Source: a virus
Lineage: Duplodnaviria > Caudoviricetes
DNA length: 64,000 nt
Reading direction: 5' to 3' (one strand)
Virus record (IMG/VR): IMGVR_UViG_3300032233_002826
Span: 54,532 to 118,531 of that record
Part shown: piece by piece, positions 1-64,000 of the stretch
Numbering within the stretch: the first letter of the stretch is position 1
Layout: every line of letters starts with the position of its first letter
The notes under the pieces: model-generated
Databases searched by the model: none
The model's input: only the letters and a program-made list of their open reading frames with translations
Told to the model about the DNA's origin: nothing
Position numbers and translations under genes: made by a program

Positions 1-1090
1 ACCCAATTATTTTACCATTTTTTATTAAATCTATAACATCAGAAATGTTTATTTTTATTGCCCCATATGTTTCTATAAAAGTATTCAACTTGTGATAATC
101 TAAAATGCCAATTCCATTATAAACAAATTCATCTACACGTTGTTTGGTTTTGTACAAAAATTGACCTAATGATAGTCCACAATCATTAGGTGTTGGTGGC
201 ACATAAAGATTTTTACCCATCTTATTTAAAAAAACTTTAAACTTTTGATTAAATAAAACATTTAATCCACAACCACCTACTATTATAAAATTATCAGATT
301 TATCCAAATAAGGTGCAATTAATTCCATCATAATTTCCTCGAAAACATATTGAGATGTTGCTGCTAAGTCGCAACTATCTTCACCACTTAAATTATTACA
401 CTCTAAATTCAACCCAATATTTCTACCCAAAAAATACAAATCAGAACAGTGATGTATATTTTTTCTACCTAAATAATACTCTCTAAAAGGTTCTACCCAC
501 ATTTGCTTTACCTTGCCGTATGCACACAATCCCATAACTTTACCTGCATAGGCTAAAGAGTCTCTTGGGTTACCTCCCCCATCACTTATTTCAGATATCG
601 GACAACCAATTCTTCCATATGAAACCCCTAAATTATAATTTTCACTTGAGATTAATTTAATTTCATCATCTTTAGCGTGGAAAATATTTGTAAATGATAT
701 TATATCGTAATCATGTCCTCCTCCGTCAGCAGAAATTATAATTGCATCATTAAAATCTGATGAAAAATAACCTGAAGAAGCGTGAGACATATGGTGGCCC
801 ATCTGTTCGAATATAGCATTTGGGAAGTGTTTTGATAATAATGTGAAATCTTCCCCAAATAAATTATTATATATAATTAATTCAATATCATTTTTAATAT
901 GTGTTTTGATGTGTTTTAAAAAATTTTCTCTATTTTCGTCATCATTTTCATAACCACCGTATTGTTTGGTGAATACCGCATATCTAACTTTGACAAATCT
1001 TTCATATTCAAAAATTCTTAGTTTACCAAATTTATCAATAAAAGTTACTGACGAATCGTGTGCTCCATATATACTTAATATATTATTCAT
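1..1090 (-). CDS. Carbamoyltransferase (NodU/CmcH family), runs off the left edge
   Basis: Not in the ORF track. Hand translation from ATG at 1090 gives SIYGAHDSS, EYERF, GHHMSHASSGY, ADGGG, GKVMGLCAYG, GGCGLNV and PNDCGLSLG motifs. Confidence 0.85.
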   Translation of the reverse strand, partial: MNNILSIYGAHDSSVTFIDKFGKLRIFEYERFVKVRYAVFTKQYGGYENDDENRENFLKHIKTHIKNDIELIIYNNLFGEDFTLLSKHFPNAIFEQMGHHMSHASSGYFSSDFNDAIIISADGGGHDYDIISFTNIFHAKDDEIKLISSENYNLGVSYGRIGCPISEISDGGGNPRDSLAYAGKVMGLCAYGKVKQMWVEPFREYYLGRKNIHHCSDLYFLGRNIGLNLECNNLSGEDSCDLAATSQYVFEEIMMELIAPYLDKSDNFIIVGGCGLNVLFNQKFKVFLNKMGKNLYVPPTPNDCGLSLGQFLYKTKQRVDEFVYNGIGILDYHKLNTFIETYGAIKINISDVIDLIKNGKIIG

Positions 1091-1105
1091 ATTTGCAATA
1101 GATGC

Positions 1106-1975
1106 CTAATTATAATATTTACTTATTATTTTTTTATAAGTTTCAATAGGATAATTGGCATATTCTATTTTTCTATTATCATAGTTTAATAAATATTCCA
1201 CTCCTCCTATTTTCAATTTCTTAATGTTATTTCCTAATAATTCACATAATCTTTCTAGTCTATAAGTGCCAGATTGTGTTCCATAAAATATCAACAACAT
1301 AAGAATTTGACTTTCGTCTAATTTAGAGAAATCAATATACTTAGCAGTTTCTTCAAAAGCATCTACATAATTTGATATCGATTCTAATAAAACACTAGTA
1401 TAATGATCACTTATTCTTGGTATTTCATCTTTTAATAATTTCGCCAAATTAGTGACTGTTTTATCTGCATGGTACTCATATTTTTTTGTTAATGGAGCAA
1501 TTACAGCATGATCTGGCAATTTGCCGAAATGATCTTTCAATGCATTCAAATAACCGATTTGATCATAATCATCAGCAAAAAAATTAAATAATCTTAATAA
1601 ATCCAAATATGAAAGATTGCTTTTGTTTACTATTTTCATTAAAATTTGTATCAACTCACGCCCACCTCTTCCATAGGCATAACATAATTTGATCAAATTA
1701 ATAATAACAACTGCTCCGCTATAATGCCCGTGAGCAAATTGGAATTCTTTTTTAAATTTCAATAGTTCTTCTAATTCCTTAGTTCTTGAATTAATTATCA
1801 ATTCTTGAACTATACCATAAAAATTATTAACAAGTCTTTTCTTGTTATCAGGCAATGAAGAAAAATGCTTGTAACTAATATCATCAGATAATTGCAAGAA
1901 CATATCAAATATAGGTTGTCCATATATCTTGGAATTATCATTTTTTATTTTTTCAAATATTTCATCTTTGGTCAT
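1106..1975 (-). CDS. Hypothetical protein; N-terminus paralogous to 4151..5104
   Basis: 289-aa ORF; MTKDEIFEKIKND..IYGQPIFDMF resembles MNKDKIWQQIKND..IYNEPILDIF. Confidence 0.7.
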   Translation of the reverse strand: MTKDEIFEKIKNDNSKIYGQPIFDMFLQLSDDISYKHFSSLPDNKKRLVNNFYGIVQELIINSRTKELEELLKFKKEFQFAHGHYSGAVVIINLIKLCYAYGRGGRELIQILMKIVNKSNLSYLDLLRLFNFFADDYDQIGYLNALKDHFGKLPDHAVIAPLTKKYEYHADKTVTNLAKLLKDEIPRISDHYTSVLLESISNYVDAFEETAKYIDFSKLDESQILMLLIFYGTQSGTYRLERLCELLGNNIKKLKIGGVEYLLNYDNRKIEYANYPIETYKKIISKYYN

Positions 1976-2077
1976 AAAATTATATATGATGGAATATGGC
2001 GTAATTGGCCCCGGTCAACCACTACTTTTTTTATCAAAATATCACTATATAATTTTACACTAATCTAGAGGTTATTT

Positions 2078-2590
2078 ATGAAAAGTTTTAATGAATGGGT
2101 CAAAGATCATGTCGTTAATGAAATATCAGCAGAACTCCTACTAAGAGCATCAAACCAAGCAGCAAATAAATCAACATTACGACCATCAGATCAAATATCC
2201 AAAGATCGCGTTGAAAAATTCAAACAAGCAGCAATCGATAGAACATCTGAAACAATCATAAAAAATGAAAAAACAGGGGAAATTAAACCAATAAAGATCT
2301 TAAGAGTTTATCACGCTAATGCAATAGGTGAAGATTCGTTTGTTATGGTAACAAATGAACAAAAATATGTTGTAGACCTAGCATATCACACAATCAGTTT
2401 TCTAACTAGTATGGGCAAGGCCGCACACTCTATAGAAAAAGATGCAGATAAATTTCAAATAGAAATAGGAAACGCAAGAGAACTTATTGATAAAATTAAT
2501 AATGCTGGGTACCAAAGCAATCAAGAATATATGCGCAAATCAGCAAAAACTTATAAATACCAAGACTTGCCACTATTTAGAAATAAATAA
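2078..2590 (+). CDS. Hypothetical phage protein (MKSFNEW-type N-terminus)
   Basis: 170-aa ORF with GAGG RBS; N-terminus of a type common in large myovirus proteins. Confidence 0.7.
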   Translation: MKSFNEWVKDHVVNEISAELLLRASNQAANKSTLRPSDQISKDRVEKFKQAAIDRTSETIIKNEKTGEIKPIKILRVYHANAIGEDSFVMVTNEQKYVVDLAYHTISFLTSMGKAAHSIEKDADKFQIEIGNARELIDKINNAGYQSNQEYMRKSAKTYKYQDLPLFRNK

Positions 2591-2595
2591 CCCAA

Positions 2596-3264
2596 ATGCT
2601 TGATGCAATAATAATAAGCGATACTCACCTTGGAAGCGATGTTTGCGAAAGTAAACAATTATACGCTTTTTTAGAATTAGTTTATAATAAAACTCATAAA
2701 CTTATTATCAATGGAGACTTCTTTGATAATTTAGATTTTCGTAGACTAAAGAAAAATCATTGGAAAATATTATCATTGCTTAGAAGAATGAGCAAATATG
2801 TTGAAATAGTCTGGATAAGAGGAAACCACGACGGCGAAGCAGAAACCATTTCTCACCTTATTGGATTAGATTTTAAAAATGAATACCAATTTCAAAGCGG
2901 AAATAAACAAATATTATGCTTGCACGGTGATAAATTTGATGATTTTATATATAAATATCCCAATACCACAAAAATAGCAGATATAGTTTATAGAACCATA
3001 CAACGGTTTGATAAAAGATTTTTGCCCCAATTTATTAAGCAAAGATCAAAAACCTACCTAAGATGCAATGAAAATATGATGAAAAAGTCTAGAGAATACG
3101 CACTGTCTAAAAATATTGATTGTGTTTGTTTAGGACATACTCATCATGCTATTATAAATAAAGATCAACCAATATGGTACGCCAATAGCGGATGCTGGAC
3201 AGAAAAAAATTGCACCTATCTAATTATCAAAGATGCACAAGTAGAATTACAGACTTTTAAATAA
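2596..3264 (+). CDS. Calcineurin-like metallophosphoesterase (LpxH-like)
   Basis: SDTHLG, NGDFFD, RGNHD, HGD and GHTH motifs. Confidence 0.85.
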   Translation: MLDAIIISDTHLGSDVCESKQLYAFLELVYNKTHKLIINGDFFDNLDFRRLKKNHWKILSLLRRMSKYVEIVWIRGNHDGEAETISHLIGLDFKNEYQFQSGNKQILCLHGDKFDDFIYKYPNTTKIADIVYRTIQRFDKRFLPQFIKQRSKTYLRCNENMMKKSREYALSKNIDCVCLGHTHHAIINKDQPIWYANSGCWTEKNCTYLIIKDAQVELQTFK

Positions 3265-3323
3265 GAGAAAGTACTATTGCATTTTAAATTGATTATAATC
3301 TACACAACAGCCATACATGAGTC

Positions 3324-4154
3324 ATGTCCAATAAAAAATTAGCAATATGCACAACAATAAACAAGAATTATGCAGACTATGCTGTTGTTTGTTTACAATC
3401 TTTTAAACGTAATTCTGGTCTGACTTCTGACCTATTTGTTTTTGTTAATCAAAATTATCTAAATCAAACTCAAATAGATAATTTTAAATATAATGATATT
3501 ACCATCATAGATGTAGACTTTTCTAATAGATACAATCTCCCGACCGACTGGCCTTATCCGTCAGAATGTTTTTGGATTTTTAAATGCCCAGAGATATTAT
3601 ACTCTTTAGGATATGATTATGCTTTATGTGTAGATACAGATACATACTGTAATGCTCTCTTAAATTTGGAATTTATTGATGATATACAATTTGTCGCAGG
3701 AATAGATGCAGCGAGAACTAACGAACAATTTTTAAAAGCAATAAATCAATTAGGCGAATTGACAAGTCTGTTTTTATTACAACAAGATAGATTAAATCTA
3801 AAATCTACAAATACTGGAGTATTACTATTTAATAATAAATATTGCTATACTATTAATTTTGAAGAAAAAATATATCAAATATTTAAAAAAAGTATGGATA
3901 ACAATATTCCAAGAAAAGGAGATGATTCTTTGTTTTGTTTATATTGTTCTATTTTTGATGCTGGTATATTATATATTGATGAAAAATTTAATGACTATAG
4001 ATATGACAAAACTCAAAATATTAATTCTTTCAACGAACCTTATATAATTCATTATATATCTGATAGAAAACCTTGGAAAACTAATATTAATAATTTAAAT
4101 ATCAAATGGAAAATTTTATATAATGATCTATTTGAAAGTGTGAATAAAATTTAG
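3324..4154 (+). CDS. Glycosyltransferase, GT8-like
   Basis: DTD (DxD), NTGVLLFN and IIHY..KPW motifs. Confidence 0.75.
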   Translation: MSNKKLAICTTINKNYADYAVVCLQSFKRNSGLTSDLFVFVNQNYLNQTQIDNFKYNDITIIDVDFSNRYNLPTDWPYPSECFWIFKCPEILYSLGYDYALCVDTDTYCNALLNLEFIDDIQFVAGIDAARTNEQFLKAINQLGELTSLFLLQQDRLNLKSTNTGVLLFNNKYCYTINFEEKIYQIFKKSMDNNIPRKGDDSLFCLYCSIFDAGILYIDEKFNDYRYDKTQNINSFNEPYIIHYISDRKPWKTNINNLNIKWKILYNDLFESVNKI

Positions 4155-5104
4155 AACGGAACTTCAGCGTCTGATTGTTTATCTAATCCTGAATTAGCAA
4201 TTTTAGCCTTTTCTTTAAAATAAGAAACAATTCCTTTTGGATGAGAATTTTCCTTATCAGAATATGGCCTTCTTAATCCCCCCGTACCGGTCGATCCCAT
4301 TGAACTAGTTCGAGGCATAAAGGTAAGTTGAGATTCTGCTGAAATGGCTAAGTCATTATAAATTTTAATGCATCTTTCTATAGGCTCTATAGATTCTAGG
4401 TTTTTTGATAAGTAATCTAAAATCTCCATTTGCCTTTTATATAAAGCATTCTGGAACTCTTCGTCGCGACCACGTTTGACTTCAGCGGAACCTGGATACT
4501 CTGCGGCCCTAAGATCATTATTTAAAATCTCTTGCATAGCCCAGGAAAGAATAACCTCAGGATCTAAAGTATAATTCCATGAAGAACCTCTTTTATATTT
4601 TTCTACTAAATATTTTATAATATTTATATTGCCATTTTGTATCGCTCCTTCAAAAACAGAACTAACTACATATCCCTGAGGAGGCGGCAACACATCGTCA
4701 AACTGAGGATCCTCTTTTTCTTTATATTTTTTATCAAGCAAATAACTAACTGTTTTTAAGTCCCCAACCTTTCCAGCAGCACGCAAAGCAGGAAGATGAT
4801 AAATGCCCGTTTCTTCAACAAAAAATTTAATAAGATCAAAATTATTATCTCTTACAGCCTTTTCAAATACTTTATGTAAGTTTTCTTTGGCTCCATCACG
4901 AACAGCATTCTTAATATCAACAGAATCCGTAGAATACTTTAGCCTTACCTCAGGATTAGCAATCTTCTTTTGATCTTTAGTTAATTCATTATAATGATTT
5001 TCTGATAATTCCTTGTTTAATTTAATAAAAATATCAAGTATAGGCTCATTATAAATTATTGTTTTATCATTTTTTATTTGTTGCCAAATTTTATCTTTAT
5101 TCAT
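4151..5104 (-). CDS. Ankyrin-repeat-like protein
   Basis: Repeated AVRDNNFDLIKFFVE / AAGKVGDLKTVSYLL / AIQNGNINIIKYLVE. Confidence 0.65.
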   Translation of the reverse strand: MNKDKIWQQIKNDKTIIYNEPILDIFIKLNKELSENHYNELTKDQKKIANPEVRLKYSTDSVDIKNAVRDGAKENLHKVFEKAVRDNNFDLIKFFVEETGIYHLPALRAAGKVGDLKTVSYLLDKKYKEKEDPQFDDVLPPPQGYVVSSVFEGAIQNGNINIIKYLVEKYKRGSSWNYTLDPEVILSWAMQEILNNDLRAAEYPGSAEVKRGRDEEFQNALYKRQMEILDYLSKNLESIEPIERCIKIYNDLAISAESQLTFMPRTSSMGSTGTGGLRRPYSDKENSHPKGIVSYFKEKAKIANSGLDKQSDAEVPF

Positions 5105-5355
5105 ACGAAATTAATTTAATAGATGAGAAACCTTTTTATATATTGTAATGGAACCAAAGATTAATAGAAAACCATTATAATTGCAGAGTTTTTATTTTTG
5201 CTACAAAGTATTTTATAATTTAATATGGTTTATTATAAAAAAGGGGAGCGATAGTGTGGCGACGGGGGTGGCAGGGGACCCAGCCCTCAGGTTTTTCAAA
5301 AATAATTTTTGTATTTTTATTTTTGCCACAAAGTATTTTGAAACGGGGTTTAAAT

Positions 5356-5403
5356 CCTAGGATAAATGCTAACTACACAAACAAGGTTAGCATCTATCCT
5401 AGG
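5356..5403. repeat. 18-bp inverted repeat built from motif B
   Basis: cctaggataaatgctaac-N12-gttagcatctatcctagg, one mismatch. Confidence 0.9.
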
Positions 5404-5428
5404 GGTTCTGGCGGGAGCAATAGGAAGC

Positions 5429-5516
5429 CCCCTAGCGGCCTTTCAACCGCTAGGGGGTCAACACTGCGTCGAGTTGTGCAAGCCACCCCTACGGCCCTTG
5501 TGCGGGCCGTAGGGGG
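5429..5516 (-). terminator. Two GC-rich hairpins after the first DUF932 gene
   Basis: cccctagcgg..ccgctagggg and cccctacggccc..gggccgtagggg. Confidence 0.6.
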
Positions 5517-5527
5517 TTGCCTATCTG

Positions 5528-6469
5528 CTAGGCACTCATGCTCAACGCGAGGTCGAGCGCCTTGCGGTTGTCGTTCGCCCCCGTGCCGAACCACAGACTC
5601 CCCATGCGGTTATCGGCCGTGCGACCCCGCGAGTAGTTGAGATACTCGTTGTAGGCGTTGTACGCCGCCCACCACGTTCCCGACACTCCGGGCATCGACT
5701 GGAGCGTGCCGTCCATCCGGCCGACGATATCCGCGATGATATTCGTCGTGCGGGTGGGCAGGTCGGTATCGACCGTACCCTCCACCCCCAGCAGCGTTTT
5801 GACATACCGCCGAACGTCCGCCACGTTGATGCCCCGCGAGGCGAGGAGCCGATACTGGTCGGCAGTAGCCTCGAACTCCGCATTGGCGGTGTTCACGACC
5901 TCGCGGATACGGTCGAGGTTGAGAGACAGCCGCCGGGTATGACGCACCCGCAGCAGTTTCGACGCCGTGGCACAGTGGGCAGCGGCGAGGGTGTTCGCGC
6001 AGACCACGCGGATCGGGGTGAAACCCACCCGTACCGCCGTCGTGCCGTCGTGGCTGTTCGACAGCAGCAGAAACTTGGCGACCTCGTCGCCCGGCACGAC
6101 CTCCGCCCGATTCCGGTTCAACTCCGCCAGCACCCAGACCTTTGCACCGCAGTGCAAGGCACCGGCCGTATGGAGGTTGACCTCGCCAGCGTCGATGAAC
6201 GGCTGGAACCAGTCGAACGCCGCACTGTTCTGGAGCGGTTGGTAGCGGGGTCCGACGACCCCCAGCACACTACCATCGCTCTCGCGGATCGTAGCACGGG
6301 CAGGTACGGCCTTGCCGGTCGCCGTGAACAGGTCGCACAGACCAACGCTCCAGTCGAGGCCGGAGGCGACAATCGCCTCGCCAATCGTCGGTGCCGACTC
6401 CAGCCGATTGCCCAGCCCGTGCCACGGGGTTTCTTTGACGTAGAACATGGTTTCGACAGCGTGAGCCAT
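5528..6469 (-). CDS. DUF932-family phage/plasmid protein, copy 1
   Basis: PWHGLG, LLLSNSHDGT and TPIRVVCANTL motifs; start moved to MAHAVETM after GGAG. Confidence 0.85.
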   Translation of the reverse strand: MAHAVETMFYVKETPWHGLGNRLESAPTIGEAIVASGLDWSVGLCDLFTATGKAVPARATIRESDGSVLGVVGPRYQPLQNSAAFDWFQPFIDAGEVNLHTAGALHCGAKVWVLAELNRNRAEVVPGDEVAKFLLLSNSHDGTTAVRVGFTPIRVVCANTLAAAHCATASKLLRVRHTRRLSLNLDRIREVVNTANAEFEATADQYRLLASRGINVADVRRYVKTLLGVEGTVDTDLPTRTTNIIADIVGRMDGTLQSMPGVSGTWWAAYNAYNEYLNYSRGRTADNRMGSLWFGTGANDNRKALDLALSMSA

Positions 6470-6576
6470 GATGACAAACTCCAGAGAGAAACAAGGGGAC
6501 GCGAGCCGCACGGCCCGCCGAAACTATTACATTCTACATGGGATTTTATTTCGGCTTTTTTTCGCGTTTTTTTTGG

Positions 6577-6603
6577 AAAACAAAACCCCGTGTAGAATGT
6601 AAT
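6577..6603 (+). promoter_or_regulatory. Only plus-strand copy of motif A seen
   Basis: aaaacaaaaccccgtgtagaatgtaat, back to back with the copy at 6529. Confidence 0.7.
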
Positions 6604-6730
6604 AGCGTTGGGCAGGAAGCCCAGAGCGTAGAAGGTGCGCACCCATCCTTGGCCTTAGCCCCCGGCCCACTGGATAAATGCTAACTAAACCGTTGAAAAA
6701 ACCTCTGGATAAATGCTAACCAAACCGTTG

Positions 6731-7421
6731 AAAATAGTGATATTTTTAATTTACAAGTTTTATTATATCTGCTACCCCTTTGGCCCCATTGCCAGAAGGG
6801 GGTTGATTTTTGTGTTAGGGACTAAAGATCCCAGTGACAGCCCAACCAATTTCGGTAGAACCGGGCATTACCGGCATAATCACATTCTGTCCCGTACCGC
6901 ATGGCTAGGTAAGGAAAATTGCACCGCAGGCCCGCAAGACTTACGGCAAAATCATTCTTGCCGATACGAAACGAGAAAAACACAGGAAACAAGATTCGGT
7001 TGGGCTTGGCGAGGATTGATTCCTGACGGGCGATATCGTTGGACTTTGACTCCACAATCCTGCTCTTGTGGTACTCTGTGAACCCAACCGCGAGGATACC
7101 GGACTTGATTCGCTCGATCATGCTCTTCTGTTGCTCGATTTGCTTGCGAGCCTCACAATGACTCGTCGTGAACGGGTTGGCGAAACGGACGCTCGCGATG
7201 ATGGCCTTGAACATAATTGACTCCAAGAAAGTGAGAAAAAAATACCAATGGCTTAAAATTCTACATGGGATTTTATTTTTTTATGGAATCAAGTTAGATA
7301 ATAAGTTGTTGGATAAATGCTAACCAAACTGGGCTGAAAAATAGTGATATTTTTAATTTACAAGTTTTATTATATCTGCTACCCCTTTGGCCCCATTGCC
7401 AGAAGGGGGTTGATTTTTGTG
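6731..7421. repeat. Identical 84-bp intergenic block at 6731-6814 and 7338-7421
   Basis: Direct comparison; contains AT tract, terminator-like hairpin and TTTGTG. Confidence 0.9.
6822..7214 (-). CDS. Hypothetical protein
   Basis: ORF after motif A with GGAG RBS; likely start MFKAII. Confidence 0.55.
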   Translation of the reverse strand: MFKAIIASVRFANPFTTSHCEARKQIEQQKSMIERIKSGILAVGFTEYHKSRIVESKSNDIARQESILAKPNRILFPVFFSFRIGKNDFAVSLAGLRCNFPYLAMRYGTECDYAGNARFYRNWLGCHWDL

Positions 7422-7679
7422 CTAATCCTGAAAGCCACAAGGCGGGGTGGCTTTTTTGAGTTCTGGGTGCTTCCTTTCCATGTCTGCCAGCAGGGTTTTG
7501 GCCGTCCGGCCCACATATCCCAATCTCTTGGCGCAGGCCACGGCGCTGACCCTACTCGCCTTCAGACCAGTATTGGCCTGAAGTTTGAGAGCATGATAGA
7601 GCAAAACAAGCCTGTAGAGGGCGATACCATCCTCGCCCGTAATAGACATGGAGCCGTTCTCGTGAACTTCGACAGGCAT
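7422..7679 (-). CDS. Hypothetical protein
   Basis: ORF after motif A with GGAGG RBS. Confidence 0.7.
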   Translation of the reverse strand: MPVEVHENGSMSITGEDGIALYRLVLLYHALKLQANTGLKASRVSAVACAKRLGYVGRTAKTLLADMERKHPELKKATPPCGFQD

Positions 7680-7873
7680 TTCAACTATCCTCCGGGGGTG
7701 AAAGATCTATATGCCTAACATTCTACATGGGATTTTATTTTTTATTGGCTGCAAGTTGTTGGATAAATGCTAACCAAACTGGGTTAGAAAATAGTGATAT
7801 TTTTAATTTTCTAACTTTTTTATATATTCGTTAGCCTTCCGGCCCTATTGCCGGAAGGGTTTTTATTTTGTGT

Positions 7874-8119
7874 TTAGAATGGTTTTGGTGGATATTCTTT
7901 CCATTGTCCGTCTGGGTGTTGGAACCAGTGTTTGCCAGTTGAAACATCGTAGGCTAGATTGACTGTGGCGTACATGAATCGTTTGGCTTCGCTTTCGTTG
8001 GCCTGTCTGGTGTTGGTTTGTTGGTATTGCTGTTTGATATTGGAGAGTTCTTTGGTTCCGTTCATAGCGAGTCCTAGGATGGTGAGAGCGACTCCGATCC
8101 ATTGCAGGACGATTGGCAT
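7874..8119 (-). CDS. Small protein with N-terminal membrane/signal segment
   Basis: Hydrophobic N-terminus, AGGA RBS. Confidence 0.6.
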   Translation of the reverse strand: MPIVLQWIGVALTILGLAMNGTKELSNIKQQYQQTNTRQANESEAKRFMYATVNLAYDVSTGKHWFQHPDGQWKEYPPKPF

Positions 8120-8292
8120 GGGAAGTTTCCTTTACTTTAGGATGGTTAGGAAGATTTCGATAAAATCGTGAATCATTCGAGAGTATTTGGTATCACAACC
8201 CAAATCCTGCCCGATTTTTATTAATACCAATGCTTGTAGGATTCCGTTCCAGTTTCTGAAAATCTTTTTCATTGTTGTATCCTCCGGTGCAT

Positions 8293-8321
8293 ATAGTATC
8301 GGCATTGTCAAGGGGGTGCAA
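8293..8321 (-). promoter_or_regulatory. Sigma70-like promoter
   Basis: TTGCAC-N17-TACTAT upstream of GGAGG and ATG. Confidence 0.5.
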
Positions 8322-8649
8322 TAAAAAAAAGTTTGTAGTGTTTTATCTTGCCTATTTTGACAGAATCCTATGGATAAATGCTAACTTATGGCATTAAATA
8401 CTATTATCTTGGCTTTTTTTTAGCCAAGATAATAGATTTTGGGTTTTTCTTGACGTTACTTCTTTTCTTTCACAAACTTCTCGACCAATCTGTTGTATTC
8501 CGGGAGATGCCCCAGTTCTTTGAGCATCTCCAGTGCAAGAATCAACTTGCAGTGTAGCATGTTCACTTCGCCCGTTGGCTCTGCTACAACCGCACGCTTC
8601 TCAAACTTCCATTCGGTAGTCATGGGATGGTCGCCTTTCGTTGTTAGAC

Positions 8650-8880
8650 TTACTTCGCAATCTTCACAAGATTTCTTGCATCGGCCAGGCTGTATTCGCC
8701 GCTGATGAGTGCATTATCGGTTCCAAAAGTGCCGTGGAGACTCACGCAGTAACCGCCCTTGAGTTCCACAAGGTCGATCAAGTTAATTAAGGTGAAAGTG
8801 TCGTGAGCGGTTCCGACAGGACAATCACCCGTAAGAGTGGCTTCCCACTTGCCACCGATAGCGTAAACCTTGATTTTCAT
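8650..8880 (-). CDS. Hypothetical protein
   Basis: ORF directly after motif A at 8905. Confidence 0.65.
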   Translation of the reverse strand: MKIKVYAIGGKWEATLTGDCPVGTAHDTFTLINLIDLVELKGGYCVSLHGTFGTDNALISGEYSLADARNLVKIAK

Positions 8881-9012
8881 ATTGCATCCCTTTCTATCTC
8901 TATAACATTCTACACGGGATTTTATTTTTTATTGGCTTGCTGGATAAATGCTAACTTATATTAAATGCCATTATCTTGGCTGTTTAGCCAAGATAATGGG
9001 TTGTGGGTTGTT

Positions 9013-9234
9013 TTATTCGCCTCCGTAATCATCAGCCAAGGGGGTATCATCACCAAAATACCCATAATCTTCATCTGTGCCGAATCCTGCGCTGGTCATT
9101 GCAGAATCGAAGTCTCCGTCCATGTCATCGTTCCACTCTTCGTCATAGCAACTTTCGATTTCGTGAAAGTCGTTATAGTCATCGTAGTTATAGTCATCTA
9201 CGTTGGTTGCATCGACATCATCAGCGTAACTCAT
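9013..9234 (-). CDS. Very acidic small protein
   Basis: 73 aa, D/E-rich with no Lys or Arg; after motif A, AAGGA RBS. Confidence 0.7.
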   Translation of the reverse strand: MSYADDVDATNVDDYNYDDYNDFHEIESCYDEEWNDDMDGDFDSAMTSAGFGTDEDYGYFGDDTPLADDYGGE

Positions 9235-9298
9235 GTCACTTTCCTTGTTTAAGAGTTATCGTCCTTGATCTTATAACATTCTACAATGGATTTTATTT

Positions 9299-9547
9299 TC
9301 AATTATCAGTTGGAAAACTATCGTAGATTTGCCCTTCATCGACCCAACTTTCATTTGGGGTTGGCGTGAGAGTCACAATGTCCTTATCGTCACTATCGAA
9401 TCTGATTCGGTACATGGCACAACGATACAGATTGCCGGGAATAGTATCAACAACCACGCCAGACAACAGACGGCTCTCAGTAATGTCCACAAGTCCGTTC
9501 CAAAGTCTTTTTGCCACCCGGACACGGTCACCATTTTCGCATTTCAT
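9299..9547 (-). CDS. Hypothetical protein
   Basis: ORF with AGGTG RBS. Confidence 0.6.
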   Translation of the reverse strand: MKCENGDRVRVAKRLWNGLVDITESRLLSGVVVDTIPGNLYRCAMYRIRFDSDDKDIVTLTPTPNESWVDEGQIYDSFPTDN

Positions 9548-9565
9548 TTTTCACCTTTCTTTCAA

Positions 9566-9638
9566 TGCGTCCCCAGGGAATCGAACCCTGAACCTAGAGG
9601 TTAAAAGCCCCTTGCTCTGCCAATTGAGCTAGAGACGC
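9566..9638 (-). tRNA. trnK: tRNA-Lys(TTT)
   Basis: Cloverleaf; anticodon loop CTTTTAA; GTTCGATTC T-loop. Confidence 0.92.
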
Positions 9639-9679
9639 TCGTAAATCTATAACATTCTACACGGGATTTTATTTTTTCT

Positions 9680-9874
9680 TCAAATCTTGGAAATCCTGTC
9701 TAAATCATAAACGACCAGACTTTGCTTTCCGTTTGGGGTATCATATTCCACGGTCACGGTCTTTTCCGAAACGTACAGAATCGTAGCCTGCACATACGGT
9801 TCAGTATCGTCGTGAACTTGAACCCAGTAAGGCAACAGAACCGAAACCTTTTCACCGACTTCCACTTCAAACAT
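9680..9874 (-). CDS. Hypothetical protein
   Basis: ORF after motif A at 9911; likely start MFEVEV. Confidence 0.6.
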   Translation of the reverse strand: MFEVEVGEKVSVLLPYWVQVHDDTEPYVQATILYVSEKTVTVEYDTPNGKQSLVVYDLDRISKI

Positions 9875-10112
9875 CGTTTTCCCTTTCGTCTTACAGGCTT
9901 CCACAACATAACATTCTACACGGGATTTTATTTTTTATGGGGCTTGTTGTTGGATAAATGCTAACCTAGAAAAAAAATGAAAAAAAATATTTTTGGAAAG
10001 TTCTATTAGTACGGGGGTCAAATAATAATAAGATATTATTGCAATAATATTTGTGCAAAATAAACCCCCTAGGCAATCTTTCGACTACCTAGGGGGCGTT
10101 GGTTGCTCGCTA

Positions 10113-11054
10113 CTAGGCGCTCATGCTCAAAGCCAGTTCAAGAGCCTTGCGATTATCGGCGGCGCCAGTTCCAAACCACAGGCTATTCATCCTGTTGTCG
10201 GAGTTGCGTCCGCGAGTGTAGTTCAAGTATTCGTTGAACCCGTTGTACGCAGACCACCAAGTTCCCTTGACTCCCGGCAGGGATTGCCGTGGCCCCTCAA
10301 TCGTGGCAAGAACTTCTTCGATGATGTTCTTGGTACGAGTAGGCATATCGGCATCACTGACGTTCTCAACGTCGAGAAGAATCTTGACGTATCGACGCAC
10401 ATCGGCCTGATTGAAATCCTTGCTAGCAAGGTAGCGATACTGATCGGCAGTAGCCTCAAAATCAGCATTTGCCGCGTTCATAATGTCCCGTACCTTTTCA
10501 AGATTGCTGGCAATCTTTCGGGTGTGACGAACCCGAAGAAACTTGCTGGCAGTAGAACAGTGGGCAGCGGCCAACGTATTGGCACATACAACCCGAATCG
10601 GCGTGAAGCCCGGTCGAACGGCAGTAGTTCCATCGTGCGAGTTGCTGAGAAGAATGAACTTCCTCACATCGTCCCCCGGAACAATCACGCTAGGGTCGCG
10701 ATTCAACTCTGCCAAAACCCATATCTTCCTGCCCTCATCAAGAGAACCGGCAGTATGAAGTCGAGCCTCACCACTATCCACAAACGGCTGGAACCAGTCC
10801 AGTGCATCGGCATTCTGGAGCGGTTGGTATCGCGGGCCAACAACGCCAAGAATGCTGCCGTCACTTTCACGAACCGTGGCACGATGACCAACTCTCACAC
10901 CGTCCGCCGTGAACAAGTCGCGGAGCGCCACAGTCCAATCAAGTCCTGCCGCCACGATTGCTTCACGAATCGTAGGAGACTCATTCAATGCCACGCCAAG
11001 GCCATGCCAAGGAGTCTCGCCAACGTAGAACATCTTTTCGACCATATGGGCCAT
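10113..11054 (-). CDS. DUF932-family protein, copy 2
   Basis: Close paralog of 5528..6469 with the same motifs. Confidence 0.85.
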   Translation of the reverse strand: MAHMVEKMFYVGETPWHGLGVALNESPTIREAIVAAGLDWTVALRDLFTADGVRVGHRATVRESDGSILGVVGPRYQPLQNADALDWFQPFVDSGEARLHTAGSLDEGRKIWVLAELNRDPSVIVPGDDVRKFILLSNSHDGTTAVRPGFTPIRVVCANTLAAAHCSTASKFLRVRHTRKIASNLEKVRDIMNAANADFEATADQYRYLASKDFNQADVRRYVKILLDVENVSDADMPTRTKNIIEEVLATIEGPRQSLPGVKGTWWSAYNGFNEYLNYTRGRNSDNRMNSLWFGTGAADNRKALELALSMSA

Positions 11055-11239
11055 GATGAAAAACTCCAAGAGAAAAACACAAGCCACAGTGGCTTGCCTT
11101 AGTCATTACATTCTACATCGACTTTTGTTTTCCAACTTTTTCGGCTCAAACCTTAGGATAAATGCTAACTCAAAGGGAGTAATAAAAACTCCTCCCGCCT
11201 TGAACGGGAGGAGTCTCTACGATTCGATTCCTGCTATCA

Positions 11240-11452
11240 CTAACTGCGGAAGTTTCGACCATTTTCCATGATATGGGCAACCGCTGCCCACGACCATTGA
11301 AAGGCCATACCATTTTCAATGTCGAGACAGGCCACCGTGGCATGACGCTCCTTCCAGCCGATGATCTTCGCGGGCATATCATCAAGCGTACACAAGTTGT
11401 CATCCCGCCACTTTGCCGCTGGACTGTCGTATCCATTTTCAAAACTGTTCAT
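11240..11452 (-). CDS. Hypothetical protein
   Basis: AGGAG RBS before MNSFENG. Confidence 0.6.
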   Translation of the reverse strand: MNSFENGYDSPAAKWRDDNLCTLDDMPAKIIGWKERHATVACLDIENGMAFQWSWAAVAHIMENGRNFRS

Positions 11453-11472
11453 CGCATTTCTCCTTGAAAAGA

Positions 11473-12203
11473 AGCCCCCTCCCGCATTTCGACGGGAGGG
11501 GGCTAGTTGAAGAAAACCTATCACTAAAACTTCGGGAAGTCGCTGTCGATGCTTTCCAACTCCATCACTTTCGCCTTATCCTCATCCACGATGATGAACT
11601 GGTGATTGCGAACATTCGCGAACGTGAGTCCAATCGCCGGGGCGATGTTCTCCAGTTCCTCTGCCGCAACCCGACCATACTGATCGTCATAGTTGACAAC
11701 CACAATCCCGTCCCGCTTCAGGCGGCGAAGCACTTTCTTCGTTAGCCGATGGATGTTATACGGCACTTCATAGCCGCAGTAATCCACCATAACGCCGGGA
11801 ACTCCTTCATTGGCGAGTTCGCAGCAACGCTCGAACGTCATCATTTCTTTCTCCTATGAAGTAACATCGAACACATCAACATAACATTCTACATGGGATT
11901 TTATTTTTCTAATCCCGACTCTATTCCTTTTGCAGATAATACTCTGGCATAATAGAACCAGTTTTAGGACACACTACTAGTTTTGGCATTTGAATACCAA
12001 ACGGCTCATGCATCACTTCGTTTGCCGCCTCATGCCACCCTATATGACATTCAGCAAAGTTTGGCAAAGAATACTTCTGTAGAAAATCCCCAAACTCAAA
12101 ATACGTTTCATCCTGCCAGTAGGCGAAGATAGCCTTTCATTTGATCGTCGTTCATCATGATTCTCCTTGAAAAGCCCCCTCCCGCATTTCGACGGGAGGG
12201 GGC
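11473..12203 (-). terminator. Repeated hairpin ccccctcccgcatttcgacgggaggggg at about 11474 and 12175
   Basis: Identical stem-loop, each followed on the minus strand by T-tract, AGGAG and a start codon. Confidence 0.6.
11524..11844 (-). CDS. Hypothetical protein
   Basis: ORF after motif A with AGGAG RBS. Confidence 0.7.
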   Translation of the reverse strand: MMTFERCCELANEGVPGVMVDYCGYEVPYNIHRLTKKVLRRLKRDGIVVVNYDDQYGRVAAEELENIAPAIGLTFANVRNHQFIIVDEDKAKVMELESIDSDFPKF

Positions 12204-12227
12204 AGTTTAGTTGGATTCTATCATCTA

Positions 12228-12449
12228 CTATCGCAGATACTCCGCCGTCACGCTGTCAATGAACGCCTGCATTTCGTCGTCGATTGGACCGTCCATGAGT
12301 TGCAAGTCCCGCGTTGCGGCATCCTTGAAGTCCTGTCCGTCCGCGTAACACACCACCGTGGTGTGATCACCAAACAGGTGAACAACCACACCCTCATGGC
12401 CGTGAAGCCCTCGCCAGCGGACCACATCGCCCTTCTGAATCTTGTCCAT
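12228..12449 (-). CDS. Hypothetical protein
   Basis: ORF after motif A with GGAG RBS. Confidence 0.65.
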   Translation of the reverse strand: MDKIQKGDVVRWRGLHGHEGVVVHLFGDHTTVVCYADGQDFKDAATRDLQLMDGPIDDEMQAFIDSVTAEYLR

Positions 12450-12656
12450 GACAACTCCGAGTGAGTGAAAGAAACGGCAACCGAACCGAACCCTATAACA
12501 TTCTACATGGGATTTTATTTTTCTAATCCCCCGAGCCTTGTTGGATAAATACTAACTATTTTATTTTATTTTTATGATATTTTTATTTTATGATATTTTA
12601 TTATTATTTTACCCTTCCGGCCCTATTGCCGGAAGGGTATTATATTTTGTGCAAAC

Positions 12657-12935
12657 TTAGTTTTCCATGTCAATCAACATATTTTCTGGAAGCGAGTCCA
12701 AACGAAGAAATACTTCTTCGATTTCTTTTGGACTTGCTTCATCATCCATTTGAGTTGAGTTCTCTCTGTCTATGGTTTTTTCTAATGCTTCGATAATGAC
12801 ATCTTTTGTCACCATGCTCCTATTGTTATCACCCCAACTGCAATCTGGGCTGCTATTGAGAAAAACTTCCCACATTTGAGGACAGTCCCGAAAAATATCA
12901 CTTGCCTCAACAAACTCTATGGTTTTGATTTTCAT
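12657..12935 (-). CDS. Hypothetical protein
   Basis: 92-aa ORF in minus-strand run. Confidence 0.6.
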   Translation of the reverse strand: MKIKTIEFVEASDIFRDCPQMWEVFLNSSPDCSWGDNNRSMVTKDVIIEALEKTIDRENSTQMDDEASPKEIEEVFLRLDSLPENMLIDMEN

Positions 12936-13437
12936 TTTAGTTTCTACTGTAGTGTCGGCTTTTTAAGAGCGATTCTTGAAATATTCGCGGGTTCTTTTCA
13001 TATCCCTACGATTCTCGAAAAAAGTGACGATTTCGACATACACCATATAACCCAAAATCGCTAAAAATATCAGTCCGAACATTTGTTTATTTCACTCCAC
13101 CGAAAATCCAGTTTTTCATTGTGAAAACTTTCCAGCGAGAAATCCAAGACAAAATACAATATTCAGAATCGGTAGAATGAACACAAAAAAGATCAAACCA
13201 GCACGATACATTTTCTTTTCCTTATATCGAGATTCTACTCTACCGAAAAACACTTGTCAAGATAGAAACTGGCATAGTTTCCATTTTCTTTTTTGATCCG
13301 AATCATGGTTCGATTAGGCATGATTGAACCATCACCATATACCACATCGTCATTTGATCCGATTTCGATTTGAACTATTGTACCAGAAAAGATTCGCCCA
13401 TCGTTATAGGTAGCGGTGATTTGTTGTCCGATTTCCA

Positions 13438-13686
13438 TTATTTTCCTCTTCCGATTACAACGCACTGCACGGGCTTCACGCCATTCTCTTCCATTTCGAC
13501 ATAGTAAACATCATGTCTGCCGTTGTACCACGTTTCTTTGCTATCGCCGTTCCAGTTAGAATCTGGAACCAAAGAGCCATTACTCTCCACTTCTGGGTTG
13601 TCATAGCCACCCTCGTAACCGGGGATGACCACCATCATATCGCCCGGATAGTTCTTCAGCCGCTCAATCAGTTCCGAAACAGTCAT
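13438..13686 (-). CDS. Hypothetical phage protein
   Basis: MTVSELIERL..VVIPGYEGGY; motif A and AGGAG upstream. Confidence 0.7.
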   Translation of the reverse strand: MTVSELIERLKNYPGDMMVVIPGYEGGYDNPEVESNGSLVPDSNWNGDSKETWYNGRHDVYYVEMEENGVKPVQCVVIGRGK

Positions 13687-13812
13687 GGCCTTTCTCCTTA
13701 TCCCTATAACATTCTACATAGGATTTTATTTTTTATGGGGCTTGTTGTTGGATAAATGCTAACCTTGTATTTATGGCCCTATCCACTCTTTTGGAGTGGG
13801 TAGGGCTTCCTT

Positions 13813-14379
13813 TCAGTCAGTGATTTCGTAGACCAAACCACCGTCAGTAGTGATTTGCACAATGTTTTCGACACTATAGTTTCGGCAGATAATCGGTTCA
13901 TCAACTTGCTGCCGCGCCCCTTCTTCCTTTTCCGACATAAACCGGTGAACAACCGCAGAGTCCAAGGTGTTGTCATTGGCGTCACGATACTCATAGCCAA
14001 CGCTGTGTCGGATATGGGTTCGGACGTACAACTTATCCTTATGGGTGATGATAGGAGTCCGCTTACCGTCCTCCCGCACAACCCATTCACCCCAAGGCAA
14101 CTTTTCCGAATAGAAAAGTTCTACTTCGCCATTTTCATCGACTGGCTTGTTTTCCTTTTCCCGACGACGACGCACGGCCTTTTCGTAATCTTCGTTACAT
14201 CCGACGTTCACTACGGCAATCTTGGAAACCTCACCAAGATTGTTGGGAACAACAGTGCCATCATCCTCGACGTGCTTCTTACGCAAAACTGGCTTGGTTC
14301 GTGTCGTGAGCGTCGTGAAGAAGGCTCCACGCTTCGACTTCATACGATCAACAAGTTCGGTACGAGTCATGGTCAGCAT
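13813..14379 (-). CDS. Hypothetical phage protein
   Basis: 188 aa after two tandem motif A copies (14403, 14458). Confidence 0.75.
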   Translation of the reverse strand: MLTMTRTELVDRMKSKRGAFFTTLTTRTKPVLRKKHVEDDGTVVPNNLGEVSKIAVVNVGCNEDYEKAVRRRREKENKPVDENGEVELFYSEKLPWGEWVVREDGKRTPIITHKDKLYVRTHIRHSVGYEYRDANDNTLDSAVVHRFMSEKEEGARQQVDEPIICRNYSVENIVQITTDGGLVYEITD

Positions 14380-14606
14380 ATTAGTCCCTTTCTATCCTAG
14401 TAACATTCTACACGGGATTTTATTTTTTAGGCCGCATCATCGGCCCACATTTCTATAACATTCTACATGGGATTTTATTTTTTATGGGGTCGTGTTGCTG
14501 GATAAATGCTAACCTTATTTTAAAAATAATCCTTATTTTATTTTATCATTTTATTATTATTTTTAGTTTGCTATAGGGTTTTTGTTATTTAGTATTTTAT
14601 TTTGTG

Positions 14607-14903
14607 CTAAAGAGTTTGGCTTTTTTTCCAACTCTCCATAAAACTTTGAATATTTTTTGATCCAATGGGATTAGCAGAATGAATAAAATACTTAGGAGGC
14701 TCGTACCCTTTCTCAAAAGCGATTTCAAATAGTTGTTTGAGAAAGACCATGCTTGTATCGTCGCCTCCTAAATCATGGTCAAAACTGATTATATCGGGCA
14801 TACCGTTGGCATTTACCCAATCTATTGCTTCTTTTGATGATCTAACTACGATCCAATCATTAGAAGGTGGAGTCCTAATATCATCTATAAACACTTTGTT
14901 CAT
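14607..14903 (-). CDS. Cyclic-phosphate-processing receiver-like domain protein
   Basis: FIDDIRTPP, ISFDHDLG and IHSANPIG motifs. Confidence 0.65.
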   Translation of the reverse strand: MNKVFIDDIRTPPSNDWIVVRSSKEAIDWVNANGMPDIISFDHDLGGDDTSMVFLKQLFEIAFEKGYEPPKYFIHSANPIGSKNIQSFMESWKKSQTL

Positions 14904-15068
14904 TGGTCTGGAGAATCTCTGATTGGTTTTAAAACCTTCATTCAATCATTCATGCAATAATCACTTCTTCAATAAAGTTATTATTATTTCGCTGCACATG
15001 AACGCTAAAATAAATCCAAATAGTGCTTCCAGTAATAACATACTGGCGATATGTAGATTTATTATTTA

Positions 15069-15299
15069 TTATTTTACGCTGCGTCTGAAAAACCTGATTG
15101 CCAACATATCATCGCCAAAATTAATCATGACATTTTGATCTACTTCGTATACGCGAGTAGGCTTTCCTTTCCCGCTTTGGTGGAAGATTTTTTCTGCAAC
15201 CTTTGCGCGGCCTGCACTCACAAGGTGGCTCATAAGACCGCTTGCTACAACATAACTAACGTCCAGACGTTCCGCAACCTGCTTTGCTGTAATCTTCAT
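15069..15299 (-). CDS. Small winged-HTH-like protein, paralog of 29611..29922
   Basis: TAKQVAERLDVSYVVA helix-turn-helix; GKGKPTRVYE wing. Confidence 0.65.
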   Translation of the reverse strand: MKITAKQVAERLDVSYVVASGLMSHLVSAGRAKVAEKIFHQSGKGKPTRVYEVDQNVMINFGDDMLAIRFFRRSVK

Positions 15300-15923
15300 A
15301 AAACTCTTTCTTTATAGTGGGCTATCGACACATTATTGTAACATTCTACACGGGATTTTATTTGCGTCAATCGTCGATTTCTACCAGAAAACCATCCTCA
15401 CCCTCTTTCAGATTGGTATAGATAACAATCTGTCCATATTCATCTGTTGCTATCTCAACCCACGATGGCAGAAAGTTCTGCATACTAACCCGTAAATCTT
15501 CTAGTGTCATATTGTCCATACAATCGCCTTTCAGTGTGATGGAAACAGCCCTTACGCAGAGATCATATTCAACTATAATATTTGATGGACGCTTGGCTGA
15601 TGGCGGAGCGAGTCTTTTGACGCTTGGGACGACTATCGTGCTGGCCGCTGCCAGAGCGGTGCGCAGAGTGGCCTTTGCCCAACTTCCAAATCGGCCGCAC
15701 ATTGAGTTTGATTTTCATTTTAATCACATTACATAATAAACGGCGTAACCATTTGTTACCATAGAGATTGCCTCGCTCTCTGGTAATCTCACAATAGAAC
15801 CGCGAGAAATGTTCTCAAAGTCCCGAATGAACTGAACGCGGTATCTCATTGGTTGATCCTCTACTACCTAACATTCTACATGGGATTTTATTTTAGATAT
15901 ACCGGCTGTAAATGGATCGACTT

Positions 15924-16001
15924 AGTGGGCGACGGGATTTGAACCCGCAACTCCTCTTGTATTTAAACAAGTGGAACTCTAACCGATTGAGTTACGCCCA
16001 C
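15924..16001 (-). tRNA. tRNA-like RNA with enlarged anticodon arm, identity undetermined
   Basis: Normal acceptor, D and T arms; anticodon arm CCACTTGT-TTAAAT-ACAAGAGG is 22 nt instead of 17. Confidence 0.7.
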
Positions 16002-16022
16002 CGATAGTTTTACGATAAGTGT

Positions 16023-16130
16023 CCGGTATCACGCACCTACCAACCCGATACCTTTCGGGTATCTAGGTTTCTATCCGACCCCTGTTTGTAATCAGCGAAT
16101 CTTTTACGCCCCGATTCTTACCCGCACCAG
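16023..16130 (-). ncRNA. Candidate structured RNA
   Basis: Closing stem CTGGTG/TACCGG, GAATC/GATTC stem and GATACC hairpin with GAAA loop. Confidence 0.4.
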
Positions 16131-16132
16131 TA

Positions 16133-16221
16133 TGGAGCGACCATACCGATTTGGAACCGACCACGCCCGCTTCCGTCAAGTTGCGAACTTGCTCAGGCGA
16201 GAGGCATCGGCTACTGATTGT
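16133..16221 (-). pseudogene. Degenerate tRNA-like element ending in CCA
   Basis: CAAG-TTCGCAA-CTTG anticodon-like hairpin, weak T-arm, mismatched acceptor stem. Confidence 0.4.
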
Positions 16222-16223
16222 AT

Positions 16224-16360
16224 TGGAGCGTGTGTCGGGGATCCAACCCGACAGAGAGCAGCATAAGCCTTACCATAGCCTAGTTCGGCAACCCCATACA
16301 CCCCTTAGATGCAGACGCTGTTTGCTGGGCTATCTCTACGGTATCAGCAGATACACACGC
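16224..16360 (-). ncRNA. 137-nt tRNA-like RNA with encoded CCA
   Basis: Perfect acceptor GCGTGTG/CACACGC-T-CCA, T-arm TCGGG-TTGGATC-CCCGA, very long central arm. Confidence 0.65.
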
Positions 16361-16412
16361 AAGTTTGTTTTACAGTTCTATAAGAGCCTATTCTGTTTTT
16401 TTATAAGCCAAA

Positions 16413-16642
16413 TACGGTTGGTTATTCCGCTACCTTTACGTCCACCATGCTCTGGCAAGACATGGCTAAGGACGAGTTTGTACGGGCGGGTGGGTTCGCT
16501 TTGGATTGTCATTGGGTATCCTACTACCCTCGATCTGGAGCTTGACCACCTACTTCACTGCCCGGCTTTCCATCGTAGGAGACAGTCAGCCATTGAGGAG
16601 CCGCTCACTGCGGCCTAGCAGCCCGTTTTGTTTCGACAATCC
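16413..16642 (-). ncRNA. Unassigned structured ncRNA, copy 1 (core 16482-16642)
   Basis: Begins right after motif A at 16647; helices covary with copy 2. Confidence 0.75.
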
Positions 16643-17129
16643 TATGACATTCTACATAGGATTTTATTTTTTGTCTAGGGAAGGACTCTGCCTTTCAGCG
16701 GAGTCCTTCCCTGTTGCCGCCACAAATCACGCCTAATCTAGTCCCTCAGCATGGACCCACGGATGTTTGTGTGGGAGTCACATCTTTATTATCCCACATC
16801 CCCTCTAAAATATAAATGCAATGCACAAGTTTATTTCACCTTGCGAGGGTTTCGCCGCCAGCGTCCCGGCGGGTTATTGTTAGGGACGGATGGATTCGTT
16901 TTAGGTTGTCAACAGTGTGCTATCACCTCGACCCACCACTTGACCATCTACTTCACTGCCCGCCTCCCCATCATAGCAGACGGTTTGGCATTGAGGAGTT
17001 GCTCATGCAACCTAGCAGTCCCTTTGTTTCGACAATCCTATGACATTCTACATAGGATTTTATTTTTTGTCTAGGGAAGGACTCTGCCTTTCAGCGGAGT
17101 CCTTCCCTGTTGCCGCCACAAATCACGCC
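16627..17129. repeat. Identical 107-bp direct repeat at 16627-16733 and 17023-17129
   Basis: Contains terminator-like hairpin, motif A and the 5' end of the ncRNA. Confidence 0.92.
16741..17038 (-). ncRNA. Unassigned structured ncRNA, copy 2 (core 16882-17038)
   Basis: Begins right after motif A at 17043; helices covary with copy 1. Confidence 0.75.
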
Positions 17130-17326
17130 GCTTCACGATCTTCACGATCCAAACCGCATTCTTCAAACAACTCCAACTCCATCTCTGCCTGCACTTCGGC
17201 TTCAATAGCAGCCATTTCTTCGCTCAAATCATCTTCGCCATAGACCATCCTCATGTTGTTGTCATCATCATGACGGGATTCGATTGCCCAAAGAAACTGC
17301 TGAAGTTCATCATCAAACTTAGACAT
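17123..17326 (-). CDS. Small acidic hypothetical protein
   Basis: GGGAG RBS before MSKFDDE; terminator follows. Confidence 0.65.
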   Translation of the reverse strand: MSKFDDELQQFLWAIESRHDDDNNMRMVYGEDDLSEEMAAIEAEVQAEMELELFEECGLDREDREAA

Positions 17327-17567
17327 TTTAAGTCTCCCATGATTAGGACAACCAGTGTTGCCCATGCTTCTATAACATTCTACATGGGATTTTATTTTTC
17401 TGCCCTGTCGATTTTTTTGGCTATTGGATAAAGGCTAACTCTGACTAGAGTTCCAAGTTATTGGATAAAGGCTAACTGGCTATTTATTTTTATTTTATTA
17501 GAAAATATGTAGAAAAAGAAGGTTTATTAATTGGTAATGGCTCCTAATTAATATTTGTGCAGATTGA

Positions 17568-17849
17568 CTACACTTCTGAAAACCCAACCATTTCCACCCT
17601 ATATTTTTTATTATCAAATTCGATTACATCACCAACACTAACGCTGGGATGCTGTCTGGGCTGAAAATCATTCTGACCATAACGAAAAATAATTTGAAGG
17701 CACTCATCAAGAGAAACTCTCTTGTCGTGATAATCCTCCATGATGAACCTGTTCTCAGGAACATCAACAATTCTAATCTCGCCGGGATTCCCAAAAGCGA
17801 GCATTTGAACTTTGAAACAAGTGTATCTATGTTCTGGAAGTGTCATCAT
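17568..17849 (-). CDS. Hypothetical protein
   Basis: AGGAG RBS; PSVSVGDVI motif near C-terminus. Confidence 0.65.
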   Translation of the reverse strand: MMTLPEHRYTCFKVQMLAFGNPGEIRIVDVPENRFIMEDYHDKRVSLDECLQIIFRYGQNDFQPRQHPSVSVGDVIEFDNKKYRVEMVGFSEV

Positions 17850-18208
17850 TTTTTGTCTCCTGTATTCCTAACTTCTCAGAAATGCTGAAAATGCTCGCAT
17901 CTTCTCAAAATGAACCTTCAATGACTGAAACCTCATGTTGAGTTCAACAAATCCTTTGATGTCTGTAGGGTCTACCTGAAATACATCCATAGCAAACCTA
18001 ACTTCTGCAATATCTCGCAGCAAATTATCCTTGAAAATTGACTCGCATGTTTCCAAAGTACGGACACAGAGTCCAGACGAAGTTTGACCCTCTTTTTTTT
18101 CGTTCATGGCTATGATCCTATCCATGTTGCTAATGAGTTCGTTGAATTCCACTTTTTTCTTCTAATCCTATAACATTCTATATGGGATTTTATTCTGGTT
18201 CGACCAGC

Positions 18209-18508
18209 TTAGACAAGCCAAAGCCACTGCTCCTGGTCAAAGCCAGTGGCTCTCTTTAGTTGGCCTCCAAGACTTGGTGATGTAACCATGAGCCAATCTA
18301 CAAAGTCTTCTCCGTCATCTCTCGACCACAGTTCGCATAGTGCGGCGTATCCATCTCTTACTCTGCTATCCACGACTTCGTTCGCGGCATCCATCGTAGC
18401 CAAGTCTCCACACTCCATCGCACCGTCGAGATGCTTCAGAAGAAGGCCAGCAACCTTTTTGCCTCCAAGTCGCGGCCTTTTATTGTTGAGCATTGTAGCG
18501 TTCATCAT
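18209..18508 (-). CDS. Hypothetical protein
   Basis: Real start probably MMNATML after motif A at 18521. Confidence 0.55.
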   Translation of the reverse strand: MMNATMLNNKRPRLGGKKVAGLLLKHLDGAMECGDLATMDAANEVVDSRVRDGYAALCELWSRDDGEDFVDWLMVTSPSLGGQLKRATGFDQEQWLWLV

Positions 18509-18537
18509 CTCTCCATCATGACATTCTATATAGAATT

Positions 18538-20031
18538 TTATTTTTTTGCTGCCGCTAATCTTGCGATGGCTGCGATGCAGGCCGATGTGATCAGCGTCCA
18601 CGCCTCTGGCTCTGGCACTGCTGGCACTGAATACACCACAGAAAGTTGAGGACGCAAGTTGATTGTTGACGTTGCTTCTGAAGTGAGCCACACAGTCCAT
18701 CCACCCACTCCAAATGATAAATCCATTAACCATCCATGATTTTGATTTGGGTCGGCCTGCCAAATTCGAAGAGATTCAGTAACATCAAAGATTGACTTAT
18801 TATCAAATGAATTTGTATTTAATTGAAATTCTCCCAAGGATGTAGCCTGCGTATTGTCTGTAGCGATACCTTCACCAAACGTACTCCAAGTGGCATCTTC
18901 TGTCCATGGTACAAGCATTCGGTGGATTGAAAGAGTTTCCTCAGAAGTTTGCGAACTGGTGAGGATTGTCAATTTGGCCGATAGAATGGCGGCGCCCTCA
19001 GGAATACCACCGTCACTAAATAAATCATCGAATTTAATTAAACCCTGAGTCAATTCGCCAATAACTGCAATTTCATCAACGCCGTGTGGCACATTTGGTG
19101 ACGACGCATCAATCCAAGTATCGGTGACCGAAATGTAGCCTCCCATGCCCTGTTGGAAAGTTTCCACGCTAGTTACGGGATCACTCGTAAATACACCCGT
19201 GATTGGTTGCACGGTGGAATTGCAAGAGTAACCTGCTCCTGAGGCATTCTCTATTGTCCTTAGGAGGTTATGAAGCGTCCAAGAACCCAATACCTGCCCC
19301 TGCCTCACACCAGCACCCGAAAATATTGTAGGGATTCGATTCCACTCGGAAAAATTGTCTTCATCCCAAGTCACAATAAGTAGGCTGTTATTATCTCTAG
19401 CCCACTCTGAATATCTTGAAATATTTTTATTCAACCACGAATCAGCCTCACTCACAGAACCATCGTGCATATTATGTTGCTCATTAGGGATCACGAAACT
19501 TACAGTTGGCAACATTGAATAGTTAGACGGAAACGATGTGAAAGGTTGAGCGACCGTCATTGGGAGTTGATTTCCTGTCGGCTCAGGAGAAATCCAATTC
19601 ATCCACGGATTATGCTTACGGACATATTCATCAACCATTGGATTCGCAGTAAAGGAAGCCCCTTGATAGCCAACCGATGGCAGAGATTCAGAAAAACCAG
19701 TGAACGTACGACCCGCTGCTATAAGAGAAGCACCTAAATTGGCTGTTGTAAATGGAATGTTGGCGGGTATGTTGTTCGAATTCTGACCCTGACTATTCCC
19801 GCTAAATAAATTAAGATAGTTGGGCTGACTAGGGTGTGTAATGCCAAACATATCCGTCACCAACGCTCCACCGTTAGCAAGTGAATTAATGAAAGGTGCG
19901 TCAGGTGACCCTATAATCTGATTGAATGAATGGTTTTCCTCTACAACCACAACTATGTGATCGTACAAGGGTGGCGCCGCCTGCACGGATGCACTGAAAA
20001 TTACAAACATGCCTGCGATCCATCTTTTCAT
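18538..20031 (-). CDS. Secreted phosphoesterase/acid phosphatase with DNRLRE-like domain and PEP-CTERM-like tail
   Basis: Signal peptide; HIVVVVEENHSF, HPSQPNY, KHNPW, MHDG, IVTWDED motifs; C-terminal VPEP, hydrophobic stretch and basic end. Confidence 0.8.
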   Translation of the reverse strand: MKRWIAGMFVIFSASVQAAPPLYDHIVVVVEENHSFNQIIGSPDAPFINSLANGGALVTDMFGITHPSQPNYLNLFSGNSQGQNSNNIPANIPFTTANLGASLIAAGRTFTGFSESLPSVGYQGASFTANPMVDEYVRKHNPWMNWISPEPTGNQLPMTVAQPFTSFPSNYSMLPTVSFVIPNEQHNMHDGSVSEADSWLNKNISRYSEWARDNNSLLIVTWDEDNFSEWNRIPTIFSGAGVRQGQVLGSWTLHNLLRTIENASGAGYSCNSTVQPITGVFTSDPVTSVETFQQGMGGYISVTDTWIDASSPNVPHGVDEIAVIGELTQGLIKFDDLFSDGGIPEGAAILSAKLTILTSSQTSEETLSIHRMLVPWTEDATWSTFGEGIATDNTQATSLGEFQLNTNSFDNKSIFDVTESLRIWQADPNQNHGWLMDLSFGVGGWTVWLTSEATSTINLRPQLSVVYSVPAVPEPEAWTLITSACIAAIARLAAAKK

Positions 20032-20202
20032 TATCTCACCCTTGATAGTGTTGAAATTCAACCCAACACCATAACATTCTACGCAGGGTTTTGTTTTCAG
20101 TTCTTGGATAAATGCTAACCAGTCAGCAAAACCCGATATTATTTTAATTTATCAAAAATAATATTATAAAATAAATCGGGAAGTTTTTCTAAAATTAGTT
20201 AT

Positions 20203-20862
20203 TTAATTTTGTGCAGATAAACTTTGAATATATAACTTAGCATGATTGCTATAGTATTTGCTATAATCTTCTATAGATTTCATTAGCACTTTGTTATGGA
20301 ATTCTTCTTTGCCCTTTTCATCAAGGATTTCCATGTATTGCTTAATGTAAATAGAATCAGACAAGCAATGTTCTAACTTTTCATATCTGCCTTTGATTAC
20401 ATATTTGGCATACTTGAAAACATATTCATTATTGAAATAATAATTCCGCCCATTTTTGAGAAGGGTGCGTTCGATCTGCCTTTCTCCTTTGATGAATCTG
20501 TCCTTCAGGACATAACGAGCGTACAGATAAGAGTCTCGAAAACTTTTAGCAATTGTTTTCTCCGCATCTTCCCACGGAGACTTCATAACGTATCGAGCAT
20601 AACCATAAGCACTATTGCTTTCAACGATCAAAGGCTCTGCTTCTTTCCATCTATTTTTCATTACGTTTTTGGCATAAAGATAAGCGTAGTATGGAGATTG
20701 AACGATCAAATGTTCGCCCTTCCTCCAGCGACCACAAAGAATCTTACGCGAATACTCATAGCCCTTGGCCGCTGCGTACCATTCCCAACCACAGTTCAGC
20801 AAAATGTTTTCAAATTGCTTATCTTTTTTATTAATCCAATGACGAATATTGAGACTAATCAT
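20203..20862 (-). CDS. Helical-repeat protein of the LPExxHN family
   Basis: Repeats YAxxVxKxRWxxAExxI; EEFHNKVL. Confidence 0.75.
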   Translation of the reverse strand: MISLNIRHWINKKDKQFENILLNCGWEWYAAAKGYEYSRKILCGRWRKGEHLIVQSPYYAYLYAKNVMKNRWKEAEPLIVESNSAYGYARYVMKSPWEDAEKTIAKSFRDSYLYARYVLKDRFIKGERQIERTLLKNGRNYYFNNEYVFKYAKYVIKGRYEKLEHCLSDSIYIKQYMEILDEKGKEEFHNKVLMKSIEDYSKYYSNHAKLYIQSLSAQN

Positions 20863-20864
20863 TA

Positions 20865-21053
20865 TCAGCCCTCCCAATCATTGAAATAAATATCGTAGTT
20901 GCCTACATCATCCCAATCATCGTAGCAGTCTTCAATATCATCGTAATCTTCAAAGTCTTCGAAATCTGTATCTTCGAAGTATTCACAAATGTCTACATCC
21001 TGATCAACGTAAGGAAACAAGACGCCTTCTTGCATTTCATCAAAATAATCCAT
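20865..21053 (-). CDS. Very acidic small protein
   Basis: 62 aa, D/E/Y/F-rich with no Lys or Arg; motif A and AGGAG upstream. Confidence 0.65.
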   Translation of the reverse strand: MDYFDEMQEGVLFPYVDQDVDICEYFEDTDFEDFEDYDDIEDCYDDWDDVGNYDIYFNDWEG

Positions 21054-21517
21054 TTTTGATCTCCTTATCTTTAGAACATTCTATATTTATTTTAATTTTC
21101 TATCATTCTCAATACTTTGAGAAAAATTTCTGGATTGACATAAGAACGAGACAGTTTCGATACCGCCCATTGAGTCATTTCCTCTTTAGATTCTTTGGAA
21201 TTTTTTATGTAGGCTTCCCAAGAATCCAATAGGATTTGGTCTTGAATGTTCATGGCAAGGTCTTCTCTGCGTCTGTAAGGGGAGGATCAACCACAACCTT
21301 GCCAGCGTTTGTATAAGGGGTCACAGAACGTGCTAGGTCGATACTATCATACACGGAAGCATTTAGGTTTTGGGGCTGACGTAATGCTCTCTCAAGGTTT
21401 GACTTGATCGTGGCAATAGCCCTCATAAGAGAAGCGTTTCGTTCTACACTAGAACGATTGCGTTGTTCTAAAACAGCAACTTCACTCAAAATATTTCTGG
21501 CTTGGTTGGCAATATTA

Positions 21518-21727
21518 TTAATTTCGCTCATTGTTTGGCTCCACAAACTCTACAACTTTAAAAAAATTACCATGATGACTAGGATAAAACCATCTCATGG
21601 ATTTTTCGCCACAAAATGTATAAAGATCGTCCGAATCTTCATTTAATTTATCATAAATTATAGCAACTCGTTCTTTGATCTCATTGGCTTCGTGTTGGGC
21701 CAATTCCTTAGCATTTTCAAGCGTCAT
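21518..21727 (-). CDS. Hypothetical protein, near-leaderless
   Basis: ATG 7 nt after TAGAATGT. Confidence 0.6.
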   Translation of the reverse strand: MTLENAKELAQHEANEIKERVAIIYDKLNEDSDDLYTFCGEKSMRWFYPSHHGNFFKVVEFVEPNNERN

Positions 21728-22021
21728 GTTTGTAACATTCTACTTGGGTTTTTGTTTAGGACACTAACAAGCGATTGTAAGATTCTGTGTTAATGTATTT
21801 TCCGTCTTCTGTAACCAACCTAAATAAATCCACAATAGGAATGGAGACTTGTTGTTGTTGTTGAATAGGTGCTATTCTGCAAACTGTGGAACCTGCAACC
21901 CAACCGTCATTAATAAATTCCCAATCGCCACAAACATCTTTGTAGCAATGCTGTTCTAATTGTACCAATTTTCCATTTTTTACGCAAGTCATAAACTTAT
22001 TTATGACTTATTAATTAATTT

Positions 22022-22615
22022 TTATGCAACTTTGCAGTATTCATCGTTCCAAGACTCGCCGTCCCAGTAGGAATCGTGCTGAACTTGCCATATAGCGTTG
22101 AGAAACAATCTGGCAGCAAGCATGGAGGTATATGTAACCCCAAAACTTGCAGAATCCACGTTGCTAGGCTCCCAACGAGTAGCGGGAATTTCCTTCCAAA
22201 TCTCAACGCCCCACCCAGGAACCTCGGTGAAAGCAGCAATAGACTCTACCTCGCTAACTTCCGCTCCTATGGTGATGTGTTTGTCCATAGCATAAATGAT
22301 TTTTTCTTTATCATCATACTGAACATCAACATTGGGAAAGAACCGTTCCATTGCCTTGGAAACGTGATTTTTTAGGTAATCCCAATTTTTATTTTGGAAA
22401 TCGACAAGTGCTGGACACAACCCAGTTTTCTTATCATAACCTAATCTTGAAAACTTCTTGACTTTGGTAGATTCGCTCCACACAGTATTACTATGGGTTT
22501 CGACTAAGATTCCCAATTCTGGGAAGTTACAATCTATTGCGTTACCCACAAGCCATCTGGGCTTTTTCATTGAGCCAATTTGCGTAAAAACTTTAACCAA
22601 GTCTCCGTTATTCAC
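22022..22615 (-). CDS. Hypothetical protein
   Basis: 197 aa, AGGAG RBS, GTG start. Confidence 0.7.
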   Translation of the reverse strand: MNNGDLVKVFTQIGSMKKPRWLVGNAIDCNFPELGILVETHSNTVWSESTKVKKFSRLGYDKKTGLCPALVDFQNKNWDYLKNHVSKAMERFFPNVDVQYDDKEKIIYAMDKHITIGAEVSEVESIAAFTEVPGWGVEIWKEIPATRWEPSNVDSASFGVTYTSMLAARLFLNAIWQVQHDSYWDGESWNDEYCKVA

Positions 22616-22627
22616 GGGTTCTCCTTT

Positions 22628-22852
22628 TTATGCCGCGTCATCCATGTTGCGACTATACTTACGCTCGTACTTGCCGTAGTTTTCTTCTTCTTCCTGTTCA
22701 ATTTCAAGAAGTTCATTCTTGAAGTCTTCAAAAAGTTCATTTGCCTTTTCAATAGCAATAGCCTTCAACTCAGCAGACAAATCTTCCCTGTAGCCTGCTT
22801 CGACAAGCGCCCACTTCCTACCTTCACGCATCTGATCACGGTATCGACTCAT
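22628..22852 (-). CDS. Hypothetical protein
   Basis: ORF after motif A at 22886. Confidence 0.6.
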   Translation of the reverse strand: MSRYRDQMREGRKWALVEAGYREDLSAELKAIAIEKANELFEDFKNELLEIEQEEEENYGKYERKYSRNMDDAA

Positions 22853-22902
22853 ATTATCTTTCTATGTTAGAGGTCTTTTAGATTGACATTCTATATTTAT
22901 TT

Positions 22903-23478
22903 TTATTTAGAACACAGTTCTTTGATGTATTTTACGGCAACCGGGGTTTTGCTGGTCGCGGCTTCTAAAAGAATACGATTATGATATTCTTCTGGAAGTT
23001 GGCTTTTCAACACATGTTTTGCATATAGGTAAGCAAGATCGTACTCTGGTTCGTATCCACCTTCTGTCCACTGTTCAGTCTGTTCATATACATCTTCGAT
23101 CCATTCTTCTTCATGACTATTTTCTTCTTCGCCTTCTTCGTCATATTCATAAAAATGGTCTGCTCCGCTAATGCTGACTCTTTTCTCAACAGCATCATAC
23201 ACAACTACTCCACTAACGCTATATCCACCGCCATCTGCAAATCCACCATGACGACTATAAATGGGCTGGGCCAGTTCTTCTTCGCAATCTTCTCTTATAG
23301 ATTTGCAAATAGAAGAATCAACTGTTTCTGGCAGGAACTCCATGTTATCAACGCCACCACTATCCCCGCCACCAGAGTAGTTCACTCGAATAGTATCAAG
23401 ACCAACTAACTCCATATAGGCAAATAGCCTATCACAAAAGTAACCTTTAGTAATTTTTTCAAATACTTCTGGACTCAT
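22903..23478 (-). CDS. DUF6878-like domain fused to LPExxHN module
   Basis: VNYSGGGDSG motif; C-terminal QLPEEYHNRIL. Confidence 0.65.
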   Translation of the reverse strand: MSPEVFEKITKGYFCDRLFAYMELVGLDTIRVNYSGGGDSGGVDNMEFLPETVDSSICKSIREDCEEELAQPIYSRHGGFADGGGYSVSGVVVYDAVEKRVSISGADHFYEYDEEGEEENSHEEEWIEDVYEQTEQWTEGGYEPEYDLAYLYAKHVLKSQLPEEYHNRILLEAATSKTPVAVKYIKELCSK

Positions 23479-23521
23479 GATATTCTCCTGATGACCTAAC
23501 ATTCTATAATAAATTTAATTG

Positions 23522-23836
23522 TTAGTCGTACAATCCTTTAGTGTATTCTTTTGGGACAACCGGACACCAACTTTTGGCTTTCTCATCATCATAAGGAAGC
23601 CAATAAGGAGCATCACAGGCATCACACACCCCGAAACTGGCATTAGTGAAGATATGAGGACAAAGTTCTATTTCTTTATCCTTGTAAATCTTCACATTAT
23701 TTTCATCATAATAGTATGGCTTGAATGATCTTTCAGTGTAGGAATATGTACCAATAAAAAGTCCAATGTTTGGGCCAAAGTAATAAACCTTCTGCCCAAC
23801 TTCTGGAGGATTCTTATGAGAGTTGTTCCATTCCAT
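23522..23836 (-). CDS. Hypothetical protein
   Basis: Motif A and AGGAG upstream. Confidence 0.65.
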   Translation of the reverse strand: MEWNNSHKNPPEVGQKVYYFGPNIGLFIGTYSYTERSFKPYYYDENNVKIYKDKEIELCPHIFTNASFGVCDACDAPYWLPYDDEKAKSWCPVVPKEYTKGLYD

Positions 23837-23877
23837 CGTTTGCTCCTAAAAGCATAACATTCTACACAAGTTTTTAT

Positions 23878-24237
23878 TCACCACCAACTGTCGTAATAGA
23901 CGGCTCTATTATTTTTAATTGCTTCTCTGGCTTTTACGATAAACTCTACATCTGAATCAAAATAATACTCATCGTCACGATACAGAGTTTTACTCAAAAC
24001 ATCTTTTTCAAGATTGTTCAGATCTTCTTCTAAAAGCCTAACTTTTTCACAATTGAATGATGAATTTGATCCACCTTTATTATAATATAGGTTTTCCATC
24101 CAATTATGTAAATCATGATGCTTGCGCCAATAAAATTCTTCTCTGGCCTTTAGTTCTTCTGGAATCTTTATGTCAACTTCATCATCTGGAAGTTCTTCGT
24201 TATCTTCAAAAGAAAAAGCGTAAGCATCTAGTCCCAT
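23878..24237 (-). CDS. Hypothetical phage protein
   Basis: MGLDAY..YWRKHHDLHNWM..YYDSWW pattern. Confidence 0.75.
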   Translation of the reverse strand: MGLDAYAFSFEDNEELPDDEVDIKIPEELKAREEFYWRKHHDLHNWMENLYYNKGGSNSSFNCEKVRLLEEDLNNLEKDVLSKTLYRDDEYYFDSDVEFIVKAREAIKNNRAVYYDSWW

Positions 24238-24384
24238 GATATTTCTCCTAGCAACATAACATTCTACACGGGATTTTATTCTTGGGATGGGATAAATGCT
24301 AACCTATAAATAAAAATTTTTATATTATTTTTAATATTATCAATTTTTTATAGTAATTAATAAAATTTATGAAGATGATTTATA

Positions 24385-24711
24385 TCAATTTGAATTTGTG
24401 CTGCCGTAATTAATTTCAGCCTTTTCAAGATCAAGTTCGCTAATCTTAGCATTCATTTCTAATTCTTCAATATCTTTTGTAGCAACAACTCCATTCATAT
24501 GTTTTATTTTATTTAATCTGTTTTTATAATAATCACGAATTATGACGGCTTTTTCATATTCGATTTGCTCTACTGTCCTATAATGAGGAACAGGCACAGC
24601 AGGCATAGGAAGTGGAACTGGTATTGGATTTGGCCTTTCAATCCACGTTGGCATTTTCATTATACATGCCAAATTTAATAAAATAAATAGTGATAAAACA
24701 ATTCTACGCAT
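24385..24711 (-). CDS. Putative membrane-anchored protein
   Basis: Hydrophobic N-terminus and Pro-rich linker. Confidence 0.55.
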   Translation of the reverse strand: MRRIVLSLFILLNLACIMKMPTWIERPNPIPVPLPMPAVPVPHYRTVEQIEYEKAVIIRDYYKNRLNKIKHMNGVVATKDIEELEMNAKISELDLEKAEINYGSTNSN

Positions 24712-24718
24712 AATGTAT

Positions 24719-25153
24719 TTATGCGCCTAGCCTACATTTCCTTCCTAGACCCAACCTAATGCTCTCTGGGACGGACAAACGCTTGCCACACTTACCACAC
24801 CTACCTTCGTGATGAACGTCGAATCCAGATGATGTAATCGCTTCTGGAGCGTTTTCAAATATTCTTGCCATTACCCGCCTGAACAGTCTTACGCCCCAAG
24901 AATCTTCGCTAACTCGTCCGGTTAATTTTACACAACCAGAATTTATATCGAAAAGTCCAATGGAAGTGTAACTTTTTGTATTGTTTGGGCCTGTCAACAG
25001 TTCGATTAGAAAATTATCATTTTTATTTCTAATTCTGTAGGTGTAATGAGGATTGCATTTGAATTCCCTTTGAAAAGTCTCTGGGACTTCAATAGTGAAG
25101 ATTGCCTTGCCGCCAGTGAAGAACTCTTTGACAGGTATCATATTTTTCCTCAT
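24719..25153 (-). CDS. DUF6011-like zinc-binding protein
   Basis: CGKCGKRLSVPESIRLGLGRKC. Confidence 0.7.
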   Translation of the reverse strand: MRKNMIPVKEFFTGGKAIFTIEVPETFQREFKCNPHYTYRIRNKNDNFLIELLTGPNNTKSYTSIGLFDINSGCVKLTGRVSEDSWGVRLFRRVMARIFENAPEAITSSGFDVHHEGRCGKCGKRLSVPESIRLGLGRKCRLGA

Positions 25154-25182
25154 GTGAATAACATTCTACATGGGATTTTATT

Positions 25183-27009
25183 TTAGAACGGAATTTCAGC
25201 ATCTGCTTGGTGAGGCAACCAACGTTCTGATCTTTTCATATAACTTGCGGCAGACATCCTGCTTTCAAAGTCTTCATCGGTTTCAGAAACTGTAATCGCG
25301 GGGATGTTTGGAACGATAGCGTTTTCGATACTCTTTTCGATTAGCCCCATCTTCCACTGAATAAGTTCAAGAACATGAAGATCAAGAGGATGGTCACTAA
25401 CCATTCTCACAATTTCACACTTGTTACTAGTTTGTCCGATTCTACAGATTCTGTCTTCAGCCTGCTGATTTGCACCAGGAACCCAATCCAAATCAACAAA
25501 TATAGACTTCCATGCGTGGGTGAGAGTAAGTCCCACTCCTCCTGCCCGAATGCTTACAGCGACTCCTTTGAGTTTGCCCGCCTGAAATTCATTTACAACT
25601 TTCTGCCGATTCTCTGGAGATGTCGATCCAGTGATCTTCGCCCATCCATCACGCTCTCCAAGTTTATTGAGAGGCTCAAGATGAGCAGAGAAAACTACCA
25701 GCGGCACATCATCTTCTTCATGATCCTCAACAAGATCAATCAAAGAATCAATTCGACTAGCAGCAAGTTTTTGTCTAATTTCGCTAAATTCTTCAAACGG
25801 AGGAAGTTCTTTAGTTTTGAAAATTTTCCCATGCTTGGACCAAAGGTCGTCCATGTGACTCTTCAGTTCACTCGGCAGAGGAGCCTTGACATATGTGATG
25901 CTCTTGTCAGGCAGGTCAGGCAGAACATCTTTACGCTTCCTTCTCAGCATTACTCGCCGGAGCAATTCTGGCACAATAGGATTTGGCGTGCCCCATATAT
26001 ATCCTCCCCAACTATCCTGATATCCATTCATATATTTGACAAATTTATTCCATCCTCCAAAAACTTTCATTTGCATTTGAAGAGTTTCAAGGATTCCAAA
26101 CAAATCTTGTGGACGATTTTCAAGAGGAGTGCCAGTGAGCGCCCATACTCGACTAGCACTCATGCAAAGACCCTTCACTCTTTTTGATCGCTTTGCTTTA
26201 TAATTTTTTACACGATGAGCCTCATCAATAATCAAAATAATATTCTTAGCATGGTTTGACATCTCAGGACTAGGCCAATTCACCTGAACTTCCCAAGACT
26301 TGCTAGTAGCACTAATTTTTTTAGGCTCTACATATTCTGGGAGAATGTCATAATTAACAATAACAATCTCTCCAAATGCTGGCAACCTAAAACTCTTGCT
26401 TCCATTCAACACGGTAGCCTTCAGGTCAGGACGCCACTTATTAGCCTCCTGTTGCCAATTATATTTTAGAGATGATGGAACAATGGCCATTGCCGCACAG
26501 TCTTTAGGAAGAGCCATGAGCGTTTGAACCGTCTTTCCAAGACCCATGTCGTCGGCCAGAAGACGCTTGTCGCCCTTACTGAGCCAATCTACACCATCAA
26601 CTTGAAATTCATAAAGCCCAGATCGCTCTGCATTTTTTCCTTGTTCTGTAAACGACACAATGCACAGTTCAGGAGCAATCTCTACTTTGAGTTTATGACA
26701 AATCTCAATCAGTCGATCCCTGTCTCCTTCTTTGAGACTAACTTTCCAACAAACTTCATTTCTATCAAACCACGCACCAGGAATTGATCGAATAAGATCA
26801 AGATTCTCTCTTTCAAACGGCAGATAGAGACGACCATCAGATGTGAGTTTTCTATCAACACTAATCTTTACAGGAACGCAAGTCTTACAGTACCTGCTCC
26901 ATTTGCCGTCATTGCCTTTAACAGCAAAGCCCCTGTCTGCACCTGTATTCGGGGTAAAACCACCACAGTTGCAGCAGGGGCCAGCATAATTGTTTAGAAT
27001 CGTTGTCAT
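25183..27009 (-). CDS. SNF2-family helicase/translocase
   Basis: LADDMGLGKT, DEAH, LTGTP and QAEDRICRIGQ motifs. Confidence 0.9.
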   Translation of the reverse strand: MTTILNNYAGPCCNCGGFTPNTGADRGFAVKGNDGKWSRYCKTCVPVKISVDRKLTSDGRLYLPFERENLDLIRSIPGAWFDRNEVCWKVSLKEGDRDRLIEICHKLKVEIAPELCIVSFTEQGKNAERSGLYEFQVDGVDWLSKGDKRLLADDMGLGKTVQTLMALPKDCAAMAIVPSSLKYNWQQEANKWRPDLKATVLNGSKSFRLPAFGEIVIVNYDILPEYVEPKKISATSKSWEVQVNWPSPEMSNHAKNIILIIDEAHRVKNYKAKRSKRVKGLCMSASRVWALTGTPLENRPQDLFGILETLQMQMKVFGGWNKFVKYMNGYQDSWGGYIWGTPNPIVPELLRRVMLRRKRKDVLPDLPDKSITYVKAPLPSELKSHMDDLWSKHGKIFKTKELPPFEEFSEIRQKLAASRIDSLIDLVEDHEEDDVPLVVFSAHLEPLNKLGERDGWAKITGSTSPENRQKVVNEFQAGKLKGVAVSIRAGGVGLTLTHAWKSIFVDLDWVPGANQQAEDRICRIGQTSNKCEIVRMVSDHPLDLHVLELIQWKMGLIEKSIENAIVPNIPAITVSETDEDFESRMSAASYMKRSERWLPHQADAEIPF

Positions 27010-27040
27010 ACTACCTCAACATTCTATTTTATTTTTTATT

Positions 27041-27334
27041 TTATACCGCCCTCTTCATAAGTCGATAAATACTTACGATCTTATCCGCACTAAATGTCTT
27101 AGTCAAATTGCCCTTGCCAAAAATCTGGACAGAATCAAGGATTTCGGAATAGGAACCCTCTTCCTGCTGTTCTGATACAAGGCGAACGTAATCCAACTTA
27201 GTCAAACCACGACGCTCATTGTTTGCGGTTCTACCACGAACGGCAACCCTTTGATAAAAATACTTCACACCCGCCACAGTTCCAAAACCATGAACAAAGT
27301 CGCCCTTCTCAACTTGGTCAATACAAACATCCAT
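27041..27334 (-). CDS. Hypothetical protein
   Basis: AAGGAG RBS. Confidence 0.6.
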   Translation of the reverse strand: MDVCIDQVEKGDFVHGFGTVAGVKYFYQRVAVRGRTANNERRGLTKLDYVRLVSEQQEEGSYSEILDSVQIFGKGNLTKTFSADKIVSIYRLMKRAV

Positions 27335-27368
27335 TTTTTGTCTCCTTACTACTAAGATATTCTAAAAA

Positions 27369-27442
27369 TAGGGCGTGAAAGAGTCGAACTTTCCTTTTGA
27401 ATACCTTATAAGAGTATTTGCCACTACCGGCGGCAACGCCCC
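27369..27442 (-). tRNA. trnI: tRNA-Ile(TAT)
   Basis: Anticodon arm ATACT-CTTATAA-GGTAT; directly after motif A. Confidence 0.75.
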
Positions 27443-27514
27443 ATGATGACATAACATTCTACATTATTTTTTATTTTATAGTCTTGGATAAATGCTAACC
27501 TTCTGTGTGAAATA

Positions 27515-27787
27515 TCATAGGCTATTCGCTATCACATAATTTTTAATATCATCGGGCAGCAATTCAAAAACTCTTTTGCCCATTCTTTTAGTGAAGAAAT
27601 TAGAAATGGCCTGTGGCCTAGTAGTCACATAAGTATTCTGGCCGTTTGATTCACTAATGTCAGATGACGATCTGTCAACCGCCCAACTCAAATCAGCAAG
27701 AAAATGATCTTTGAGTTTTGGCTCAAAGTTCATAACAAGCCAATCGCAAATTTGCTGTTCCATAGCGGATAAAGTTGATTTGGTCAT
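27515..27787 (-). CDS. Hypothetical protein
   Basis: ORF after a motif A variant. Confidence 0.6.
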   Translation of the reverse strand: MTKSTLSAMEQQICDWLVMNFEPKLKDHFLADLSWAVDRSSSDISESNGQNTYVTTRPQAISNFFTKRMGKRVFELLPDDIKNYVIANSL

Positions 27788-28077
27788 GTCTTGTATAAAT
27801 TCTATATTAATTTTTATTTTAGGGGCGACTATCTTTAGTCATTAATCTCTATATCCTTAGTAGGAAACCAACCGCTCCAACCATCAGTAGTATTCTTTAA
27901 TAGAATAGCCGTTTCTCCCGGCCAGCACGGCACAGACTTTTCTTCTTGCTCAACTATCCATTCACCGGGATGACGCTTCAAGCGTTCCTTGGTGAACTTT
28001 CTAGCATTCTGTTTAGCAGTTAGTTTCATTCTTTTTCCTTTGTATTGACCGTGGTGAGGATAGCAATTTTGAAAAGT

Positions 28078-28389
28078 TTATTCGTCCTGCCAAGTCCAAT
28101 CGTCATTTGTTAGCGGACGCTCCCCCGAAACAATCTTCTGAAGCCGATCCAGATTTATTTCGGCATGAACGGATCGAGCATCATCTTGTAGACTGCGCCC
28201 AAAATCTTCTGCCTTTTCTTCTGGCGTGATTCCACGGGGATAAGGATCGTGCAAAACAATGCAAAAACAGTCACCGCTCCAAACTTCAATGCGACTTCCA
28301 CTGAACGCTCTTCCGCGAACAAGTTTCTTTCCTTCCACATACTCGGCGTAGAAAGAATCAAACCAATCGGTTATCTGCTTAAGTTCCAT
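28078..28389 (-). CDS. Hypothetical protein
   Basis: 103-aa ORF with AGGA RBS. Confidence 0.6.
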   Translation of the reverse strand: MELKQITDWFDSFYAEYVEGKKLVRGRAFSGSRIEVWSGDCFCIVLHDPYPRGITPEEKAEDFGRSLQDDARSVHAEINLDRLQKIVSGERPLTNDDWTWQDE

Positions 28390-28409
28390 CTTAGCTTTCC
28401 TTTGTTAAG

Positions 28410-28492
28410 GGGCGAATGGGTGGAATCGAACCACCTCCTGTAAACACACAGTCGTGTGTGTGCTTACCTGCTACCATTACATCACATTCGCC
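28410..28492 (-). tRNA. tRNA-like RNA with 11-bp anticodon stem
   Basis: GGCGAATG/CATTCGCC acceptor, canonical T-arm, GTAAGCACACA-CACGAC-TGTGTGTTTAC arm. Confidence 0.7.
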
Positions 28493-28668
28493 ATATGCAA
28501 GGATCGCCATTTCTGACGATCCAAGATCCCTCTATCCTCATGGGTAGACAGGTCAGTGCTATTACTTAGTATACATTCTATATTAATTTTTATTTTAGAA
28601 GGGAGGGTGGCTTTTCTCATAATGTTTGCTGCTCACATCGTAAGAAAGCCACCCTCCCGAGCAGCAAC

Positions 28669-28741
28669 TGACCCCAATGGGATTCGAACCCATGTTAGCG
28701 GAGTGAAAGTCCGCTTTCCTAGGCCTCTAGAAGATGGGGCC
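28669..28741 (-). tRNA. trnE: tRNA-Glu(TTC)
   Basis: Cloverleaf; loop CTTTCAC. Confidence 0.92.
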
Positions 28742-28752
28742 GTCATATCCTC

Positions 28753-28780
28753 ATTATAGCATAAATTATTTAATTTTCAA
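28753..28780 (-). promoter_or_regulatory. Sigma70-like promoter for tRNA-Glu
   Basis: TTGAAA-N16-TATAAT with extended -10 TG. Confidence 0.6.
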
Positions 28781-28784
28781 GTGA

Positions 28785-28931
28785 AATTTATCGCCGGTTG
28801 TATCTTGTCCTTTTGGGACTGGCATTCGGGAGTGAGTAGCCCTACTGATTACCCTACAACTAGGTACATTTGAGCCTGATGGGTGCTTTGAAACCCGGAC
28901 CTTACTTTGGTTTTACCAGCGGCGATGAATT
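28785..28931. ncRNA. Candidate 147-nt structured RNA
   Basis: 12-bp closing inverted repeat with several internal stems. Confidence 0.45.
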
Positions 28932-28934
28932 GTT

Positions 28935-29231
28935 TCACCAAGTATGAATTCGATCCTTATTTACCTTGTAGTAACGCATGATTCGATCATTGAACTTCTG
29001 TAATTCGCGCAAAACCTGTTGCGGCACACTACCAAAATTATTTGTATTTGTCATAGCACGACCAATAGCAATCTGAAGTGCCATGTCCTTGGTGAATCGG
29101 TCATTTTTACGGCAATAAGAGTAGTGAACGCTAACTTCGCCGTCAGGCAGTTTCACAGCAACCAGTACGCCGCGAGGATTACCCTTCTTATCACGAAGAT
29201 AATGAATCAGAGTTTGAGCAGGAACATTCAT
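28935..29231 (-). CDS. Hypothetical phage protein
   Basis: YSYCRKNDRFTK..IAIGRA pattern; motif A upstream. Confidence 0.7.
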   Translation of the reverse strand: MNVPAQTLIHYLRDKKGNPRGVLVAVKLPDGEVSVHYSYCRKNDRFTKDMALQIAIGRAMTNTNNFGSVPQQVLRELQKFNDRIMRYYKVNKDRIHTW

Positions 29232-29610
29232 TTTTATTTTCCTTAATTGAATAACATTCTACGCCAAATTTTATTTTATCAGCCGAAGTGTTCTTCGCAA
29301 GCCGAGTCGATCTCGTAATTTACGCAACCGTCAGGATTATCTGCAACCACAGGGTCATTTTTAGCAATATTTCTCATAATTTCTGCAACAACCTTTGCAG
29401 CAATCGAAACATCATTATCCCTAATAATTTCGGCAATCTTGTCTTCGATGGTATTCATTATTTTCTCCTTGTAACTCTAAAACATTCTACATCAAATTTT
29501 ATTTTAACCCAGCGGGGAGGGAGGGGACAGGCCAGCGGGCGTTAGTTACGCACGTCTGCGACCATCGCTCGCGCTTGGGGCGTACCTGTCCCCTCCCTTC
29601 GACCCCTACC

Positions 29611-29922
29611 TCACGCCGCTTCCGAAACGTCCGTAGTCTCGACGTTCTCGGTAGCCGCGACGGCCTCGACCGGAGTGGCCTCGTCAACCACCGGAGTCTC
29701 AACCTTCTTCACCACCATAAGATCACCTGCACCTACAAGATCGAGAGACACATTCTCGTCGATTTCATAAACACGAGTTGGCTTGCCCTTTCCACTCTCG
29801 TGAAAAACCTTTTCCACAATGGTGGCCTTGCCTGACTTGGCAAGATAAGAAACAATACCAGCAGCAACAACGTAACTAACGCCCAACTTCGTCTCAACCT
29901 GTCGAACTGTCATCTTAGCCAT
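29611..29922 (-). CDS. Winged-HTH-like protein with acidic tail, paralog of 15069..15299
   Basis: Shared VSYVVA and FHxSGKGKPTRVYE. Confidence 0.7.
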   Translation of the reverse strand: MAKMTVRQVETKLGVSYVVAAGIVSYLAKSGKATIVEKVFHESGKGKPTRVYEIDENVSLDLVGAGDLMVVKKVETPVVDEATPVEAVAATENVETTDVSEAA

Positions 29923-30015
29923 AACTAAACCCTTTCATTCTTCTTTGTTTATTAGTCTCGCACAGTGCTTGACTATCCATATAACATTCTATGGGGGATT
30001 TTGTTTTCAGTCCCC

Positions 30016-30525
30016 TCAAGAATCTTCTTCTTCGATAAAATCAATCTCAATCCGAACCGCATTTCCATCTTTATCGACAAAATAACTCACTTCGTATGTA
30101 CCATCTCCATAGCCGCTGCTGCTAACAACTCCGTTGGGAATCACTCCCCACTGGAACTTGCTAAGAGTCCGGTCGCAACAAATGCTGTACCAAGGCTCAT
30201 CTTCACAAATGGTTTGATTGTGAACGCGCTCAACATCTTTAACACAACTATCATTTTTATATGAATTGAGATCAAAAATGCCAGCCTGACCGCTATCGAC
30301 ACTAATGGATTCTTCTTCGCGATGAAGTCGCAAAAAAGGCCCATTGAATTCAGCAGTCAAACTAATGACTCGCTCATCCCAAGAAGTATTCTTTACTTCT
30401 GCACTTGCAACCCATTCACCATTCTTGGCTGGAATAATAATGCCGCCAAGAAGATCATCCTTGTCATAACAAGGATCGCTAATTCTAATCTTGCCGCTTT
30501 TTACATTGAAAATAGGCATACTCAT
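30016..30525 (-). CDS. DUF4241-like protein
   Basis: ISDPCY, VDSGQAG and SSGYGDGTY motifs. Confidence 0.65.
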   Translation of the reverse strand: MSMPIFNVKSGKIRISDPCYDKDDLLGGIIIPAKNGEWVASAEVKNTSWDERVISLTAEFNGPFLRLHREEESISVDSGQAGIFDLNSYKNDSCVKDVERVHNQTICEDEPWYSICCDRTLSKFQWGVIPNGVVSSSGYGDGTYEVSYFVDKDGNAVRIEIDFIEEEDS

Positions 30526-30562
30526 CCTCCATGATTCTATAACATTCTACACTAATTTTTAT

Positions 30563-30835
30563 TTACTGACTGATGCCGTATTCTGATCCATCAAAAGGAT
30601 CATCCTCGCCAGCGATTCTTGCAATCCTCTGAGACTTTAGAAACTCAATGGTCTTATCAAAACAGTCTTCGCACAAGTCAATGTCGTGCCTAGTAAGGTC
30701 TTTTTTGCTATCGTAGCCCCATGTTGCCCACAAAGACGCATGTTCATTATCGCATGACTTCATGCAACTCTTGCCGCATACATCACAATAAATCTCATCA
30801 AGTTTCTTTCCAACCACTTCTTTAAATGTTTTCAT
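30563..30835 (-). CDS. Small zinc-ribbon protein
   Basis: CDVC..CEDC; motif A and AGGAG upstream. Confidence 0.7.
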   Translation of the reverse strand: MKTFKEVVGKKLDEIYCDVCGKSCMKSCDNEHASLWATWGYDSKKDLTRHDIDLCEDCFDKTIEFLKSQRIARIAGEDDPFDGSEYGISQ

Positions 30836-30877
30836 GGTTTCTCCTATAAATTTCTAACATTCTATATTTATTTTTAT

Positions 30878-31153
30878 TTATAGCCAATCGTTTTTAGCTT
30901 CTTGTCTAAAATAAACACTAAGCAAATACTCATAAATTCCTTTTCGCCCACACTCCCGAATGAACTGAACGCGGTCTGAAGTAGAATGATCCAAATAATG
31001 AGGCAGTTTTTTTACTTTACTCGCCGCATTATCTCTTTCTTTTTTATTAAGATAACTTATTTCGACTAAAGGAACAGAAACATGATATTTGCCTTCTGCC
31101 CACCTGCTAGACAAACAAGTAAACAACGCAGGCAAACACATTGGCCTTTTCAT
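30878..31153 (-). CDS. Hypothetical protein
   Basis: ATG 9 nt after motif A. Confidence 0.55.
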   Translation of the reverse strand: MKRPMCLPALFTCLSSRWAEGKYHVSVPLVEISYLNKKERDNAASKVKKLPHYLDHSTSDRVQFIRECGRKGIYEYLLSVYFRQEAKNDWL

Positions 31154-31686
31154 ATCTGTATAACATTCTATATTATTTTTTATTTTATAGCAAGGATAAA
31201 TGCTAACCTTGAGATAATTTTTAAATTATCTCATAATTTTATAGAAATTAATAAATTATCATAAATTAATTTATGATAATTTAATTTTGTGCATCATAGT
31301 TCTTTTGATGTTCTAAGAATTTATTATTTGTTATATTATTGAATAGTGCCTTTGCTAAATCGTCTAGATTTTTATAGACACCTTCTTCCCAATGATATTC
31401 TGTTCCTACCTTTTTGGGCTTTAGATTATAATTGTCAGCCCATTTTCTGATTTCAGTCCATTTGAACAATGTCATTTGTTCAAATACTCTTGAAGGTCTT
31501 TGGCAAATAACTTGGCATCTTCTTCATTCATGAATTGAATTTTAACTATAGTATTATCTGCCATTACCTGTCGGCACTTACCTCGCGCCTGAATGTCCTC
31601 CTCCAGTTTGGCATCATCATCAAGAATAGTCATGCCCATAAGCCACAACAGACAATTAAAGAAAAAAATACGCATATAACACTCCT

Positions 31687-31947
31687 TTATTTAACTAAAA
31701 TTCCATCCCTGCGAACTGGCATATATCCCTTTTCCATAGGGAAAATGCTACAACCAAAACTCTGCCACCTTCCTGCTGTCCACTCTCTATTTTTGAGATC
31801 ACACTTCACACAGACTTCCCACTTTTTCCAACCCTCCATGCTGCGCTCAATAATGTGACTGTCCTCCTCTGTGGCAGGAGAACAACAATCATATCGTAGC
31901 ATATCAATCGGAAAAGGGCCAGAACCAATTACAATAGCATATTTCAT
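31687..31947 (-). CDS. Hypothetical phage protein
   Basis: FPIDMLRYD..RWQSFG pattern. Confidence 0.7.
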   Translation of the reverse strand: MKYAIVIGSGPFPIDMLRYDCCSPATEEDSHIIERSMEGWKKWEVCVKCDLKNREWTAGRWQSFGCSIFPMEKGYMPVRRDGILVK

Positions 31948-31987
31948 TTTTCACCTGTTCTACAAGAACATTCTATATTAATTTTTA

Positions 31988-32320
31988 TTACCTCAAAAAA
32001 TGACTAATGGGGAAATTTTCAAATTCTTCTTCGTTAGGTACATATTCATTATAATTTATAAATCCACAATAAATATGATCATCGCTACTCACAGATTCGT
32101 CAAGAGAAATCTCATCCCATCTTCCCATCGTGTCTCTATAAATTATACGATGATTTGGAAATATATTAATTATTTCTTTATAGACGTTCTCAGCATCATT
32201 TGTAATAGATTTGTTGCCAAGATTTAAATCAATTAAAAATACTCTGTCCTTATCGACTTTAACAACAGAATAGTCTGCGTCTCTCGTTATACTTTTTTTA
32301 TTAAACATCTTCTGATTCAT
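31988..32320 (-). CDS. Hypothetical protein
   Basis: SITNDAE..IIYRDTMGRWDE pattern. Confidence 0.65.
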   Translation of the reverse strand: MNQKMFNKKSITRDADYSVVKVDKDRVFLIDLNLGNKSITNDAENVYKEIINIFPNHRIIYRDTMGRWDEISLDESVSSDDHIYCGFINYNEYVPNEEEFENFPISHFLR

Positions 32321-32591
32321 AAGGACTTATTCGCCTCCCACAATCAGAACACTCATCATCACACGTTGAGAACCAAGTATCTTCCCATCTATTTCCACAC
32401 TCACATTCATAATGATTAATAAATTGCTTTGGATCGGATGTTGGGTCTGATGTGATGAGTAACTTATTATTTTCTAAATAATTTACCAATTCGCTAATGT
32501 TATTGTCTAATTCTCTTGTTAGAAACTCGCACTTTTGTTGAATTTCTCCAAGTTCGTTCTTTATTTTTACGAACTTTTCAAGAAACTTCAT
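32301..32591 (-). CDS. Hypothetical protein with Cys cluster
   Basis: CECG..W..CDDECSDCG. Confidence 0.6.
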   Translation of the reverse strand: MKFLEKFVKIKNELGEIQQKCEFLTRELDNNISELVNYLENNKLLITSDPTSDPKQFINHYECECGNRWEDTWFSTCDDECSDCGRRISPYESEDV

Positions 32592-33070
32592 ATTGGATCT
32601 CCAATAACAGCAGATTTTGCAACGCCAAAACCAGTAAGACCGAAATCAGAACGACCAAGACTATCTCCGACATTACGCTGCCACTTGTCCTCATCTGTTC
32701 CTTCTTCCTCGTCCAAGTCGATCTTGTCGAGCAACCGTTCAAGTTTTACAGGCGGCTCACCCATCCACTTCTGAGGCTTGATATGCTTGAACCAATCTTG
32801 CATGGAAGGAATAAAGCCGCAATCTTCCATAACGTGCTGTTCGCCAATCCAACGAACAGGAATCATACGACCAGTGCTGATCTGAATGGCATGGCCGAAG
32901 ATTCGCTCACACATGAAGATTCCTTCTGCATGATGTCTCAACGCACGATGACGAAAATCCGCCATCATCATCTTGCTCTCATCAAACCAATCGTGAATGG
33001 CTTGATAATCTTCCGTCTTTCCGCCCCACTTCTTCACGCTGCTCACGGAATGATGATAGGGATTAGCCAT
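32588..33070 (-). CDS. DUF6915-like protein, copy 1
   Basis: PYHHSVSSVKKWGG..IHDWFDESK..HRALRHH..GEQHV. Confidence 0.7.
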   Translation of the reverse strand: MANPYHHSVSSVKKWGGKTEDYQAIHDWFDESKMMMADFRHRALRHHAEGIFMCERIFGHAIQISTGRMIPVRWIGEQHVMEDCGFIPSMQDWFKHIKPQKWMGEPPVKLERLLDKIDLDEEEGTDEDKWQRNVGDSLGRSDFGLTGFGVAKSAVIGDPI

Positions 33071-33208
33071 TGACAAACTCCTTGTTCTCAATGAGTTCCT
33101 TGATGAGAGTGGTCATGACCTCGGACGGCACATAGTGAAACTCATCACAGAAGTATTCAAGATTGTTCATTGTAGTCTCCTTACTATTGTAACATTCTAC
33201 ATTATTTT

Positions 33209-33580
33209 TTATTTTATATTGAATGAGTATTCTTCATCATGTGTTACAAGATACTCCATGTCAACTTTTCGTTCTTTAATATTATAATAAATAGAGCCTC
33301 GGTTGCCATCTCCATTGGCGTAGTCAATACATTTCATTTCTAAAATATAATCGCTAATATTAATGACAAGATCATACAAAGTATAGTTGATTTTTCCTAT
33401 TGAAAATATCGTAGGCTCATCCCAACTAAATTCTTTTTTATCTGGGTATGTTTCACTAAGTTCCATGTTGCCATCGTCACCACTACCATAAAAACTTACT
33501 TGGACTTCATCAATTCCATTTTTTGAAAGAATATCAAATAAATAATTGACTTTTTCTTTGTATTCTTTATTAATTTTCAT
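33209..33580 (-). CDS. DUF6878-like protein
   Basis: FYGSGDDG motif; start moved off the overlapping tRNA. Confidence 0.6.
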   Translation of the reverse strand: MKINKEYKEKVNYLFDILSKNGIDEVQVSFYGSGDDGNMELSETYPDKKEFSWDEPTIFSIGKINYTLYDLVINISDYILEMKCIDYANGDGNRGSIYYNIKERKVDMEYLVTHDEEYSFNIK

Positions 33581-33606
33581 GATAGTCTCCTTACTCAAAA
33601 GAAAAG

Positions 33607-33680
33607 TACCGAAGGTGGGAGTCGAACCCACAACCTATTGATTTTGAGTCAATCGCCTCTGCCAATTGGGCTACTTCGGC
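33607..33680 (-). tRNA. trnL: tRNA-Leu(CAA), short variable loop
   Basis: ATTGA-CTCAAAA-TCAAT. Confidence 0.88.
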
Positions 33681-33686
33681 ATACAG

Positions 33687-33759
33687 TAGGAGTGGCGGGA
33701 TTCGAACCCGCACTTGAAGGATTTTAAGTCCTTTGTCTCTGCCGTTGGACTACACTCCC
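33687..33759 (-). tRNA. trnL: tRNA-Leu(TAA), short variable loop
   Basis: AAGGA-CTTAAAA-TCCTT. Confidence 0.88.
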
Positions 33760-33795
33760 ATAATAGAATAACATTCTATGTTAATTATTATTTAG

Positions 33796-33869
33796 TACCG
33801 CGTGCAGGACTCGAACCTGCGACCCTGGGATTAGAAATCCCATGCTCTATCCAACTGAGCTAACGCGGC
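33796..33869 (-). tRNA. trnR: tRNA-Arg(TCT)
   Basis: TGGGA-TTTCTAA-TCCCA. Confidence 0.92.
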
Positions 33870-34154
33870 AGATTCGTAATTCATCTAACTACAAAACATT
33901 CTAACTTATTTTTTATTTTCTTGGGTTCATGAAAAATTTGATCGCCCTTAATTTTTAATATACTATTTTTTAATTCAACAATAATTTCATCGGCCTTAAC
34001 AACACATTCGCCATCCTTGTAAACCCTAATCATTTCCATGATTTTTCCTCTGGATAAATACTAACCCAAGCCAATTATTATAACAAATTGATAAGATAAT
34101 ATCAAATTTTAAAAAGAATAAAGATAAATTATAAATTATTTTTAATTTGTGCAG

Positions 34155-34241
34155 CGGAATCTGAGGGATTCGAACCCCCGGAGGATTTTATACCTCGGCG
34201 GTTTAGTAAACCGCTGCCTTAAACCACTCGGCCAAGATTCC
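34155..34241 (-). tRNA. trnS: tRNA-Ser(ACT)
   Basis: Ser-type body with long variable arm and G73; GCGGT-TTACTAA-ACCGC. Confidence 0.85.
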
Positions 34242-34245
34242 AAAA

Positions 34246-34318
34246 AGCGGGTGATCGGGTTCGAACCGACGACATATTGCTTGGAAGGCAATCACTCTAC
34301 CAACTGAGTTACACCCGC
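34246..34318 (-). tRNA. trnG: tRNA-Gly(TCC)
   Basis: ATTGC-CTTCCAA-GCAAT. Confidence 0.92.
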
Positions 34319-34322
34319 AAAA

Positions 34323-34394
34323 CTCTGTGAGTAGGACTCGAACCTACAACCGAGCGGTTAACAGCCGCTAGCTCTACCATTGAGCTATCACAGA
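34323..34394 (-). tRNA. trnN: tRNA-Asn(GTT)
   Basis: AGCGG-CTGTTAA-CCGCT. Confidence 0.92.
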
Positions 34395-34407
34395 ATAAAT
34401 CTGATAA

Positions 34408-34481
34408 TCTGAGTGAGAGGATTTGAACCTCCGACTTCTTGCTCCCAAAGCAAGCGCTCTGCCAGGCTGAGCTACACTCAG
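34408..34481 (-). tRNA. trnP: tRNA-Pro(TGG)
   Basis: CTTGC-TTTGGGA-GCAAG. Confidence 0.92.
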
Positions 34482-34485
34482 TAAG

Positions 34486-34558
34486 TGGAGAAGATGGGAC
34501 TCAAACCCACAACCTCCGCGTTGCAAACGCGATGCTCTATCAATTGAGCTACTTCCCC
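34486..34558 (-). tRNA. trnA: tRNA-Ala(TGC)
   Basis: Loop TTTGCAA; G3:U70 pair. Confidence 0.9.
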
Positions 34559-34563
34559 TAAAA

Positions 34564-34634
34564 TTCCGGGGCTAGGATTCGAACCCAGACAAAGAGGACC
34601 AAAACCTCTGGTGCTACCGTTACACTACCCCGGA
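34564..34634 (-). tRNA. trnQ: tRNA-Gln(TTG)
   Basis: AGAGG-TTTTGGT-CCTCT. Confidence 0.9.
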
Positions 34635-34635
34635 G

Positions 34636-34708
34636 AGCCAATGGTCGGAATCGAACCGACGACAGGCAGTTTACAAAACTGCTACTCTACCAACTGAGTT
34701 ACATTGGC
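34636..34708 (-). tRNA. trnT: tRNA-Thr(TGT)
   Basis: GCAGT-TTTGTAA-ACTGC. Confidence 0.92.
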
Positions 34709-35368
34709 TTATTATATTTTATTATAGTTATTTTTTACTTAATCCTTTAGTCAAATAGTTTGCAACCTTACCAGCACATGTCTGAAATGTTTCATTATTA
34801 CTAAAACTCTCAAAATACCAATTAAATACAATATTATTACTTTCTATATCTCCACGAACATCTATAAAATATTCATGCAAAAGATACCAATTAGTTTTCT
34901 TAATATAATTATTTAATTCATTCATCGTATGACGCTTCCTCCATAGGCAACTCATCGTAAATGTCTGATTCATTATCAAACCAAGGTTTTAAGTCAGGTA
35001 GATTCTGCATCCTCTACACCACTACTATTTAAAACCTCTACACAATCGCCATCGCAACCTATAATCTCGCTCCAATGCCAATTTTTAGGCTGCTTTAATT
35101 GCTCGTCATCAAATGTAACTTTTAATATTAATGTTTGCGTCTTTTTCATGCTTCCTCAGTCGCGCTACAAGCGCCATTACATATAAGGCCAAAAATTAAT
35201 AGACCAAACAGGATCAAAGGAACCTTTACAGGCATAAGGTCGTTTCTGGCACAGTAACCCAACCAACTCAAAGCACTAGTGCCAATTACACCTAAAAATA
35301 AAAAGTTCAAAATCCAGTGCATCATATTATATCTCCTATTATAGAAACATTCTATATCAAAAAATATT

Positions 35369-35986
35369 TTAAAGACCATCCAAATGATGGTCATTTGAAA
35401 ATTCACTAACTATCGGCCTTTTCGTAAGAATTGGCACTACTTCTTCCATTAAATTATAAGGACGAAATTCGGGATGACCGTCCATGCCAACGTCCATCCT
35501 TCGGCCTTTTCCAAACCTGCTGTCACCTTTGAAGTGCATGTGACCGTGAAGGTGCATGAAACCATTGTCCAAACCATCCCAACTACTAATGGGATAGTGC
35601 ATTAATACAAATTTAATTTTATCAACAATTAAGATCTTGTAGTGGTCAACACTAACAAACAATCTCTGAGTTTCTTCTTTATTTTTTACATGATGGTCAT
35701 GATTGCCATAAATAAAACAAATATTTTTGCAACTAAGCCTGTCATAAAATTTCTTAATGTTATCAAAACCACCAAAACTCCAGTCACCAAGAAAAAATAA
35801 AGAATCACCCGGCATAACAACATTATTAATATTATTAACTATGCAGGCATTCATTTCATCAAGAGTGTTGAATGGCCTAGTGTTGTGTTCTGGAACGCTA
35901 CCGTCTGGCATACGCCACGATGTAGTGCCACGGCAGATGTTCTTGTGAGCGTAGTGAGTGTCGCTTGTAATCCAAATGTTTGTCAT
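35369..35986 (-). CDS. Calcineurin-like phosphoesterase, phage type
   Basis: TSDTHYAH, LGD, GNHD, HYP and LHGHMH motifs. Confidence 0.85.
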   Translation of the reverse strand: MTNIWITSDTHYAHKNICRGTTSWRMPDGSVPEHNTRPFNTLDEMNACIVNNINNVVMPGDSLFFLGDWSFGGFDNIKKFYDRLSCKNICFIYGNHDHHVKNKEETQRLFVSVDHYKILIVDKIKFVLMHYPISSWDGLDNGFMHLHGHMHFKGDSRFGKGRRMDVGMDGHPEFRPYNLMEEVVPILTKRPIVSEFSNDHHLDGL

Positions 35987-36050
35987 AATTTTTTTTCTTT
36001 TCTGATCTTACAAATTTGTCATAATTTTTTTTCTTTTCTGATCTTACAAA
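35979..36050. repeat. 36-bp tandem duplication at a gene junction
   Basis: Gives KFVRSEKKKNYD twice in ORF 35898..36218. Confidence 0.85.
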
Positions 36051-36422
36051 TTTGAAGATTTCTCCAACATAAACTTTATCACTCCACAAATATGATAAAT
36101 AACCAACTAAAACATCTTTTGTAACGTATGTTATTTTAATTTCTTGATTATTTTTATTTAAATAAATTGAATGACCAAAAAATCCATCTGCTTTGCTTGA
36201 ATAAAAGCCATAATTCATATTAACTAACTATTTCTAAATAATCTTTTAGAATCATATTCTTGAAACATTCTATATTATTTATTATTTAATTGAATTACTT
36301 CCCAAGGAGAAAGTCCATTGTTTTCTGGAATCTTTAACTCAGGATAAAGTTCTAAAATTAGTTTTGATAAGTTCATTACGAAATTATCAACAATTACTTC
36401 ATTTTCTTCTTCAAAATTTAAT

Positions 36423-36791
36423 TTAATTATTAGTTGCTTCATCTAACCATCTCAAATAACTCTTTGCAATATCACAACCCGTCATTGCCAAAAGAATCAT
36501 CTTGTTGTGCAACTTGTCGGGCAATCTTCCGCAAATAACAGACTGCGCGTACTCTTTAATCACAGAAGGTGATGATTCAATAATATAAATTTCAGCGTCG
36601 AACCATCTCTTTTTTAGAACCTCTGCCGCATACCTCACAGCATAAATAGGATTCTTTTTAATTATCTTTTCTTCTTTTTTAGAAAGCCTTTTTCTTTTTA
36701 TTCTAAACTTCCAATAAAGCGTGTTCGCAATATCATTTGAAGCAAACGGCTCCTCATTATAACTCTCCCAGTGTGGCACGGTCAATATCAT
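36423..36791 (-). CDS. LPExxHN-family protein
   Basis: YAAEVLKKRW..GRLPDKLHNKMI. Confidence 0.7.
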   Translation of the reverse strand: MILTVPHWESYNEEPFASNDIANTLYWKFRIKRKRLSKKEEKIIKKNPIYAVRYAAEVLKKRWFDAEIYIIESSPSVIKEYAQSVICGRLPDKLHNKMILLAMTGCDIAKSYLRWLDEATNN

Positions 36792-36800
36792 TTGAAGTAA

Positions 36801-36873
36801 TGGGGCCTGTGGGACTCGAACCCACGACCAAAGGTTTAAAAGACCCTTGCTCTACCAACTGAGCTAAAGCCCC
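36801..36873 (-). tRNA. trnK: tRNA-Lys(TTT), second copy
   Basis: AGGGT-CTTTTAA-ACCTT; directly after motif A. Confidence 0.92.
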
Positions 36874-37294
36874 GACTATTGACTTAACATTCTACATTAA
36901 TTTTTATTTTTTGCAATCCTATTCCAATGACGATTCTGTAAATAACTATCAATCACGCCAAAGGTAATAGCAAAAAGATAAAAACTAAAGTTCATAATAA
37001 AAAGAAAAATGCCACAACTAATTATAGCACCAATAATCAAATAAAGCATGTGAAATAATGTCATTTATTTATCCCCTTTTTAATTACTCAAAATTTCTTC
37101 AACCTGACCAGTAATAAGTCTGATTGGGGCCACATCACAATGAATAGCCATGATTTCTTGGCAATCATTGAGAAGTTCTCGTATCTCCATATATTTATTT
37201 GGATGAGATTCGCTCAAAGCATCAGACAATATCTTCTTGGCCGATGCTATCTTTTGAGCCACCTTGCTCATTGTCTCGACAGTCTGACGGTCAT

Positions 37295-37474
37295 TCATCG
37301 TCCAGCCTCTCCTGTCTTGAACCCCGCAAGAAACGCCGCCTCAAGGGCTTCCTTGACTTGCCATACGCTCATTTCCTTGAAGTCCAGACTATCGCTGTTG
37401 CGTGTCTGTAGCGTTTCCAATCCAAGAATGTTCTTGGCAATTTCTTCAACGATTGTATCTGGATGTTTGCTCAT
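37295..37474 (-). CDS. DUF6900-like small protein (59 aa, not in ORF track)
   Basis: LETLQTRNSDSLDF..VWQVKEALEAAF. Confidence 0.65.
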   Translation of the reverse strand: MSKHPDTIVEEIAKNILGLETLQTRNSDSLDFKEMSVWQVKEALEAAFLAGFKTGEAGR

Positions 37475-37609
37475 GATTGAATGACATTCTATATTATTTA
37501 TTATTTAAATATGCTGGATAGATGCTAACCCATATGATTTTTATTTAAATGCCCAACCCCTCGCCCCATGACTTTCATCACAAGGCGAGGGGGAACAGCG
37601 GGCTTTATA

Positions 37610-38695
37610 TTACATTTGGATCGCCTTAGTCATACGATCACCATGCTTCTTGAACCACTTCTTTCCATTGTCACAAGTAAACACGCTCTGCTTCAACGTG
37701 TCGTTATCACTGTGCATCACTCGACGCATGAACAGGATGCTAGGCTCACCGCTCATGTTGAGCAAAGCACCGAAGCAGTTCTCAATCTGCTTCTTGACTT
37801 CCTTGCTACGAAGCATGTGCGTAGCCAGAGCATTACTGACAGCATAACTAACAGTAATGTTCTTCTCGTCCTCCTTCCACTCAATCTTGCCAGAAAGAAT
37901 ATCCTCAATCTTCGGGATATTCTCACACACCGTCTGGTATGCCATGAACTCGTTAGCCGCCGCGCCCACAACAGAGCGAATATCACAAAGTTCATTCTGA
38001 CCAGCATGGAGTCGCTGACTAACGTAGTACCACGAACGCGGAGAAGGATTGGACGATTCCTCGTCAACACTCGACTGGATCAACAGGTCAGGCTTGAAAC
38101 TAATGAACCCGATAACGTGCGGGTGAACATTGTTCTTTACCGCCCAGTTGCTCCAAGTGTTATGGTCTGGAACGTAGTGGTAGATAGCAAAACGCTGGCG
38201 AAGGGCAGACGAGAGAGGATAAACATGGGCCTTATCATCACTCTTATTGCCAGCGGCAACGATGTACCAACCATCACCCAACTTATGACTGCCAATCTTG
38301 CGGTCGAGAACCAACTGGAGAGCCGGATTCTGAACGCTGGGAGCAGCGGTGTTGATTTCGTCAAGAAACAAAATCCCCTTGCCATCAGCAGGAATGAATT
38401 CAGGACGAACCCACTGAACATGAGTCGGATTCTTCTTATCATCCTTCATAATCACAGGCAGACCACGAAGGTCAATCGAATCAAGACTGTTGAGGCGAAG
38501 GTCAATCATCATTTCGCCATTGTCAAAATCAACAGCCTGCATCACCTGTTCGCTCTTGCCCACGCCGGGACTACCGTAAATAAGCATCGGAAGCCCCTGC
38601 CGACCACGACTCAGTTCAACCGAACGACAACGCTTGATATGATTCACAAGCGAACCCGTCACCACGTTACCAGTATTCATCAACTTGTCAGCCAT
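37610..38695 (-). CDS. MoxR-like AAA+ ATPase
   Basis: GSPGVGKS, LFLDEIN, AAGN and ALRQRF motifs. Confidence 0.88.
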   Translation of the reverse strand: MADKLMNTGNVVTGSLVNHIKRCRSVELSRGRQGLPMLIYGSPGVGKSEQVMQAVDFDNGEMMIDLRLNSLDSIDLRGLPVIMKDDKKNPTHVQWVRPEFIPADGKGILFLDEINTAAPSVQNPALQLVLDRKIGSHKLGDGWYIVAAGNKSDDKAHVYPLSSALRQRFAIYHYVPDHNTWSNWAVKNNVHPHVIGFISFKPDLLIQSSVDEESSNPSPRSWYYVSQRLHAGQNELCDIRSVVGAAANEFMAYQTVCENIPKIEDILSGKIEWKEDEKNITVSYAVSNALATHMLRSKEVKKQIENCFGALLNMSGEPSILFMRRVMHSDNDTLKQSVFTCDNGKKWFKKHGDRMTKAIQM

Positions 38696-38762
38696 TAGAA
38701 ACTCCTTTGTTAGTTAGATACCCGCTGTTCATACACTTATCATTCTATATTTATTTTTATTT

Positions 38763-39101
38763 TCAAGCACCAAGACTTTTGACATACTTGAAATATTCAT
38801 CAACCCAACGCCTATCCTGTTCGTCAAGATTATCCAGATTCTTTGCAATCATAAAATTATTAAGATGCTCTGGAGGATTCTTCTCGACAAAAACACAATA
38901 AAGATAACAACACTTCAAATCTTTATGAAATACAAGTTCGTCAGATTCATCCCAACGCTTTCTGCGAATATACTTAGCATAAAGATAAGCAAACTTAGGA
39001 TCAGAAAGAAAAACTCTTTCGTCTTTTATAGGCTTGCCCGCCAAGGCATTGGCCCATATCTGTTTCAAGTCAACCGTTTTCTTAGCCATCTGTTCCTCCA
39101 T
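38763..39101 (-). CDS. LPExxHN-family protein
   Basis: AYLYAKYIRRKRW..PPEHLNNFMIA. Confidence 0.7.
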   Translation of the reverse strand: MEEQMAKKTVDLKQIWANALAGKPIKDERVFLSDPKFAYLYAKYIRRKRWDESDELVFHKDLKCCYLYCVFVEKNPPEHLNNFMIAKNLDNLDEQDRRWVDEYFKYVKSLGA

Positions 39102-39133
39102 GTAACTCTAACATTCTATATTTAATTTTATTT

Positions 39134-40420
39134 TCAATCTTCTTCGTAAGGAACATTGACTTGAACAGTTTCACCAAACGGCGGCTTTACGTCGCTAGTC
39201 ATTACCCAAAGAACGGGCAAGTTAGGATCATCGCCAAACTCACCATATCCATCAGTAAAGAAAACAACATAATCCGGCTTGATTCGATTTTCAAAAATAT
39301 GATCGAACACTGGTCGGAAATCTGTGCCACCACCACCATTCAACACGGGAAGCGGTTGATGTGGACTAATCCAGCCCGAACTGTGAACGCCAGCATCACA
39401 ATCCAAAACATAAACTTTGGCATTGAAACGCTTGCGAATATCTTCAAGTTCACTCATGGCTTGTTCCAAATCCCGCTGGCTCATGCTGCCAGAAGTATCA
39501 ACAGCATAACAAATCTTTGGACTATCCGGCCCAATGTTACTTGGCAAAATATAATCTCGACCAAGGAAACGCTTGTTAGGAATACTCCAAGTAACATCAC
39601 GCTTCTCTAATCGACTGCAACCAAATCGAAGTTTCTGCCGTAAAGCACGAAGCCAATCAACCTTGGGCTTGAGAATCTTGGCAATAGCCCGCTCAAAATC
39701 AGCAGGTAACTTGCCCTGACTCTTGGCAACAGCAAAAGCCTCTGTAAATGCACGGGTAATGTGATCCTTCAAATCACCAGAAATCTGCTCCTTAGTTTTC
39801 CCTTCCTTCTCAGGCAACGGCACACGCCGAGGCCGAACCACAATGGTATCGCCATCACCTTCGCCCTCACCCTCATTCTCTTTACCCTCGCCATCCTCAC
39901 CCTCACCATAACTAAGATCAAGAATAATCTTCTTGGACTTTACATTCTGAAACTTAGGGTCTTGACGAAGAAGTTCATAAATAGCCTCTGCCGTCAACTC
40001 CTTATACTTCTCGTCCAAACAACCACCCTCAATAAAATAATCATCATTCTTTTCAAACTGATAGTGAAGAAGAAGATTAATCGCAAAGTCACAGGCGACG
40101 TTGAACAACAACGGGTCACGATCCTCCAAACGCACACAATGTTCAAAAACAAAGTGGCTAATCTCATGACTCAAAAGAAATAACAACTTCTTATGATACT
40201 TGTCTTGATACTTTTCCTTCAAACCCTGACAAAAATCAGCGTTGAACGTAATGTTGCCAAACGCATCCATACAAGCAGTAGGAATCTTAGTCGTTGTCAA
40301 ATTAAAACTGCAACGCTCCGCAAGAACACCCCAAAACGGAAAGTCAATGCTGAACTTACAAAGAATAGTATCCAAATCATCCTTGAAACTGCGAACCTGA
40401 TCGTCTGTAGGCTTAGTCAT
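39134..40420 (-). CDS. Metallopeptidase-like plus VWA domain protein (DUF2201-type partner of the AAA+ ATPase)
   Basis: HEISH, VDTSGSM, GGGGTDF and FTDG motifs. Confidence 0.85.
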   Translation of the reverse strand: MTKPTDDQVRSFKDDLDTILCKFSIDFPFWGVLAERCSFNLTTTKIPTACMDAFGNITFNADFCQGLKEKYQDKYHKKLLFLLSHEISHFVFEHCVRLEDRDPLLFNVACDFAINLLLHYQFEKNDDYFIEGGCLDEKYKELTAEAIYELLRQDPKFQNVKSKKIILDLSYGEGEDGEGKENEGEGEGDGDTIVVRPRRVPLPEKEGKTKEQISGDLKDHITRAFTEAFAVAKSQGKLPADFERAIAKILKPKVDWLRALRQKLRFGCSRLEKRDVTWSIPNKRFLGRDYILPSNIGPDSPKICYAVDTSGSMSQRDLEQAMSELEDIRKRFNAKVYVLDCDAGVHSSGWISPHQPLPVLNGGGGTDFRPVFDHIFENRIKPDYVVFFTDGYGEFGDDPNLPVLWVMTSDVKPPFGETVQVNVPYEED

Positions 40421-40475
40421 AATCTGTCTCCTTACTGACATAACATTCTATGTAGGATTTTATTTTTCTCACCAG

Positions 40476-40862
40476 TTATTCTTTAAAATAACGCTTCTTC
40501 TGAAAATAACCGTCGTAATTTATCGCTTCTTCTACCCATATTTTTCTTAAATAAATATTGTCGCTGTGATCCAACCCCAAAACAGCAACAGTATATTCAT
40601 AACTTCCAACTTCACAAAGTTCTACTTCTACAATATTTCCACCAATTGTGCAACTATTTTTATTAAATACCTTCCTCAAATCTATCTCGTAATCCCAGTT
40701 ACGACCATTGCACTCACCCCAAGAAAATACCTCAATATTAAATTCATCGCTAATATAATTAATAAATTCATCCTCTGTTATTATACCATATTCCTTCACT
40801 TCTTTCAAAGATAAATATTTAATTATTATCGAACCATCATTATATTTAATTTTAACGACCAT
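40476..40862 (-). CDS. Hypothetical protein
   Basis: 128-aa ORF overlapping the upstream stop. Confidence 0.55.
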   Translation of the reverse strand: MVVKIKYNDGSIIIKYLSLKEVKEYGIITEDEFINYISDEFNIEVFSWGECNGRNWDYEIDLRKVFNKNSCTIGGNIVEVELCEVGSYEYTVAVLGLDHSDNIYLRKIWVEEAINYDGYFQKKRYFKE

Positions 40863-41544
40863 TCTTCAATTCACACAGTAAGTCGCCAATACTCTTTGAA
40901 GTATCCAACTCGTATACCTTAGCATAATGACTCACAAGACGATGTAAATTTTTTCGCTGAACTTTAATAAATTCAAAATACTCTTTAGGGCCACCCTCTG
41001 TGGAACTATAATAATCCAATTTATCCATTTTATAAACACCATATCCACGATGAATAGACTTAACACTATCGTCCATACTAGCCCCATACATATAATTATG
41101 AAGAGACTCAGGAAGCCTACCCTCTAAAACACCCCAAGCATATTCAAAACATTCATAAGGATCACCAATTAATTTAGACTCTAAATGCTCTGGAAGTCTT
41201 CCCCTAATAACATCCTTGGCATAAGTAACTAGTCCTTCTGTTGTTTTAATACAATCCTCGTACTCTGGAAGCGGCCCTCTAACAACATTGGTCAAATAAT
41301 CCAATGCCAAATCCGTACTAAAATTCATAATGAAATCTTCGTACTCTTTAGGTAACCTACTCCCAATTCGTCGAGCATACTCAACACAATCATGCGCATC
41401 CTTTAGAAATACACGCTCAATGTTAACAGGCAACCTAGACCAACCATATCGCTTCATCCAACTCTTCGCACGCTCTGTAGTCCTAAACTTAGGAACCCGA
41501 GAAGACCAAAAAGAAGCATCATATGATCTAATCGTAGTAAGCAT
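40852..41544 (-). CDS. LPExxHN-family repeat protein
   Basis: Repeated GRLPE units; LPESLHNYM. Confidence 0.75.
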   Translation of the reverse strand: MLTTIRSYDASFWSSRVPKFRTTERAKSWMKRYGWSRLPVNIERVFLKDAHDCVEYARRIGSRLPKEYEDFIMNFSTDLALDYLTNVVRGPLPEYEDCIKTTEGLVTYAKDVIRGRLPEHLESKLIGDPYECFEYAWGVLEGRLPESLHNYMYGASMDDSVKSIHRGYGVYKMDKLDYYSSTEGGPKEYFEFIKVQRKNLHRLVSHYAKVYELDTSKSIGDLLCELKNGR

Positions 41545-41993
41545 TTGTTTTTCTCCTACTACAATAACATTCTATATTAATTAATATTTTATAATATATT
41601 AATTTTAGGACACTCTATGCTGCCCTCCTTAATAATAGCATCACTTCTTATTATTAATTTATTGTCTTTAATAAATATCAACGCTATTAATTTACCATCA
41701 ATGTCTTCTAATTTTAAACTACGATTATTAATTTCTACTATATTAATTTTTTCATCTCTAAACATATACCCCTCCATAGGATACATACTAACCCTATCAC
41801 TTATTATTTTATCAAGATTTTTATTAATTTTAATTGTTATTAAATATAACAATTATTAATGAAAATATTTGTGCCAAGGATAATTAATAATTAATATAAA
41901 ATAAAGCATCTGGACTAATAATAAAATGCAATATAATAAAAACAGCACTTACAGTATTAACTCATTATTTAATATTAATATAATTTGTGCAAG

Positions 41994-42131
41994 TTACTTA
42001 GCAGTAATCTTGCTATAGACAACAAGCGTAGCCTTGAACCTAGAAATGCCACCAAGTTTCTTGATGGTGTCTCTAAGCAAAACTAAGTCCATCAAACCAA
42101 TCGCTTTCATCTTCGACTTAACCTTAGCCAT
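41994..42131 (-). CDS. 45-aa basic protein (not in ORF track)
   Basis: AAGGAG RBS; MAKVKSKMK..IKKLGGISRF resembles the C-terminal helices of 42224..42715. Confidence 0.5.
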   Translation of the reverse strand: MAKVKSKMKAIGLMDLVLLRDTIKKLGGISRFKATLVVYSKITAK

Positions 42132-42223
42132 GATGTTCTCCTTGTTTAATAAATCGAGGGGCTGAAATAAATTTTATAAGGCGGATTAATAAAATTTACC
42201 CAGCCCCCCGAATGTACCTAGTT

Positions 42224-42715
42224 TCACTCGTTGTCCGAATCCTCGTCATCCGAATCTTCCTCATCCTCGTCCTCGTCATCATCATCAGACTCCGACTCCG
42301 ACGATTCTGATTCCGAAGATTCCGACATGGTAACATCAGACTTCGAAGAATAAGCCTTCAAAACTGCTTCCAGACGCTCCACGCTGCCAAGACCAGCGAT
42401 CAAACCACAAACGTCCTCAACAACAGTCAAGAAAACATCCGGCTCCTCAAATTTCTCAATAACAGCCTGAACCGTATTCAGTTCAGCCGCCGTTACCTCG
42501 CCCTGCGGTGCTGCCGACTTCTTACGAGCCGGACGATCACCACTGAACGCCTTCGCACGAACGCCCGCTACAAGCGCCTGCGAAACATCAACACCCTTAG
42601 AACCCAACGCCTCCATCACTTCCGTTGTAGAAGCCTCAGGATGCGAATTCAAATAATCACGAATTGCAGCGCTCTTATTAACGCCACTAGAACCCTTGGG
42701 ACGACCCGCTGGCAT
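42224..42715 (-). CDS. Putative DNA-binding protein with AT-hook-like motif, HTH-like domain and acidic tail
   Basis: GRPKGS, NKSAAIRDYL..GVDVSQALV, S/E/D tail; AGGAGG RBS. Confidence 0.7.
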   Translation of the reverse strand: MPAGRPKGSSGVNKSAAIRDYLNSHPEASTTEVMEALGSKGVDVSQALVAGVRAKAFSGDRPARKKSAAPQGEVTAAELNTVQAVIEKFEEPDVFLTVVEDVCGLIAGLGSVERLEAVLKAYSSKSDVTMSESSESESSESESDDDDEDEDEEDSDDEDSDNE

Positions 42716-42906
42716 AATTAGCCTCCTTGTAAAAAAATTAATCAAACCTTGCCTTAATTTTAGAACTTTTTTTTGATTTGTAAAGTCCAACCCAAAAAAA
42801 ATTCCACAACACCTAAAAATTCTATATTAATTTTTATTTTCTACCGCACTCAACAAACTTATCCATAAAATAAAAATTATCCTACTCAAAAAACCACTAA
42901 AAAATA

Positions 42907-43554
42907 TCATAAATTCTCCAAATACTCCTTAATAGTTTTACTCCCATCTACCAAACTAAGACGATTCTTCAAAACATAATCGTCCTTCTTACGCTGCTTA
43001 AAATATATCCTAGACCACCGCTCGCCACCCATGTTATTTGCTATCATAAAATTATGAACCACATCAGGCAAATAACACATATTACGATAAAAATAATAAC
43101 TCATTTCAGAACTGCCCAACAAAACATCAATAAATTCAAGTTTCTTTTCTGCTAAATATTTAATATAATCGAAACTCTTGCAGCCCTGATCTAACCCCTC
43201 CAACTTACCACGAACAACATACTTGCTATACTTATAGCCAACCTTAGAACTACGCCAATTCTTCCAAATAACTGCAAACGCCCTCTTCTCAACCTCAAAT
43301 GGCAATCGACCCTTCAATACATTCCTACAATAAATATAAACCAAATCACAACCACTAGTACCACGCCAATTACATATTTTCTCAATATTATTATAAAAAT
43401 ACTCAACGTCCTTCAAACCACCACCAGACTTGAAATGATCCCGCAATAAACTAAACTCTTTGGCTTTATTCCAGTCATTAGGACCATAATTAATGAGCAC
43501 ATCCAAAACCTCACGCTCATTATCCAAATACACAACCACTTTTCGCTTAGGCAT
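42907..43554 (-). CDS. LPExxHN-family protein
   Basis: VLKGRLP; LPDVVHNFMIA. Confidence 0.7.
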   Translation of the reverse strand: MPKRKVVVYLDNEREVLDVLINYGPNDWNKAKEFSLLRDHFKSGGGLKDVEYFYNNIEKICNWRGTSGCDLVYIYCRNVLKGRLPFEVEKRAFAVIWKNWRSSKVGYKYSKYVVRGKLEGLDQGCKSFDYIKYLAEKKLEFIDVLLGSSEMSYYFYRNMCYLPDVVHNFMIANNMGGERWSRIYFKQRKKDDYVLKNRLSLVDGSKTIKEYLENL

Positions 43555-43863
43555 AATTCGTCCTCCGTAACTACCTAACAATCTATATAAAATTATATTT
43601 ACCAGTGATGAATAATATTCGCTATAACACAAGCACATGTTAAAAAATTAATAAATATTATTAGCAATTTTAATAAAAATGCAGCCCAAGCCTCGTCCTG
43701 AGTCAATATAGGCAAATCCGGCGTGTCTTCATCACTCCTGCCTATCCTATAATCTATCGCACGACATATTACCAACAATGTACGATTCATAGGATATATG
43801 CTAACTCCCTTTTTATTAAATATAATGCCGATTTTTGTCATTAATTATTATAAATCACCAAAA

Positions 43864-44310
43864 CTATCGCTTTTGTGCTATAAAATAATTATAATATTCG
43901 TCACTCCACCAAACTAATACTTCCTCATCCTGCTTTATATCCTTTAAAGCATAGAAAATCATTAGTTTTTCATCAGTATACGTCTTAAACGCAGCATTAG
44001 AAAGATTTTGTGCATCAGAACTATTATAAATTCCACCAAATCCTAATGGAATTAAAAATTTGCGACCGTGAACCGTCCATTCATCACTAACTTCATCATC
44101 ACCAGGATAAGCATACTGATATATTACTGGATCTTTATGATAATTTTCCCTAAATCCTAATAGCATACAATGACAATACTCTATTACATCACCACTTTTT
44201 ATATTTGTGCCAGCAAATACTCCCATTCCACGCTGACCACTATTCTTTATATATAAATTATTGCTGTAACCAGCCTCTTTATACTTGTGCCACTCTTTTA
44301 TTATGTCCAT
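43864..44310 (-). CDS. SET-domain protein (putative lysine methyltransferase)
   Basis: RGMGVFA..IKSGDVI, IYNSS and ALKDIKQDEEV motifs. Confidence 0.75.
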   Translation of the reverse strand: MDIIKEWHKYKEAGYSNNLYIKNSGQRGMGVFAGTNIKSGDVIEYCHCMLLGFRENYHKDPVIYQYAYPGDDEVSDEWTVHGRKFLIPLGFGGIYNSSDAQNLSNAAFKTYTDEKLMIFYALKDIKQDEEVLVWWSDEYYNYFIAQKR

Positions 44311-44439
44311 TTTATTTCGTAAATAGTTTGCGTAAAGCCTCGTCAGCAGCATTACTTGCTGATTCCTTCTTTATTATAACACTATTCTTCTTAATTTCAA
44401 TCGGTGGCTTTATATAATTTAATATAATTTCAAAAAGAC

Positions 44440-44622
44440 TCATTTCTTTTTATGCTTCCTACGCTTCTTTACGCTCTTTCTACTGGCTCTGACATAAACA
44501 GCGTCCGTTCCCATGCCTACACCAGATAATGGCTTTAAACCAACGCCATTGTACGCTGGAGGATATAGCCCAACCATTTCCTCTCCAAGTTTCTGCTTTA
44601 TAAATTCATTAAATGTTATCAT
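44440..44622 (-). CDS. Small basic phage protein
   Basis: MITFNEFI N-terminus, K/R-rich tail. Confidence 0.55.
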   Translation of the reverse strand: MITFNEFIKQKLGEEMVGLYPPAYNGVGLKPLSGVGMGTDAVYVRASRKSVKKRRKHKKK

Positions 44623-45010
44623 GATTATTATATATTATATTTTAATCTAATTTATCAACCCTTTCTAATAATAAAAATGCTATTATAAAAAATATTAAAA
44701 GGGTTATTTCTTCCATAAAAATAATTAAAAACTATTTCTGGCCGCAATTAGATAAAATATTATTATAAAAGGGGGCTATACACTACCTTTTTTTATTAAT
44801 TTCCTATTTAATTTAATATATTCCAATTAATATTTATTTCCACTTATTTAATATTAATTAGTAGAGTGAATGATATTAATAGATATTTGGGCTTCTAACC
44901 CACTACAAAACAATATAATTTATTATAAATGGGCTTCTGACCCACAGTTTATTAAATATATGTTATGAGTTTATTTTCACTACTAATAGTATGAATTTTA
45001 GCGATAGTCA

Positions 45011-45253
45011 TTATTTATTCTCCACAGAATGAGTTTCAATTTCCATATCTTCATAACCACCCCTATAGTAAGAAGTATCTCCATATTGCTCTTTTTTAGG
45101 TTTGGCTAATTTGGCATTTTCAACAAAGTTTTTGGCTTTATTTTCGTCAGAGAATACTTTTACAATTTCTTTGTCTGGATGGGGTTCAAATTGCCCACCA
45201 ATAGTATCTTGATAAACATTTTGTTTTGTTCCAATAACAACATAAACATTCAT
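45011..45253 (-). CDS. Hypothetical protein
   Basis: MNVYVV..IVKVFSDENKAK. Confidence 0.65.
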   Translation of the reverse strand: MNVYVVIGTKQNVYQDTIGGQFEPHPDKEIVKVFSDENKAKNFVENAKLAKPKKEQYGDTSYYRGGYEDMEIETHSVENK

Positions 45254-45543
45254 TAGTTATTCTCCAAACGCTCACGAAAATTAAGCAACTCATTTAATCT
45301 AGATTGTTCTCGTTCTACCTTTTCTTTTTGATATTGTATTTTATGTTCTATATCTTCTATAGTCGCCAATCTAATTTCTTCACAATGTCTTAACCCATAA
45401 TACCAATCTTCTGTTGAACTAAAAAAGGGTTTTCCATACCAAGGGTCTTGATTTGCCTCAAAAATAGACAAAACACCACCACAACCAAAATAATTTAACA
45501 GAACGATTATGTCGCCCCTTTTCCAATTTGGTTTATCTTTCAT
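45253..45543 (-). CDS. Hypothetical protein
   Basis: Translationally coupled ORF. Confidence 0.65.
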   Translation of the reverse strand: MKDKPNWKRGDIIVLLNYFGCGGVLSIFEANQDPWYGKPFFSSTEDWYYGLRHCEEIRLATIEDIEHKIQYQKEKVEREQSRLNELLNFRERLENN

Positions 45544-45906
45544 TTATTCTCCAATAGTTTCTTCTAACAGACTAATAGCCGTTTCCAAAAACAAATCATA
45601 ATCGGCCAATCCCATAGTCTCATCATCAATAGTATTATCCCAACTAACAATAAAGTTCTTAATTCTATCCTTGAGTTCGTTAGTCATTAGTTATTCTCCG
45701 AATAAGTGAGTGGTAATCCATTACGAGGATCAAACTTAGGAACATCTGTGGACATTACAAAATATCCATCCTCAGTAACGTAGCAGTTTAAAGACTCACG
45801 CATAAATTGGTCATCATAAATAACATAACCTTGTTCTGGATAACTTTCGCTGCTTACCAATCTAATAGTTTTCATTAATTATTCTCCAAATAGTTATTTT
45901 CAAAGA

Positions 45907-46266
45907 TCACCAAACCCAGCCGTCGTAATCACTGGTATCTTTTACCTTGTCTTTCTTGAGTTCAACATCAAGATCAACAATGGGAATAGCATCCAAATTA
46001 AGAACTTTCAAGGCAGGATCGTTCAAATCGTAAGCACTTTTACTTGCCCAATCCGCACACTCGTGTCCATAATTTGAATAGTCCTCAGTGTATTCATCAC
46101 AATACCACAAACTTACTGCAACTTTTCCTGATTCATCATAATAACTGTTATCCGAGTAATTCTGCTGAATTTCATCGGATGACTTGTCTGTAACAAATCT
46201 AATTAGAGTAGGAATAGTGTCACCGTCTGCATTACAAGCAAAAATCCATTCAGTTTTCTTAGTCAT
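45907..46266 (-). CDS. Hypothetical protein
   Basis: GGAG RBS, 119 aa. Confidence 0.65.
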   Translation of the reverse strand: MTKKTEWIFACNADGDTIPTLIRFVTDKSSDEIQQNYSDNSYYDESGKVAVSLWYCDEYTEDYSNYGHECADWASKSAYDLNDPALKVLNLDAIPIVDLDVELKKDKVKDTSDYDGWVW

Positions 46267-46364
46267 TATTTTTCTCCGCTTTAAGGTTTTAATGAATTTC
46301 TAAATTGAACAATCTATCTTTGAGTTCATCAGTCATTGGATATTCTCCAAAAAGTTAGTAATAA

Positions 46365-46709
46365 TCACAGCAAGAATTCTTCAAAAAACTCTTCTCTGTC
46401 AACCTTCAATGAATCAGCAACACTATCAGAAAAATCAGTAATTTCTTTGATTGAATCGTTATATTTCTTGTTAAGAGCATATTCTTGATTCGCCAAGTCA
46501 TCCCAATCTAAGAAATACTTGAAATATCCTTCATCATCGCTGTTGGGGGTTACGCACCCAATCATTCCATCATCCCATTGAAACACTGGCTTTTCTTTTA
46601 GTTTCAGAGTAATATCAACAGGGATTCCTTTCTGTAACTGCTTTGACAAATCACTATAATGATCTAACTTGGTTTTGGTTTCAGCATCAAGCGAACTAAT
46701 ATCAATCAT
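46365..46709 (-). CDS. Hypothetical protein
   Basis: AAGGAG RBS after a motif A variant. Confidence 0.65.
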   Translation of the reverse strand: MIDISSLDAETKTKLDHYSDLSKQLQKGIPVDITLKLKEKPVFQWDDGMIGCVTPNSDDEGYFKYFLDWDDLANQEYALNKKYNDSIKEITDFSDSVADSLKVDREEFFEEFLL

Positions 46710-46783
46710 TTTACTCTCCTTGGTTGATGTTATGTAAGACTATTCATTCTCTGCTCTACTGACTTATCATTCTACATTTAATT

Positions 46784-47317
46784 TTATTTTTTCAAGCCTT
46801 GCAAGTAATATTTTGAGAAACGATCATTTTTTAAATAATTAGCAATCATAAAATTATGCAAATATTCTGGTAATTCCTGTGTCCACGGTTGCCCATTATC
46901 AGTAGCGGAGATATGCACACTCCACCAATACTGCCATATTCTTTTGGTTGAGGGTTTTACTATCAAAAACTCTTCATAATCATTCCAACTATCTTTTATT
47001 ACCATTGTGATGTAAGATGTAGCAATATAATGGTCTTTACATAAAAATTTTTCTATTTTTTCCCATCTTTTATTTTCGCCATTATTTTTCTGCCAATAAT
47101 TAATTATTAAATAAATTAATTCTTTTCTTTTTTGTTTGGGTTTTGTCCATGCTGAAAACTGGGGGTTATGAAATACATTTTCAAAATAATCACACAGATA
47201 ACTTTCAACAAGTTCTAAAGTTTCAATATTTGGTTGTTTTAGGAGTTTGAATATTTCATTAGTTTTATTTGAATAAATTTTTTCTTTTTGTTTAGCAGAA
47301 ATCTTTTTAAAATTCAT
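46784..47317 (-). CDS. LPExxHN-family protein
   Basis: LPEYLHNFMIANY. Confidence 0.7.
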   Translation of the reverse strand: MNFKKISAKQKEKIYSNKTNEIFKLLKQPNIETLELVESYLCDYFENVFHNPQFSAWTKPKQKRKELIYLIINYWQKNNGENKRWEKIEKFLCKDHYIATSYITMVIKDSWNDYEEFLIVKPSTKRIWQYWWSVHISATDNGQPWTQELPEYLHNFMIANYLKNDRFSKYYLQGLKK

Positions 47318-47435
47318 TTTTAATATTTTCTGGTGGATTCATCAGTCGCACAGATCAAACGAGTCACGCTGGATGGCGGTTTTGTTTTTTTTCTCCAGAT
47401 AATTTTTCCAACAATAACTTCATCAGCGATGCCAA

Positions 47436-47529
47436 ATTTGACTAATTCATTAACTCTTTGGTGCATAGCATCTTCACCGCTAATTTGACTAATTCATTAA
47501 CTCTTTGGTGCATAGCATCTTCACCGCTA
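47436..47529. repeat. 47-bp tandem duplication that frameshifts a small ORF
   Basis: Two identical units, 47436-47482 and 47483-47529. Confidence 0.85.
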
Positions 47530-48583
47530 ATAACTTCCCAAAATCGCTCCCCATAACTATCTTCCCAACAAACTGTCCACATTGATTTCTCTAATATATC
47601 CATTAATTATTCTCCAAATGTTTATTTAGGAAGTCTGCCAATCCCTTGATTTCTTCTTTGGTCAATTTTATTTTGATATAATCCCAAGATATAACATTAT
47701 TAATAATTAGATTAATAATGTTATCATTATGCTCAATATCAAAGTTATAAATATCGGCTTTGTATGAATCTTTACTCATTAGATCTTTTGAAAATCATTA
47801 GACGATGAAATGACATTCTACATTATTTTTTATTTTTTGATAAAACTTGGTTTTTCTTGTTTCTTTTTAATTTGGTTAAGAAACTTTTCTCTTTCTTTTT
47901 CTATTTGGGCGATATTTTTATTAATATATTTGAGTCTTTTAGCAATATTGAGTTTATTTTTCTTTATTCGTTGGGGCAATTTGCTTATATTGCACAATTC
48001 GTGTTTTCGTATATGAAAATCTTTATCGTTTAGTTTGGGTTGTTTATCGAAAAAGCCCAAGGTGCTATTTTGGCATAAAACTTCATAAACGTATTTTTTA
48101 GCGTTCATAATTTACCTTTTGTTGGTACAGTCATTAACATTCTATATTAATTTTTATATACTTATGGCGATTAGTTCATTCTTAATATTTTCTGGTGGAT
48201 TTAGTGAAAGTATTTTATTGATAATTTGTCTAGTAACAGGAATCCAAAGCATTGTTTTTTCACTCCAATTGAATAAAGTTTTACAATCTATTAGTTCCAA
48301 TTTGAGTGTATCTTTTAAATTAATTTCGATTCCCATTATTTTCATTTGTGTTTGGTTGTGTGGCAAATGGTCGATAAAATTGATTAGTTGTATTATTGTT
48401 GCGTTCATAATAATTTATATTTTTTTAAGATACTGTATAAGTTATTAATTTCATTTAGTCTAATTTCACTAGGTTCATCACTGTTATAGTTGAAAACTCT
48501 TATTAAATATGGTTTATTTTTTAGATTAGGATTATGATGAATTTCGATAAGGTCGTATTCAAGTTCTATTGTGCGAACAAGTG

Positions 48584-48865
48584 TCATTGATTTATTGCGT
48601 TTTTCAAGTCTCTAAGGTGTTCTTTTTCTGCTTCTCTTACGGATGGTAGCCAATAGTTGTTATAAATTTCGTTCCATGTTGGAAAATCATAGAATGGGCT
48701 ATCGTCATCTACACAAAGTCCGCTATCATCATAAACTTCATAATAGTCTACTTTGCGATCATTATAATCATTTAGGTCTTTATAGGAAGCAATTATATTA
48801 TAAATTCCGTATTTTACGGAGTTATCATAGACATAGGTGGCAACCTTTTCAGTTATGGGGGTCAT
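48584..48865 (-). CDS. Hypothetical protein
   Basis: Coupled to neighbouring ORFs. Confidence 0.6.
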   Translation of the reverse strand: MTPITEKVATYVYDNSVKYGIYNIIASYKDLNDYNDRKVDYYEVYDDSGLCVDDDSPFYDFPTWNEIYNNYWLPSVREAEKEHLRDLKNAINQ

Positions 48866-49233
48866 TTATTATTTTCCTTTGAGTATTCTGGTGTAGTTTT
48901 GAGAAGAAAAAAGAATATTTCGCGGCCGGTTTTAATAGATATGTCGTGGTGCGTGTCAACAACTTCTTCTTTGGTGGCCTGTAGTATGGATTCTTTAAAC
49001 TGATCATGATTGTTTTCAACGACAGCCATGCACATCTCTTTAATAATTCTTAGTCCTTCTGTAGTTTTTGCAACTTGTAATTCCGTAGTCGTTAAGACAT
49101 TTTTTAGCGTTATAAGCACTGTGTCTTTAATAATATACGTTTTAATATTTTCGGCTTCTCGTCCTAACAAGCCTGCGTAGATTTGATTTACTCCTTTGCT
49201 AATCTCCGCTTCCATTTCGCCTTGGGTTTTCAA
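48862..49233 (-). CDS. DUF2294 (MpsC-like) protein
   Basis: KTQGEMEAEIS..LGR..LKNVLT..HHDISIKTGRE pattern. Confidence 0.75.
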   Translation of the reverse strand: MKTQGEMEAEISKGVNQIYAGLLGREAENIKTYIIKDTVLITLKNVLTTTELQVAKTTEGLRIIKEMCMAVVENNHDQFKESILQATKEEVVDTHHDISIKTGREIFFFLLKTTPEYSKENNK

Positions 49234-49281
49234 ATGCGCCTCTTTTCTCAGTTGATAGCATCATATTCCTTACATTCTATA

Positions 49282-49731
49282 TTAATTTTTATTTTTGGCC
49301 TGATTTATTAATTCAAATTCTGGCAATTTGCCATTTATTAATTCAAAGTAATCTTTTGCCCATTCATCATTTATTATTGCATATGCTATCATTTTGTTGT
49401 GCATAAATTCTGGCAATTTGCCTTTTATAATATTTTGTGCATAGCGATAGGAATATTCTGTATTTTGGCTGATTGATTTTTCGCCAAGTTTGAATCTGTC
49501 CCTAAGAATATTTAATGCGTAGTAATAAGAATATGTTGGATTTTGGCTAATTAATTTTTCACCAAGTTGGAATCGACTTTTTATTATATCTCTTGCATAA
49601 GCATAAGAATAACGTGCATCTTGGCTAATAATGTTTTCAAGTTCTGGGGTTGATCCAGATTTCCAAGCAAGTTGGTATGCTTGGTATGCAAGTTGGTATG
49701 CTTGGTCTGCTTTTTGAGTGATTGAGTCCAT
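49282..49731 (-). CDS. LPExxHN-family repeat protein
   Basis: Three ISQxxxYSYxYAxxI repeats; KLPEFMHNKMIA. Confidence 0.75.
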   Translation of the reverse strand: MDSITQKADQAYQLAYQAYQLAWKSGSTPELENIISQDARYSYAYARDIIKSRFQLGEKLISQNPTYSYYYALNILRDRFKLGEKSISQNTEYSYRYAQNIIKGKLPEFMHNKMIAYAIINDEWAKDYFELINGKLPEFELINQAKNKN

Positions 49732-49998
49732 GACTTCATAAGACCCTATAATTGGTATTATTTATTTTTCCACCAATTAGCATCATCATTATCATCGTTA
49801 TGAATATCTAATCTTTTTGATTCTAATTTGACCATTTCATAAAGAGTATCTAATTGGTCTGAGATTACGTCCATTCTTTGTCCCAGCAGGCTATTAATTT
49901 TATCTTGTAGTTCCATTTCTTTTTCAATTTTTTTAAAATACTTGATAAATTTATAGCAAACGAATATATGACAGGCTATCGTGAATAGGATTATAAAA

Positions 49999-50355
49999 TT
50001 AAACATAACTTTTAATAAATTCAAAGTATTGTTGTGTGAAGTATTTGCTGAGTTTGTCTGCATCAATCTGTGCAGACTTCTTGTCGGAATACAACTTCCT
50101 TGTTGGATCTTTTATTGCATATGCGATCATTTTGTTGTGCATAAGTTCTGGCAATTTATTTTTTAATACATCTTTAGCATAAAGAAAGGAAAAGTAGGTG
50201 TCTTGGCTAATAGCATTTTCGCCTAATTCCCATCTTCCTTTTACAACTTCTTTTGCGTAGAAAAAGGAATAACGAGCATCTTGGCTAATAATGTTTTCAA
50301 GTTCTGGAGTCGAGCCAGATTTTCTTGCTTCGATGTATGCTTGTTCTGGAGTCAT
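49999..50355 (-). CDS. LPExxHN-family repeat protein, close paralog of 49282..49731
   Basis: KSGSTPELENIISQDARYS; KLPELMHNKMIA. Confidence 0.75.
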   Translation of the reverse strand: MTPEQAYIEARKSGSTPELENIISQDARYSFFYAKEVVKGRWELGENAISQDTYFSFLYAKDVLKNKLPELMHNKMIAYAIKDPTRKLYSDKKSAQIDADKLSKYFTQQYFEFIKSYV

Positions 50356-50390
50356 TTTGTAATGACATTCTATATTATTTAATATTTTCA

Positions 50391-50714
50391 TTAGTTAACA
50401 TAAATTGCCAATAATATTCCTAGAAAAAGACTAATAGACAAAGCCCAAATTAGTGTTCCTTTTTGGTTTATGAATAAAATTTCTTTTTCTGCTTCCACAA
50501 CTTGAAAACTTCCATGAAAAATTAAATAGCAAAAAGGCCAAGGCAGTATGTTTTTATTAAATTTATAATGATAAAGTTTATCATCGGACTTAACCATAAA
50601 GTGTGGAACATAAGAGTCTGGTCGGAATCTTGTTATTAGTTTTGATTTCTTTTTTCTTTTTTTTCTATTTAGTATTATTGCAATAGAGCCAAGTAAACAA
50701 TTTCCATAAATCAT
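50391..50714 (-). CDS. Hypothetical protein with C-terminal membrane segment
   Basis: 107 aa, hydrophobic C-terminus. Confidence 0.55.
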   Translation of the reverse strand: MIYGNCLLGSIAIILNRKKRKKKSKLITRFRPDSYVPHFMVKSDDKLYHYKFNKNILPWPFCYLIFHGSFQVVEAEKEILFINQKGTLIWALSISLFLGILLAIYVN

Positions 50715-50753
50715 AATTCATCCTTGAATAGTGTTGTTTATATTGCAATAACA

Positions 50754-51086
50754 TTATTTTAACATAGACTTAAGTTCTTTAACTTCTTTTTCAAGAAATT
50801 TTACTGCTTTCTTGAAAAAATCTGGATTTCTTTCTGCTAATTTTTTGGTTTCTTCGCTATATGGGTTCATTTCAAAAACGTTATTTCCCATATGGACATA
50901 AGTTGTAAGGTCATCAGCGTGGCGGCATTTCTGGACTCTTACAAGGTTGGCGAAATTGCCTACTGGTATATCGCAAGTTGCACTACCAATTGCTGCATTA
51001 TAAATTTTATCTGCAAAGTCTTGTGAATTGGCTTTAATTAGGCCGACTCCATCATTATAAACGGTGAAAGTTGTGAGGTATCCCAT
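50754..51086 (-). CDS. Hypothetical phage protein
   Basis: AAGGAG before MGYLTT; motif A upstream. Confidence 0.65.
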   Translation of the reverse strand: MGYLTTFTVYNDGVGLIKANSQDFADKIYNAAIGSATCDIPVGNFANLVRVQKCRHADDLTTYVHMGNNVFEMNPYSEETKKLAERNPDFFKKAVKFLEKEVKELKSMLK

Positions 51087-51124
51087 ATTAGTCTCCTTAC
51101 AAAGATAACATTCTATATCAATTT

Positions 51125-51373
51125 TTATTTTTTCCACCAATCATCATTATTGTCATTATTTTCATGAATATCTAATCTTTTTGATTCTAATTTGACCATT
51201 TCATAAAGAGCATCCAATTGCTCTGAAATTAGGTCTAATCTTTTTGTTGCCAAATCATTGATTTGATTTTGCAATTCCATTTCTTTTTCGATATTTTTAA
51301 AATGCACAACAAATTTATAATAAATAAATGCCTGAGTCGCGGTCGTTAGGATAACTATAATTAAATTAATCAT
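51125..51373 (-). CDS. Membrane-anchored coiled-coil protein; paralog ends at 49758
   Basis: Shared IEKEMELQ..LYEMVKLESKRLDIH..WWK. Confidence 0.65.
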   Translation of the reverse strand: MINLIIVILTTATQAFIYYKFVVHFKNIEKEMELQNQINDLATKRLDLISEQLDALYEMVKLESKRLDIHENNDNNDDWWKK

Positions 51374-51376
51374 AAT

Positions 51377-52279
51377 TTATAGCGAACAGATTAGTTCATC
51401 AACAGTTTTTCCGCTGTGTTGCTTTAGGAAATTTTTAATTTTATTGTAAAAACGCTGTTTATTTTTAATATACTCTTTAGAGATTTTATTGTCAACAAGT
51501 CCTCTTGCAATCATATAATTACTAATTTCAAGAGGAAATATATTATTTTTACTAATTGATACAATTAATTCATCAAAAAATTCAAGATCGCCATATTTTT
51601 CAAGTAATTGATTATTATTAATATCACCAATTATAATATTTTTAATGACTGTTTTATAGGATTGTTTAAAATGACAACATACAGATTCTTCTATTTTCTT
51701 ATCTGAAATTCTTTGTTTATTTTTTCTTGCTAGTTCCAAATAACGCCCGGCAATACATTCTTGATATTCTTCCCAAAAATAATCATTTTTAATTGCCTTT
51801 TCGCCTTTGGGGAATATGTCTTTAATTACTTCGCTAGAATATTCTAAAGAGTAGTAGCCATCTTTAGATATAGCATTTTCGCCCAATTCCCATTTGCCTT
51901 TAATTATATCTCTTGCGTAAGCAAAAGAAAATTCAATATTTTTGCTAATTGCCTTTTCGCCTAATTCAAATCTTCCTTTTTTATAAAAGACGGCATATTC
52001 GTAAGAATACTCAGCATCATTTGAAATTGCTTTTTCAAATAACTGTAATCTGCTTGAATTTTTCTTAATATCATTATAAAAACGCTCAAGATAATAATGA
52101 GAATATTTAGCGTTTTTTGCTAAAACTTTTTCGCCTTTTTCATAAGGTTTTCCCATAAACAAAGAATATTTATATATTGCTATGGGATTTTTATTAATTA
52201 GTTTTATTTCATTTTCTTTTGGTTGAATATTTCTTGCTAGTCTATTGATAATTTGGTCAATTTTATTCATTTTAGTCAA
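51377..52279 (-). CDS. LPExxHN-family repeat protein
   Basis: Multiple GEKAISK repeats; FPLEISNYMIA. Confidence 0.7.
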   Translation of the reverse strand: MTKMNKIDQIINRLARNIQPKENEIKLINKNPIAIYKYSLFMGKPYEKGEKVLAKNAKYSHYYLERFYNDIKKNSSRLQLFEKAISNDAEYSYEYAVFYKKGRFELGEKAISKNIEFSFAYARDIIKGKWELGENAISKDGYYSLEYSSEVIKDIFPKGEKAIKNDYFWEEYQECIAGRYLELARKNKQRISDKKIEESVCCHFKQSYKTVIKNIIIGDINNNQLLEKYGDLEFFDELIVSISKNNIFPLEISNYMIARGLVDNKISKEYIKNKQRFYNKIKNFLKQHSGKTVDELICSL

Positions 52280-52676
52280 AATTAATAGTTTTGTTTACTT
52301 TTGTTTTTTCTATTTTCTTAAAACTGCTTGGCACACTATCTTTGGAGTTATTCATCCAACTTTTGATTTCCATTTCTTGGAGATAATCTTGTGGAGTTGG
52401 AATAAATCTCATTCCAAAATCTTCAAGAATATGTTGCTCTCCAATATCTCTTACTGAGACTTCTTTATTGTCGCTATTTTTTATAACAACTCCAAAGATA
52501 CGTTCTAGTGGGCCATCTGCTCCTATGAACCAACTGTTATGGGTGAGGCATCTATGGCGATTATCTCCAATGCAGTCTTTGCTGCTATCCATAAGGTTGT
52601 GGATTGGAAGGTAATCCTCTGGTTTGCCGCCAAATTTTCTTGCACTATTTTTTGCATGAACCCAAGGCTTGCTCAT
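52272..52676 (-). CDS. DUF6915-like protein, copy 2
   Basis: PWVHAKNSARKFGG..RHRCLTHN..GEQHILED. Confidence 0.7.
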   Translation of the reverse strand: MSKPWVHAKNSARKFGGKPEDYLPIHNLMDSSKDCIGDNRHRCLTHNSWFIGADGPLERIFGVVIKNSDNKEVSVRDIGEQHILEDFGMRFIPTPQDYLQEMEIKSWMNNSKDSVPSSFKKIEKTKVNKTINFD

Positions 52677-52724
52677 AGTTCAAAACATTCTACAAAAAAT
52701 TTTATTTATTTGCAAATTTAAAGT

Positions 52725-53801
52725 TTATGCTGCCTCTCCGCTATTTAATTTAATATCTCTGACATATGTTCTAGCGTAACCATCGTTATTAACGGCATTG
52801 CCCAACATTACGTTGTGCATAACTTCTGGAAGGTTGATTTTATACTTCTTTAGAACATTATAATAATTCCAAATATCTTGGGTACTTCGAATAATATTTT
52901 TTTCTGCTAATTCAAATCTTCCCTTCATAATAAAATCCGCGTACTTGATAGAAAGATATGAGTTTGTAGAAATTGCTCCTTCTCCATCCTCAAATCTTTT
53001 GCCCATATTCTCTGCGTGTTCAAAAGAAAGAGTGGCGTCCTTTGCTATTCCTTTTTTGCCTAAGCACAAAGAACTATACAAAGTATTAAGAACTTGATTG
53101 CCTTCTTCTGTAAAATTAAGTCCTGCTTCGACTAATGCTTCGTGATTTTCTGGAACTAATCCAAGATCGACGGCATCCAATTGATTTTTAAAGTCATCAT
53201 AACTATCAAATCCTCGACAAGAAATATCTGCCAAGATTTTAAGAACGCTAAAAATATGAGAATCTCCAGCGAAGTCTCCTCTTTTAGCGTATTTAAAGGT
53301 TCTAATTAGAGAACTAATTGGATATTCGCTTCCAAAGTATTCAGTGCTTTGGCAAAGTTTTGATTCTTCGTAGTTATTGGTGCAATAAACCTCAATATCA
53401 TTAGGCGTTACTTTTGCTCCAACTTGAATATGAGAAAAGTCAAAAGAGTTCACCAGTGTTTCAAGAGATTGGTGTTGATAATTGCACAATTGAACCGTGA
53501 CAGTTTTTCCATTAACTTCAATATCATTGGTTCCATCAACAGTCTGATGGTGCAGAGTTTTATCAACATTAACTTTTACCGTGATGGCATTTTTTGTATT
53601 GCTAACAATCTTTCCCAACTTTTCTGCTGTTTGAAGCAAAAAAAGACCACCAATTGGAAAAATATCAATATCATTAGGAGGATTTCTGTTGAGAGAATTT
53701 CCTCCAACATAAAATGCAGTTATTCCTACGCTTCTCAACTGCTCCAAAGGAACACGCTGATTAATTCGTTGTCGGATGATATTGGCAAATTTTTCGTTCA
53801 T
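52725..53801 (-). CDS. Pol-beta-superfamily nucleotidyltransferase-like domain fused to LPExxHN module
   Basis: VGG..NDIDIF and SFDF motifs; C-terminal LPEVMHNVML. Confidence 0.65.
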   Translation of the reverse strand: MNEKFANIIRQRINQRVPLEQLRSVGITAFYVGGNSLNRNPPNDIDIFPIGGLFLLQTAEKLGKIVSNTKNAITVKVNVDKTLHHQTVDGTNDIEVNGKTVTVQLCNYQHQSLETLVNSFDFSHIQVGAKVTPNDIEVYCTNNYEESKLCQSTEYFGSEYPISSLIRTFKYAKRGDFAGDSHIFSVLKILADISCRGFDSYDDFKNQLDAVDLGLVPENHEALVEAGLNFTEEGNQVLNTLYSSLCLGKKGIAKDATLSFEHAENMGKRFEDGEGAISTNSYLSIKYADFIMKGRFELAEKNIIRSTQDIWNYYNVLKKYKINLPEVMHNVMLGNAVNNDGYARTYVRDIKLNSGEAA

Positions 53802-53820
53802 GGTTTGTCTCCTTGTATGT

Positions 53821-54375
53821 CTAACATTCTATTTTATTTTTTATTTTCGTCACAGTTGCCTTATTGACTTTAATTCCTTTTTTCCACAACTCTTTAATTA
53901 TTTGTTCATTTGTAGCATTGGGGTTGTCTACTAGGCAATTATAAATCTCTTTAGGCTTTGATAAAACGGCTCCATTCCATTTTTTAGGAGCCGATTGACC
54001 ACCATACTCTTTGAGATACCACAAGAGCCAGAAATCGCCCCCTATAGCCTCTAGCAACGCTCTATTGTGTAGTTCTTCGGGCAGTCTTTGGTCGATTGCA
54101 CGGGCATAATTTAAAATACTCTCTGGATGGAAATATTTAATAAGTTGCTTTTCTAATTTTTTCCGATATTGTTCTTTTATAATTTTAGGACTTCTATTTA
54201 AAATATTTCTTAAATAAGCAATTCCCCACATAAACATATCTTTATGATGTTGGTTTTGTTTAGTGGTAACGAATCTTCTTAATTTAAAATTATAAGGACG
54301 AACAAGAATATTTTCTCCTTGTTCGTATCTTGTTTTTAATTTTTTAGCGTGTAAATAAATTTCTTTTGGATTCAT
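53821..54375 (-). CDS. LPExxHN module fused to HTH-like domain resembling 42224..42715
   Basis: RLPEELHNRAL; NPNATNEQIIKELWKKGIKVN versus HPEASTTEVMEALGSKGVDVS. Confidence 0.65.
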   Translation of the reverse strand: MNPKEIYLHAKKLKTRYEQGENILVRPYNFKLRRFVTTKQNQHHKDMFMWGIAYLRNILNRSPKIIKEQYRKKLEKQLIKYFHPESILNYARAIDQRLPEELHNRALLEAIGGDFWLLWYLKEYGGQSAPKKWNGAVLSKPKEIYNCLVDNPNATNEQIIKELWKKGIKVNKATVTKIKNKIEC

Positions 54376-54624
54376 AGCATAAGTGCCAAGAGTTCGTTCC
54401 TAACATTTTCTGGCAGGTTAATGTTTAACAAAACTTTCAGCACAGTCTTTTTAAGATGATTGGGCATATTTTTATTATTAACCCAATCTGTTATGTTGTC
54501 GAATTCTTTAACATCTTTTGTCAAAACTTTAAGGTCTATAGTTCTAAAAAAAGGGTTGTCTGTCAGGGTTACTACAGAATTGTCCAAGTTATTGATAAAT
54601 TCAAAAAATTCAATATTGTTCATA

Positions 54625-55935
54625 TTATTCTTTGGTAACAAGACCCTTATCTTTCAGAAAATCGACAATTTCTTTATATTCGAGTTTTTTAGGTTCGGCA
54701 TTTCCTCTGGTGCTGAATTGGATAATTTGTCTTTTTTGAATATCAATATTATACAACATTTCATTGGTCTTATTATTCATAATAGCAATAACTTGACATT
54801 CTTTCGACCGTACTTTTTGTCCATAAGTTCCGATGCAATTTTGCATAATATTTCCCCATTCGATCAAATCATAATTTGTCATAGGAACAAGGATTCTAAA
54901 ATCTCCAACAACTGCATCTTGCAAATCTAAAATAATAGTATCATTATGCAAATCAAACTTGGGACATTCAACTTTCTTGATTTCTTCCTTGAGATATTCA
55001 TAAATCATTTCACAATTATTGCTAAATTCAATATTTTGAATATCCAAGTTGAGAGTTTCTTTTAGTTGGCTATAGTAAATTCCAACATCAACAAGGTGTT
55101 GCTTATCAGTCGCGCCCTTCAAGAAATTTAAAACTTTCTTTTGGCTATATTCTCCATTTTTGTCAATGCTATAATCTTTCAAGAATTGACTCAGATTGAC
55201 ATACGACCCAAAATCTCCAAATTTTGGATCAATCAAATTGTTTTCGATAGCGAACAAAACATTGTCTCTATTGAGAATATTTCTTAATGCTTCTCCAAAG
55301 AAGAAAAATCTATAATTGATATAGTTATTTTCTTCTTGAAAAAGATTACGAATAGCGAGACTTTTAAGTTTCTTGGAGCAAAATCCAAAAGAATTCTCTA
55401 AAATTTGGTCGAGACTTTGTTTTTGTCGAAACAACTCAAAATAATTATTCGGTACGGTAGAATAATTATAAAAGTGAAAAACATTTCCCTTCTTTTTATT
55501 CAAAACATTCTGTGAAATATCTGCCGAGTTGTTGTTGTAAACAAAATAAAATCCATCTTCTGTTATGGCGTAGGCGTCCCTTGAAATTAACTCTTGAACA
55601 ACATCGGATGCCTCTTGTCGATCCAAGCGATTTTTGAGATTATGCCAGAAATTAAAAATGCTTCTAAATTCCCAACTATTCTGTTGGTATTGCATAAACC
55701 TATTTCCCAAAACACTTGGAATTGCACTGTTTTGGTAATAGACAAGACCCTCCCTAACAACAAAGCCTTCTTTATTTAGATTGTAGGTCGGATCAATAAG
55801 TTGGGCAACGCTATCGTAATTGCCGCTCTCCAAGTTATCCTTTACTTTAGAGTAGCGATAGTCATCACTGCTAACTGTGTAGGTTTTATCGCCAATGCAA
55901 ACCACACAACTATTTGAAAGCAAGTAGTATTTCAT
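54625..55935 (-). CDS. rIIB-like N-terminus with PcfJ-like C-terminus
   Basis: NFWHNL..ITEDG near an rIIA-like gene; C-terminal LIEWGNIMQNCIGTY. Confidence 0.6.
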   Translation of the reverse strand: MKYYLLSNSCVVCIGDKTYTVSSDDYRYSKVKDNLESGNYDSVAQLIDPTYNLNKEGFVVREGLVYYQNSAIPSVLGNRFMQYQQNSWEFRSIFNFWHNLKNRLDRQEASDVVQELISRDAYAITEDGFYFVYNNNSADISQNVLNKKKGNVFHFYNYSTVPNNYFELFRQKQSLDQILENSFGFCSKKLKSLAIRNLFQEENNYINYRFFFFGEALRNILNRDNVLFAIENNLIDPKFGDFGSYVNLSQFLKDYSIDKNGEYSQKKVLNFLKGATDKQHLVDVGIYYSQLKETLNLDIQNIEFSNNCEMIYEYLKEEIKKVECPKFDLHNDTIILDLQDAVVGDFRILVPMTNYDLIEWGNIMQNCIGTYGQKVRSKECQVIAIMNNKTNEMLYNIDIQKRQIIQFSTRGNAEPKKLEYKEIVDFLKDKGLVTKE

Positions 55936-56217
55936 GGTCAATCTCCTTACTCCATGAACATTCTATATTAGATTTTATTTTAGAGTTCTTTGCCGTAAGA
56001 ACAAATAAAAGTATACTTACAAGAATTTAAGATCAAGGTGATTCTGCCCAAATCATAAAGATTGCAAGGATTGGGTTCTTTGATTATTTCAACTTCACAA
56101 CCAATTGCATTGAAATAATCCCAACAATCCTTCATGTTATTGAAAATATAGGTGGGGTTGACTTCGGGATCATCGACCCAACCTCCATCGTCCAAAATAA
56201 TAACTACTAATTTCATA

Positions 56218-58323
56218 TCAAGCCTCCTTGCTGTATTCGGTCTGGAACTTGTTGTTGATATAATAAACCAACTCTTTCAGAACATTTGCTCGTCCGTAAT
56301 AATTGATTTCCAACAACGGATACTTATCAGCAATATCTTCTTCAATTTTCTGCATCCGCTCAAACCGCTGGAAGGCAGTCTTGTAGTGCTTATACTTACG
56401 AATAATAGTGTCTTCAACATACTTGCGATTACGAATTTCCTTGGGATAAAGAGAAAACAACTCTTTGATCTTGGGGCATTCAATCTTTTCTGCGTATGCT
56501 CTCAAATTGAAAAGACTTTGATTGATATTGTGAAAAACATTAGACTCGATTTGTTCGTCAGAAACAGGAACAAACGATTCCAAATCATCAATAACATCGT
56601 CATATTTTGAAACATTATCAAGCGAAACCACCTTTTCATAATCTCCTTTGTTACACTTGATAACTGTCCAATCATTATTTTTCAGGTACGATACCATTTT
56701 GACAAAATTAGCATTGCGAAAATCATACTTTTCTTCATCACCATTGGGGACAAGAATATAATTTTCACCATTATTTTCCATAGTGGTGAGCGAAATATCT
56801 TCCTTTGCATTGGTTTCAACTCTGTAGCCATTTCGACCATGTTCTAATGCCAAAGCACGAATTCCGACAACTCCTTCAATTCGCTTTTTAGCAACATAAC
56901 TGATTTTATCATGATTTACTTCGCTAAGAAGAAAAGCGTTGGCACACTTCTTCAACTTAGAGTTGTAGGCAGGATCGCAAGATACAAAATAAACGTGATC
57001 GGCTCCAAGACTAATCAGTTTCTTTGCCTTGCGCTTCTTGATAATATCGCTATACTCGCAATCAACAATTACAATTTTATCTTCTTCTGTAATCCTAACT
57101 GTCTTTTCGTCATTCTTGCAACGAATGACATTGCGAGTATCTTGCTCTTCTTCAAAGTAATAAGAAATCTTTGTAAACTTATCGCACTTGACGTAAAAAT
57201 TAAGCCCGTGCATTTCAAAAGTAACATCTTCGTGGGAATACTCCAACTTGATCAAATCTTTTGGAATATGATTGAAGGTGAAAGTATTCTTCAACTTGCC
57301 ATACACGTTCATATAAGAAGACAAATTCTCAAACTTGACATCAAATTCTGAGCGAACAATTTCCCAAATATTGGCAATTGCTCCTTCGCATACGATTTCA
57401 AGTTTGGCAATGTTGCCCGCGTCGTTTGCAACTTCTTCACGGCTTGCCGCAACGTCAATATCTCCATTGTTTACTTCAATAAAAGTAAGATTATTGGGAT
57501 GAATGACTCCGCTCAACTTCCTAAGATTTTCAAGCGAATACTGAAACTTAGAAATTCCATAGGGAATCTTGTCGATAAGAACAAATGCCTTATGAGTGAC
57601 ATACTTTGTCTCAAATAAATTCTCCAAGAAATCACTAGCGGGCATAATAACAAGATTGTTTTTATGATACTTGAAATTAGGATTTGCAAATTCATTTGGA
57701 ATTTCAATGTCTGTAATTCCATGGAGTTCCGGCCTAACTTCCCAAAAATAAGTAGTGCGATATACGGCGTTGATAAAACGCGGAATATCTGCTTCCTTTA
57801 CAGGAATTTGAACTTCCACCCCATTAGGCTCGTTTGTTTCAACTTCGTTGACTAATTCAAAAGTTCCATTGCTGCTTCGACCAGTATGAGCGACGTAAGT
57901 AGAACAAGTTCCATTGTAGTAACTAACCACAACAAAACTATCAGTATATGCCCATGCGCTCTTTGCTCCAAGTCCAAACCCTCCAGTTTGCTGATTGTCC
58001 TTACGCTTGGTACTGATTCCGTAATTAACAAAGACTTCACGAACACGGTCGCGGCTCAAACCCACTCCATAATCACGAATTTTGAGGCTGCTGTCGATTT
58101 TGGTGGGCAAAGTGACTTTGACCGGCTTATCAGCCTTGTTGGCTTCTCTGTGACTATCACGGGCGTTACTGAGGTATTCCTGAGTAAGAGTCTGGATAGG
58201 ATTGCTGTAAAGTCTATTGCGAAGAATTTCAATAATGGTACTAACGTCACCAATGTTGAAATCATAACTAACAGCATCGTTATTGTTGGTAGAAACGGTC
58301 GAGTTGTTTGTTGCAATCTTCAT
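56218..58323 (-). CDS. rIIA: rIIA-like protein with GHKL ATPase N-terminus
   Basis: LYSNPI..EYLSNARDSH, IRDYGVGL, STK, GGFGLGAKS and ASRE motifs. Confidence 0.8.
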   Translation of the reverse strand: MKIATNNSTVSTNNNDAVSYDFNIGDVSTIIEILRNRLYSNPIQTLTQEYLSNARDSHREANKADKPVKVTLPTKIDSSLKIRDYGVGLSRDRVREVFVNYGISTKRKDNQQTGGFGLGAKSAWAYTDSFVVVSYYNGTCSTYVAHTGRSSNGTFELVNEVETNEPNGVEVQIPVKEADIPRFINAVYRTTYFWEVRPELHGITDIEIPNEFANPNFKYHKNNLVIMPASDFLENLFETKYVTHKAFVLIDKIPYGISKFQYSLENLRKLSGVIHPNNLTFIEVNNGDIDVAASREEVANDAGNIAKLEIVCEGAIANIWEIVRSEFDVKFENLSSYMNVYGKLKNTFTFNHIPKDLIKLEYSHEDVTFEMHGLNFYVKCDKFTKISYYFEEEQDTRNVIRCKNDEKTVRITEEDKIVIVDCEYSDIIKKRKAKKLISLGADHVYFVSCDPAYNSKLKKCANAFLLSEVNHDKISYVAKKRIEGVVGIRALALEHGRNGYRVETNAKEDISLTTMENNGENYILVPNGDEEKYDFRNANFVKMVSYLKNNDWTVIKCNKGDYEKVVSLDNVSKYDDVIDDLESFVPVSDEQIESNVFHNINQSLFNLRAYAEKIECPKIKELFSLYPKEIRNRKYVEDTIIRKYKHYKTAFQRFERMQKIEEDIADKYPLLEINYYGRANVLKELVYYINNKFQTEYSKEA

Positions 58324-58381
58324 TTTTAATTCCTTTTGAGTTGCTTGCTCTATACCTTGAACATTCTATAAAAACTTTTAT

Positions 58382-58705
58382 TTATTTGTATATTTCTTTT
58401 ATTACGGGGGTCAAATACAAGCAATATTTCTGGTTTATTTTTTCAAGCAATATTTCTGGTTTGGGACCAATATAAAATACTGCCTCATAAAGAAGTTTAT
58501 CACGACCAACAATTTCAAATTCAAAGTTTAGGCCCAAATGTTTATAATAATGTTGAACGTCCTTGAATTCATGATAATCTCTAACCTTTACAGAAAAATT
58601 AGTTGGAATTTCCATGCTAATTTTAGGAGTAAAATAATCTTCAAGGCTTGTGCTGTCTTGAAGTTTATCGGTCATCAGAATTTTATTTTTTGTTTCTGCG
58701 TCCAT
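58382..58705 (-). CDS. Hypothetical protein
   Basis: ATG 9 nt after motif A. Confidence 0.6.
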   Translation of the reverse strand: MDAETKNKILMTDKLQDSTSLEDYFTPKISMEIPTNFSVKVRDYHEFKDVQHYYKHLGLNFEFEIVGRDKLLYEAVFYIGPKPEILLEKINQKYCLYLTPVIKEIYK

Positions 58706-58724
58706 GAACCGTAAACATTCTACA

Positions 58725-59132
58725 CTAAATAATATTTTGACAATAGGCTCTCTTTCCCACTGTTATTAGTTCATTAAATTTTTTGCCATCAATATTATTT
58801 TGTTCATTTTCAAAATGCCAGTAGGTATCCATCTTAGGATCATACACTACCATTCTCAAATTTTCTCTATTTTGTTGATTATTTTCAATAATTTTAAATT
58901 CAGAACATTTTATCCATCCACAAACATCCCTTACTTGAGTTTTCTGTACCTTGTTGGCAACAGTTGGTTTATTAATTAATTCACAATTGTATAAAAATAA
59001 CTGATACTTAAAAGGATCATAATACTCGACAATTTTTTGTTTTTTATTTTTAATTTGCCAAAATTTATAATTCTTACCTGCACCTAAATGAAATCGGACT
59101 TCATAATAATTTTTGTGCACTACTCCCACCAT
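58725..59132 (-). CDS. Hypothetical phage protein
   Basis: VRFHLGAGKNYKFWQIK..VCGWI pattern. Confidence 0.65.
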   Translation of the reverse strand: MVGVVHKNYYEVRFHLGAGKNYKFWQIKNKKQKIVEYYDPFKYQLFLYNCELINKPTVANKVQKTQVRDVCGWIKCSEFKIIENNQQNRENLRMVVYDPKMDTYWHFENEQNNIDGKKFNELITVGKRAYCQNII

Positions 59133-59827
59133 TTAATTCCTTTTTGGTTCTCAGCCCAATAGTGATAAATAAAATCTTGGGCATATTTTATATTTCCAAA
59201 TTGTCCGTATTCATTATGAAGAACAATGCTTATTGCTATTTGTTCGTCTAATTTATTCCCTGCTCTATTTTTTGGTTTATGAATTCCACTATTTAAATAA
59301 TCGACAATCCATAGTGTTTTTTCGCATAATCTTTTTCTATTTTTTTTTGGTATGTAAATTGTGCCGGTGTTATACATTACATAGGAATCATTAAAATTAA
59401 TTTCAATTTCTTCCCAAGGAACGAGTGGCAAAACATTTATTAAATTACGCCACTCCATTATGTAATATTCAGCGTTCCATAAAACTGCTTGATATTCGTT
59501 CCATGTATTTTCTGGAACAGTTTTTATAAAAGTAGTGTCAATATCTAAAAGAACAATATCTTCATTTTCATCAAAATCTCTAAGAGATATAATTTTTTCA
59601 ACAAGAATATTGAGCAAATTATTATCTGAGATATAATTTCTTGATAAACTTATTAATTTATGCGTTATATTTTCGGATTTACAATAATCAACTATTCGAC
59701 CAGATTTTTGATTGTTAAAAATTATTATTTGAGGATTTGCCTCAATTGATTTCAATACTTCTATTGATTTTTTTAATTGATTAAATCCATTAGAATTATC
59801 ATCTATGAATAAATATCCAAAATACAT
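59120..59827 (-). CDS. Glycosyltransferase-like protein (GT-A fold)
   Basis: LLDIDT, YNTG, EQIAIS and HYW motifs. Confidence 0.6.
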   Translation of the reverse strand: MYFGYLFIDDNSNGFNQLKKSIEVLKSIEANPQIIIFNNQKSGRIVDYCKSENITHKLISLSRNYISDNNLLNILVEKIISLRDFDENEDIVLLDIDTTFIKTVPENTWNEYQAVLWNAEYYIMEWRNLINVLPLVPWEEIEINFNDSYVMYNTGTIYIPKKNRKRLCEKTLWIVDYLNSGIHKPKNRAGNKLDEQIAISIVLHNEYGQFGNIKYAQDFIYHYWAENQKGIKWWE

Positions 59828-59833
59828 ATTGTT

Positions 59834-60847
59834 TCAAATAAAACCAATTGCTTCATTATAATCCCCTTGTAGCAAAAATTCAAAGAAATCTTCAATTTCT
59901 TTTGGGGGTATTTTGCTAATCTTCATAACTAATTCTGGCGTAGAGTGCTTTTCATTATTGTTTGCACAATACTTTTTGAACTCCAAGATATTCCTCCAAA
60001 TTTCAGCGGAAATTTGAATGTATCTTGGTTCATCTTGTCTTTTATCAGCAAAATAATAAATTTTTTCTAATTCATTTTTGCTGATATTTTCCAAAGAGTG
60101 TAGGCATATTGTTTCAATGGCTCCCTTTACTAATTCCTGACACAATACTGGGAAACTTTTGGCATGAGCAATAACTTTTGGATTTTCCTCATTGTCATAT
60201 TCAACTTTAGTGCTTCCAAGAACCATTGACTTATCAAAATTTTCATTTTCAAGAAAGGAACTATAGTCTACACTATAATAAGACCTAACAGAACCCACGC
60301 TAAATTTGTCATAATAAGAAATCAATTCTGGATCAATAGCATCTAAATTATCTTTTACAAGATGATGCACTGTGTAAAAACTATGGATGCTTGATCCTTG
60401 AATAATGCAATTTATTAGGATTCTTTTGTTAATTTGATCTTTTGTGCTTTGATCCAAAGAGTCATAATCAAATTCTTTATTGAATTTTTCTTCTGTTTGA
60501 TTTGTTTCTACGTTTGAGTTTTCATTAAGATTGGGACTAAGCAATTCTTCTGGAATCTCAAATGCCTGAGAAACTGCTTCCACGGCCAAGTTTTGAAGAA
60601 GGTCAGTGTGTCCTCTTTCCAAGATGGACATATGCAAAAAGAATTCGGTAATGTCTTGAGCACTATACCCAGACTTTAATTTAGAAAGTCTTTCTGAGAT
60701 AAAATCAAAAGACTTTCTACTCAGTTCATCACCAAAGAAAACAAGATTTTTATTTTTCTTGAAAGGATGAAACTGGTCGTTGTTCTTTTTGAGATTTCGC
60801 CAAAAATTGCGAATAACAGGATTAACTTGCAGGCTATTTTCGTACAT
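59834..60847 (-). CDS. Hypothetical large-phage protein
   Basis: 337 aa; KRILINCIIQG..FPVLCQELVKG. Confidence 0.7.
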   Translation of the reverse strand: MYENSLQVNPVIRNFWRNLKKNNDQFHPFKKNKNLVFFGDELSRKSFDFISERLSKLKSGYSAQDITEFFLHMSILERGHTDLLQNLAVEAVSQAFEIPEELLSPNLNENSNVETNQTEEKFNKEFDYDSLDQSTKDQINKRILINCIIQGSSIHSFYTVHHLVKDNLDAIDPELISYYDKFSVGSVRSYYSVDYSSFLENENFDKSMVLGSTKVEYDNEENPKVIAHAKSFPVLCQELVKGAIETICLHSLENISKNELEKIYYFADKRQDEPRYIQISAEIWRNILEFKKYCANNNEKHSTPELVMKISKIPPKEIEDFFEFLLQGDYNEAIGFI

Positions 60848-60849
60848 AA

Positions 60850-60963
60850 TTAATTCTTTGGCTCTGGTAGAATTTCTGGCCTTGTTGGATTAAACGGCTT
60901 GGTTTCTTTTGGAGTTGTAGTAGGAGTAGGAGTCTTTACTGGGGTTGGTGTTGTAGTTGTCAT
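60850..60963 (-). CDS. 37-aa Pro/Thr-rich peptide (not in ORF track)
   Basis: Motif A and GGAG before MTTTTPTPVKTPTP..PEPKN. Confidence 0.55.
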   Translation of the reverse strand: MTTTTPTPVKTPTPTTTPKETKPFNPTRPEILPEPKN

Positions 60964-61334
60964 ATTTGTCTCCATGGTTCTAACATTCTATATTAATTTT
61001 TATTTTTATGGATTGCAATTTGTTTGAAAAAATTAGATGAAATATAGCATTCTTTAGTGCAAAATTTCAATCTTTTGACCAAGAGAATATCCCTGCTGAG
61101 TTAGCAGGGCCATTTCTTTTCTTCTTTCTTTAACTTCTGAGTCTGTTAGAATTTTTTGCATATTAACAGCCTTGAATAAAAAACATCAACATAAAAAGGG
61201 CAATAGCAATCACAATCCAACCATTATCAAAAGGAGGATTGTCAGACGTTTTTCCTCTATAGTTTCCATACTTATCATAATGGTATTTTGTTCCCATTTT
61301 TTCCTCCAACTATCACGGCTTATTCTATTGATTT

Positions 61335-61904
61335 TTAATCATGTTCATATGATTCAACATTAATTCCATCTTTTGTGACAACTACTTTAGCATGATCGCC
61401 AAACATTGTTTCTAAAGTATCTTCATCTACATTTTTCAATAAGTCCGCAACATCTTTCAAAAAGTTGAATCTTTTTTCTGTGTCTTCAAGACTCAAACTA
61501 TTTAATTTTTCAATTCTATTTTTTTTATTCGAAATCTCCCAGTCAGTTTCTTTTCTTCCTTGCTTTTTCAACTCTTCAATTTCATTTAAAAACTTCTTAA
61601 TTGTTTTCTCTTTTTGCCTTATCTCTTTCAAATCTATTTCCGCGTTATAAAGATCACTTTCTTCACTATCGTCATTTATGTAAATATAATCAGTATGTGC
61701 AGAAAATTCACATGAATCGCCATCGTTCCAATGAGGCGAATATTGAGTCCAAGCAAAACTGGTGAAGTCTGGATTGTTCTTGAAAATTTCTTTACAACTT
61801 AATTTAAATAATTTTTCACTATCTTTCACAAGTTGATTTTTAATTTTTTCAATTTGTTTTTGATTCTTTTTAATTTTATTTTTAATATTATCTGTCATTT
61901 TCAT
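61335..61904 (-). CDS. Hypothetical phage protein
   Basis: WTQYSPHWNDGDSCEF..FGDHAKV..YEHD. Confidence 0.75.
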   Translation of the reverse strand: MKMTDNIKNKIKKNQKQIEKIKNQLVKDSEKLFKLSCKEIFKNNPDFTSFAWTQYSPHWNDGDSCEFSAHTDYIYINDDSEESDLYNAEIDLKEIRQKEKTIKKFLNEIEELKKQGRKETDWEISNKKNRIEKLNSLSLEDTEKRFNFLKDVADLLKNVDEDTLETMFGDHAKVVVTKDGINVESYEHD

Positions 61905-61949
61905 GCCTAAGTCCTTTCGATTGAAATAACATTCTACACTAAAAAATAT

Positions 61950-62672
61950 TTAAGTCCACAAACAATCTCTTATTTTAATTAATTCAATTAGTTTTTCTGT
62001 ATCTTCTTTGTCGTAATCATTTTCCATTTTGCCAATTTTTCGATAATAATATTTTCCATCTTTTTCTTTGGTAAAAAGAGTGTGCGGATCAATTCTATTA
62101 GGTCTATTTAGCCACCAATTATAAAGTTCCAAAATTTTTTGAGAAGATATTGCTTGTGCCGTTGGCTTTCCATAATCTTTATCATCTGGATTGACTCCAT
62201 AATCTTCATTCATTTTTAAATTACAAGCCCAATCTAAATAATCTAATCCTGCTTGTTTACATCGTCCTTTTACAAATTTATATTTACGTTCTGGATATGC
62301 GTTCATTAAGTGTGCTTGTTCACGTTCGACAAAAATAACCAATTCGTTAAAAAGACCATGCAAAATGCGATAATCAGCATCGTAATATTCACCGGGAGTC
62401 AAACCCGTATGAAGATAATGAAGTTTGTCAATAAAACGATTACGAACATAAACCTCAATAGTATTATAAACGTCCATGGGAAAGTTCACAATATTCTGGA
62501 GAAAGTCTAAAAGTTCTTCTGCTAACCAATAACGATAAGGATGTTTCTTCGCTGATGTTTCTCGCCACTTTTCCCATTCTTCAAATTGAAGAGCAAATGG
62601 TTTTTTTTCGCCTCTAATAAGATTGGCGAACTTTGAACAACTCCAATAATTTATTCTAAATTTTTTTAACAT
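61950..62672 (-). CDS. Hypothetical phage protein
   Basis: YWSCSKFA..ELYNWW..LIKIRDCLWT. Confidence 0.75.
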   Translation of the reverse strand: MLKKFRINYWSCSKFANLIRGEKKPFALQFEEWEKWRETSAKKHPYRYWLAEELLDFLQNIVNFPMDVYNTIEVYVRNRFIDKLHYLHTGLTPGEYYDADYRILHGLFNELVIFVEREQAHLMNAYPERKYKFVKGRCKQAGLDYLDWACNLKMNEDYGVNPDDKDYGKPTAQAISSQKILELYNWWLNRPNRIDPHTLFTKEKDGKYYYRKIGKMENDYDKEDTEKLIELIKIRDCLWT

Positions 62673-63310
62673 TACATGTTCCTAATTATAGCAAGTATTT
62701 TTCTAGCCAATGCTGCCGCGCCTACTATTCTGCCTTCCGTATAGTCATCAAGACCATATCCTAATTTGGCTTCTCTATCTTTTTGTTTTTGTATGGTATC
62801 CAAACACAATTTTTCAATAGATTGTCTTAATTTTTCATATTTTTTAATCATTAGTTTTTGTATTGTAAAACCCGCCCTAGTGAACTTGTAACAATGGTTA
62901 ACAGAGGTTTGGCGGGTTCGCTTTTGCGATCAACTCAAAAGCGGGTGTTCATTCACCAAGTCTATAAATATCTACTATACAGTTATCAGTTTTTGCTTCA
63001 TCCTAATAAAATTCTATATTATTTTTTATTTAATTCGAACACAAAATAAGTATTAGAGGGGTAATTTGACAAATCGCACTCATATTCTAAACTTGCCGGA
63101 TGAAGTCTTTGTTTTTTTGATTCTACCAAACGATCATATTCACACTTGATGTGATGGTTATAATCTTCCACATAACAATGAACTTTGCCACGGCTATCTT
63201 TTTCAACAATTACATATTGTTTCATTTAAGCACCAATAAAGGGGAGTTTCAGTCTTACAGAAATTACCCAATAAACTCTACGGTTATTGATTAAAGGGAT
63301 ACCCGCGACC

Positions 63311-63934
63311 CTAGCCTTTCGGCTCAATTTCTAACGTATAGGTTTCCAACTCATTCAAACATCTAAATTCTGTGCCGCTTATCATCATCTTCCAACTACA
63401 GTGCCAATGTCCAAAAAACCAAAGTTTAGGCTGATGAATATTTAATAATTCTTGCAAAGCCCATCCTGTAGTATTTTGATATACTCTAGCACCGGGAGGT
63501 AAAAGATGAGTAACTAAACTCTCTGGACAATCATGAGTCAACATAACATCTGGCTTTATGCTTCTGTATAGTTCTCTCGCTTGCATAAAAGTTTCAATAT
63601 TATTTTCTTCATTTGCCCACCAATCTATACCAATTGTCCTATACTGTTTGTCAATACTATATGCACCACGATAAAAGAAAAAGTCTAATCCATTAAAATC
63701 AACTGTGTATCCATAATTGCCAAGATAATTTGGAACTTGTTCTACCTTGTCGTAATTATCGTGATTGCCGCCTATGAAAACATGATTTTTTGGATCGACA
63801 TTTCTTAGTGTAGAATAATCGAATCCAAAATCGCCAAGTTGAATTGTGTATGGATTTTCCTTATTACGAGAAAGTATTCTATGATACTTCTCATATTTGC
63901 CATGCAAGTCTCCAATTAATGTTACTTTATTCAT
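63311..63934 (-). CDS. Metallophosphoesterase
   Basis: GDLHG, QLGDFG, GNHD, THDCP and FGHWH motifs. Confidence 0.85.
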   Translation of the reverse strand: MNKVTLIGDLHGKYEKYHRILSRNKENPYTIQLGDFGFDYSTLRNVDPKNHVFIGGNHDNYDKVEQVPNYLGNYGYTVDFNGLDFFFYRGAYSIDKQYRTIGIDWWANEENNIETFMQARELYRSIKPDVMLTHDCPESLVTHLLPPGARVYQNTTGWALQELLNIHQPKLWFFGHWHCSWKMMISGTEFRCLNELETYTLEIEPKG

Positions 63935-64000
63935 GGTGTTGAGGCTAAAATAAATTCGCCTAATCCTTCTTGTTTTTCAATATCATACTTATAAATTTTT

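Follow-up and report, generated by a model that had tools for sequence, protein, structure and literature searches.

A gene-sense 14-bp motif between the accessory genes of a huge phage: candidate core of a second, lineage-specific promoter class without a -35 element

In an uncultured huge phage, a very exact 14-bp sequence, referred to here as motif B, recurs between the genes of an accessory domain and is very probably a transcription control element that acts in the sense of those genes. Judged from its sequence, there is about an even chance that motif B is the core of a promoter specifically, and we lean towards the statement as a whole, i.e. that it defines a lineage-specific second promoter class, without a -35 element, carried in cassettes like the PeSL elements of T4-type phages. 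In gene sense, the order is the end of the upstream unit, a GCACAAA box, an AT-rich tract, and motif B, followed by motif A (which serves the leftward gene block as its general promoter) or else immediately by a ribosome-binding site with its start codon. All coordinates refer to the window, a stretch of 64,000 nt (54532-118531) of contig IMGVR_UViG_3300032233_002826, which represents about 23 % of the phage genome.

On the strand presented, motif B reads GGATAAATGCTAAC. At up to two mismatches it has 24 matches against 0.79 expected (the largest count in a shuffle being 4), 22 of them on the + strand and all at window 5360-43805, and the whole 118,531-bp contig holds no further copy at that threshold. 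The remaining two are an inverted copy at 5386, which together with the copy at 5360 makes a 17-bp palindrome, and a reverse match at 14805 with two mismatches that is probably due to chance. Spacing is 35-1390 bp up to 14.5 kb and 2.0-4.3 kb after. An earlier, sequence-only reading had described about 22 copies, nearly all co-oriented, polarised and absent past 43.8 kb, and the search against shuffled controls confirms this picture, with the last copy ending at 43805; its spacings are also correct. The degenerate motif B that it placed at 41878 has four mismatches, and a better candidate is 41779 (two mismatches), paired with TTTGTGC at 41868. When three or four mismatches are allowed, the two strands are equal (5 vs 5 and 43 vs 39, respectively), and the family is therefore sharply bounded, without a degenerate tail; this boundary and the unconserved flanks indicate selection on the exact 14-mer and argue against recent duplication.

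All identified genes and tRNAs of the region are on the minus strand, and family matches fall on minus-strand ORFs only. On this gene strand motif B becomes GTTAGCATTTATCC, with a purine before it (R-GTTAGCATTTATCC), and it carries about 27 bits of information over 15 positions. TAGCAT occupies positions 3-8, and T3, A4 and T8, which are invariant in 22/22 copies, correspond to -12, -11 and -7 of a TAnnnT hexamer, as in a -10 element; variation is limited to positions 6, 7 and 9 (-9, -8 and -6). Conservation ends exactly 6 nt past TAGCAT, the following base is A in 16/22 copies, and weak extra conservation (A-R-N-R) continues on the 3' side. Upstream of motif B, no position exceeds 0.5 bit except the purine at -1, and neither a canonical -35 nor any other conserved box at a fixed distance was found. 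In the proposed arrangement, the -10 hexamer would be TAGCAT, TTATCC would form the discriminator, and transcription would start on the following A. The C at -9 is poor for host sigma-70 and counts against the core-promoter reading; the reader of motif B may be a phage-encoded sigma factor or a phage-modified host polymerase. This part of the genome yielded no gene for a sigma factor or an RNA polymerase. The DnaA box, whose consensus is TTATCCACA, was considered and rejected, as TTATCCA-A-C agrees at only 7/9 positions and the conservation of motif B runs 7 nt further upstream than such a box needs.

Motif B is intergenic in 20/22 cases, the other two being start-codon ambiguities; it usually comes after a hairpin or gene end, and the distance to the next gene or tRNA downstream is 12-255 nt for all 22 copies. 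In 14/22, motif B starts 37-61 nt before the -10 of motif A, which leaves 23-47 nt between the end of motif B and TAGAAT. The core of motif A, TAGAAT-GTTAT, is related to motif B, and some copies have a TTGACA-like -35 at 17 bp; a conserved -35 is absent from both motifs, and canonical promoter-like sites are not enriched (49 found vs 41.8 expected). The individual sites are as follows, with distances to motif A (+) counted from the start of B and with long cassettes being those that have the AT tract and the GCACAAA box.

5360-43878, minus strand: domain with all copies of motif B, equal to the GC-enriched part (0.36-0.50) of a contig that is elsewhere roughly 30 % GC
6531-61936, minus strand: 61 copies, within the window, of motif A (AAAATAAAA-N7-TAGAATGTTA), the general promoter for genes of the leftward block
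5356-5403, no strand assigned: inverted motif B pair (5360-5373 and 5386-5399) with a 12-nt centre, at a sharp GC boundary where the leftward gene block ends
6672-6685, minus strand: motif B, in tandem with 6707 (35 bp apart)
6707-6814, minus strand: long cassette; B, AT tract with GC hairpin, (A)CACAAA right after a TAA stop
7311-7422, minus strand: long cassette; B, hairpin-bearing AT tract, GCACAAA; motif A +61
7761-7872, minus strand: long cassette; motif A +49
8372-8385, minus strand: short type; B 15 nt past a 14-bp hairpin, with no motif A after it
8942-8955, minus strand: short type; B 12 nt past a hairpin; motif A +43
9952-10056, minus strand: long cassette; GCACAAA after an intrinsic terminator (10064-10097); motif A +47
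11156-11169, minus strand: short type; hairpin and T-run, then B; A-like promoter +54, then a DUF932 gene
12543-12652, minus strand: long cassette with a 12-bp GC hairpin; motif A +51
13750-13763, minus strand: short type; hairpin, then B; motif A +47
14500-14607, minus strand: long cassette; CACAAA fused to a TAG stop; motif A +48
17426-17560, minus strand: tandem B (17426 and 17463, 37 bp apart), AT tract, GCACAAA; motif A +57 from the proximal B
20106-20214, minus strand: long cassette; GCACAAA over the end of ORF 20203-20877; motif A +38, then a gene for a 507-aa phosphoesterase
24290-24401, minus strand: long cassette; GCACAAA within the end of ORF 24385-24711; motif A +37
27486-27499, minus strand: motif B; motif A +38, then tRNA-Ile
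31194-31292, minus strand: long cassette with two AT-only hairpins; motif A +37
34052-34152, minus strand: long cassette, B only; GCACAAA directly after tRNA-Ser; B followed by 12 nt with an AGAGGA ribosome-binding site, then the ATG of a 52-aa ORF
37516-37529, minus strand: short type; GC hairpin, then B; motif A +38
41779-41874, minus strand: long cassette, B only (two mismatches); second GCACAAA at 41984; GGAGG ribosome-binding site and ATG within 13 nt of B
43792-43878, minus strand: long cassette, B only (one mismatch); ATG 1 nt past B, the choice of start codon being ambiguous

This domain contains, besides tRNAs and structured RNAs, two DUF932 genes and many orphan genes. In the B-only units (34052, 41779 and 43792), the ribosome-binding site and ATG follow 1-15 nt past the end of B, so transcription must start at or before that end, and B cannot be an upstream activator site there. 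Taken together, the gene-sense intergenic placement, the coupling to motif A, and a spacing gradient that is a gradient of transcription-unit size point to transcription punctuation.

The GCACAAA box is TTTGTGC on the + strand, and it is separated from motif B by 72-98 nt of AT-rich sequence, often with a hairpin. TTTGTG starts 80-106 nt past the start of motif B in 13 of the 22 copies, as opposed to 1.3 % of AT-matched random positions (binomial P about 9e-20), which bears out the 13 partnered cases of the sequence-only reading, whose distances from motif B to TGTG were also reproduced exactly; the steps of one helical turn that it saw in them are unsupported (Rayleigh P = 0.17 at 10.5 bp). 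Within 240 nt, TTTGTG accompanies 15/22 copies of motif B vs 4/45 promoters with motif A only (Fisher P = 1e-6), and the strand bias of TTTGTGC in the contig is 20:2. As had been noted, TTTGTGC persists into the ends of ORFs; in the two cases checked (20203 and 24385) it falls in different reading frames and is therefore a nucleotide-level signal. The box lies at, or no more than about 16 nt from, the preceding stop codon or tRNA end, and it may mark the end of the preceding unit. Spacer interiors cannot be aligned except within one family (6707, 7311, 7761 and 12543), and thus the two boxes are conserved and the intervening tract is not. In the 13 long cassettes, GC content from -48 to -7 before motif B is 8-18 % and A-tracts are weakly phased (z = 3.2 at 10 bp and 1.6 at 10.5 bp); the 40-50 bp of nearly pure A/T just upstream of B could act as an UP element or as curved DNA. 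A convincing hairpin is present in only about 5/13 long cassettes, and several hairpins that adjoin GCACAAA have their T-run on the + strand rather than the gene strand and so are not classical terminators for the genes. The nine short-type copies have neither the second box nor the AT tract. The polar two-box element with an AT-rich spacer is genuine, and a protein-bound site is possible, but the element had been read on the non-coding strand.

Composite elements known as PeSLs and PmSLs (promoter-early and promoter-middle stem-loops, respectively) occur in the T4-type phages RB49/phi1, PST/T4 and nt-1/KVP40 (PMC2839356, PMC4122927). In a PeSL, a stop codon that lies in AT-rich DNA is combined with a promoter, a stem-loop, a ribosome-binding site and an ATG, and PeSLs are concentrated in hyperplastic regions (PMC2839356, PMC4122927). 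Like these elements, the cassettes described here are intergenic composites of about 100-200 bp, with an AT-rich upstream stop, stem-loop, promoter, and ribosome-binding site plus start codon; like them also, they are concentrated among small accessory genes and include near-identical copies beside unrelated genes, the four alignable cassettes being a case of within-genome cassette duplication. The composite organisation that defines a PeSL (PMC2839356) is present here, and the near-consensus sigma-70 -35/-10 early promoter of PeSLs is not. Unlike PeSLs, the present cassettes have two conserved boxes in series (B then A) and the gene-end box GCACAAA. From the gene end through hairpin and AT tract, B and then motif A to the ribosome-binding site with ATG, the whole would form a composite terminator-promoter cassette of the PeSL kind, in which motif B would stand at the head of units under independent control in the accessory portion of the early block.

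Two promoter classes of T4 offer further points of comparison. T4 late promoters (TATAAATA; gp55) are -35-less and are read by a phage sigma factor. Motif B resembles them as a compact, contiguous -10-region motif that lacks a -35 and is very uniform within one phage, but it is 14-15 bp long with a conserved discriminator, it lies in an early/accessory block and not before virion genes, and the fragment, unlike the T4 late system, yielded no gp55-like or other sigma gene. T4 middle promoters have a MotA box (TGCTT) at -30, which precedes the -10 by 11-13 bp. Motif B recalls MotA in being an additional conserved box ahead of a -10, in an rII-carrying phage and possibly in a second temporal class; however, 23-47 nt rather than 11-13 bp separate motif B from the -10 of motif A, and motif B also occurs without any downstream -10. 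On the distance, a MotA-type box was rejected.

The phage carries rIIA/rIIB-like and baseplate-wedge genes, and two phage contigs of 458 kb (G002) and 177 kb (G001) belong to the same lineage, with RIIA being 45-47 % identical. The 458-kb relative encodes three sigma-70-family proteins, in two of which only region 2 is recognisable, and the 177-kb relative encodes two. Both have a compact 13-bp motif of their own, TGATACCAACTAG, in 68 copies (458 kb) and 16 copies (177 kb), which share the orientation of the genes, are fused to stop codons and precede start codons by 11-35 nt; the density of the motif rises to the GC-rich downstream end of a 94-kb block, i.e. a gradient of density and GC that matches the one seen here. 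This motif resembles motif A (10/14 positions when aligned on TAGAA) and not motif B, and the relatives, unlike this phage, have no second motif, AT tract or GCACAAA. No relatives carrying motif B were found, and no published description of the three-part element was found either, in keeping with the earlier remark that it was not recognised as a described element.

It is possible, if rather unlikely, that motif B is not itself a promoter but an operator or activator site at which a sequence-specific DNA-binding protein of phage or host tunes motif A and insulates units. A sharp 14-mer of this information content, with no degenerate tail, resembles the site of a factor more than it does a typical sigma-70 promoter; in five units whose linkers are unrelated, B starts 37-38 nt before TAGAAT (centre near -43), others lie near +10 and +20 from that distance, and some copies are in tandem, 35-37 bp apart, while one pair is inverted. 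The distances from B to A do cluster at 37-38 and 47-49 (Rayleigh P about 0.035), which would suit an activator site too, but the 47-49 group is not independent evidence because its linkers are homologous, distances of 43, 51 and 54 break the phasing, and the 37-38 cluster is the closest packing of the two motifs. Moreover, the three B-only units leave no room for another promoter before the ribosome-binding site, and no DNA-binding protein was recognised in the fragment. Distinctly unlikely is a further variant in which a protein organises a DNA unit, bounded by B and GCACAAA, that acts as a polar insulator or roadblock, or in which a promoter is joined to an unwinding element for R-loop priming. 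In its insulator version, the 14-mer would be bound in one direction by a phage protein that also holds or wraps the AT tract (roughly 90 bp) as far as GCACAAA; such a roadblock would head each transcription unit, and the inverted pair at 5356-5403 would close the domain. Either version, if true, would be chromatin-like punctuation private to a huge phage and not a plain promoter.

The interpretation first offered for the element, in which two boxes and a bendable or meltable spacer act at the level of DNA, for stepwise genome entry, anchoring, segregation or looping, is very improbable. Both boxes are conserved with a spacer that is free in sequence, the copies are polar and limited to one domain, one protein encoded on the contig has a ParB C-terminal domain, and some A-tract phasing is present; yet the genes are all on the minus strand, B sits strictly at gene starts in gene sense and is coupled to motif A, the box-to-box distance lacks the helical phasing that looping calls for, nine copies have no second box or AT tract, an ordinary promoter motif reproduces the gradient in a relative, and the copies are densest where the block ends downstream, contrary to what a T7-like entry array would show. 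These features speak against a role in entry, anchoring or segregation. Reading the + strand, on which B contains GATAAAT, one could take it for the rightward promoter of a short AT-rich antisense RNA, or of an R-loop primer in the style of T4 origins, that would end at the hairpin and T-run TTTTGTGC. Hairpins at 7835, 8401 and 12610 are indeed followed by + strand T-runs, two of which end in TTTTGTG, and the gene strand is A-rich after the hairpin in those cassettes. This option is nonetheless highly improbable: motif B has no TAnnnT hexamer on the + strand, most long cassettes lack a convincing hairpin, the putative RNAs have no common sequence or structure, the weak extra conservation is found downstream of B in gene sense, and there are no supported + strand genes. 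Strand-specific nicks are known from T5-, phiKMV- and tf-type phages, and with all copies on one strand, an HNH endonuclease gene in the domain (39134-40441), and near-identical cassettes beside unrelated genes, motif B might be a nick site or a mere homology patch for cassette recombination with no direct part in transcription. It is hardly credible as either, since a nick site has no reason to shun coding DNA or to hold a set place before start codons, and 14 bp is too short for homologous exchange, most cassettes sharing nothing more.

Huge phages have hundreds of small accessory genes, the scheduling of which is almost unknown. The fragment shows two nested promoter-like signals, the general motif A across the whole early block and the very exact motif B in the accessory domain, and the polarity and spacing gradient come from gene orientation and unit size rather than from a DNA-transport device. 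The cassettes are ready-made parts for tests of phage promoters and may mark sites of gene exchange. Should a sigma factor or regulator of its own read motif B, the genes under it would form a separately timed regulon, and the motif would be a short tag with which relatives could be searched for this regulon and its regulator.

The B-bearing element is probably a gene-sense transcription control element, a form of transcription punctuation. Motif B (GGATAAATGCTAAC on the + strand and GTTAGCATTTATCC on the minus strand, which is the gene strand) has 24 matches in the window at ≤2 mismatches, compared with 0.79 expected from dinucleotide shuffles. Twenty-two of these are + strand copies, all within 5360-43805; the others are a reverse copy at 5386, which forms a palindrome with the copy at 5360, and a reverse match at 14805 (2 mismatches) that is probably due to chance. 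Given that the rest of the 118,531-bp virus contig, of which the window is the right-hand 64 kb, has 0 copies, the claim of a sequence-only reading that B is polarised and confined to one region holds. At 3 and 4 mismatches the + and minus strand counts are equal, and thus the B family is without a degenerate tail. The B domain coincides with a GC-enriched stretch (0.36-0.50 vs ~0.30 elsewhere); between window positions 4000 and 44000, GC goes from 0.29 to 0.41-0.50 at ~5.3 kb and then falls to 0.31 by 44 kb, and the same ramp occurs at the downstream end of the early block of G002, a related uncultured phage contig. Features in and beside the domain include the following.

4151-5104, ankyrin-like 317-aa ORF, just past one B-domain boundary
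5360-43805, + strand, the 22 copies of motif B
5528-6511, minus strand, DUF932 paralogue (E = 4e-44)
10113-11087, minus strand, DUF932 paralogue (E = 4e-49)
11079-11097, hairpin and T-run
16638-16663 and 17034-17059, motif A copies in hairpin loops
43864-44352, minus strand, 162-aa SET-domain protein (Pfam E = 4e-9), just outside the other boundary

All 15 tRNAs lie on the minus strand, as do all ORFs with family matches, namely a helicase, an ATPase, an HNH endonuclease, rIIA, a phosphoesterase, DUF6915 and the two DUF932 paralogues. Every copy of B is intergenic, with the next gene or tRNA 12-255 nt downstream, and two architectures are seen: long cassettes (n=13), which include an AT tract and GCACAAA, the gene-strand form of TTTGTGC, and short cassettes (n=9), in which B is either 12-27 nt past a hairpin or the second of a tandem pair, without an AT tract. 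Within long cassettes, the upstream unit ends at, or no more than ~16 nt from, GCACAAA; the stop codon is joined to the box (TAG/TAA-CACAAA) in five cases, and the box follows tRNA-Ser in one cassette and an intrinsic terminator in one. An AT-rich tract of 72-98 nt then leads from GCACAAA to B; roughly every second cassette has a hairpin in it, and the 40 bp adjoining B have an A+T content of 82-92%. Except for a near-identical family (6707, 7311, 7761 and 12543), these interiors cannot be aligned above shuffled controls, and so the conserved features are the two boxes, AT-richness and length. Motif A, the general promoter motif of the leftward gene block, lies downstream of B in 14 copies, with 37-61 nt between the start of B and the TAGAAT hexamer of motif A. 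The B-only copies at 34052, 41779 and 43792 are without motif A and have a ribosome-binding site and start codon within 1-15 nt; the small ORFs behind two such units show no significant similarity as paralogues.

TTTGTG starts 80-106 nt past the start of B in 13/22 copies and in that range at 1.3% of AT-matched random positions (P ~1e-19 for B), which bears out the earlier proposal that TTTGTG(C) is tied to B. The B-to-TGTG distances listed in that reading were reproduced exactly, and its suggestion that they advance by helical turns was not supported, the 10.5-bp periodicity being non-significant (P = 0.17). Among promoters with motif A alone, 4/45 have TTTGTG nearby, and the strand bias of TTTGTGC across the contig is 20:2. 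The GCACAAA box marks gene ends as a genuine signal at the nucleotide level. It does not represent conserved C-terminal codons, as two checked ORF ends are in different frames, nor a sigma-54 site, as GG was found in 1/14.

The window contains 61 copies of motif A (AAAATAAAA-N7-TAGAATGTTA), every one of them oriented with the genes, and overlap with the upstream stop codon is frequent. The core of motif A, TAGAAT-GTTAT, is related to that of B, and a TTGACA-like -35 lies at 17 bp in some copies. Across 6531-61936 the upstream half of the motif varies with local composition, being AAAATAAAATCCCRTG in the GC-rich 6.5-25 kb and AAAATAAAAATWAATA further right, and these forms are the two motif A sub-classes recognized earlier. 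A perfect 9-bp hairpin (AATCCTATG / TAGAATGT / CATAGGATT) carries the copies at 16638-16663 and 17034-17059 in its loop, and both lie at the heads of duplicated structured-RNA units noted in the same reading. The DUF932 paralogues share 67% DNA identity over 1 kb; one is preceded by B and an A-like promoter, and the other by motif A, beyond which lie tandem B copies. The hairpin and T-run at 11079-11097 lie between the promoter and start codon of the 10113-11087 gene, an attenuator-like layout resembling the G002 units.

B carries ~27 bits over 15 positions, with T3, A4 and T8 invariant and variation confined to positions 6, 7 and 9, which, judged by base pattern, is the variation of a putative TAnnnT -10 hexamer (TAGCAT). 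After TAGCAT come six conserved bases, TTATCC, a length that would be the canonical spacing from a -10 hexamer to the start site; conservation then ends, with A as the following base in 16/22. The B-only units need a transcription start no later than the end of B. No -35 element for B was found upstream, and there is about an even chance that B represents the core of a second class of promoters, one that lacks a -35; that B is instead the binding site of a regulator is rather unlikely. Because several hairpins beside GCACAAA have T-runs on the + strand, a small probability is kept for a short rightward transcript from that strand. The AT tract would serve as an UP-like or curved upstream region; its A-tract phasing is weak.

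Several resemblances to known sites were also rejected. A MotA box has the wrong spacing, a DnaA box matches at 7/9, integron core sites do not fit, and the Bacteroidota TAnnTTTG on the + strand fits 2/4 copies checked. The TTAGCA of B as a -35 for TAAAAT inside motif A has fitting spacing in only five units, where the hexamer is degenerate.

The contig is 23% complete (CheckV), the whole genome being roughly 500 kb, and encodes rIIA/rIIB-like, baseplate and tape-measure genes, most large ORFs being without a family. As megablast of this DNA against GenBank phages gave no match and the best RIIA identities by tblastn, to T4-like phages, were only 30-33%, the phage has no cultured relative. A protein search found RIIA relatives at 96% (on a 119.7-kb contig) and at 70% and 60% identity (both in public run assemblies); the RIIA relatives are uncultured, on contigs of 125-459 kb. 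An RIIA profile had one distant match among GTDB genome contigs, in a Pseudobdellovibrionaceae MAG, from which no host can be inferred, and a helicase probe found one distant locus. Across IMG/VR, exact B gave only single chance matches and long-form motif A five unrelated contigs; B plus motif A, in IMG/VR and JGI metagenomes, gave four matches, all chance, two inside unrelated coding sequence. No sigma or T7-like polymerase gene was found in this 23%-complete contig, and the T7-type polymerase model is uninformative, since it had 0 matches here and likewise in 14/14 control genomes.

The relatives compared, G002 (458 kb, 91% complete) and G001 (177 kb), have RIIA 45-47% identical. Their promoter-like 13-bp motif, TGATACCAACTAG, has 68 and 16 copies, respectively, all co-oriented and joined to stop codons, with start codons 11-35 nt further on, and corresponds by sequence to motif A (10/14 positions), not B. 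The G002 copies span 94 kb, their spacing shrinking from kilobases to ~300 bp, and GC along this span reaches 0.59 at the downstream end and then drops to 0.33; polarity, spacing gradient and GC gradient are the same as in the window, and the 9-33 kb stretch of the window has homology to part of it. At G002:340001-360000, TGATACCAACTAG is immediately followed by a 10-15 bp GC hairpin beginning inside the motif (CTAG...CTAG), a T-run, and then a ribosome-binding site and ATG; dozens of these units recur every ~300 bp or so, and the DNA that holds them has 55-59% GC vs ~36% for the genome. Sigma-70-family proteins number three in G002, two of them with only region 2 recognisable, and two in G001.

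A literature search on the motif strings gave no description of them. Among described systems the nearest are the PeSL/PmSL cassettes of T4-type phages (PMC2839356, PMC4122927), whose composite anatomy is present in the cassettes here, whereas their consensus sigma-70 promoter is not. Because B is absent from G002, G001 and five more distant relatives, which have background matches only, it is specific to the lineage of this phage.

Follow-up and report, generated by a model that had tools for sequence, protein, structure and literature searches.

A promoter-driven, protein-free array of structured RNAs in a large uncultured lake phage

Phages carry tRNAs, and a few unexplained small RNAs have been known beside them since the 1970s. 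In a large uncultured freshwater (lake) phage, a gene-free stretch of ~1.2 kb (17073-15899, minus strand) within the window (the whole stretch of DNA analyzed, 64,000 nucleotides) holds two phage promoters and a row of structured RNAs, which raises the question of what kind of transcription unit this is and what its RNAs might do. The initial annotation had read it as an RNA-only operon of non-canonical structured RNAs. The promoters, the lack of a coding ORF and the conserved structured RNAs all stand, whereas the parsing of the 3′ half does not, and our analysis supports reading the stretch as a promoter-driven set of non-canonical structured RNAs without protein genes.

Promoters, coding signal and the repeated cassette

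The promoters belong to a motif (motif A) with 25 copies in the window, where 0 are expected; 24 of the 25 lie on the minus strand. The two copies in the stretch, at 17066-17043 and 16670-16647, are identical, read TAGACA-17-TAGAAT with TG before the −10, and are of the σ70 type, the phage's own. Promoter P1 (17045-17073, minus strand) comprises the −35-like TAGACA, a 17-nt spacer and the TG-extended −10 TGTAGAAT (17052-17045), and P2 (16649-16677, minus strand) is identical to it. Given this excess of motif copies, the proposal that two of them drive the stretch holds, and both are real promoters. Early transcription, as also proposed, is suggested solely by the promoter type and the neighborhood of small ORFs.

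All minus-strand ORFs within the stretch are of 44 aa or fewer, and two longer ones, of 155 and 107 aa, lie on the plus strand. Neither these two nor the short ORFs matched a Pfam family above cut-off or a PHROG at E ≤ 0.01, in agreement with the description of the stretch as RNA-only. As a self-contained operon, on the other hand, it does not hold up. The stretch has no terminator, and its last unit, F, runs on to the next motif A promoter (15871-15894, minus strand) and then a 41-aa ORF (15849-15724), again with no terminator between F and that promoter. In 17 of ~50 relatives a ribosome-binding site and a start codon follow the last unit within ~40 nt, with no promoter between them; the window and 15 relatives have a new promoter ahead of the downstream gene.

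P2 lies in the second copy (16627-16733) of an exact 107-nt repeat whose first copy is at 17023-17129. The repeat contains the last bases and stop codon of the ORF at 17123-17365, a hairpin, the promoter and the transcript start. The hairpin between the two copies of the duplicated RNA noted earlier is indeed present, as a 15-bp hairpin upstream of P2 (16677-16712, minus strand) with a twin at 17073-17108. We rejected it as a canonical terminator, since no U-run follows it, and the Rfam matches to Ref55 and U7 correspond to this repeat hairpin at chance level. The duplication itself is also confirmed, with a marked break in identity: the 107-nt block is 100% identical (17129-17023 and 16733-16627), whereas the next ~140 nt, which form the two copies of unit A, are only 78% identical. 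The second copy of unit A is not a recent copy of the first. Because of this difference, and because unit D is truncated at the repeat junction, the layout of the window would be best accounted for by recombination at the promoter cassette, in which the 107-nt block joined two short arrays, the first made of A1, B and the D stump, and the second of A2, the 137-nt RNA, E and F.

The RNA units and their conservation

About 1.15 kb holds at least five conserved RNA units, which follow one another in the window as A-B-D (stump)-A-137-nt RNA-E-F, and in every unit the 5′ and 3′ ends pair with each other to make a closing helix. The linkers between units are 5-8 nt long and A/C-rich (AUACA, UACAAACA) and not 2 nt as first described, and the case for tRNA-enzyme cleavage made from a 2-nt spacing falls with that value. 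In the arrays of relatives, CAAUACAA-type linkers separate the units; the window retains it only loosely (ACAAA-type). The linker word AAUACAA also precedes ribosome-binding sites in relatives (27 of 178). The 3′ half had been divided into a degenerate tRNA, a 108-nt segment and an enlarged-arm tRNA; alignments of relatives give two units in place of these three, E and F. Support for structure was taken from such comparative alignments and not from single-sequence folding, whose z-scores were unremarkable (−0.9, −1.3 and −2.1) and were left out of the evidence.

Unit A copy 1 (A1; 16883-17022, minus strand) is a 140-nt structured RNA closed by GGGAC/GUCCC, with seven homologues in IMG/VR contigs. 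In its alignment (A4), 35 pairs are 97% paired and nine of them show compensatory changes, compared with 2.2 in shuffled alignments (a count reached in 0 of 500 shuffles) and 0-1 in slid controls. Copy 2 (A2; 16483-16625, minus strand; 143 nt) has diverged from A1 and from all relatives and contributes compensatory changes to four elements: closing helix, first hairpin, GCC/GGC helix and GAUGG/CCAUC helix. A1 is followed by unit B (16830-16873, minus strand), a G+C-rich hairpin domain conserved directly after A in two relatives (L011 and L013), and by a further hairpin (16771-16803, minus strand) that folds and is found in L013, with its 3′ part in five loci. Next comes a 30-nt 5′ stump of unit D (16732-16761, minus strand), which had been overlooked in the initial annotation. 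Its bases match 24 loci that continue into the full unit of about 150 nt, whereas the window continues into the 107-nt repeat, at whose junction D is cut. A2 is followed by a hairpin (16476-16438) and an A/U-rich stretch (together 16361-16476, minus strand) with no homologue among the fetched loci. An identity with EGFOA-assoc-1 (RF02970) was rejected for this segment: the match scores 18.2 bits against a gathering threshold of 224.5 and is a partial model laid over the A/U-rich linker.

The 137-nt tRNA-like RNA was located at 16224-16360 (minus strand), as described, with a 7-bp acceptor-type helix, a D-like hairpin and a T-type arm; where an anticodon arm would be, it has a long irregular one. 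Its four homologues have a mean column identity of 90%, with compensatory changes in the acceptor, in the inner AUAGCC/GGCUAU helix and in the T stem. The CCA end, in contrast, is kept in only one of the four relatives, which weakens the analogy to a tRNA end.

Unit E (16090-16218, minus strand; 129 nt) consists of a closing helix, a second helix around a variable domain and, beside the 3′ strand, an invariant hairpin of 5 bp and an 11-nt loop, giving a cloverleaf-like layout. Its motif recurs in 38 contigs of IMG/VR, and 29 sequences were aligned (the window and 28 relatives). Homologues are 104-171 nt long, their length varying by swapped hairpins, and in the window's unit E a U-A pair of the closing helix replaces C-G. 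The scaffold helices of both E and F are invariant, leaving within-family covariation nothing to act on.

Unit F (15899-16082, minus strand; 184 nt) is a near-invariant pseudoknotted scaffold around a variable tRNA-like insert. The pseudoknot pairs the loop at 16029-16023 with the complementary 3′ tail at 15905-15899. A 15-nt pattern scan of viral contigs returned mostly chance matches, and a context filter left about 22 contigs with F, of which 16 relatives were aligned with the window. In this alignment (A3), 52 pairs are 98.6% paired; 16 of them show compensatory changes, in 74 cells, compared with 8.9 in shuffles (0 of 500 reach this value) and with 1-4 pairs in slid controls. Furthermore, a short form without the tRNA insert, mini-F, shows matching double changes in loop and tail: the pseudoknot AUACCGG/CCGGUAU of 17 F copies becomes GUACCGA/UCGGUAC in five mini-F copies.

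The insert (15924-16001, minus strand) has intact acceptor, D and T arms and matches the Rfam tRNA model (RF00005) with 47.5 bits against a threshold of 29, and its arms covary in 17 homologues. It differs from a canonical tRNA in having no assignable anticodon and in that its ends continue into conserved scaffold pairings. The anticodon arm consists of 2 bp, an A-A mismatch and 5 bp (an 8-position stem) with a 6-nt loop, UUAAAU, and thus lacks the canonical 5-bp stem and 7-nt U33 loop; ARAGORN reports it as 'tRNA-???' with a 2-nt 'anticodon'. In homologues the loop is 5-7 nt long and varies in sequence. No canonical tRNA is close to the insert, the best matches being other F inserts. The two flanks of the tRNA-like domain never vary; they form pairs between themselves and with the 5′ scaffold, and an assembled contig from an RNA library spans both. 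The enlarged-arm tRNA of the initial annotation is therefore real as a tRNA match, but is embedded in F and is not a separate unit. Together, the comparative alignments indicate that F is one RNA, whose scaffold encloses a tRNA look-alike without a usable anticodon loop.

Metatranscriptomes add to this picture, in the form of assembled contigs of relatives, at low depth and from libraries that may contain DNA, from which neither ends nor levels can be read. The whole of 15904-16078, up to 4-5 nt from the ends of F, is covered by a lake metatranscriptome contig of 173 nt, and a low-depth assembled contig of a relative from a marine metatranscriptome, whose library may also contain DNA, covers unit E. 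In four RNA-type runs, 16236-17140 was mostly uncovered, except for pieces in one run, again contigs of relatives, over 16507-16608 and 16732-16772.

Spread of the arrays and comparison with known RNAs

The array is not unique to one phage, but one member of a widespread and reshuffled family. Arrays that, like that of the window, have a promoter, helix-closed units, A/C-rich linkers and an end in E and/or F are carried by 56 fetched loci in more than 30 module orders. Homologues were thus found in phage metagenomes, although not in the single conserved order that might have been expected. Instead, the order follows a rule: arrays always open with A (or another 'first' unit, N) and close with E and/or F. 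Two relatives (L049 and L035) have canonical tRNA genes within their arrays or immediately after them, which would link the arrays to tRNA processing; this is not the case in the window.

Database searches agree with the non-canonical nature of the units. Within the stretch, only the tRNA-like core matches an Rfam family, at gathering thresholds and at E up to 10, and none of the known self-cleaving ribozymes (pistol, hammerhead, twister, hatchet and others in Rfam) was found at E up to 10. In the loci of 22 relatives, Rfam returned only tRNAs and, outside the arrays, pistol ribozymes (in L011, L015 and L019). Neither ARAGORN nor Rfam called a tmRNA in the window. Searches by blastn of the stretch, and of E with F, against 50,697 GenBank phage records gave only chance matches to tRNA arms, and exact-pattern scans for the F tail and for the E loop gave 0 matches each in 185,579 bacterial and archaeal genomes. 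The linker word and arrays of this kind were not found in the literature; the unnamed candidates of a structured-RNA survey of IMG/VR (PMC10690425) were not compared.

No partner gene, whether for tRNA repair, Ro60 or another function, was consistently present among the genomes examined, and no reverse transcriptase, nuclease or other gene was consistently adjacent to the arrays. Ro60 (TROVE, PF05731) is absent from the phage's own record and from five relatives, four of them complete at 230-245 kb. An RtcB gene was found in one relative only and a PolyA_pol nucleotidyltransferase gene in the phage's own record only; T4-type RNA ligase 1 gave no match, but control genomes gave none either.

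Several known RNAs invite comparison. RNAC and RNAD of phage T4 (139 and 119 nt) have tRNA-like termini. Also called species 1 and 2 RNAs, they are small non-tRNA RNAs of the T4 tRNA region whose role is unknown (PMC3014915). The present units resemble these RNAs of a large lytic phage in being small and not tRNAs, and may likewise be co-transcribed with tRNA or tRNA-like genes. They differ in comprising many families, whose cassettes share a linker, have a promoter of their own and appear in varying order across more than 50 contigs; F, moreover, wraps a scaffold around a tRNA look-alike. Among the 50,697 phage records, in which T4-type phages should be represented, no homology of the stretch to RNAC or RNAD was found. 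The large RNAs GOLLD and ROOL are associated with phages and tRNAs. Together with large intergenic regions of several RNAs such as EGFOA and EGFOA-assoc-1 they share with the array the feature of gene-free regions filled with conserved structured RNA; here, however, a row of separate small units takes the place of one large RNA, and no Rfam match to GOLLD or ROOL was found in the stretch. YrlA-type bacterial Y RNA combines a tRNA-like module that lacks a decoding anticodon loop with a helix of its 5′ and 3′ ends, and can serve as a substrate of RNase P (PMC4201824). F is similar, the pairing of its two ends providing a stem that carries a tRNA-like module, but differs in its pseudoknot scaffold with an invariant sequence of its own, and the YrlA and Y RNA models gave no match in 15400-17600 at E up to 10.

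Processing, possible function and alternative readings

What, then, would such a row of RNAs do? The stretch is probably a polycistronic array of separately folding, processed small RNAs. Host RNA polymerase would produce one long precursor per promoter, soon after infection, and host tRNA-maturation and RNA-decay enzymes would cut the unpaired linkers, presumably with RNase P acting at acceptor-like helices and RNase E or exonucleases in the linkers, to release stable RNAs of about 130-185 nt that would act in trans. E and F (or mini-F), the universal 3′ units, may also cap the 3′ end of the transcript. Processing by RNase P fits F less well, since its tRNA-like domain runs on into the scaffold and would thus lack a free 3′ end; a cut there would split F at a site that the RNA contig spans.

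The arrangement might instead act in cis, as a long structured leader or 'punctuation' whose units and linkers steer the processing of early mRNAs and shield their ends, much as tRNA-like t-elements act as processing punctuation in plant mitochondria; RNAs with roles of their own would then not arise. Such a role would fit the missing terminator after F, where promoter and ORF come at once, the ~17 of 50 relatives in which the last unit lies within ~40 nt of a ribosome-binding site and start codon with no promoter, the linker word that also precedes start sites, the fixed array ends (A or N first, E and F last), and mini-F, which abuts the next promoter like an end cap. A leader is not needed, however, where a fresh promoter serves the downstream gene, as in the window and 15 relatives. 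The arrays have strong promoters of their own, the internal units are very diverse and yet highly conserved, the 20-70 invariant bases in E and F exceed what a processing signal needs, and the RNA-library contig matches F alone; we regard a cis role as possible but unlikely. We consider it improbable that the units are guides or scaffolds partnering phage or host proteins, with F as a Y-RNA-like component and the others serving other complexes. The YrlA-type architecture of F (PMC4201824) and the combination of invariant scaffold and variable insert, typical of protein-bound RNAs, would suit such complexes, but no Y RNA model matches even at E up to 10, Ro60 is missing from the phage's own record and from the four complete relatives, the arrays have no constant neighbor gene, be it for a reverse transcriptase, a nuclease or another product, and nucleotidyltransferase and RtcB were each found in just one genome.

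It is very improbable that the row is the remains of a tRNA gene cluster, pseudo-tRNAs and spacers without present function. Helices kept by compensatory changes, long invariant blocks that persist across otherwise different contigs, dedicated strong promoters, and a lack of tRNA ancestry visible to Rfam in A, B, E and the F scaffold all argue against decay, for which one could cite the tRNA-type arms of several units, the unusable anticodon arm of the F insert, the truncation of D in the window phage and the segment at 16476-16391, which has no homologue. Hidden small protein genes on either strand are hardly conceivable: although ORFs of 38-44 aa (minus) and of 107 and 155 aa (plus) exist, none has a family match above cut-off, those on the plus strand oppose the promoters and span units that are reshuffled or length-variable in relatives, and substitutions are compensatory in helices and do not follow codon position.

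For separately processed RNAs acting in trans, the most likely kind of function, offered as a guess, is that of mimics that bind or distract host proteins recognizing the tRNA shape; the tRNA shape, the strong expression signals and the rapid turnover of cassettes all point this way, although a decoy role taken alone is unlikely. Targets might include tRNA-cutting defense nucleases and enzymes that process or charge tRNAs. A broader and rather unlikely proposal is that the array is an RNA-based toolkit for counter-defense or host takeover, in which each cassette would trap or mislead a particular host protein, cassettes would be swapped as hosts change, and the F pseudoknot scaffold would present exchangeable tRNA look-alikes as bait.

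The arrays place in a clade of large lake phages a set of promoter-driven, protein-free cassettes with a dozen or more uncatalogued conserved RNA folds, exchanged among these phages like genes. As new RNA families, E and F are well defined, their cores are strongly conserved, and they lend themselves to structure determination and biochemistry; F is a natural scaffold displaying variable tRNA-like inserts. If the RNAs act on host proteins, they would represent a new layer of phage-host conflict, waged through RNA shape.

Promoters and absence of coding signal

The stretch occupies positions 17073-15899 on the minus strand and is a promoter-driven row of separately folding RNA units (A, B, D, E, F and a 137-nt RNA, with N as a further unit in related arrays); the spacer word ACAAUACAA lies between units in arrays of this kind. 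It is entered by two identical copies of motif A (AAAATAAAATCCYATGTAGAATGT), the promoter of this phage, both aimed into the stretch as the initial annotation had proposed. The motif occurs 25 times in the window, where none is expected, and all copies except one lie on the minus strand. A TAGACA box, set 17 nt ahead of a TAGAAT box with a TG extension, gives it the look of a sigma-70-type promoter. Promoters of the same type stand immediately upstream of several of the 14 ordinary tRNA genes in the window (9566, 27368, 33795, 36801 and others), none of which encodes CCA. In the promoter copies at 17034-17059 and 16638-16663, a 9-bp inverted repeat (AATCCTATG / CATAGGATT) flanks the −10 box. 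Since its plus strand reads as a hairpin and then a T-run, this DNA could halt converging transcription or act as an operator.

The proposal that the stretch encodes no protein also holds: the longest minus-strand open reading frame (ORF) between 17040 and 15899 has 44 aa, and neither the minus-strand ORFs nor two longer antisense ORFs match Pfam above cut-off or PHROG at E ≤ 0.01.

Folds of the RNA units

Unit A is present twice (17022-16883 and 16625-16483, minus strand) and its fold shows covariation. In a nine-sequence alignment, 97% of the cells of its 35 predicted pairs are standard pairs, and nine pairs are changed on both sides, against a shuffle mean of 2.2; none of 500 shuffles reaches nine, and sliding the partner by 1-3 columns leaves 0-1 double-changed pairs. 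Copy 2 alone supplies the double changes in four helices: GGGAC/GUCCC of the closing helix becomes CGGGC/GCCCG, GUUGC/GCAAC of the first hairpin becomes GCCGC/GCGGC, and the GCC/GGC and GAUGG/CCAUC helices are changed as well. Unit B and the hairpin at 16803-16771 are common to the window and two uncultured phage contigs, L011 and L013, and for the segment 16476-16391, which has one good hairpin, the fetched loci gave no homologue.

The 137-nt RNA (16360-16224, minus strand) was described initially as tRNA-like, and its fold agrees: the acceptor-type helix has 7 bp, and there are a D-like hairpin, a T-type arm and, in the position of the anticodon arm, a long arm with interruptions. All these features are kept in four homologues, where the acceptor helix, the T stem and an inner helix (AUAGCC/GGCUAU) show changes on both sides. 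The encoded CCA may be part of the linker rather than a tRNA-type end, because it is present only in the window and L011, the three others having ACA, AUA or something else. The following "degenerate tRNA" and part of the "108-nt segment" do not stand as separate units, since the alignment of relatives (29 distinct sequences) gives a single unit E at 16218-16090 on the minus strand. Its closing ends pair as ACCAGU/GCUGGU, for which the window has the double change AUCAG/CUGAU, and a second helix, AACCG/CGGUU, surrounds a domain whose hairpins are exchanged whole between contigs and which may be followed by an optional extra hairpin. Abutting the 3′ strand of the closing helix, where a T arm would be, is a 5-bp hairpin that is invariant and has a loop of 11 nt. 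A reading frame in unit E is excluded because the homologues span 104-171 nt.

Unit F (15899-16082, minus strand), the most informative of all, combines flanks that are nearly invariant across 17 distinct sequences with a tRNA-like part in at least four versions. Its consensus fold of 52 pairs is 98.6% paired, with double changes at 16 pairs (74 cells) of one scaffold hairpin and of the acceptor and T stems, a number reached in 0 of 500 shuffles and compared with 1-4 for slid partners. The 5′ end pairs with two stretches flanking the tRNA-like part, one immediately ahead of it (GAUAG/CUAUC) and one immediately behind (GGGUCG/CGAUCC), and in this predicted fold the tRNA look-alike would therefore branch from a helix with neither end free. 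The insert has good acceptor, D and T arms (47.5 bits as tRNA in Rfam), and its anticodon arm consists of 2 bp, an A-A mismatch, 3-6 further pairs and a 5-7-nt loop that varies between contigs; it is unable to decode normally. Among 231 predicted tRNAs, its closest neighbours are other F inserts and no ordinary tRNA. Furthermore, the scaffold hairpin loop AUACCGG (16029-16023), invariant within F, is complementary to the last seven bases (15905-15899). A shorter relative of about 95 nt, mini-F, is present in five contigs (L018:1647, L026:8795, L034:5181, L043 on the minus strand and L050:10465) at the extreme end of arrays, abutting the −35 box of the next promoter; it keeps the GAUAG/CUAUC helix and a GUAAAA joint and lacks the tRNA insert. 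Its loop GUACCGA and tail UCGGUAC are altered relative to F on both sides at both end positions, which supports a predicted loop-tail pseudoknot.

Reshuffling of units and joining of two arrays

Searching IMG/VR for exact matches to a conserved 22-nt word of unit A retrieved five contigs, and a looser word seven. In each, the consensus promoter TTGACA ... TGTAGAAT stands ahead of a series of differing folded segments, which in relatives are divided by the recurrent A/C-rich word CAAUACAA or a close variant and in every case have both ends paired together. The unit E word occurs in 38 IMG/VR contigs and the unit F word, after context filtering, in about 22. Scored with simple signature words for 16 segment types, the 56 array-bearing fetched loci show more than 30 different orders, the window reading A-B-D-A-137nt-E-F. 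The first and last positions in these orders are fixed: A or the alternative unit N comes first and E and/or F last; D usually lies in the middle. Ordinary tRNA genes stand within or immediately behind the arrays of two relatives (L049 and L035). Pistol self-cleaving ribozymes (54-56 bits, above threshold) are present outside the arrays in three relatives (L011:2645-2707, L015:3618-3680 and L019:5432-5494), and none was found in the window. Elsewhere in the window, another tRNA-like RNA, whose anticodon arm is replaced by a long paired one (28410-28492, minus strand; −10 box at 28575-28580), stands alone behind its own motif-A-type promoter and another hairpin, and is homologous to an "insert-bearing tRNA" unit within relatives' arrays (e.g., L017, L038, L049).

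The RNA initially described as duplicated does exist in two copies, but they are uneven: a 107-nt block is 100% identical at 17129-17023 and 16733-16627, and the next ~140 nt are only 78% identical. The block carries the end of the ORF 17123-17365, stop codon included, together with a 15-bp hairpin, the promoter and the start of the transcript. Copy 1 of unit A is almost identical to A of L011 and L013, and copy 2 resembles no other and is therefore no fresh duplicate of copy 1. A 30-nt stump of unit D (16761-16732) matches the start of D in 24 loci, where D measures ~150 nt, and ends exactly at the repeat junction. Judged from these sequences, two arrays were joined through recombination inside the identical promoter block. 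The last bases of unit D (…CCUCACCACGG) and the linker UCAAUACAA also occur at 28041-28060 (minus strand), directly before a ribosome-binding site and the ATG at 28029, and look like an array remnant fused to a gene start.

Source phage, expression and possible roles

The window makes up the right half of a virus record of 118.5 kb (23% complete by CheckV) and encodes a rIIA-like ATPase (56218-58323), an SNF2 helicase and two DUF932 proteins; the latter form a paralogue pair (5528-6511 and 10113-11087, minus strand) on the left, G+C-rich side of the early region. Its source is a large lytic phage of a jumbo-phage group, because four relatives sharing the RNA units have complete genomes of 230-245 kb, with terminal repeats in three. 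Most public runs in which parts of the stretch occur carry a freshwater, lake or river metagenome label, the shares being small in nearly all. No partner gene consistently accompanies the arrays in the source record or its relatives. A 484-aa open frame matching the PolyA_pol family (CCA-adding-type nucleotidyltransferase, 73 bits) lies in the source record outside the window (G000:C1:39109-39507) and has no counterpart in the four complete relatives, and an RtcB gene occurs in one relative only.

Expression was assessed in assembled contigs of public runs, all of them sequences of relatives. A complete 173-nt contig from a lake metatranscriptome, ~91% identical, spans 15904-16078, within 4-5 nt of both F ends, and a 218-nt contig from a marine metatranscriptome spans unit E and continues through a CAAUACAA linker. 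These contigs fit expression, and a discrete RNA for F, and are not proof of either. We propose that each promoter would yield one precursor, which host tRNA-maturation and decay enzymes would cleave at acceptor-like helices and within the A/C-rich linkers, which are unpaired, giving stable, trans-acting RNAs of 130-185 nt. Our guess is that these bind or distract host proteins that recognize tRNA, as strong promoters, tRNA-like shapes lacking decoding capacity and fast module turnover would fit such a role. Units E, F and mini-F, with which arrays end, may also shield the 3′ end.

The main rival is that the array acts in cis as punctuation. There is no terminator after F, and a third of the relatives' arrays lead directly into a ribosome-binding site. 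Across the relatives' E/F loci (567 kb in total), the linker word AATACAA occurs 178 times on the array strand and 86 times on the other; 27 of the 178 immediately precede a ribosome-binding site and start codon. This twofold excess and the pre-start cases suggest that AATACAA may serve these phages generally as punctuation or as a leader element.

Most pieces of the stretch match no Rfam family; the tRNA-like core matches tRNA and is the only Rfam 15 match at E up to 10; 22 loci of relatives gave tRNAs only, plus the pistol ribozymes. There was no match to the stretch among GenBank phages, neither the unit F tail nor the unit E loop occurs in a set of 185,579 bacterial and archaeal species (one genome each), and a full-text literature search found no description of such arrays or linker. 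A survey of IMG/VR predicted 8,495 unnamed structured RNAs (PMC10690425), which may include some of these units. The closest described likeness to the arrays is the two small RNAs of the T4 tRNA region, whose biological role is unknown (PMC3014915), and that to unit F is the YrlA-type Y RNAs of bacteria, in which a tRNA-like module is joined to a stem (PMC4201824). Unit F was rejected as a Y RNA on the lack of a model match and of a Ro60 gene in the source record or five relatives. The initial annotation had partly misread the details, but its finding is real: the stretch belongs to a widespread and hitherto undescribed family of RNA arrays in phages.

Follow-up and report, generated by a model that had tools for sequence, protein, structure and literature searches.

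Evidence for a conserved gene encoding a non-decoding, tRNA-shaped RNA in freshwater phages

Comparison with described tRNA-like RNAs

Phage-encoded look-alikes of tRNA have been known since RNAC and RNAD of phage T4, and none of them has a known function (PMC9697503). The nearest described analogue of the element reported here, a 137-nt RNA gene in a 64,000-nt stretch of phage DNA (hereafter the window), is T4 RNAC (species 1 RNA, rnaC, 139 nt; NC_000866 70908-71046). Both belong to the same size class, are phage-encoded and lie in a tRNA/ncRNA transcription unit, and both have a T-arm directly before a terminal stem that joins the two RNA ends, with long hairpins at the place of the anticodon arm. 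However, the T-loop of T4 RNAC is the canonical TTCGAAT, its terminal stem is imperfect, CCA is not encoded, and the predicted fold shows no pseudoknotted head like that of the element. When positions 68000-76000 of T4 were searched with R1, a covariance model that we built from 12 homologues of the element, no match was found at E<=10.

With canonical tRNA (RF00005) the element shares a 7-bp acceptor stem, a 5-bp T-stem with a 7-nt loop, the absence of any base between these two stems, and a discriminator followed by CCA. In contrast to tRNA, a 7-bp helix with a 75-nt head stands where tRNA has its anticodon arm (a 5-bp stem with a 7-nt loop containing U33), the D-loop G18G19 is missing, C56 is replaced by G56, and with 0-1 nt from the long arm to the T-arm there is no variable loop. 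RF00005 gave no match to the window copy or to four relatives even at E<=10, and ARAGORN at default settings was silent. The initial annotation had proposed a check against family models of tRNA, tmRNA and Y RNA; at the same threshold Rfam 15 holds no family for these sequences, the group I intron models included.

A further comparison is offered by Y RNAs of the YrlA type, which are likewise non-decoding RNAs imitating the tRNA elbow. In YrlA the Ro-binding stem is built from the two ends of the RNA, with the tRNA-like part lying internally, whereas in the element the RNA ends are the acceptor stem; there is no match to Rfam, and no TROVE/Ro gene was found in five phage records. We found no published name for the family in a comparison to which a catalogue of 10,006 candidate viral RNAs (PMC10690425) did not belong. 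A tRNA body that is kept by compensation and combined with an almost invariant knotted head offers a clean case among the phage tRNA look-alikes. We are confident that the stretch is a real, conserved gene for a non-decoding, tRNA-shaped small RNA, and the evidence for this is set out below.

Fold and conservation of the RNA

The window is the right part (G000:C1:54532-118531) of a 118.5-kb IMG/VR virus record with a CheckV completeness of 23%. Its gene content is phage-like, with an SNF2 helicase, a DUF2201/VWA protein together with an ATPase, and several PHROG families, and all 15 tRNAs called by ARAGORN lie on the minus strand. The GC content is about 28% at positions 1-5200, rises to 40-50% near 5 kb and returns to about 30% past 44 kb. 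The RNA gene is read on the minus strand (16360->16224) and is located inside an ORF-free RNA cassette behind a promoter-like site. This strand, which the initial annotation had left unstated, is supported by several invariant G-U pairs that fit the minus strand only.

Scans of public contigs with words from the element yielded at least 16 homologous loci with 12 distinct sequences among them, located on eight IMG/VR contigs of 14-251 kb and eight metagenome contigs. This count is a lower bound for the family: the metagenome scan returned at least 119 pattern loci, most of which were chance matches in coding DNA and eight of which were true members. The homologues are 83-94% identical to the window copy; their flanks, on lake-phage contigs, do not align at the DNA level.

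The structure was evaluated as 51 pairs on the alignment of the 12 sequences, a narrow sample with a mean column identity of 91%. In this alignment 97.7% of the cells are paired and 11 pairs have changed on both sides, a level reached by none of 500 shuffles, while slid controls gave 30-46% paired cells. The folding energy of the single sequence is ordinary (RNAfold, z = -0.86), so the support for the fold is comparative rather than thermodynamic. The coordinates of the features are collected in Table 1.

Table 1. Features of the RNA gene and its immediate surroundings (positions in the window)
Feature	Position	Strand	Basis or remark
Whole tRNA-shaped, pseudoknotted RNA gene	16224..16360	-	Model R1, 150.6 bits; 97.7% paired, 11 compensatory pairs
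Promoter-like site of the cassette, TAGACA-17-TAGAAT, within the 25-fold repeated motif	16649..16677	-	Motif scan
Upstream spacer AAAACAAACTT (AATACAAACTT in relatives)	16361..16371	-	Directly before position 1; kept in all homologues
Acceptor, 5' strand GCGTGTG	16354..16360	-	Pairs with 16228-16234; 4/7 pairs change on both sides
Hairpin 1 at the D-arm position, GTATC-TGCT-GATAC, UGCY tetraloop	16341..16354	-	93% paired, 2 compensatory pairs
Closing helix of the long arm, 5' strand CGTAGAG	16334..16340	-	Pairs with 16252-16258; 98.8% paired, 2 compensatory pairs
Head, 75-nt pseudoknotted domain replacing the anticodon stem-loop	16259..16333	-	Most columns invariant in 12 sequences
S1, ATAGYC/GRCTAT	16333-16328 with 16280-16275	-	C-G to U-A
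S3, CAGCA/TGCTG (proposed)	16327-16323 with 16263-16259	-	Invariant sequence
P4 hairpin	16319-16290	-	No covariation
S2	16289-16283 with 16273-16267	-	One pair as C-G, A-U and U-A
Closing helix of the long arm, 3' strand CTCTCTG	16252..16258	-	Pairs with 16334-16340
T-arm TCGGG-TTGGATC-CCCGA, G not C at loop position 56	16235..16251	-	98% paired, 1 compensatory pair
Acceptor, 3' strand CACACGC	16228..16234	-	Perfect 7 bp with the 5' strand
Discriminator T and encoded CCA	16224..16227	-	Sequence; CCA in 5/12 family members
Downstream spacer ATACAAT (AATACAA type), then next RNA module	16217..16223	-	Sequence comparison

A four-way junction joins acceptor, UGCY hairpin, long arm and T-arm and leaves 0-1 linker bases, as against linkers of 2, 1 and 4-5 bases in tRNA. 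G16354 can open hairpin 1 instead of pairing in the acceptor, and the closing helix of the window copy contains one U-C mismatch; all helices of the family layout are present in this copy (four-way junction, UGCY hairpin, TTGGATY T-arm and invariant head). The stems of the body drift with compensation, while the T-loop TTGGATY is invariant in the 12 sequences and the 75-nt head on the closing helix is almost so. Inside the head S2 crosses S1, and the crossing makes a pseudoknot. As S3 and P4 show no covariation, the comparative support covers the fold of the head only in part.

Several elements of this layout had been recognized in the initial annotation: the perfect 7-bp acceptor, which on the minus strand reads GCGTGTG/CACACGC and is followed by discriminator T and CCA, and the T-arm with loop TTGGATC, whose 5-bp stem lies beside the acceptor. 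Its overall conclusion of a tRNA-like RNA with a non-decoding role also agrees with our data, since acceptor, T-arm and junction are kept by compensation and an anticodon arm is lacking. Other parts had to be revised. The D-like hairpin TCTGC/GTAGA that had been proposed is paired in 50% of cells in the 12 homologues, no better than slid controls. The insert had been drawn as one interrupted hairpin of about 60 nt closed by TGCATC/GGTGTA; ATAGCC/GGCTAT and TGCATC/GGTGTA are indeed present, and the former covaries, but the layout as such is wrong. It had overlooked the 7-bp helix that closes the insert and the pseudoknot within, and the supposed 21-nt variable region is really the 3' half of S2, S3 and the closing helix.

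Further candidate pairings and frames were considered and discarded. RNAalifold suggested the pairing TAGC/GCTG, which was dropped for ATAGYC/GRCTAT, as the latter shows two-sided change. The pairing GAGCAGC/GCTGCTC was rejected as GAGCAGC belongs to a separate upstream module, and a short frame ATG CTG CTC... after AAGG, running through the T-arm, was rejected as the changes in the T-arm are RNA-type compensations. A descriptor with a perfect 7-bp acceptor, an adjacent 5-bp T-stem, a loop starting TT and N-CCA finds one site in the window, the element; it was composed after the fact and matches three of 200 block-shuffled windows.

The knotted head recalls tmRNA, whose tRNA-like domain likewise combines an acceptor/T-arm module and a 3' CCA with a long helix leading to a pseudoknotted domain. 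Moreover, the element contains a short open frame that ends in a hairpin loop, and tmRNAs usually have GCA as their resume codon and place the stop in a hairpin loop. If the RNA were a minimal relative of tmRNA, the frame GCA AAC AGC GTC TGC ATC TAA in the head would provide a tag of six codons. It is open in all 12 sequences, with changes in codons 4-5 only and without indels (ANSVCI in 10/12, the window copy included; ANSRSI in one; ANSTSI in one), and its TAA, in the loop of P4, is invariant. However, in codons 1-3 and 6 every position is invariant, a pattern that points to constraint on the RNA rather than on coding. The tag does not carry the usual C-terminal degradation signal, and no SmpB gene was found in the five phage records. 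Unlike tmRNA, the element has no G3:U70 (3:70 is G-C in 10/12 and C-G in two, L012 and L056) and has a paired stem-loop in the D-loop position, and neither the tmRNA mode of ARAGORN (-m) nor the tmRNA models of Rfam find anything. The smallest bacterial tmRNAs are about twice as large as the element. We therefore regard a tmRNA-like RNA as very improbable. Were it one after all, its body, uncharged or bearing an amino acid that is not alanine, would bring the head with its frame into the ribosome, the phage could tag or release nascent chains of the host, and at a length of 137 nt it would be smaller by far than any known trans-translation RNA.

It might also be asked whether the element is a tRNA gene that carries an insertion or an intron, or a tRNA pseudogene in decay. 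Acceptor and T-arm resemble those of tRNA, and the T-arm shares an identical stretch of 17 nt with a tRNA-Met of another phage. In addition, ARAGORN with thresholds lowered to 70-80% calls 'tRNA-His(atg)' at 16224-16299, next to other weak sites; these calls contradict the covarying helices and were rejected. No excision from the head yields a 5-bp stem with a 7-nt loop containing U33. Group I introns are the only kind established so far in tRNAs of bacteria and phages, and the core of such an intron takes over about 200 nt; a 75-nt head is too small for it, and there was no match to Intron_gpI in Rfam. The initial annotation had dismissed tmRNA and a group I intron on grounds of length, and we likewise find neither: Rfam gave no match, ARAGORN was silent and the head has 75 nt. 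Nor would a pseudogene retain an invariant head and 11 compensatory pairs in phages with little else in common. An interrupted or decaying tRNA gene is hardly credible in view of these findings.

Elbow, 3' end and charging

The loop of hairpin 1 always holds G-C, and position 56 of the T-loop is G instead of the C of tRNAs. Among the ordinary phage tRNAs of the same loci, G19:C56 occurs in 61 cases and A19:U56 in the tRNA-Ala of the window and in a tRNA-Gln. In this tRNA-Ala(TGC), at 34485-34558 (-), the T-loop TTTGAGT goes with the D-loop TTGA, and the tRNA-Gln in L104 is alike. In a complete tRNA-Met of another phage the T-loop TTGGATC goes together with a D-loop GC, the same combination that the element has. 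Because the G-C of the loop and G56 are invariant, the pair 19:56 varies among phage tRNAs and a precedent exists in tRNA-Met, we infer that the C of the hairpin loop and G56 of the T-loop form a swapped C19:G56 pair, by which the tRNA elbow would be kept. Such a swapped pair would be a ready experimental handle. The tRNA-like nature of the body is also indicated by model R1, which matches a real tRNA-Thr weakly (19.4 bits), and over its full length.

The 3' end of the RNA varies within the family. CCA is present in the window copy, L067, L187, L153 and, with a shift of one base, L056 (5/12), while the other members end in ACA (L205, L075), ATA (L007, L029), TTA (L213, L093) or TCA (L012). The discriminator is U in 10 of the 12 and G in two. 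The pair 1:72 is G-C, A-U or G-U in eight members, two of them with G-U, and is mismatched as A-A or A-C in four. In this respect the family resembles tRNA genes, some of which encode CCA and others not; in the window none of the 15 ordinary tRNAs does, in line with what the initial annotation had remarked. The window copy has G1-C72, C2-G71, G3-C70 and U73, the same combination as the phage's own tRNA-Gly(UCC), and these are acceptor identity elements of bacterial GlyRS.

These features might suggest that the tRNA-like RNA can be charged and holds its amino acid (glycine in the case of the window copy) ready for use outside the ribosome. In favour are the perfect acceptor of the window copy with its U73, its CCA and its first three pairs resembling tRNA-Gly(UCC), the encoding of CCA by five of the 12 members compared to none of the ordinary tRNAs, and the prevalence of U73. 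But GlyRS also reads anticodon bases, which are missing here, and across the family the mismatches or G-U pairs at 1:72, the replacement of CCA in seven members and G73 in two do not fit such a role. We consider it quite improbable. The varied 3' ends argue against a conserved charging identity, and since CCA occurs in 5/12 only and 1:72 is mismatched in four, charging of the family as a whole appears doubtful. The idea that the RNA is possibly chargeable, which the initial annotation had put forward, does not describe a family trait, but for the window copy, judged by the acceptor features it shares with tRNA-Gly(UCC), charging seems possible. Genes of the PolyA_pol/CCA-adding type (73-82 bits) are found in the source record outside the window (G000:C1:39109-39507) and in a second record (G001:C1:97226-97654 and 123985-124416); none was found in G002-G004, of which G002 is 94% complete.

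Cassette, distribution and possible function

According to the ORF list, the minus strand is free of ORFs of at least 50 aa from the promoter-like site at 16677-16649 to the next such site at 15912-15885. The promoter-like motif AAAATAAAATCCYATGTAGAATGT has 25 copies with up to three mismatches at positions 6529-55981 of the window, mostly on the minus strand and densest at 6.5-25 kb, and none in shuffles. The element is preceded by promoters of three types. This phage has the AAAATAAAATCCYATGTAGAATGT type, G001 and L056 have a TTTGGTACGGT motif that is repeated, and G002-G004 have TTGACA-N17-TGTAGAAT, with about 24 nt from the -10 box to the start of the element in G002.

Every RNA module is bordered by an AATACAA(A) spacer (16361-16371, 16217-16223 and about 16090-16100, minus strand; also in L215, L216 and L217), which may be a processing site or a protein-binding site. 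Right after the CCA follows the next module, 16093-16225 (-), a second tRNA-like RNA with the ends AATCAG/CTGATT (AACCAG/CTGGTT in G002-G004) and an invariant hairpin GAATC-GGGGCGTAAAA-GATTC. A 218-nt contig from a run labelled marine metatranscriptome covers exactly 16093-16225 with about 97% identity and has other flanks. At 15924-16001 (-) lies a tRNA with an 8-bp anticodon stem and the 6-nt loop TTAAAT, reported by ARAGORN as '???'; in its G001 homologue (L217:1341-1419, minus strand) the loop, TTTAAAA, is of the normal 7 nt, and the ARAGORN call is tRNA-Leu(UAA). A 173-nt lake metatranscriptome contig covers 15904-16078 with about 92% identity. RNA-library contigs from relatives cover 15904-16078 and 16093-16225 and not the element, and contigs of this kind cannot show RNA ends; 16263-16509 is covered by a DNA run only. 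Upstream in the cassette there are two diverged copies of an RNA of about 150 nt (16833-17036 and 16481-16640, minus strand), of which L067 has a single copy (L067:10036-10243) with 94.7% identity to the first window copy and 75% to the second. Elsewhere in the window, at 28410-28492 (-), we noted a third tRNA-like sequence with a canonical T-arm TTCGATT, a GG D-loop and a long, fully paired anticodon stem (CACACACAC.../GTGTGTG). A tRNA-Ser with the anticodon ACT (A34) at 34154-34241 (-) is conserved in relatives (L007, L067, L075), and a tRNA-Ile(TAT) is present too.

Within 3.5 kb around the element only RNA modules align to the relatives, and this module alone is common to all of them, with 83-88% identity. 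Model R1 finds exactly one copy per record in five phage records, with 144-165 bits. Three of the compared records lack an orthologue of this phage's SNF2 helicase, and the fourth has a 28% match. One conserved module amid unlike flanks and genes, and behind three different promoter types, indicates strong selection on the RNA, its movement between phages, or both.

A blastn search of the 1.1-kb region against 50,697 phage records had no match, the promoter motif of this phage had no match in viral contigs, and no loci related through the neighbouring 507-aa phosphoesterase were found. An exact scan of viral contigs for the T-arm found solely an unrelated tRNA-Met, and a scan independent of the head (T-loop plus spacer) returned the same contigs again and one chance match in coding sequence. 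Nine pattern matches in 185,579 prokaryotic species (one genome each), the best with 19.6 bits, were read as chance because they are weak, have a broken T-arm and lie on GC-rich MAG contigs. Runs that contain small shares of the words of the whole cassette (15850-17100, not of the element alone) are mostly labelled as freshwater, lake, river and drinking-water metagenomes. As far as searched, the family appears to be confined to uncultured freshwater phages.

The position of the element invites an explanation in cis. tRNAs that are co-transcribed with mRNAs serve as processing signals, and the body might recruit RNase P and 3' nucleases that cut the early polycistronic RNA, protecting or shaping the 5' end of the downstream mRNA or tRNA, while the released RNA itself would have no job. 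This would be consistent with the fact that the element is always promoter-proximal and belongs to a row of modules with AATACAA spacers between them, the last of which spacers in G001-G003 runs directly into an RBS and ORF. However, a processing handle needs acceptor and T-arm only, yet the 75-nt head is the most conserved part in the 12 sequences. Furthermore, the downstream cargo changes, from a tRNA here to different ORFs in G002 and G003, and the module is kept at 83-88% where the flanks do not align. The invariance of the head and the change of cargo weaken this explanation, and we think it unlikely that punctuation or stabilization of the transcript is what the element is for.

The pattern as a whole (a compensated body, an invariant knotted head, one copy per genome and three promoter types) instead points to a specific molecular target over a processing by-product. 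A mechanism can be outlined on this basis. The body fold, the pattern of conservation and the genomic setting were observed, and processing, elbow pair, action in trans and partner are proposals. The element would be cut from the cassette transcript by the enzymes of tRNA maturation, with RNase P acting at G1 and nucleases trimming the 3' end. CCA would be encoded or added; this phage has a gene of the CCA-adding type. Acceptor and T-arm would stack as in tRNA, and the resulting L-shaped body might dock on a host or phage factor that handles tRNA, for example the ribosome, a defence tRNA nuclease or a modification enzyme. The invariant head would then make a specific contact, and the mature RNA would work in trans. 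We put forward this trans-acting mimicry tentatively, as a mechanism whose prospects come close to even. The statement in full, that uncultured freshwater phages carry a family of tRNA-shaped RNAs that acts in trans as a tRNA mimic, might hold with a likelihood slightly short of one half. If the target were indeed the ribosome, an enzyme that handles tRNA or a defence nuclease aimed at tRNA, the family would represent a new tool of phages for host takeover or counter-defence.

Follow-up and report, generated by a model that had tools for sequence, protein, structure and literature searches.

The window analysed here, a 64,000-nt stretch (positions 54,532 to 118,531) of the tailed-phage record IMGVR_UViG_3300032233_002826, contains two diverged copies of an element located in a region with 15 tRNA genes and few long ORFs. 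The question raised by this locus is whether the element is a gene for a structured RNA and, if so, how this RNA folds, whether it belongs to a known family and what it might do in infection. The original prediction placed each copy on the minus strand, just 3' of a recurrent motif (motif A); both the alignment of the copies and the promoter motif bear this arrangement out, and the features discussed below are listed in Table 1. The source record is 118.5 kb long (CheckV completeness 23%) and has two copies, against one copy in each of the four other large viral records searched.

Table 1. Positions of the RNA copies, their structural parts and neighbouring elements (window numbering).
Feature	Positions	Strand	Description
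RNA, copy 2	16882..17023	minus	142 nt, first to last base of P1; class A; CM score 193.9 bits
RNA, copy 1	16482..16626	minus	145 nt; diverged paralog; CM score 170.7 bits
Predicted promoter, copy 2	17045..17073	minus	TAGACA-17 nt-TAGAAT (motif A)
Predicted promoter, copy 1	16649..16677	minus	Same sequence as the copy 2 promoter
Leader, copy 2	17024-17038	minus	Downstream of promoter
Leader, copy 1	16627-16642	minus	Downstream of promoter
107-nt cassette, copy 2 side	17023..17129	minus	100% identical to 16627-16733
107-nt cassette, copy 1 side	16627..16733	minus	Second identical cassette
P3 hairpin, copy 2	16998..17012	minus	GGTTGC-ATGA-GCAAC; alignment pairs 36-48, 37-47 and 38-46 covary
P3 hairpin, copy 1	16600-16615	minus	GGCCGC-AGTGA-GCGGC
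P3b arm, copy 2	16959..16995	minus	Apical loop TGCTAT, 16973-16978
P3b arm, copy 1	16561-16597	minus	Apical loop TCCTAC, 16575-16580
Junction strand, copy 2	16949..16958	minus	CAGTGAAGTA; invariant in 39/39 matches of alignment A3
Junction strand, copy 1	16551-16560	minus	CAGTGAAGTA
P4-P5-P6 arm, copy 2	16889..16948	minus	P4 GATGG/CCATC, internal loop TCAA/GAAT, P5, kink-turn-like loop, P6
P4-P5-P6 arm, copy 1	16489-16550	minus	P6 loop GTAGGA, 16519-16524
Loop L6, copy 2	16918..16923	minus	ATAGCA; complementary to L3b TGCTAT (16973-16978), 6 bp
3' strand, copy 2	16882..16897	minus	GAAT-CCATC-C-GTCCCT; with GATGG-T (16943-16948) reads as a tRNA T-arm
Overlapping ORF	16751..17074	plus	
Overlapping ORF	16151..16618	plus	
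Hairpin motif	~16732-16770		~39 nt; conserved module near the RNA
tRNA mimic	16224-16360		137 nt, CCA encoded; conserved downstream module
Odd tRNA	15923-16002		Conserved downstream module

Motif A resembles a promoter and, judging from its sequence, is predicted to be a sigma-70-like phage promoter. Its core, ATGTAGAATGT, occurs 52 times in the window at no more than one mismatch (expected 1.8), with 51 of the 52 occurrences on the minus strand, and the surroundings of both copies form a dense field of such putative minus-strand promoters. In front of copy 2, the -10 box lies within a 9-bp inverted repeat (AATCCTATG...CATAGGATT). Each copy, which would be transcribed from its own promoter, follows a 107-nt cassette composed of an upstream hairpin, the promoter and a 15–16-nt leader. 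Across the family the leaders are about 8–35 nt long and vary in both length and sequence, with the edge of helix P1 constant; a search for an intrinsic terminator 3' of the RNA on the minus strand found none.

The two copies are 85% identical over a 300-nt alignment. The nearest relative of copy 2 is the copy of another viral contig, L007 (98.6% identity), and that of copy 1 is L115 (80.5% identity). Since the identity of the cassettes ends exactly at the 5' edge of P1, the RNA bodies alone share just 72.5% of their positions and the nearest relatives of the copies are different, the copies are old paralogs whose promoter cassette was homogenised or shuffled recently, and not a fresh tandem duplication.

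The original prediction had assigned the copies to no known family, and the searches agree with this. Rfam 15 gave no match, either at gathering thresholds on the whole window or at E ≤ 10 on positions 15700–17700; the hits to Ref55, U7 and EGFOA-assoc-1 are chance matches (EGFOA-assoc-1 scored 18 bits against a cut-off of 224.5 bits). BLAST searches against 50,697 phage records returned nothing for the region or for one homolog, and no close cultured relative was found, the top helicase matches having at most 33% identity. The nearest Atlas cluster of a PEP-CTERM-type phosphoesterase is mostly from Planctomycetota, which is a weak lead to the host.

Homologs were obtained from metagenomes and scored with a covariance model (CM) built from the first nine sequences. 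An IMG/VR scan with an invariant linker motif gave seven loci, and metagenome contigs from JGI and elsewhere yielded 30 further CM-scoring matches to the same motif; two more members, L133 and L134, whose junction strands are slightly altered, came from a scan with the 3' strand. In total there are 41 CM matches representing 34 distinct sequences (88–211 bits), and all 41 come from viral or unbinned environmental contigs. A relaxed pattern found 65 loci in IMG/VR, the CM-scoring ones among them being the seven already known, so that no new member was gained. Among 185,579 prokaryote species genomes (GTDB), the linker motif matched three times, none of the matches being CM-scoring, and these were taken as chance. 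The family has two architectural forms with a common core, separated by indels of 26–30 nt. Class A (15 distinct sequences) includes both window copies and has a P3b arm of 37 nt; in class B (17 distinct sequences) only two or three pairs of P3b are left, and the P4–P5 arm differs in its distal part. It is very probable that this is a real, phage-specific and previously uncatalogued family of structured RNA.

The RNA body (142–145 nt) is a four-way junction, closed by P1, from which P3, P3b and P4 radiate, and this fold is largely established. Pairing was scored in a core alignment of 39 sequences (32 distinct rows) for P1, P3, P4, the inner two pairs of P2, the base of P3b and the beginning of P5. 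In this core, 99.5% of cells are paired, and 11 pairs have both partners changed; no shuffle attained the observed value in four of the five measures, and shifting the partner by 1–3 columns lowers the core pairing to 32–51%. For the full class-A structure (45 pairs) the paired share is 99.0%, with both partners altered in 17 pairs. Helix P3 occurs in five variants in the 39-sequence alignment, with a sixth in L134; P1 has three versions (AGGGAC/GTCCCT, ACGGGC/GCCCGT and GTTGGT/GCCAAC), and A-T, G-C, C-G and G-T pairs are found as variants in P4. This variation stems largely from a few lineages (copy 1 with L115, and the split between classes A and B), so some of the covariation is confounded by descent; an all-against-all covariation scan for further tertiary pairs was swamped by shared descent.

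The helices proposed originally, from the base changes between the two window copies, fared differently when homologs were added. The compensatory changes in P3 (GGCCGC/GCGGCT versus GGTTGC/GCAACT), P1 (ACGGGC/GCCCGT versus AGGGAC/GTCCCT) and P4 (GGTGG/CCACC versus GATGG/CCATC) still covary in the 32 distinct homologs. The proposed 5' helix TTGTC/GACAA is present in both window copies; across the family, its positions are paired in 63% of cases versus 60.7% in shuffles (88 of 500 shuffles were as high), and in most homologs the leader has TTGACAA in its place. The inference of crossing helices, and of a pseudoknot built on this 5' helix, falls with it. The pairing CTGCT/GGCAG, also proposed as conserved, displays no informative variation, and its outer pairs compete with P1 and the base of P3b. 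As to the linkers described as invariant, GTGAAGTAG, GTCAAG and CGAA are near-invariant family-wide, and GAAACAAA and CTCCTCAAT are invariant between the window copies only; junction strand CAGTGAAGTA differs in the later members L133 and L134.

The strand of the element needs a separate argument, since open reading frames overlap both copies on the plus strand (Table 1), and an antisense ORF of 93–140 aa overlaps the element in the nine loci first examined. These ORFs, together with the stable folding of the plus strand, would suit a protein-coding or DNA-level element; the folding-energy z-scores of the minus strand (-1.5 and -0.9) are not significant, and those of the plus strand are equal or better. 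The frame itself is not conserved among the homologs, however: it is interrupted by stops in L010, L006, L005, L008 and L004, shifts between the window copies and is disrupted by the 26–30-nt class indels, and for this reason the coding reading of the antisense ORF was rejected. None of the six reading frames stays intact in the homologs, where each has breaks or frameshifts, and the sense frames are rich in stops. About 60 of the 760 paired cells in the 39-sequence alignment are G-U, as the original prediction had noted for the minus strand, and these would become A-C on the plus strand; the RNA strand is therefore the minus strand. With the compensatory substitutions in the helices and the promoters directed opposite to the ORFs, the coding or DNA-level explanation is largely refuted and retains next to no probability.

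In class A, the fold appears to be fastened by a contact between two hairpin loops. The loops of P3b and P6 are complementary at six of six bases in all 15 class-A sequences, and compensatory changes affect two positions of this contact: at one, C-G and U-A pairs are split 9 to 6, and at the other, copy 1 and L115 have C-G in place of G-C. Both positions distinguish the two window copies (TGCTAT/ATAGCA in copy 2, TCCTAC/GTAGGA in copy 1), and the loops of each copy match their own partner and not that of the paralog. An alternative pairing of the junction pentamer TGCTA, which also occurs in the P3b loop, with TAGCA was rejected for class A, because copy 1 and L115 have altered loops and an unchanged junction strand. 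In class A, the P4–P5 arm carries an internal loop, TCAA/GAAT. Between P5 and P6 lies an asymmetric loop (CGA opposite GTTGACA in copy 2) that has a GA in each strand and a bulge of 3 nt. By our reading of the sequence pattern, this loop fits the kink-turn consensus: the class B version (GGC-T-GA-GGCA opposite TGCC-TGT-GA-C-GCC) reads as canonical, the class A version (GGGT-C-GA-GGTG opposite CACT-GTT-GA-CA-ACCC) has one base more than the consensus, and position 2n is a T in two members. A kink-turn would fold P6 back towards the P3b arm, and an intramolecular kiss is accordingly plausible; the bend would turn the terminal hairpin back, and pairing of its loop with the P3b loop would clamp the fold. 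We consider the combination of kissing loop and kink-turn in the long form of the RNA to be probable. The better-supported kissing loop replaces the pseudoknot of the original prediction, whose broader claim of a compact, tertiary-folded ncRNA outside the known families is supported: next to the lack of an Rfam match, the evidence consists of the covariation-backed four-way junction, the loop that resembles a kink-turn, the covarying 6-bp pairing of two hairpin loops and the near-invariant junction strands.

Two fully complementary 6-nt hairpin loops in one molecule could also pair between molecules, giving dimers or rings and making the RNA a structural or motor RNA like the φ29 pRNA or the cage-forming ROOL and GOLLD RNAs. 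Large phage RNAs beside tRNA genes are known, and the mutual incompatibility of the loop pairs of the paralogs is what would be expected if cross-assembly had to be avoided. Class B (17 sequences) nevertheless retains the core without either of the two loops, the kink-turn and the similar lengths of the arms suit an intramolecular contact, and the pRNA, ROOL and GOLLD models of Rfam do not match the RNA; intermolecular assembly is, in our estimation, quite improbable.

The same clamp bears on another explanation, namely, that the RNA is a stand-alone ligand-binding aptamer, similar to a riboswitch or acting as a sponge for a metabolite or signalling nucleotide, in which the junction strands make the pocket and the kink-turn and kiss pre-organise it. 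A loop-loop clamp between neighbouring arms that is enabled by a kink-turn is the layout of the lysine riboswitch, and conservation in the family is focused on the junction strands (TGCTA and CAGTGAAGTA), the peripheral arms being swapped or lost between classes A and B. Against this, the lysine and other riboswitch models of Rfam give no match at E ≤ 10, and there is neither an ORF nor an expression platform 3' of the RNA, where further small RNAs or promoters come next. A downstream hairpin does resemble the 5' strand of P1; as an expression platform it was rejected, because it does not follow the P1 covariation in L115 and lies anywhere from 7 to about 380 nt away from the RNA. To our knowledge, RNA sponges for signalling nucleotides have no precedent. 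The aptamer is thus an unlikely explanation, if a somewhat less remote one than intermolecular assembly. A similarly low probability is given to the broader idea that a new class of RNA has its active site or binding pocket in the clamped core of the four-way junction and is either a ribozyme or an RNA capturing a small molecule, e.g., an immune signalling nucleotide; if true, it would mean that phages use an RNA with an active site or pocket in infection, and not a passive tRNA-like decoy.

The reading that we prefer begins with the 3' part of the RNA. A stack of 6 bp, a U-C mismatch and 5 bp is present in all members, as is the sequence GG-T-(insert)-CGAATCC. The family strand, GG-T-(~60-nt insert)-CGAATCC-ATC-C-GTCCCT-A, ends in an A similar to a discriminator base, and it reads like a tRNA T-arm in which the kink-turn arm replaces position 55, followed by a 7-nt acceptor strand; P1, with its 6 bp and constant U-C mismatch, and the 5 bp of P4 on which it stacks would mimic the 7+5 stack of the tRNA acceptor and T-arm. 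The likeness is confined to this stack. The D and anticodon positions are occupied by a 6-bp tetraloop hairpin and a variable arm, and CCA is not encoded. ARAGORN and Rfam found the ordinary tRNAs of the window and not the candidate RNA; on the native sequences, ARAGORN called none of 32 as tRNA even at the 80% threshold. After the insert was replaced by a single T, 13 of 31 sequences were called at 80%, compared with 10 of 620 shuffles, a result that is partly circular, as the added T completes the T-loop, and at the default threshold the insert-replaced sequences gave no calls. The D and anticodon arms in the ARAGORN calls contradict P3, which is supported by covariation. The family may have arisen from a tRNA whose T-loop received an additional arm. 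A tmRNA is not indicated: neither ARAGORN nor Rfam made such a call on the RNA, and the sense frames are rich in stops. It also counts against the tRNA-like reading that a junction with hardly varying strands and with peripheral clamps that may be missing is just as typical of ribozymes and riboswitch aptamers.

The genomic context of the RNA is one of tRNAs and other small RNAs. In all longer loci it lies in tRNA-rich regions, with other conserved RNA modules downstream, the order and spacing of which vary (for those of the window, see Table 1). None of the neighbouring protein genes is constant; the best of them accompanies the RNA in 25 of 39 loci and does not occur in the window. The source record encodes a protein of the CCA-adding-enzyme family, and a cRec domain protein is encoded approximately 1.5 kb downstream of the RNA; a part of the cRec family in phage RNA repair, the processing of ends that bear a cyclic phosphate, has been predicted (PMC7824862). 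Genes for L7Ae, Ro60 and RtcB were found in none of the records searched, which are mostly fragments, and Ro60 (PF05731) is absent from the 118.5-kb record, estimated to be 23% of the genome.

Tightly packed small RNA genes are also a setting in which a new ribozyme, e.g., a self-cleaving one, could help to cut a multi-RNA precursor, and the related contigs L007 and L115 do carry pistol ribozymes, found with the same Rfam library; the fold has the complexity of a ribozyme and an invariant junction. The RNA itself, however, matches no ribozyme family of Rfam (hammerhead, hairpin, twister, twister-sister, pistol, hatchet and HDV-like models, positions 15700–17700, E ≤ 10), and its 125–150 nt are large for a small self-cleaver, with no evident candidate cleavage site. 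Nearly every copy has its own promoter 8–35 nt upstream, and a cut at the 5' side would hardly be needed. A ribozyme is, therefore, about as improbable as an RNA that assembles between molecules.

The original prediction named a ribozyme, a ligand sponge and a protein scaffold as possible roles; the acceptor/T-arm reading and the tRNA-cluster context, both absent from it, point more towards a processed, protein-binding, tRNA-like RNA. Our overall proposal is a phage-specific RNA, driven by its own promoter, processed in the manner of a tRNA and acting in trans as a tRNA-like decoy or cofactor; it is plausible and still tentative. Its parts differ in strength. Since the P1–P4 stack copies the acceptor/T-arm of tRNA, the enzymes that mature tRNAs (RNase P and those of 3' trimming) may take off leader and trailer, which we regard as possible, with slightly more reserve than the proposal in general. 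More doubtful is the step in which the mature RNA, stable, tRNA-like and acting in trans, would serve a tRNA-handling protein of host or phage as decoy or cofactor; a role of this kind, the one that we favour, is conceivable and, taken by itself, rather unlikely. The candidate jobs for the RNA include a decoy of a tRNA enzyme, a cofactor of RNA repair, a ligand binder and a catalyst, and the complexity of the fold matches that of a riboswitch or ribozyme. For further study, the family offers 34 distinct sequences, two forms built on a common core and, in a single genome, two natural paralogs whose kissing loops are not interchangeable, and its addition to RNA family libraries would end its annotation as a spurious antisense ORF.

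Comparison with known RNAs reveals several partial likenesses. Like the φ29 pRNA, the phage RNA is apparently promoter-driven, has 120–170 nt and combines a multi-helix junction with complementary hairpin loops; the pRNA, in contrast, is built on a three-way junction, its loops pair between molecules, and the short form of the phage RNA is devoid of such loops. With the lysine riboswitch (L-box), it shares a junction with invariant core strands and an arm in which an internal loop and a kink-turn, putative in the phage RNA, allow a kiss with the adjacent arm. Unlike the L-box, it has four helices instead of five, with the kink-turn arm last and not first, lacks sequence and CM similarity, a downstream gene and an expression platform, and is known from phages only. 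Another resemblance is that to tRNAs and tRNA-like domains (the TLD of tmRNA and YrlA): in the phage RNA, a closing helix of 6+1 bp adjoins one of 5 bp with CGAATCC in its 3' strand and an A like a discriminator base, and this would reproduce the geometry read by RNase P and the CCA-adding enzyme. The phage RNA differs from these domains in having no D-loop, anticodon loop, intact T-loop or encoded CCA, and the tRNA, tmRNA and Y-RNA models of Rfam, including that of the bacterial Y RNA (YrlA), are negative on its native sequence.

The small stable RNAs of phage T4 are encoded in a tRNA cluster, and their roles are still unknown (PMC3014915, PMC9697503). RNAC (species 1, 139 nt) and RNAD (species 2, 119 nt) resemble the phage RNA in their location, their non-coding nature and their size. 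Differences are found in the four-way junction with a kissing loop and in the promoter belonging to each copy of the phage RNA, and a cmsearch of T4 positions 69000–74000 with model R1 (filters off) gave at most 9.2 bits, with nothing on rnaC or rnaD. RNAC, in addition, ends in a canonical tRNA-type T-arm and an acceptor-like strand; its T-loop is intact, whereas that of the phage RNA would have the ~60-nt kink-turn arm inserted. RNAC and RNAD appear to be the closest functional analogue, by analogy and without detectable homology. Small stable RNAs of phage tRNA clusters have been known since these two, and the family described here adds a well-defined new example.

A conserved hairpin motif lies between the two window copies of the four-way-junction RNA, a structured non-coding RNA family, and it is found again in most homologous loci, beyond the 3′ end of this RNA at distances between 7 and about 380 nt. 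The 3′ arm of the hairpin repeats the 5′ strand of the closing helix P1 (AGGGAC) but shows no covariation with it. The tRNA-like RNA with an encoded CCA, which appears to have its own promoter of the TATAGAAC type at about 16385, is 86–94% conserved in six other viral or metagenomic contigs (L007, L109, L094, L115, L010 and L092), where it is located downstream of the four-way-junction RNA. ARAGORN could assign no anticodon to the odd tRNA listed in the table, the relatives of which are found 430–550 nt downstream of the four-way-junction RNA in L009, L073 and L115; the T-arm GATGG-TTCGAAT-CCATC is common to the relatives in L009 and L073 and to P4, the 5-bp helix abutting P1. The ORF matching the CCA-adding-enzyme family, encoded by the same record, suggests that the phage may itself provide its tRNAs and tRNA-like RNAs with CCA ends.

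Further features noted in the window, the same record and related contigs carrying the four-way-junction RNA
Feature	Location	Strand	Details
9-bp inverted repeat	window 16638-16663 and 17034-17059		AATCCTATG ... CATAGGATT, enclosing the -10 box; promoters of both RNA copies
Conserved hairpin motif, ~39 nt	window 16732-16770	-	CGTGGGTCCATGCTGAGGGACTAGATT...
tRNA-like RNA, 137 nt	window 16224-16360	-	7-bp acceptor; T-arm TCGGG-TTGGATC-CCCGA
Odd tRNA	window 15923-16002	-	47.5 bits in Rfam
cRec domain protein, 112 aa	window 14607-14945	-	PF20274, E = 1.6e-22
tRNA nucleotidyltransferase/poly(A) polymerase family match, 484-aa ORF	G000:C1:39109-39507, outside window	+	PF01743, E = 2.3e-21
Pistol self-cleaving ribozyme	L007:2645-2707	-	Rfam, above gathering threshold (about 56 bits)
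Pistol self-cleaving ribozyme	L115:3507-3569	-	Rfam, above gathering threshold (about 56 bits)

The window contains no detected pistol ribozyme; in the related phage contigs L007 and L115, a tRNA-Arg gene is situated close to each of the two ribozymes.

The inverted repeat around the -10 box was not common to the other inspected copies of motif A (promoter-like TAGACA-17-TAGAAT); possible roles are that of an operator or, if read on the plus strand, of a terminator-like hairpin. RNA modules are repeatedly bordered by the 12-mer TTGACAATACAA. At L009:9783-9812 this 12-mer contains the -35 box belonging to the promoter that follows (TTGACA, 17 nt, TATAAT), whereas in the 5′ leaders, where most homologs carry it, no -10 box matches it; the 12-mer may be a marker of cassette borders. 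Window positions 7000-18000 hold about 17 minus-strand promoter motifs within 11 kb, few long ORFs and a G+C content (42–50%) above that of the remaining sequence, a combination suggesting that genes for small RNAs and very small proteins occupy a large part of this region.

A conserved protein of 150–190 aa, starting with MPNWCMNTL and having no Pfam match, is encoded 100–1000 nt upstream of the four-way-junction RNA in 25 of 39 loci (L004, L007, L008, L009 and 21 others); in 24 of these 25 its gene precedes the RNA on the same strand. The protein is absent from the window. The cRec domain protein of the window was not found beside the four-way-junction RNA in other loci; the predicted role of this domain is the processing of cyclic phosphate ends, and it is linked with RNA ligases in jumbo phages.
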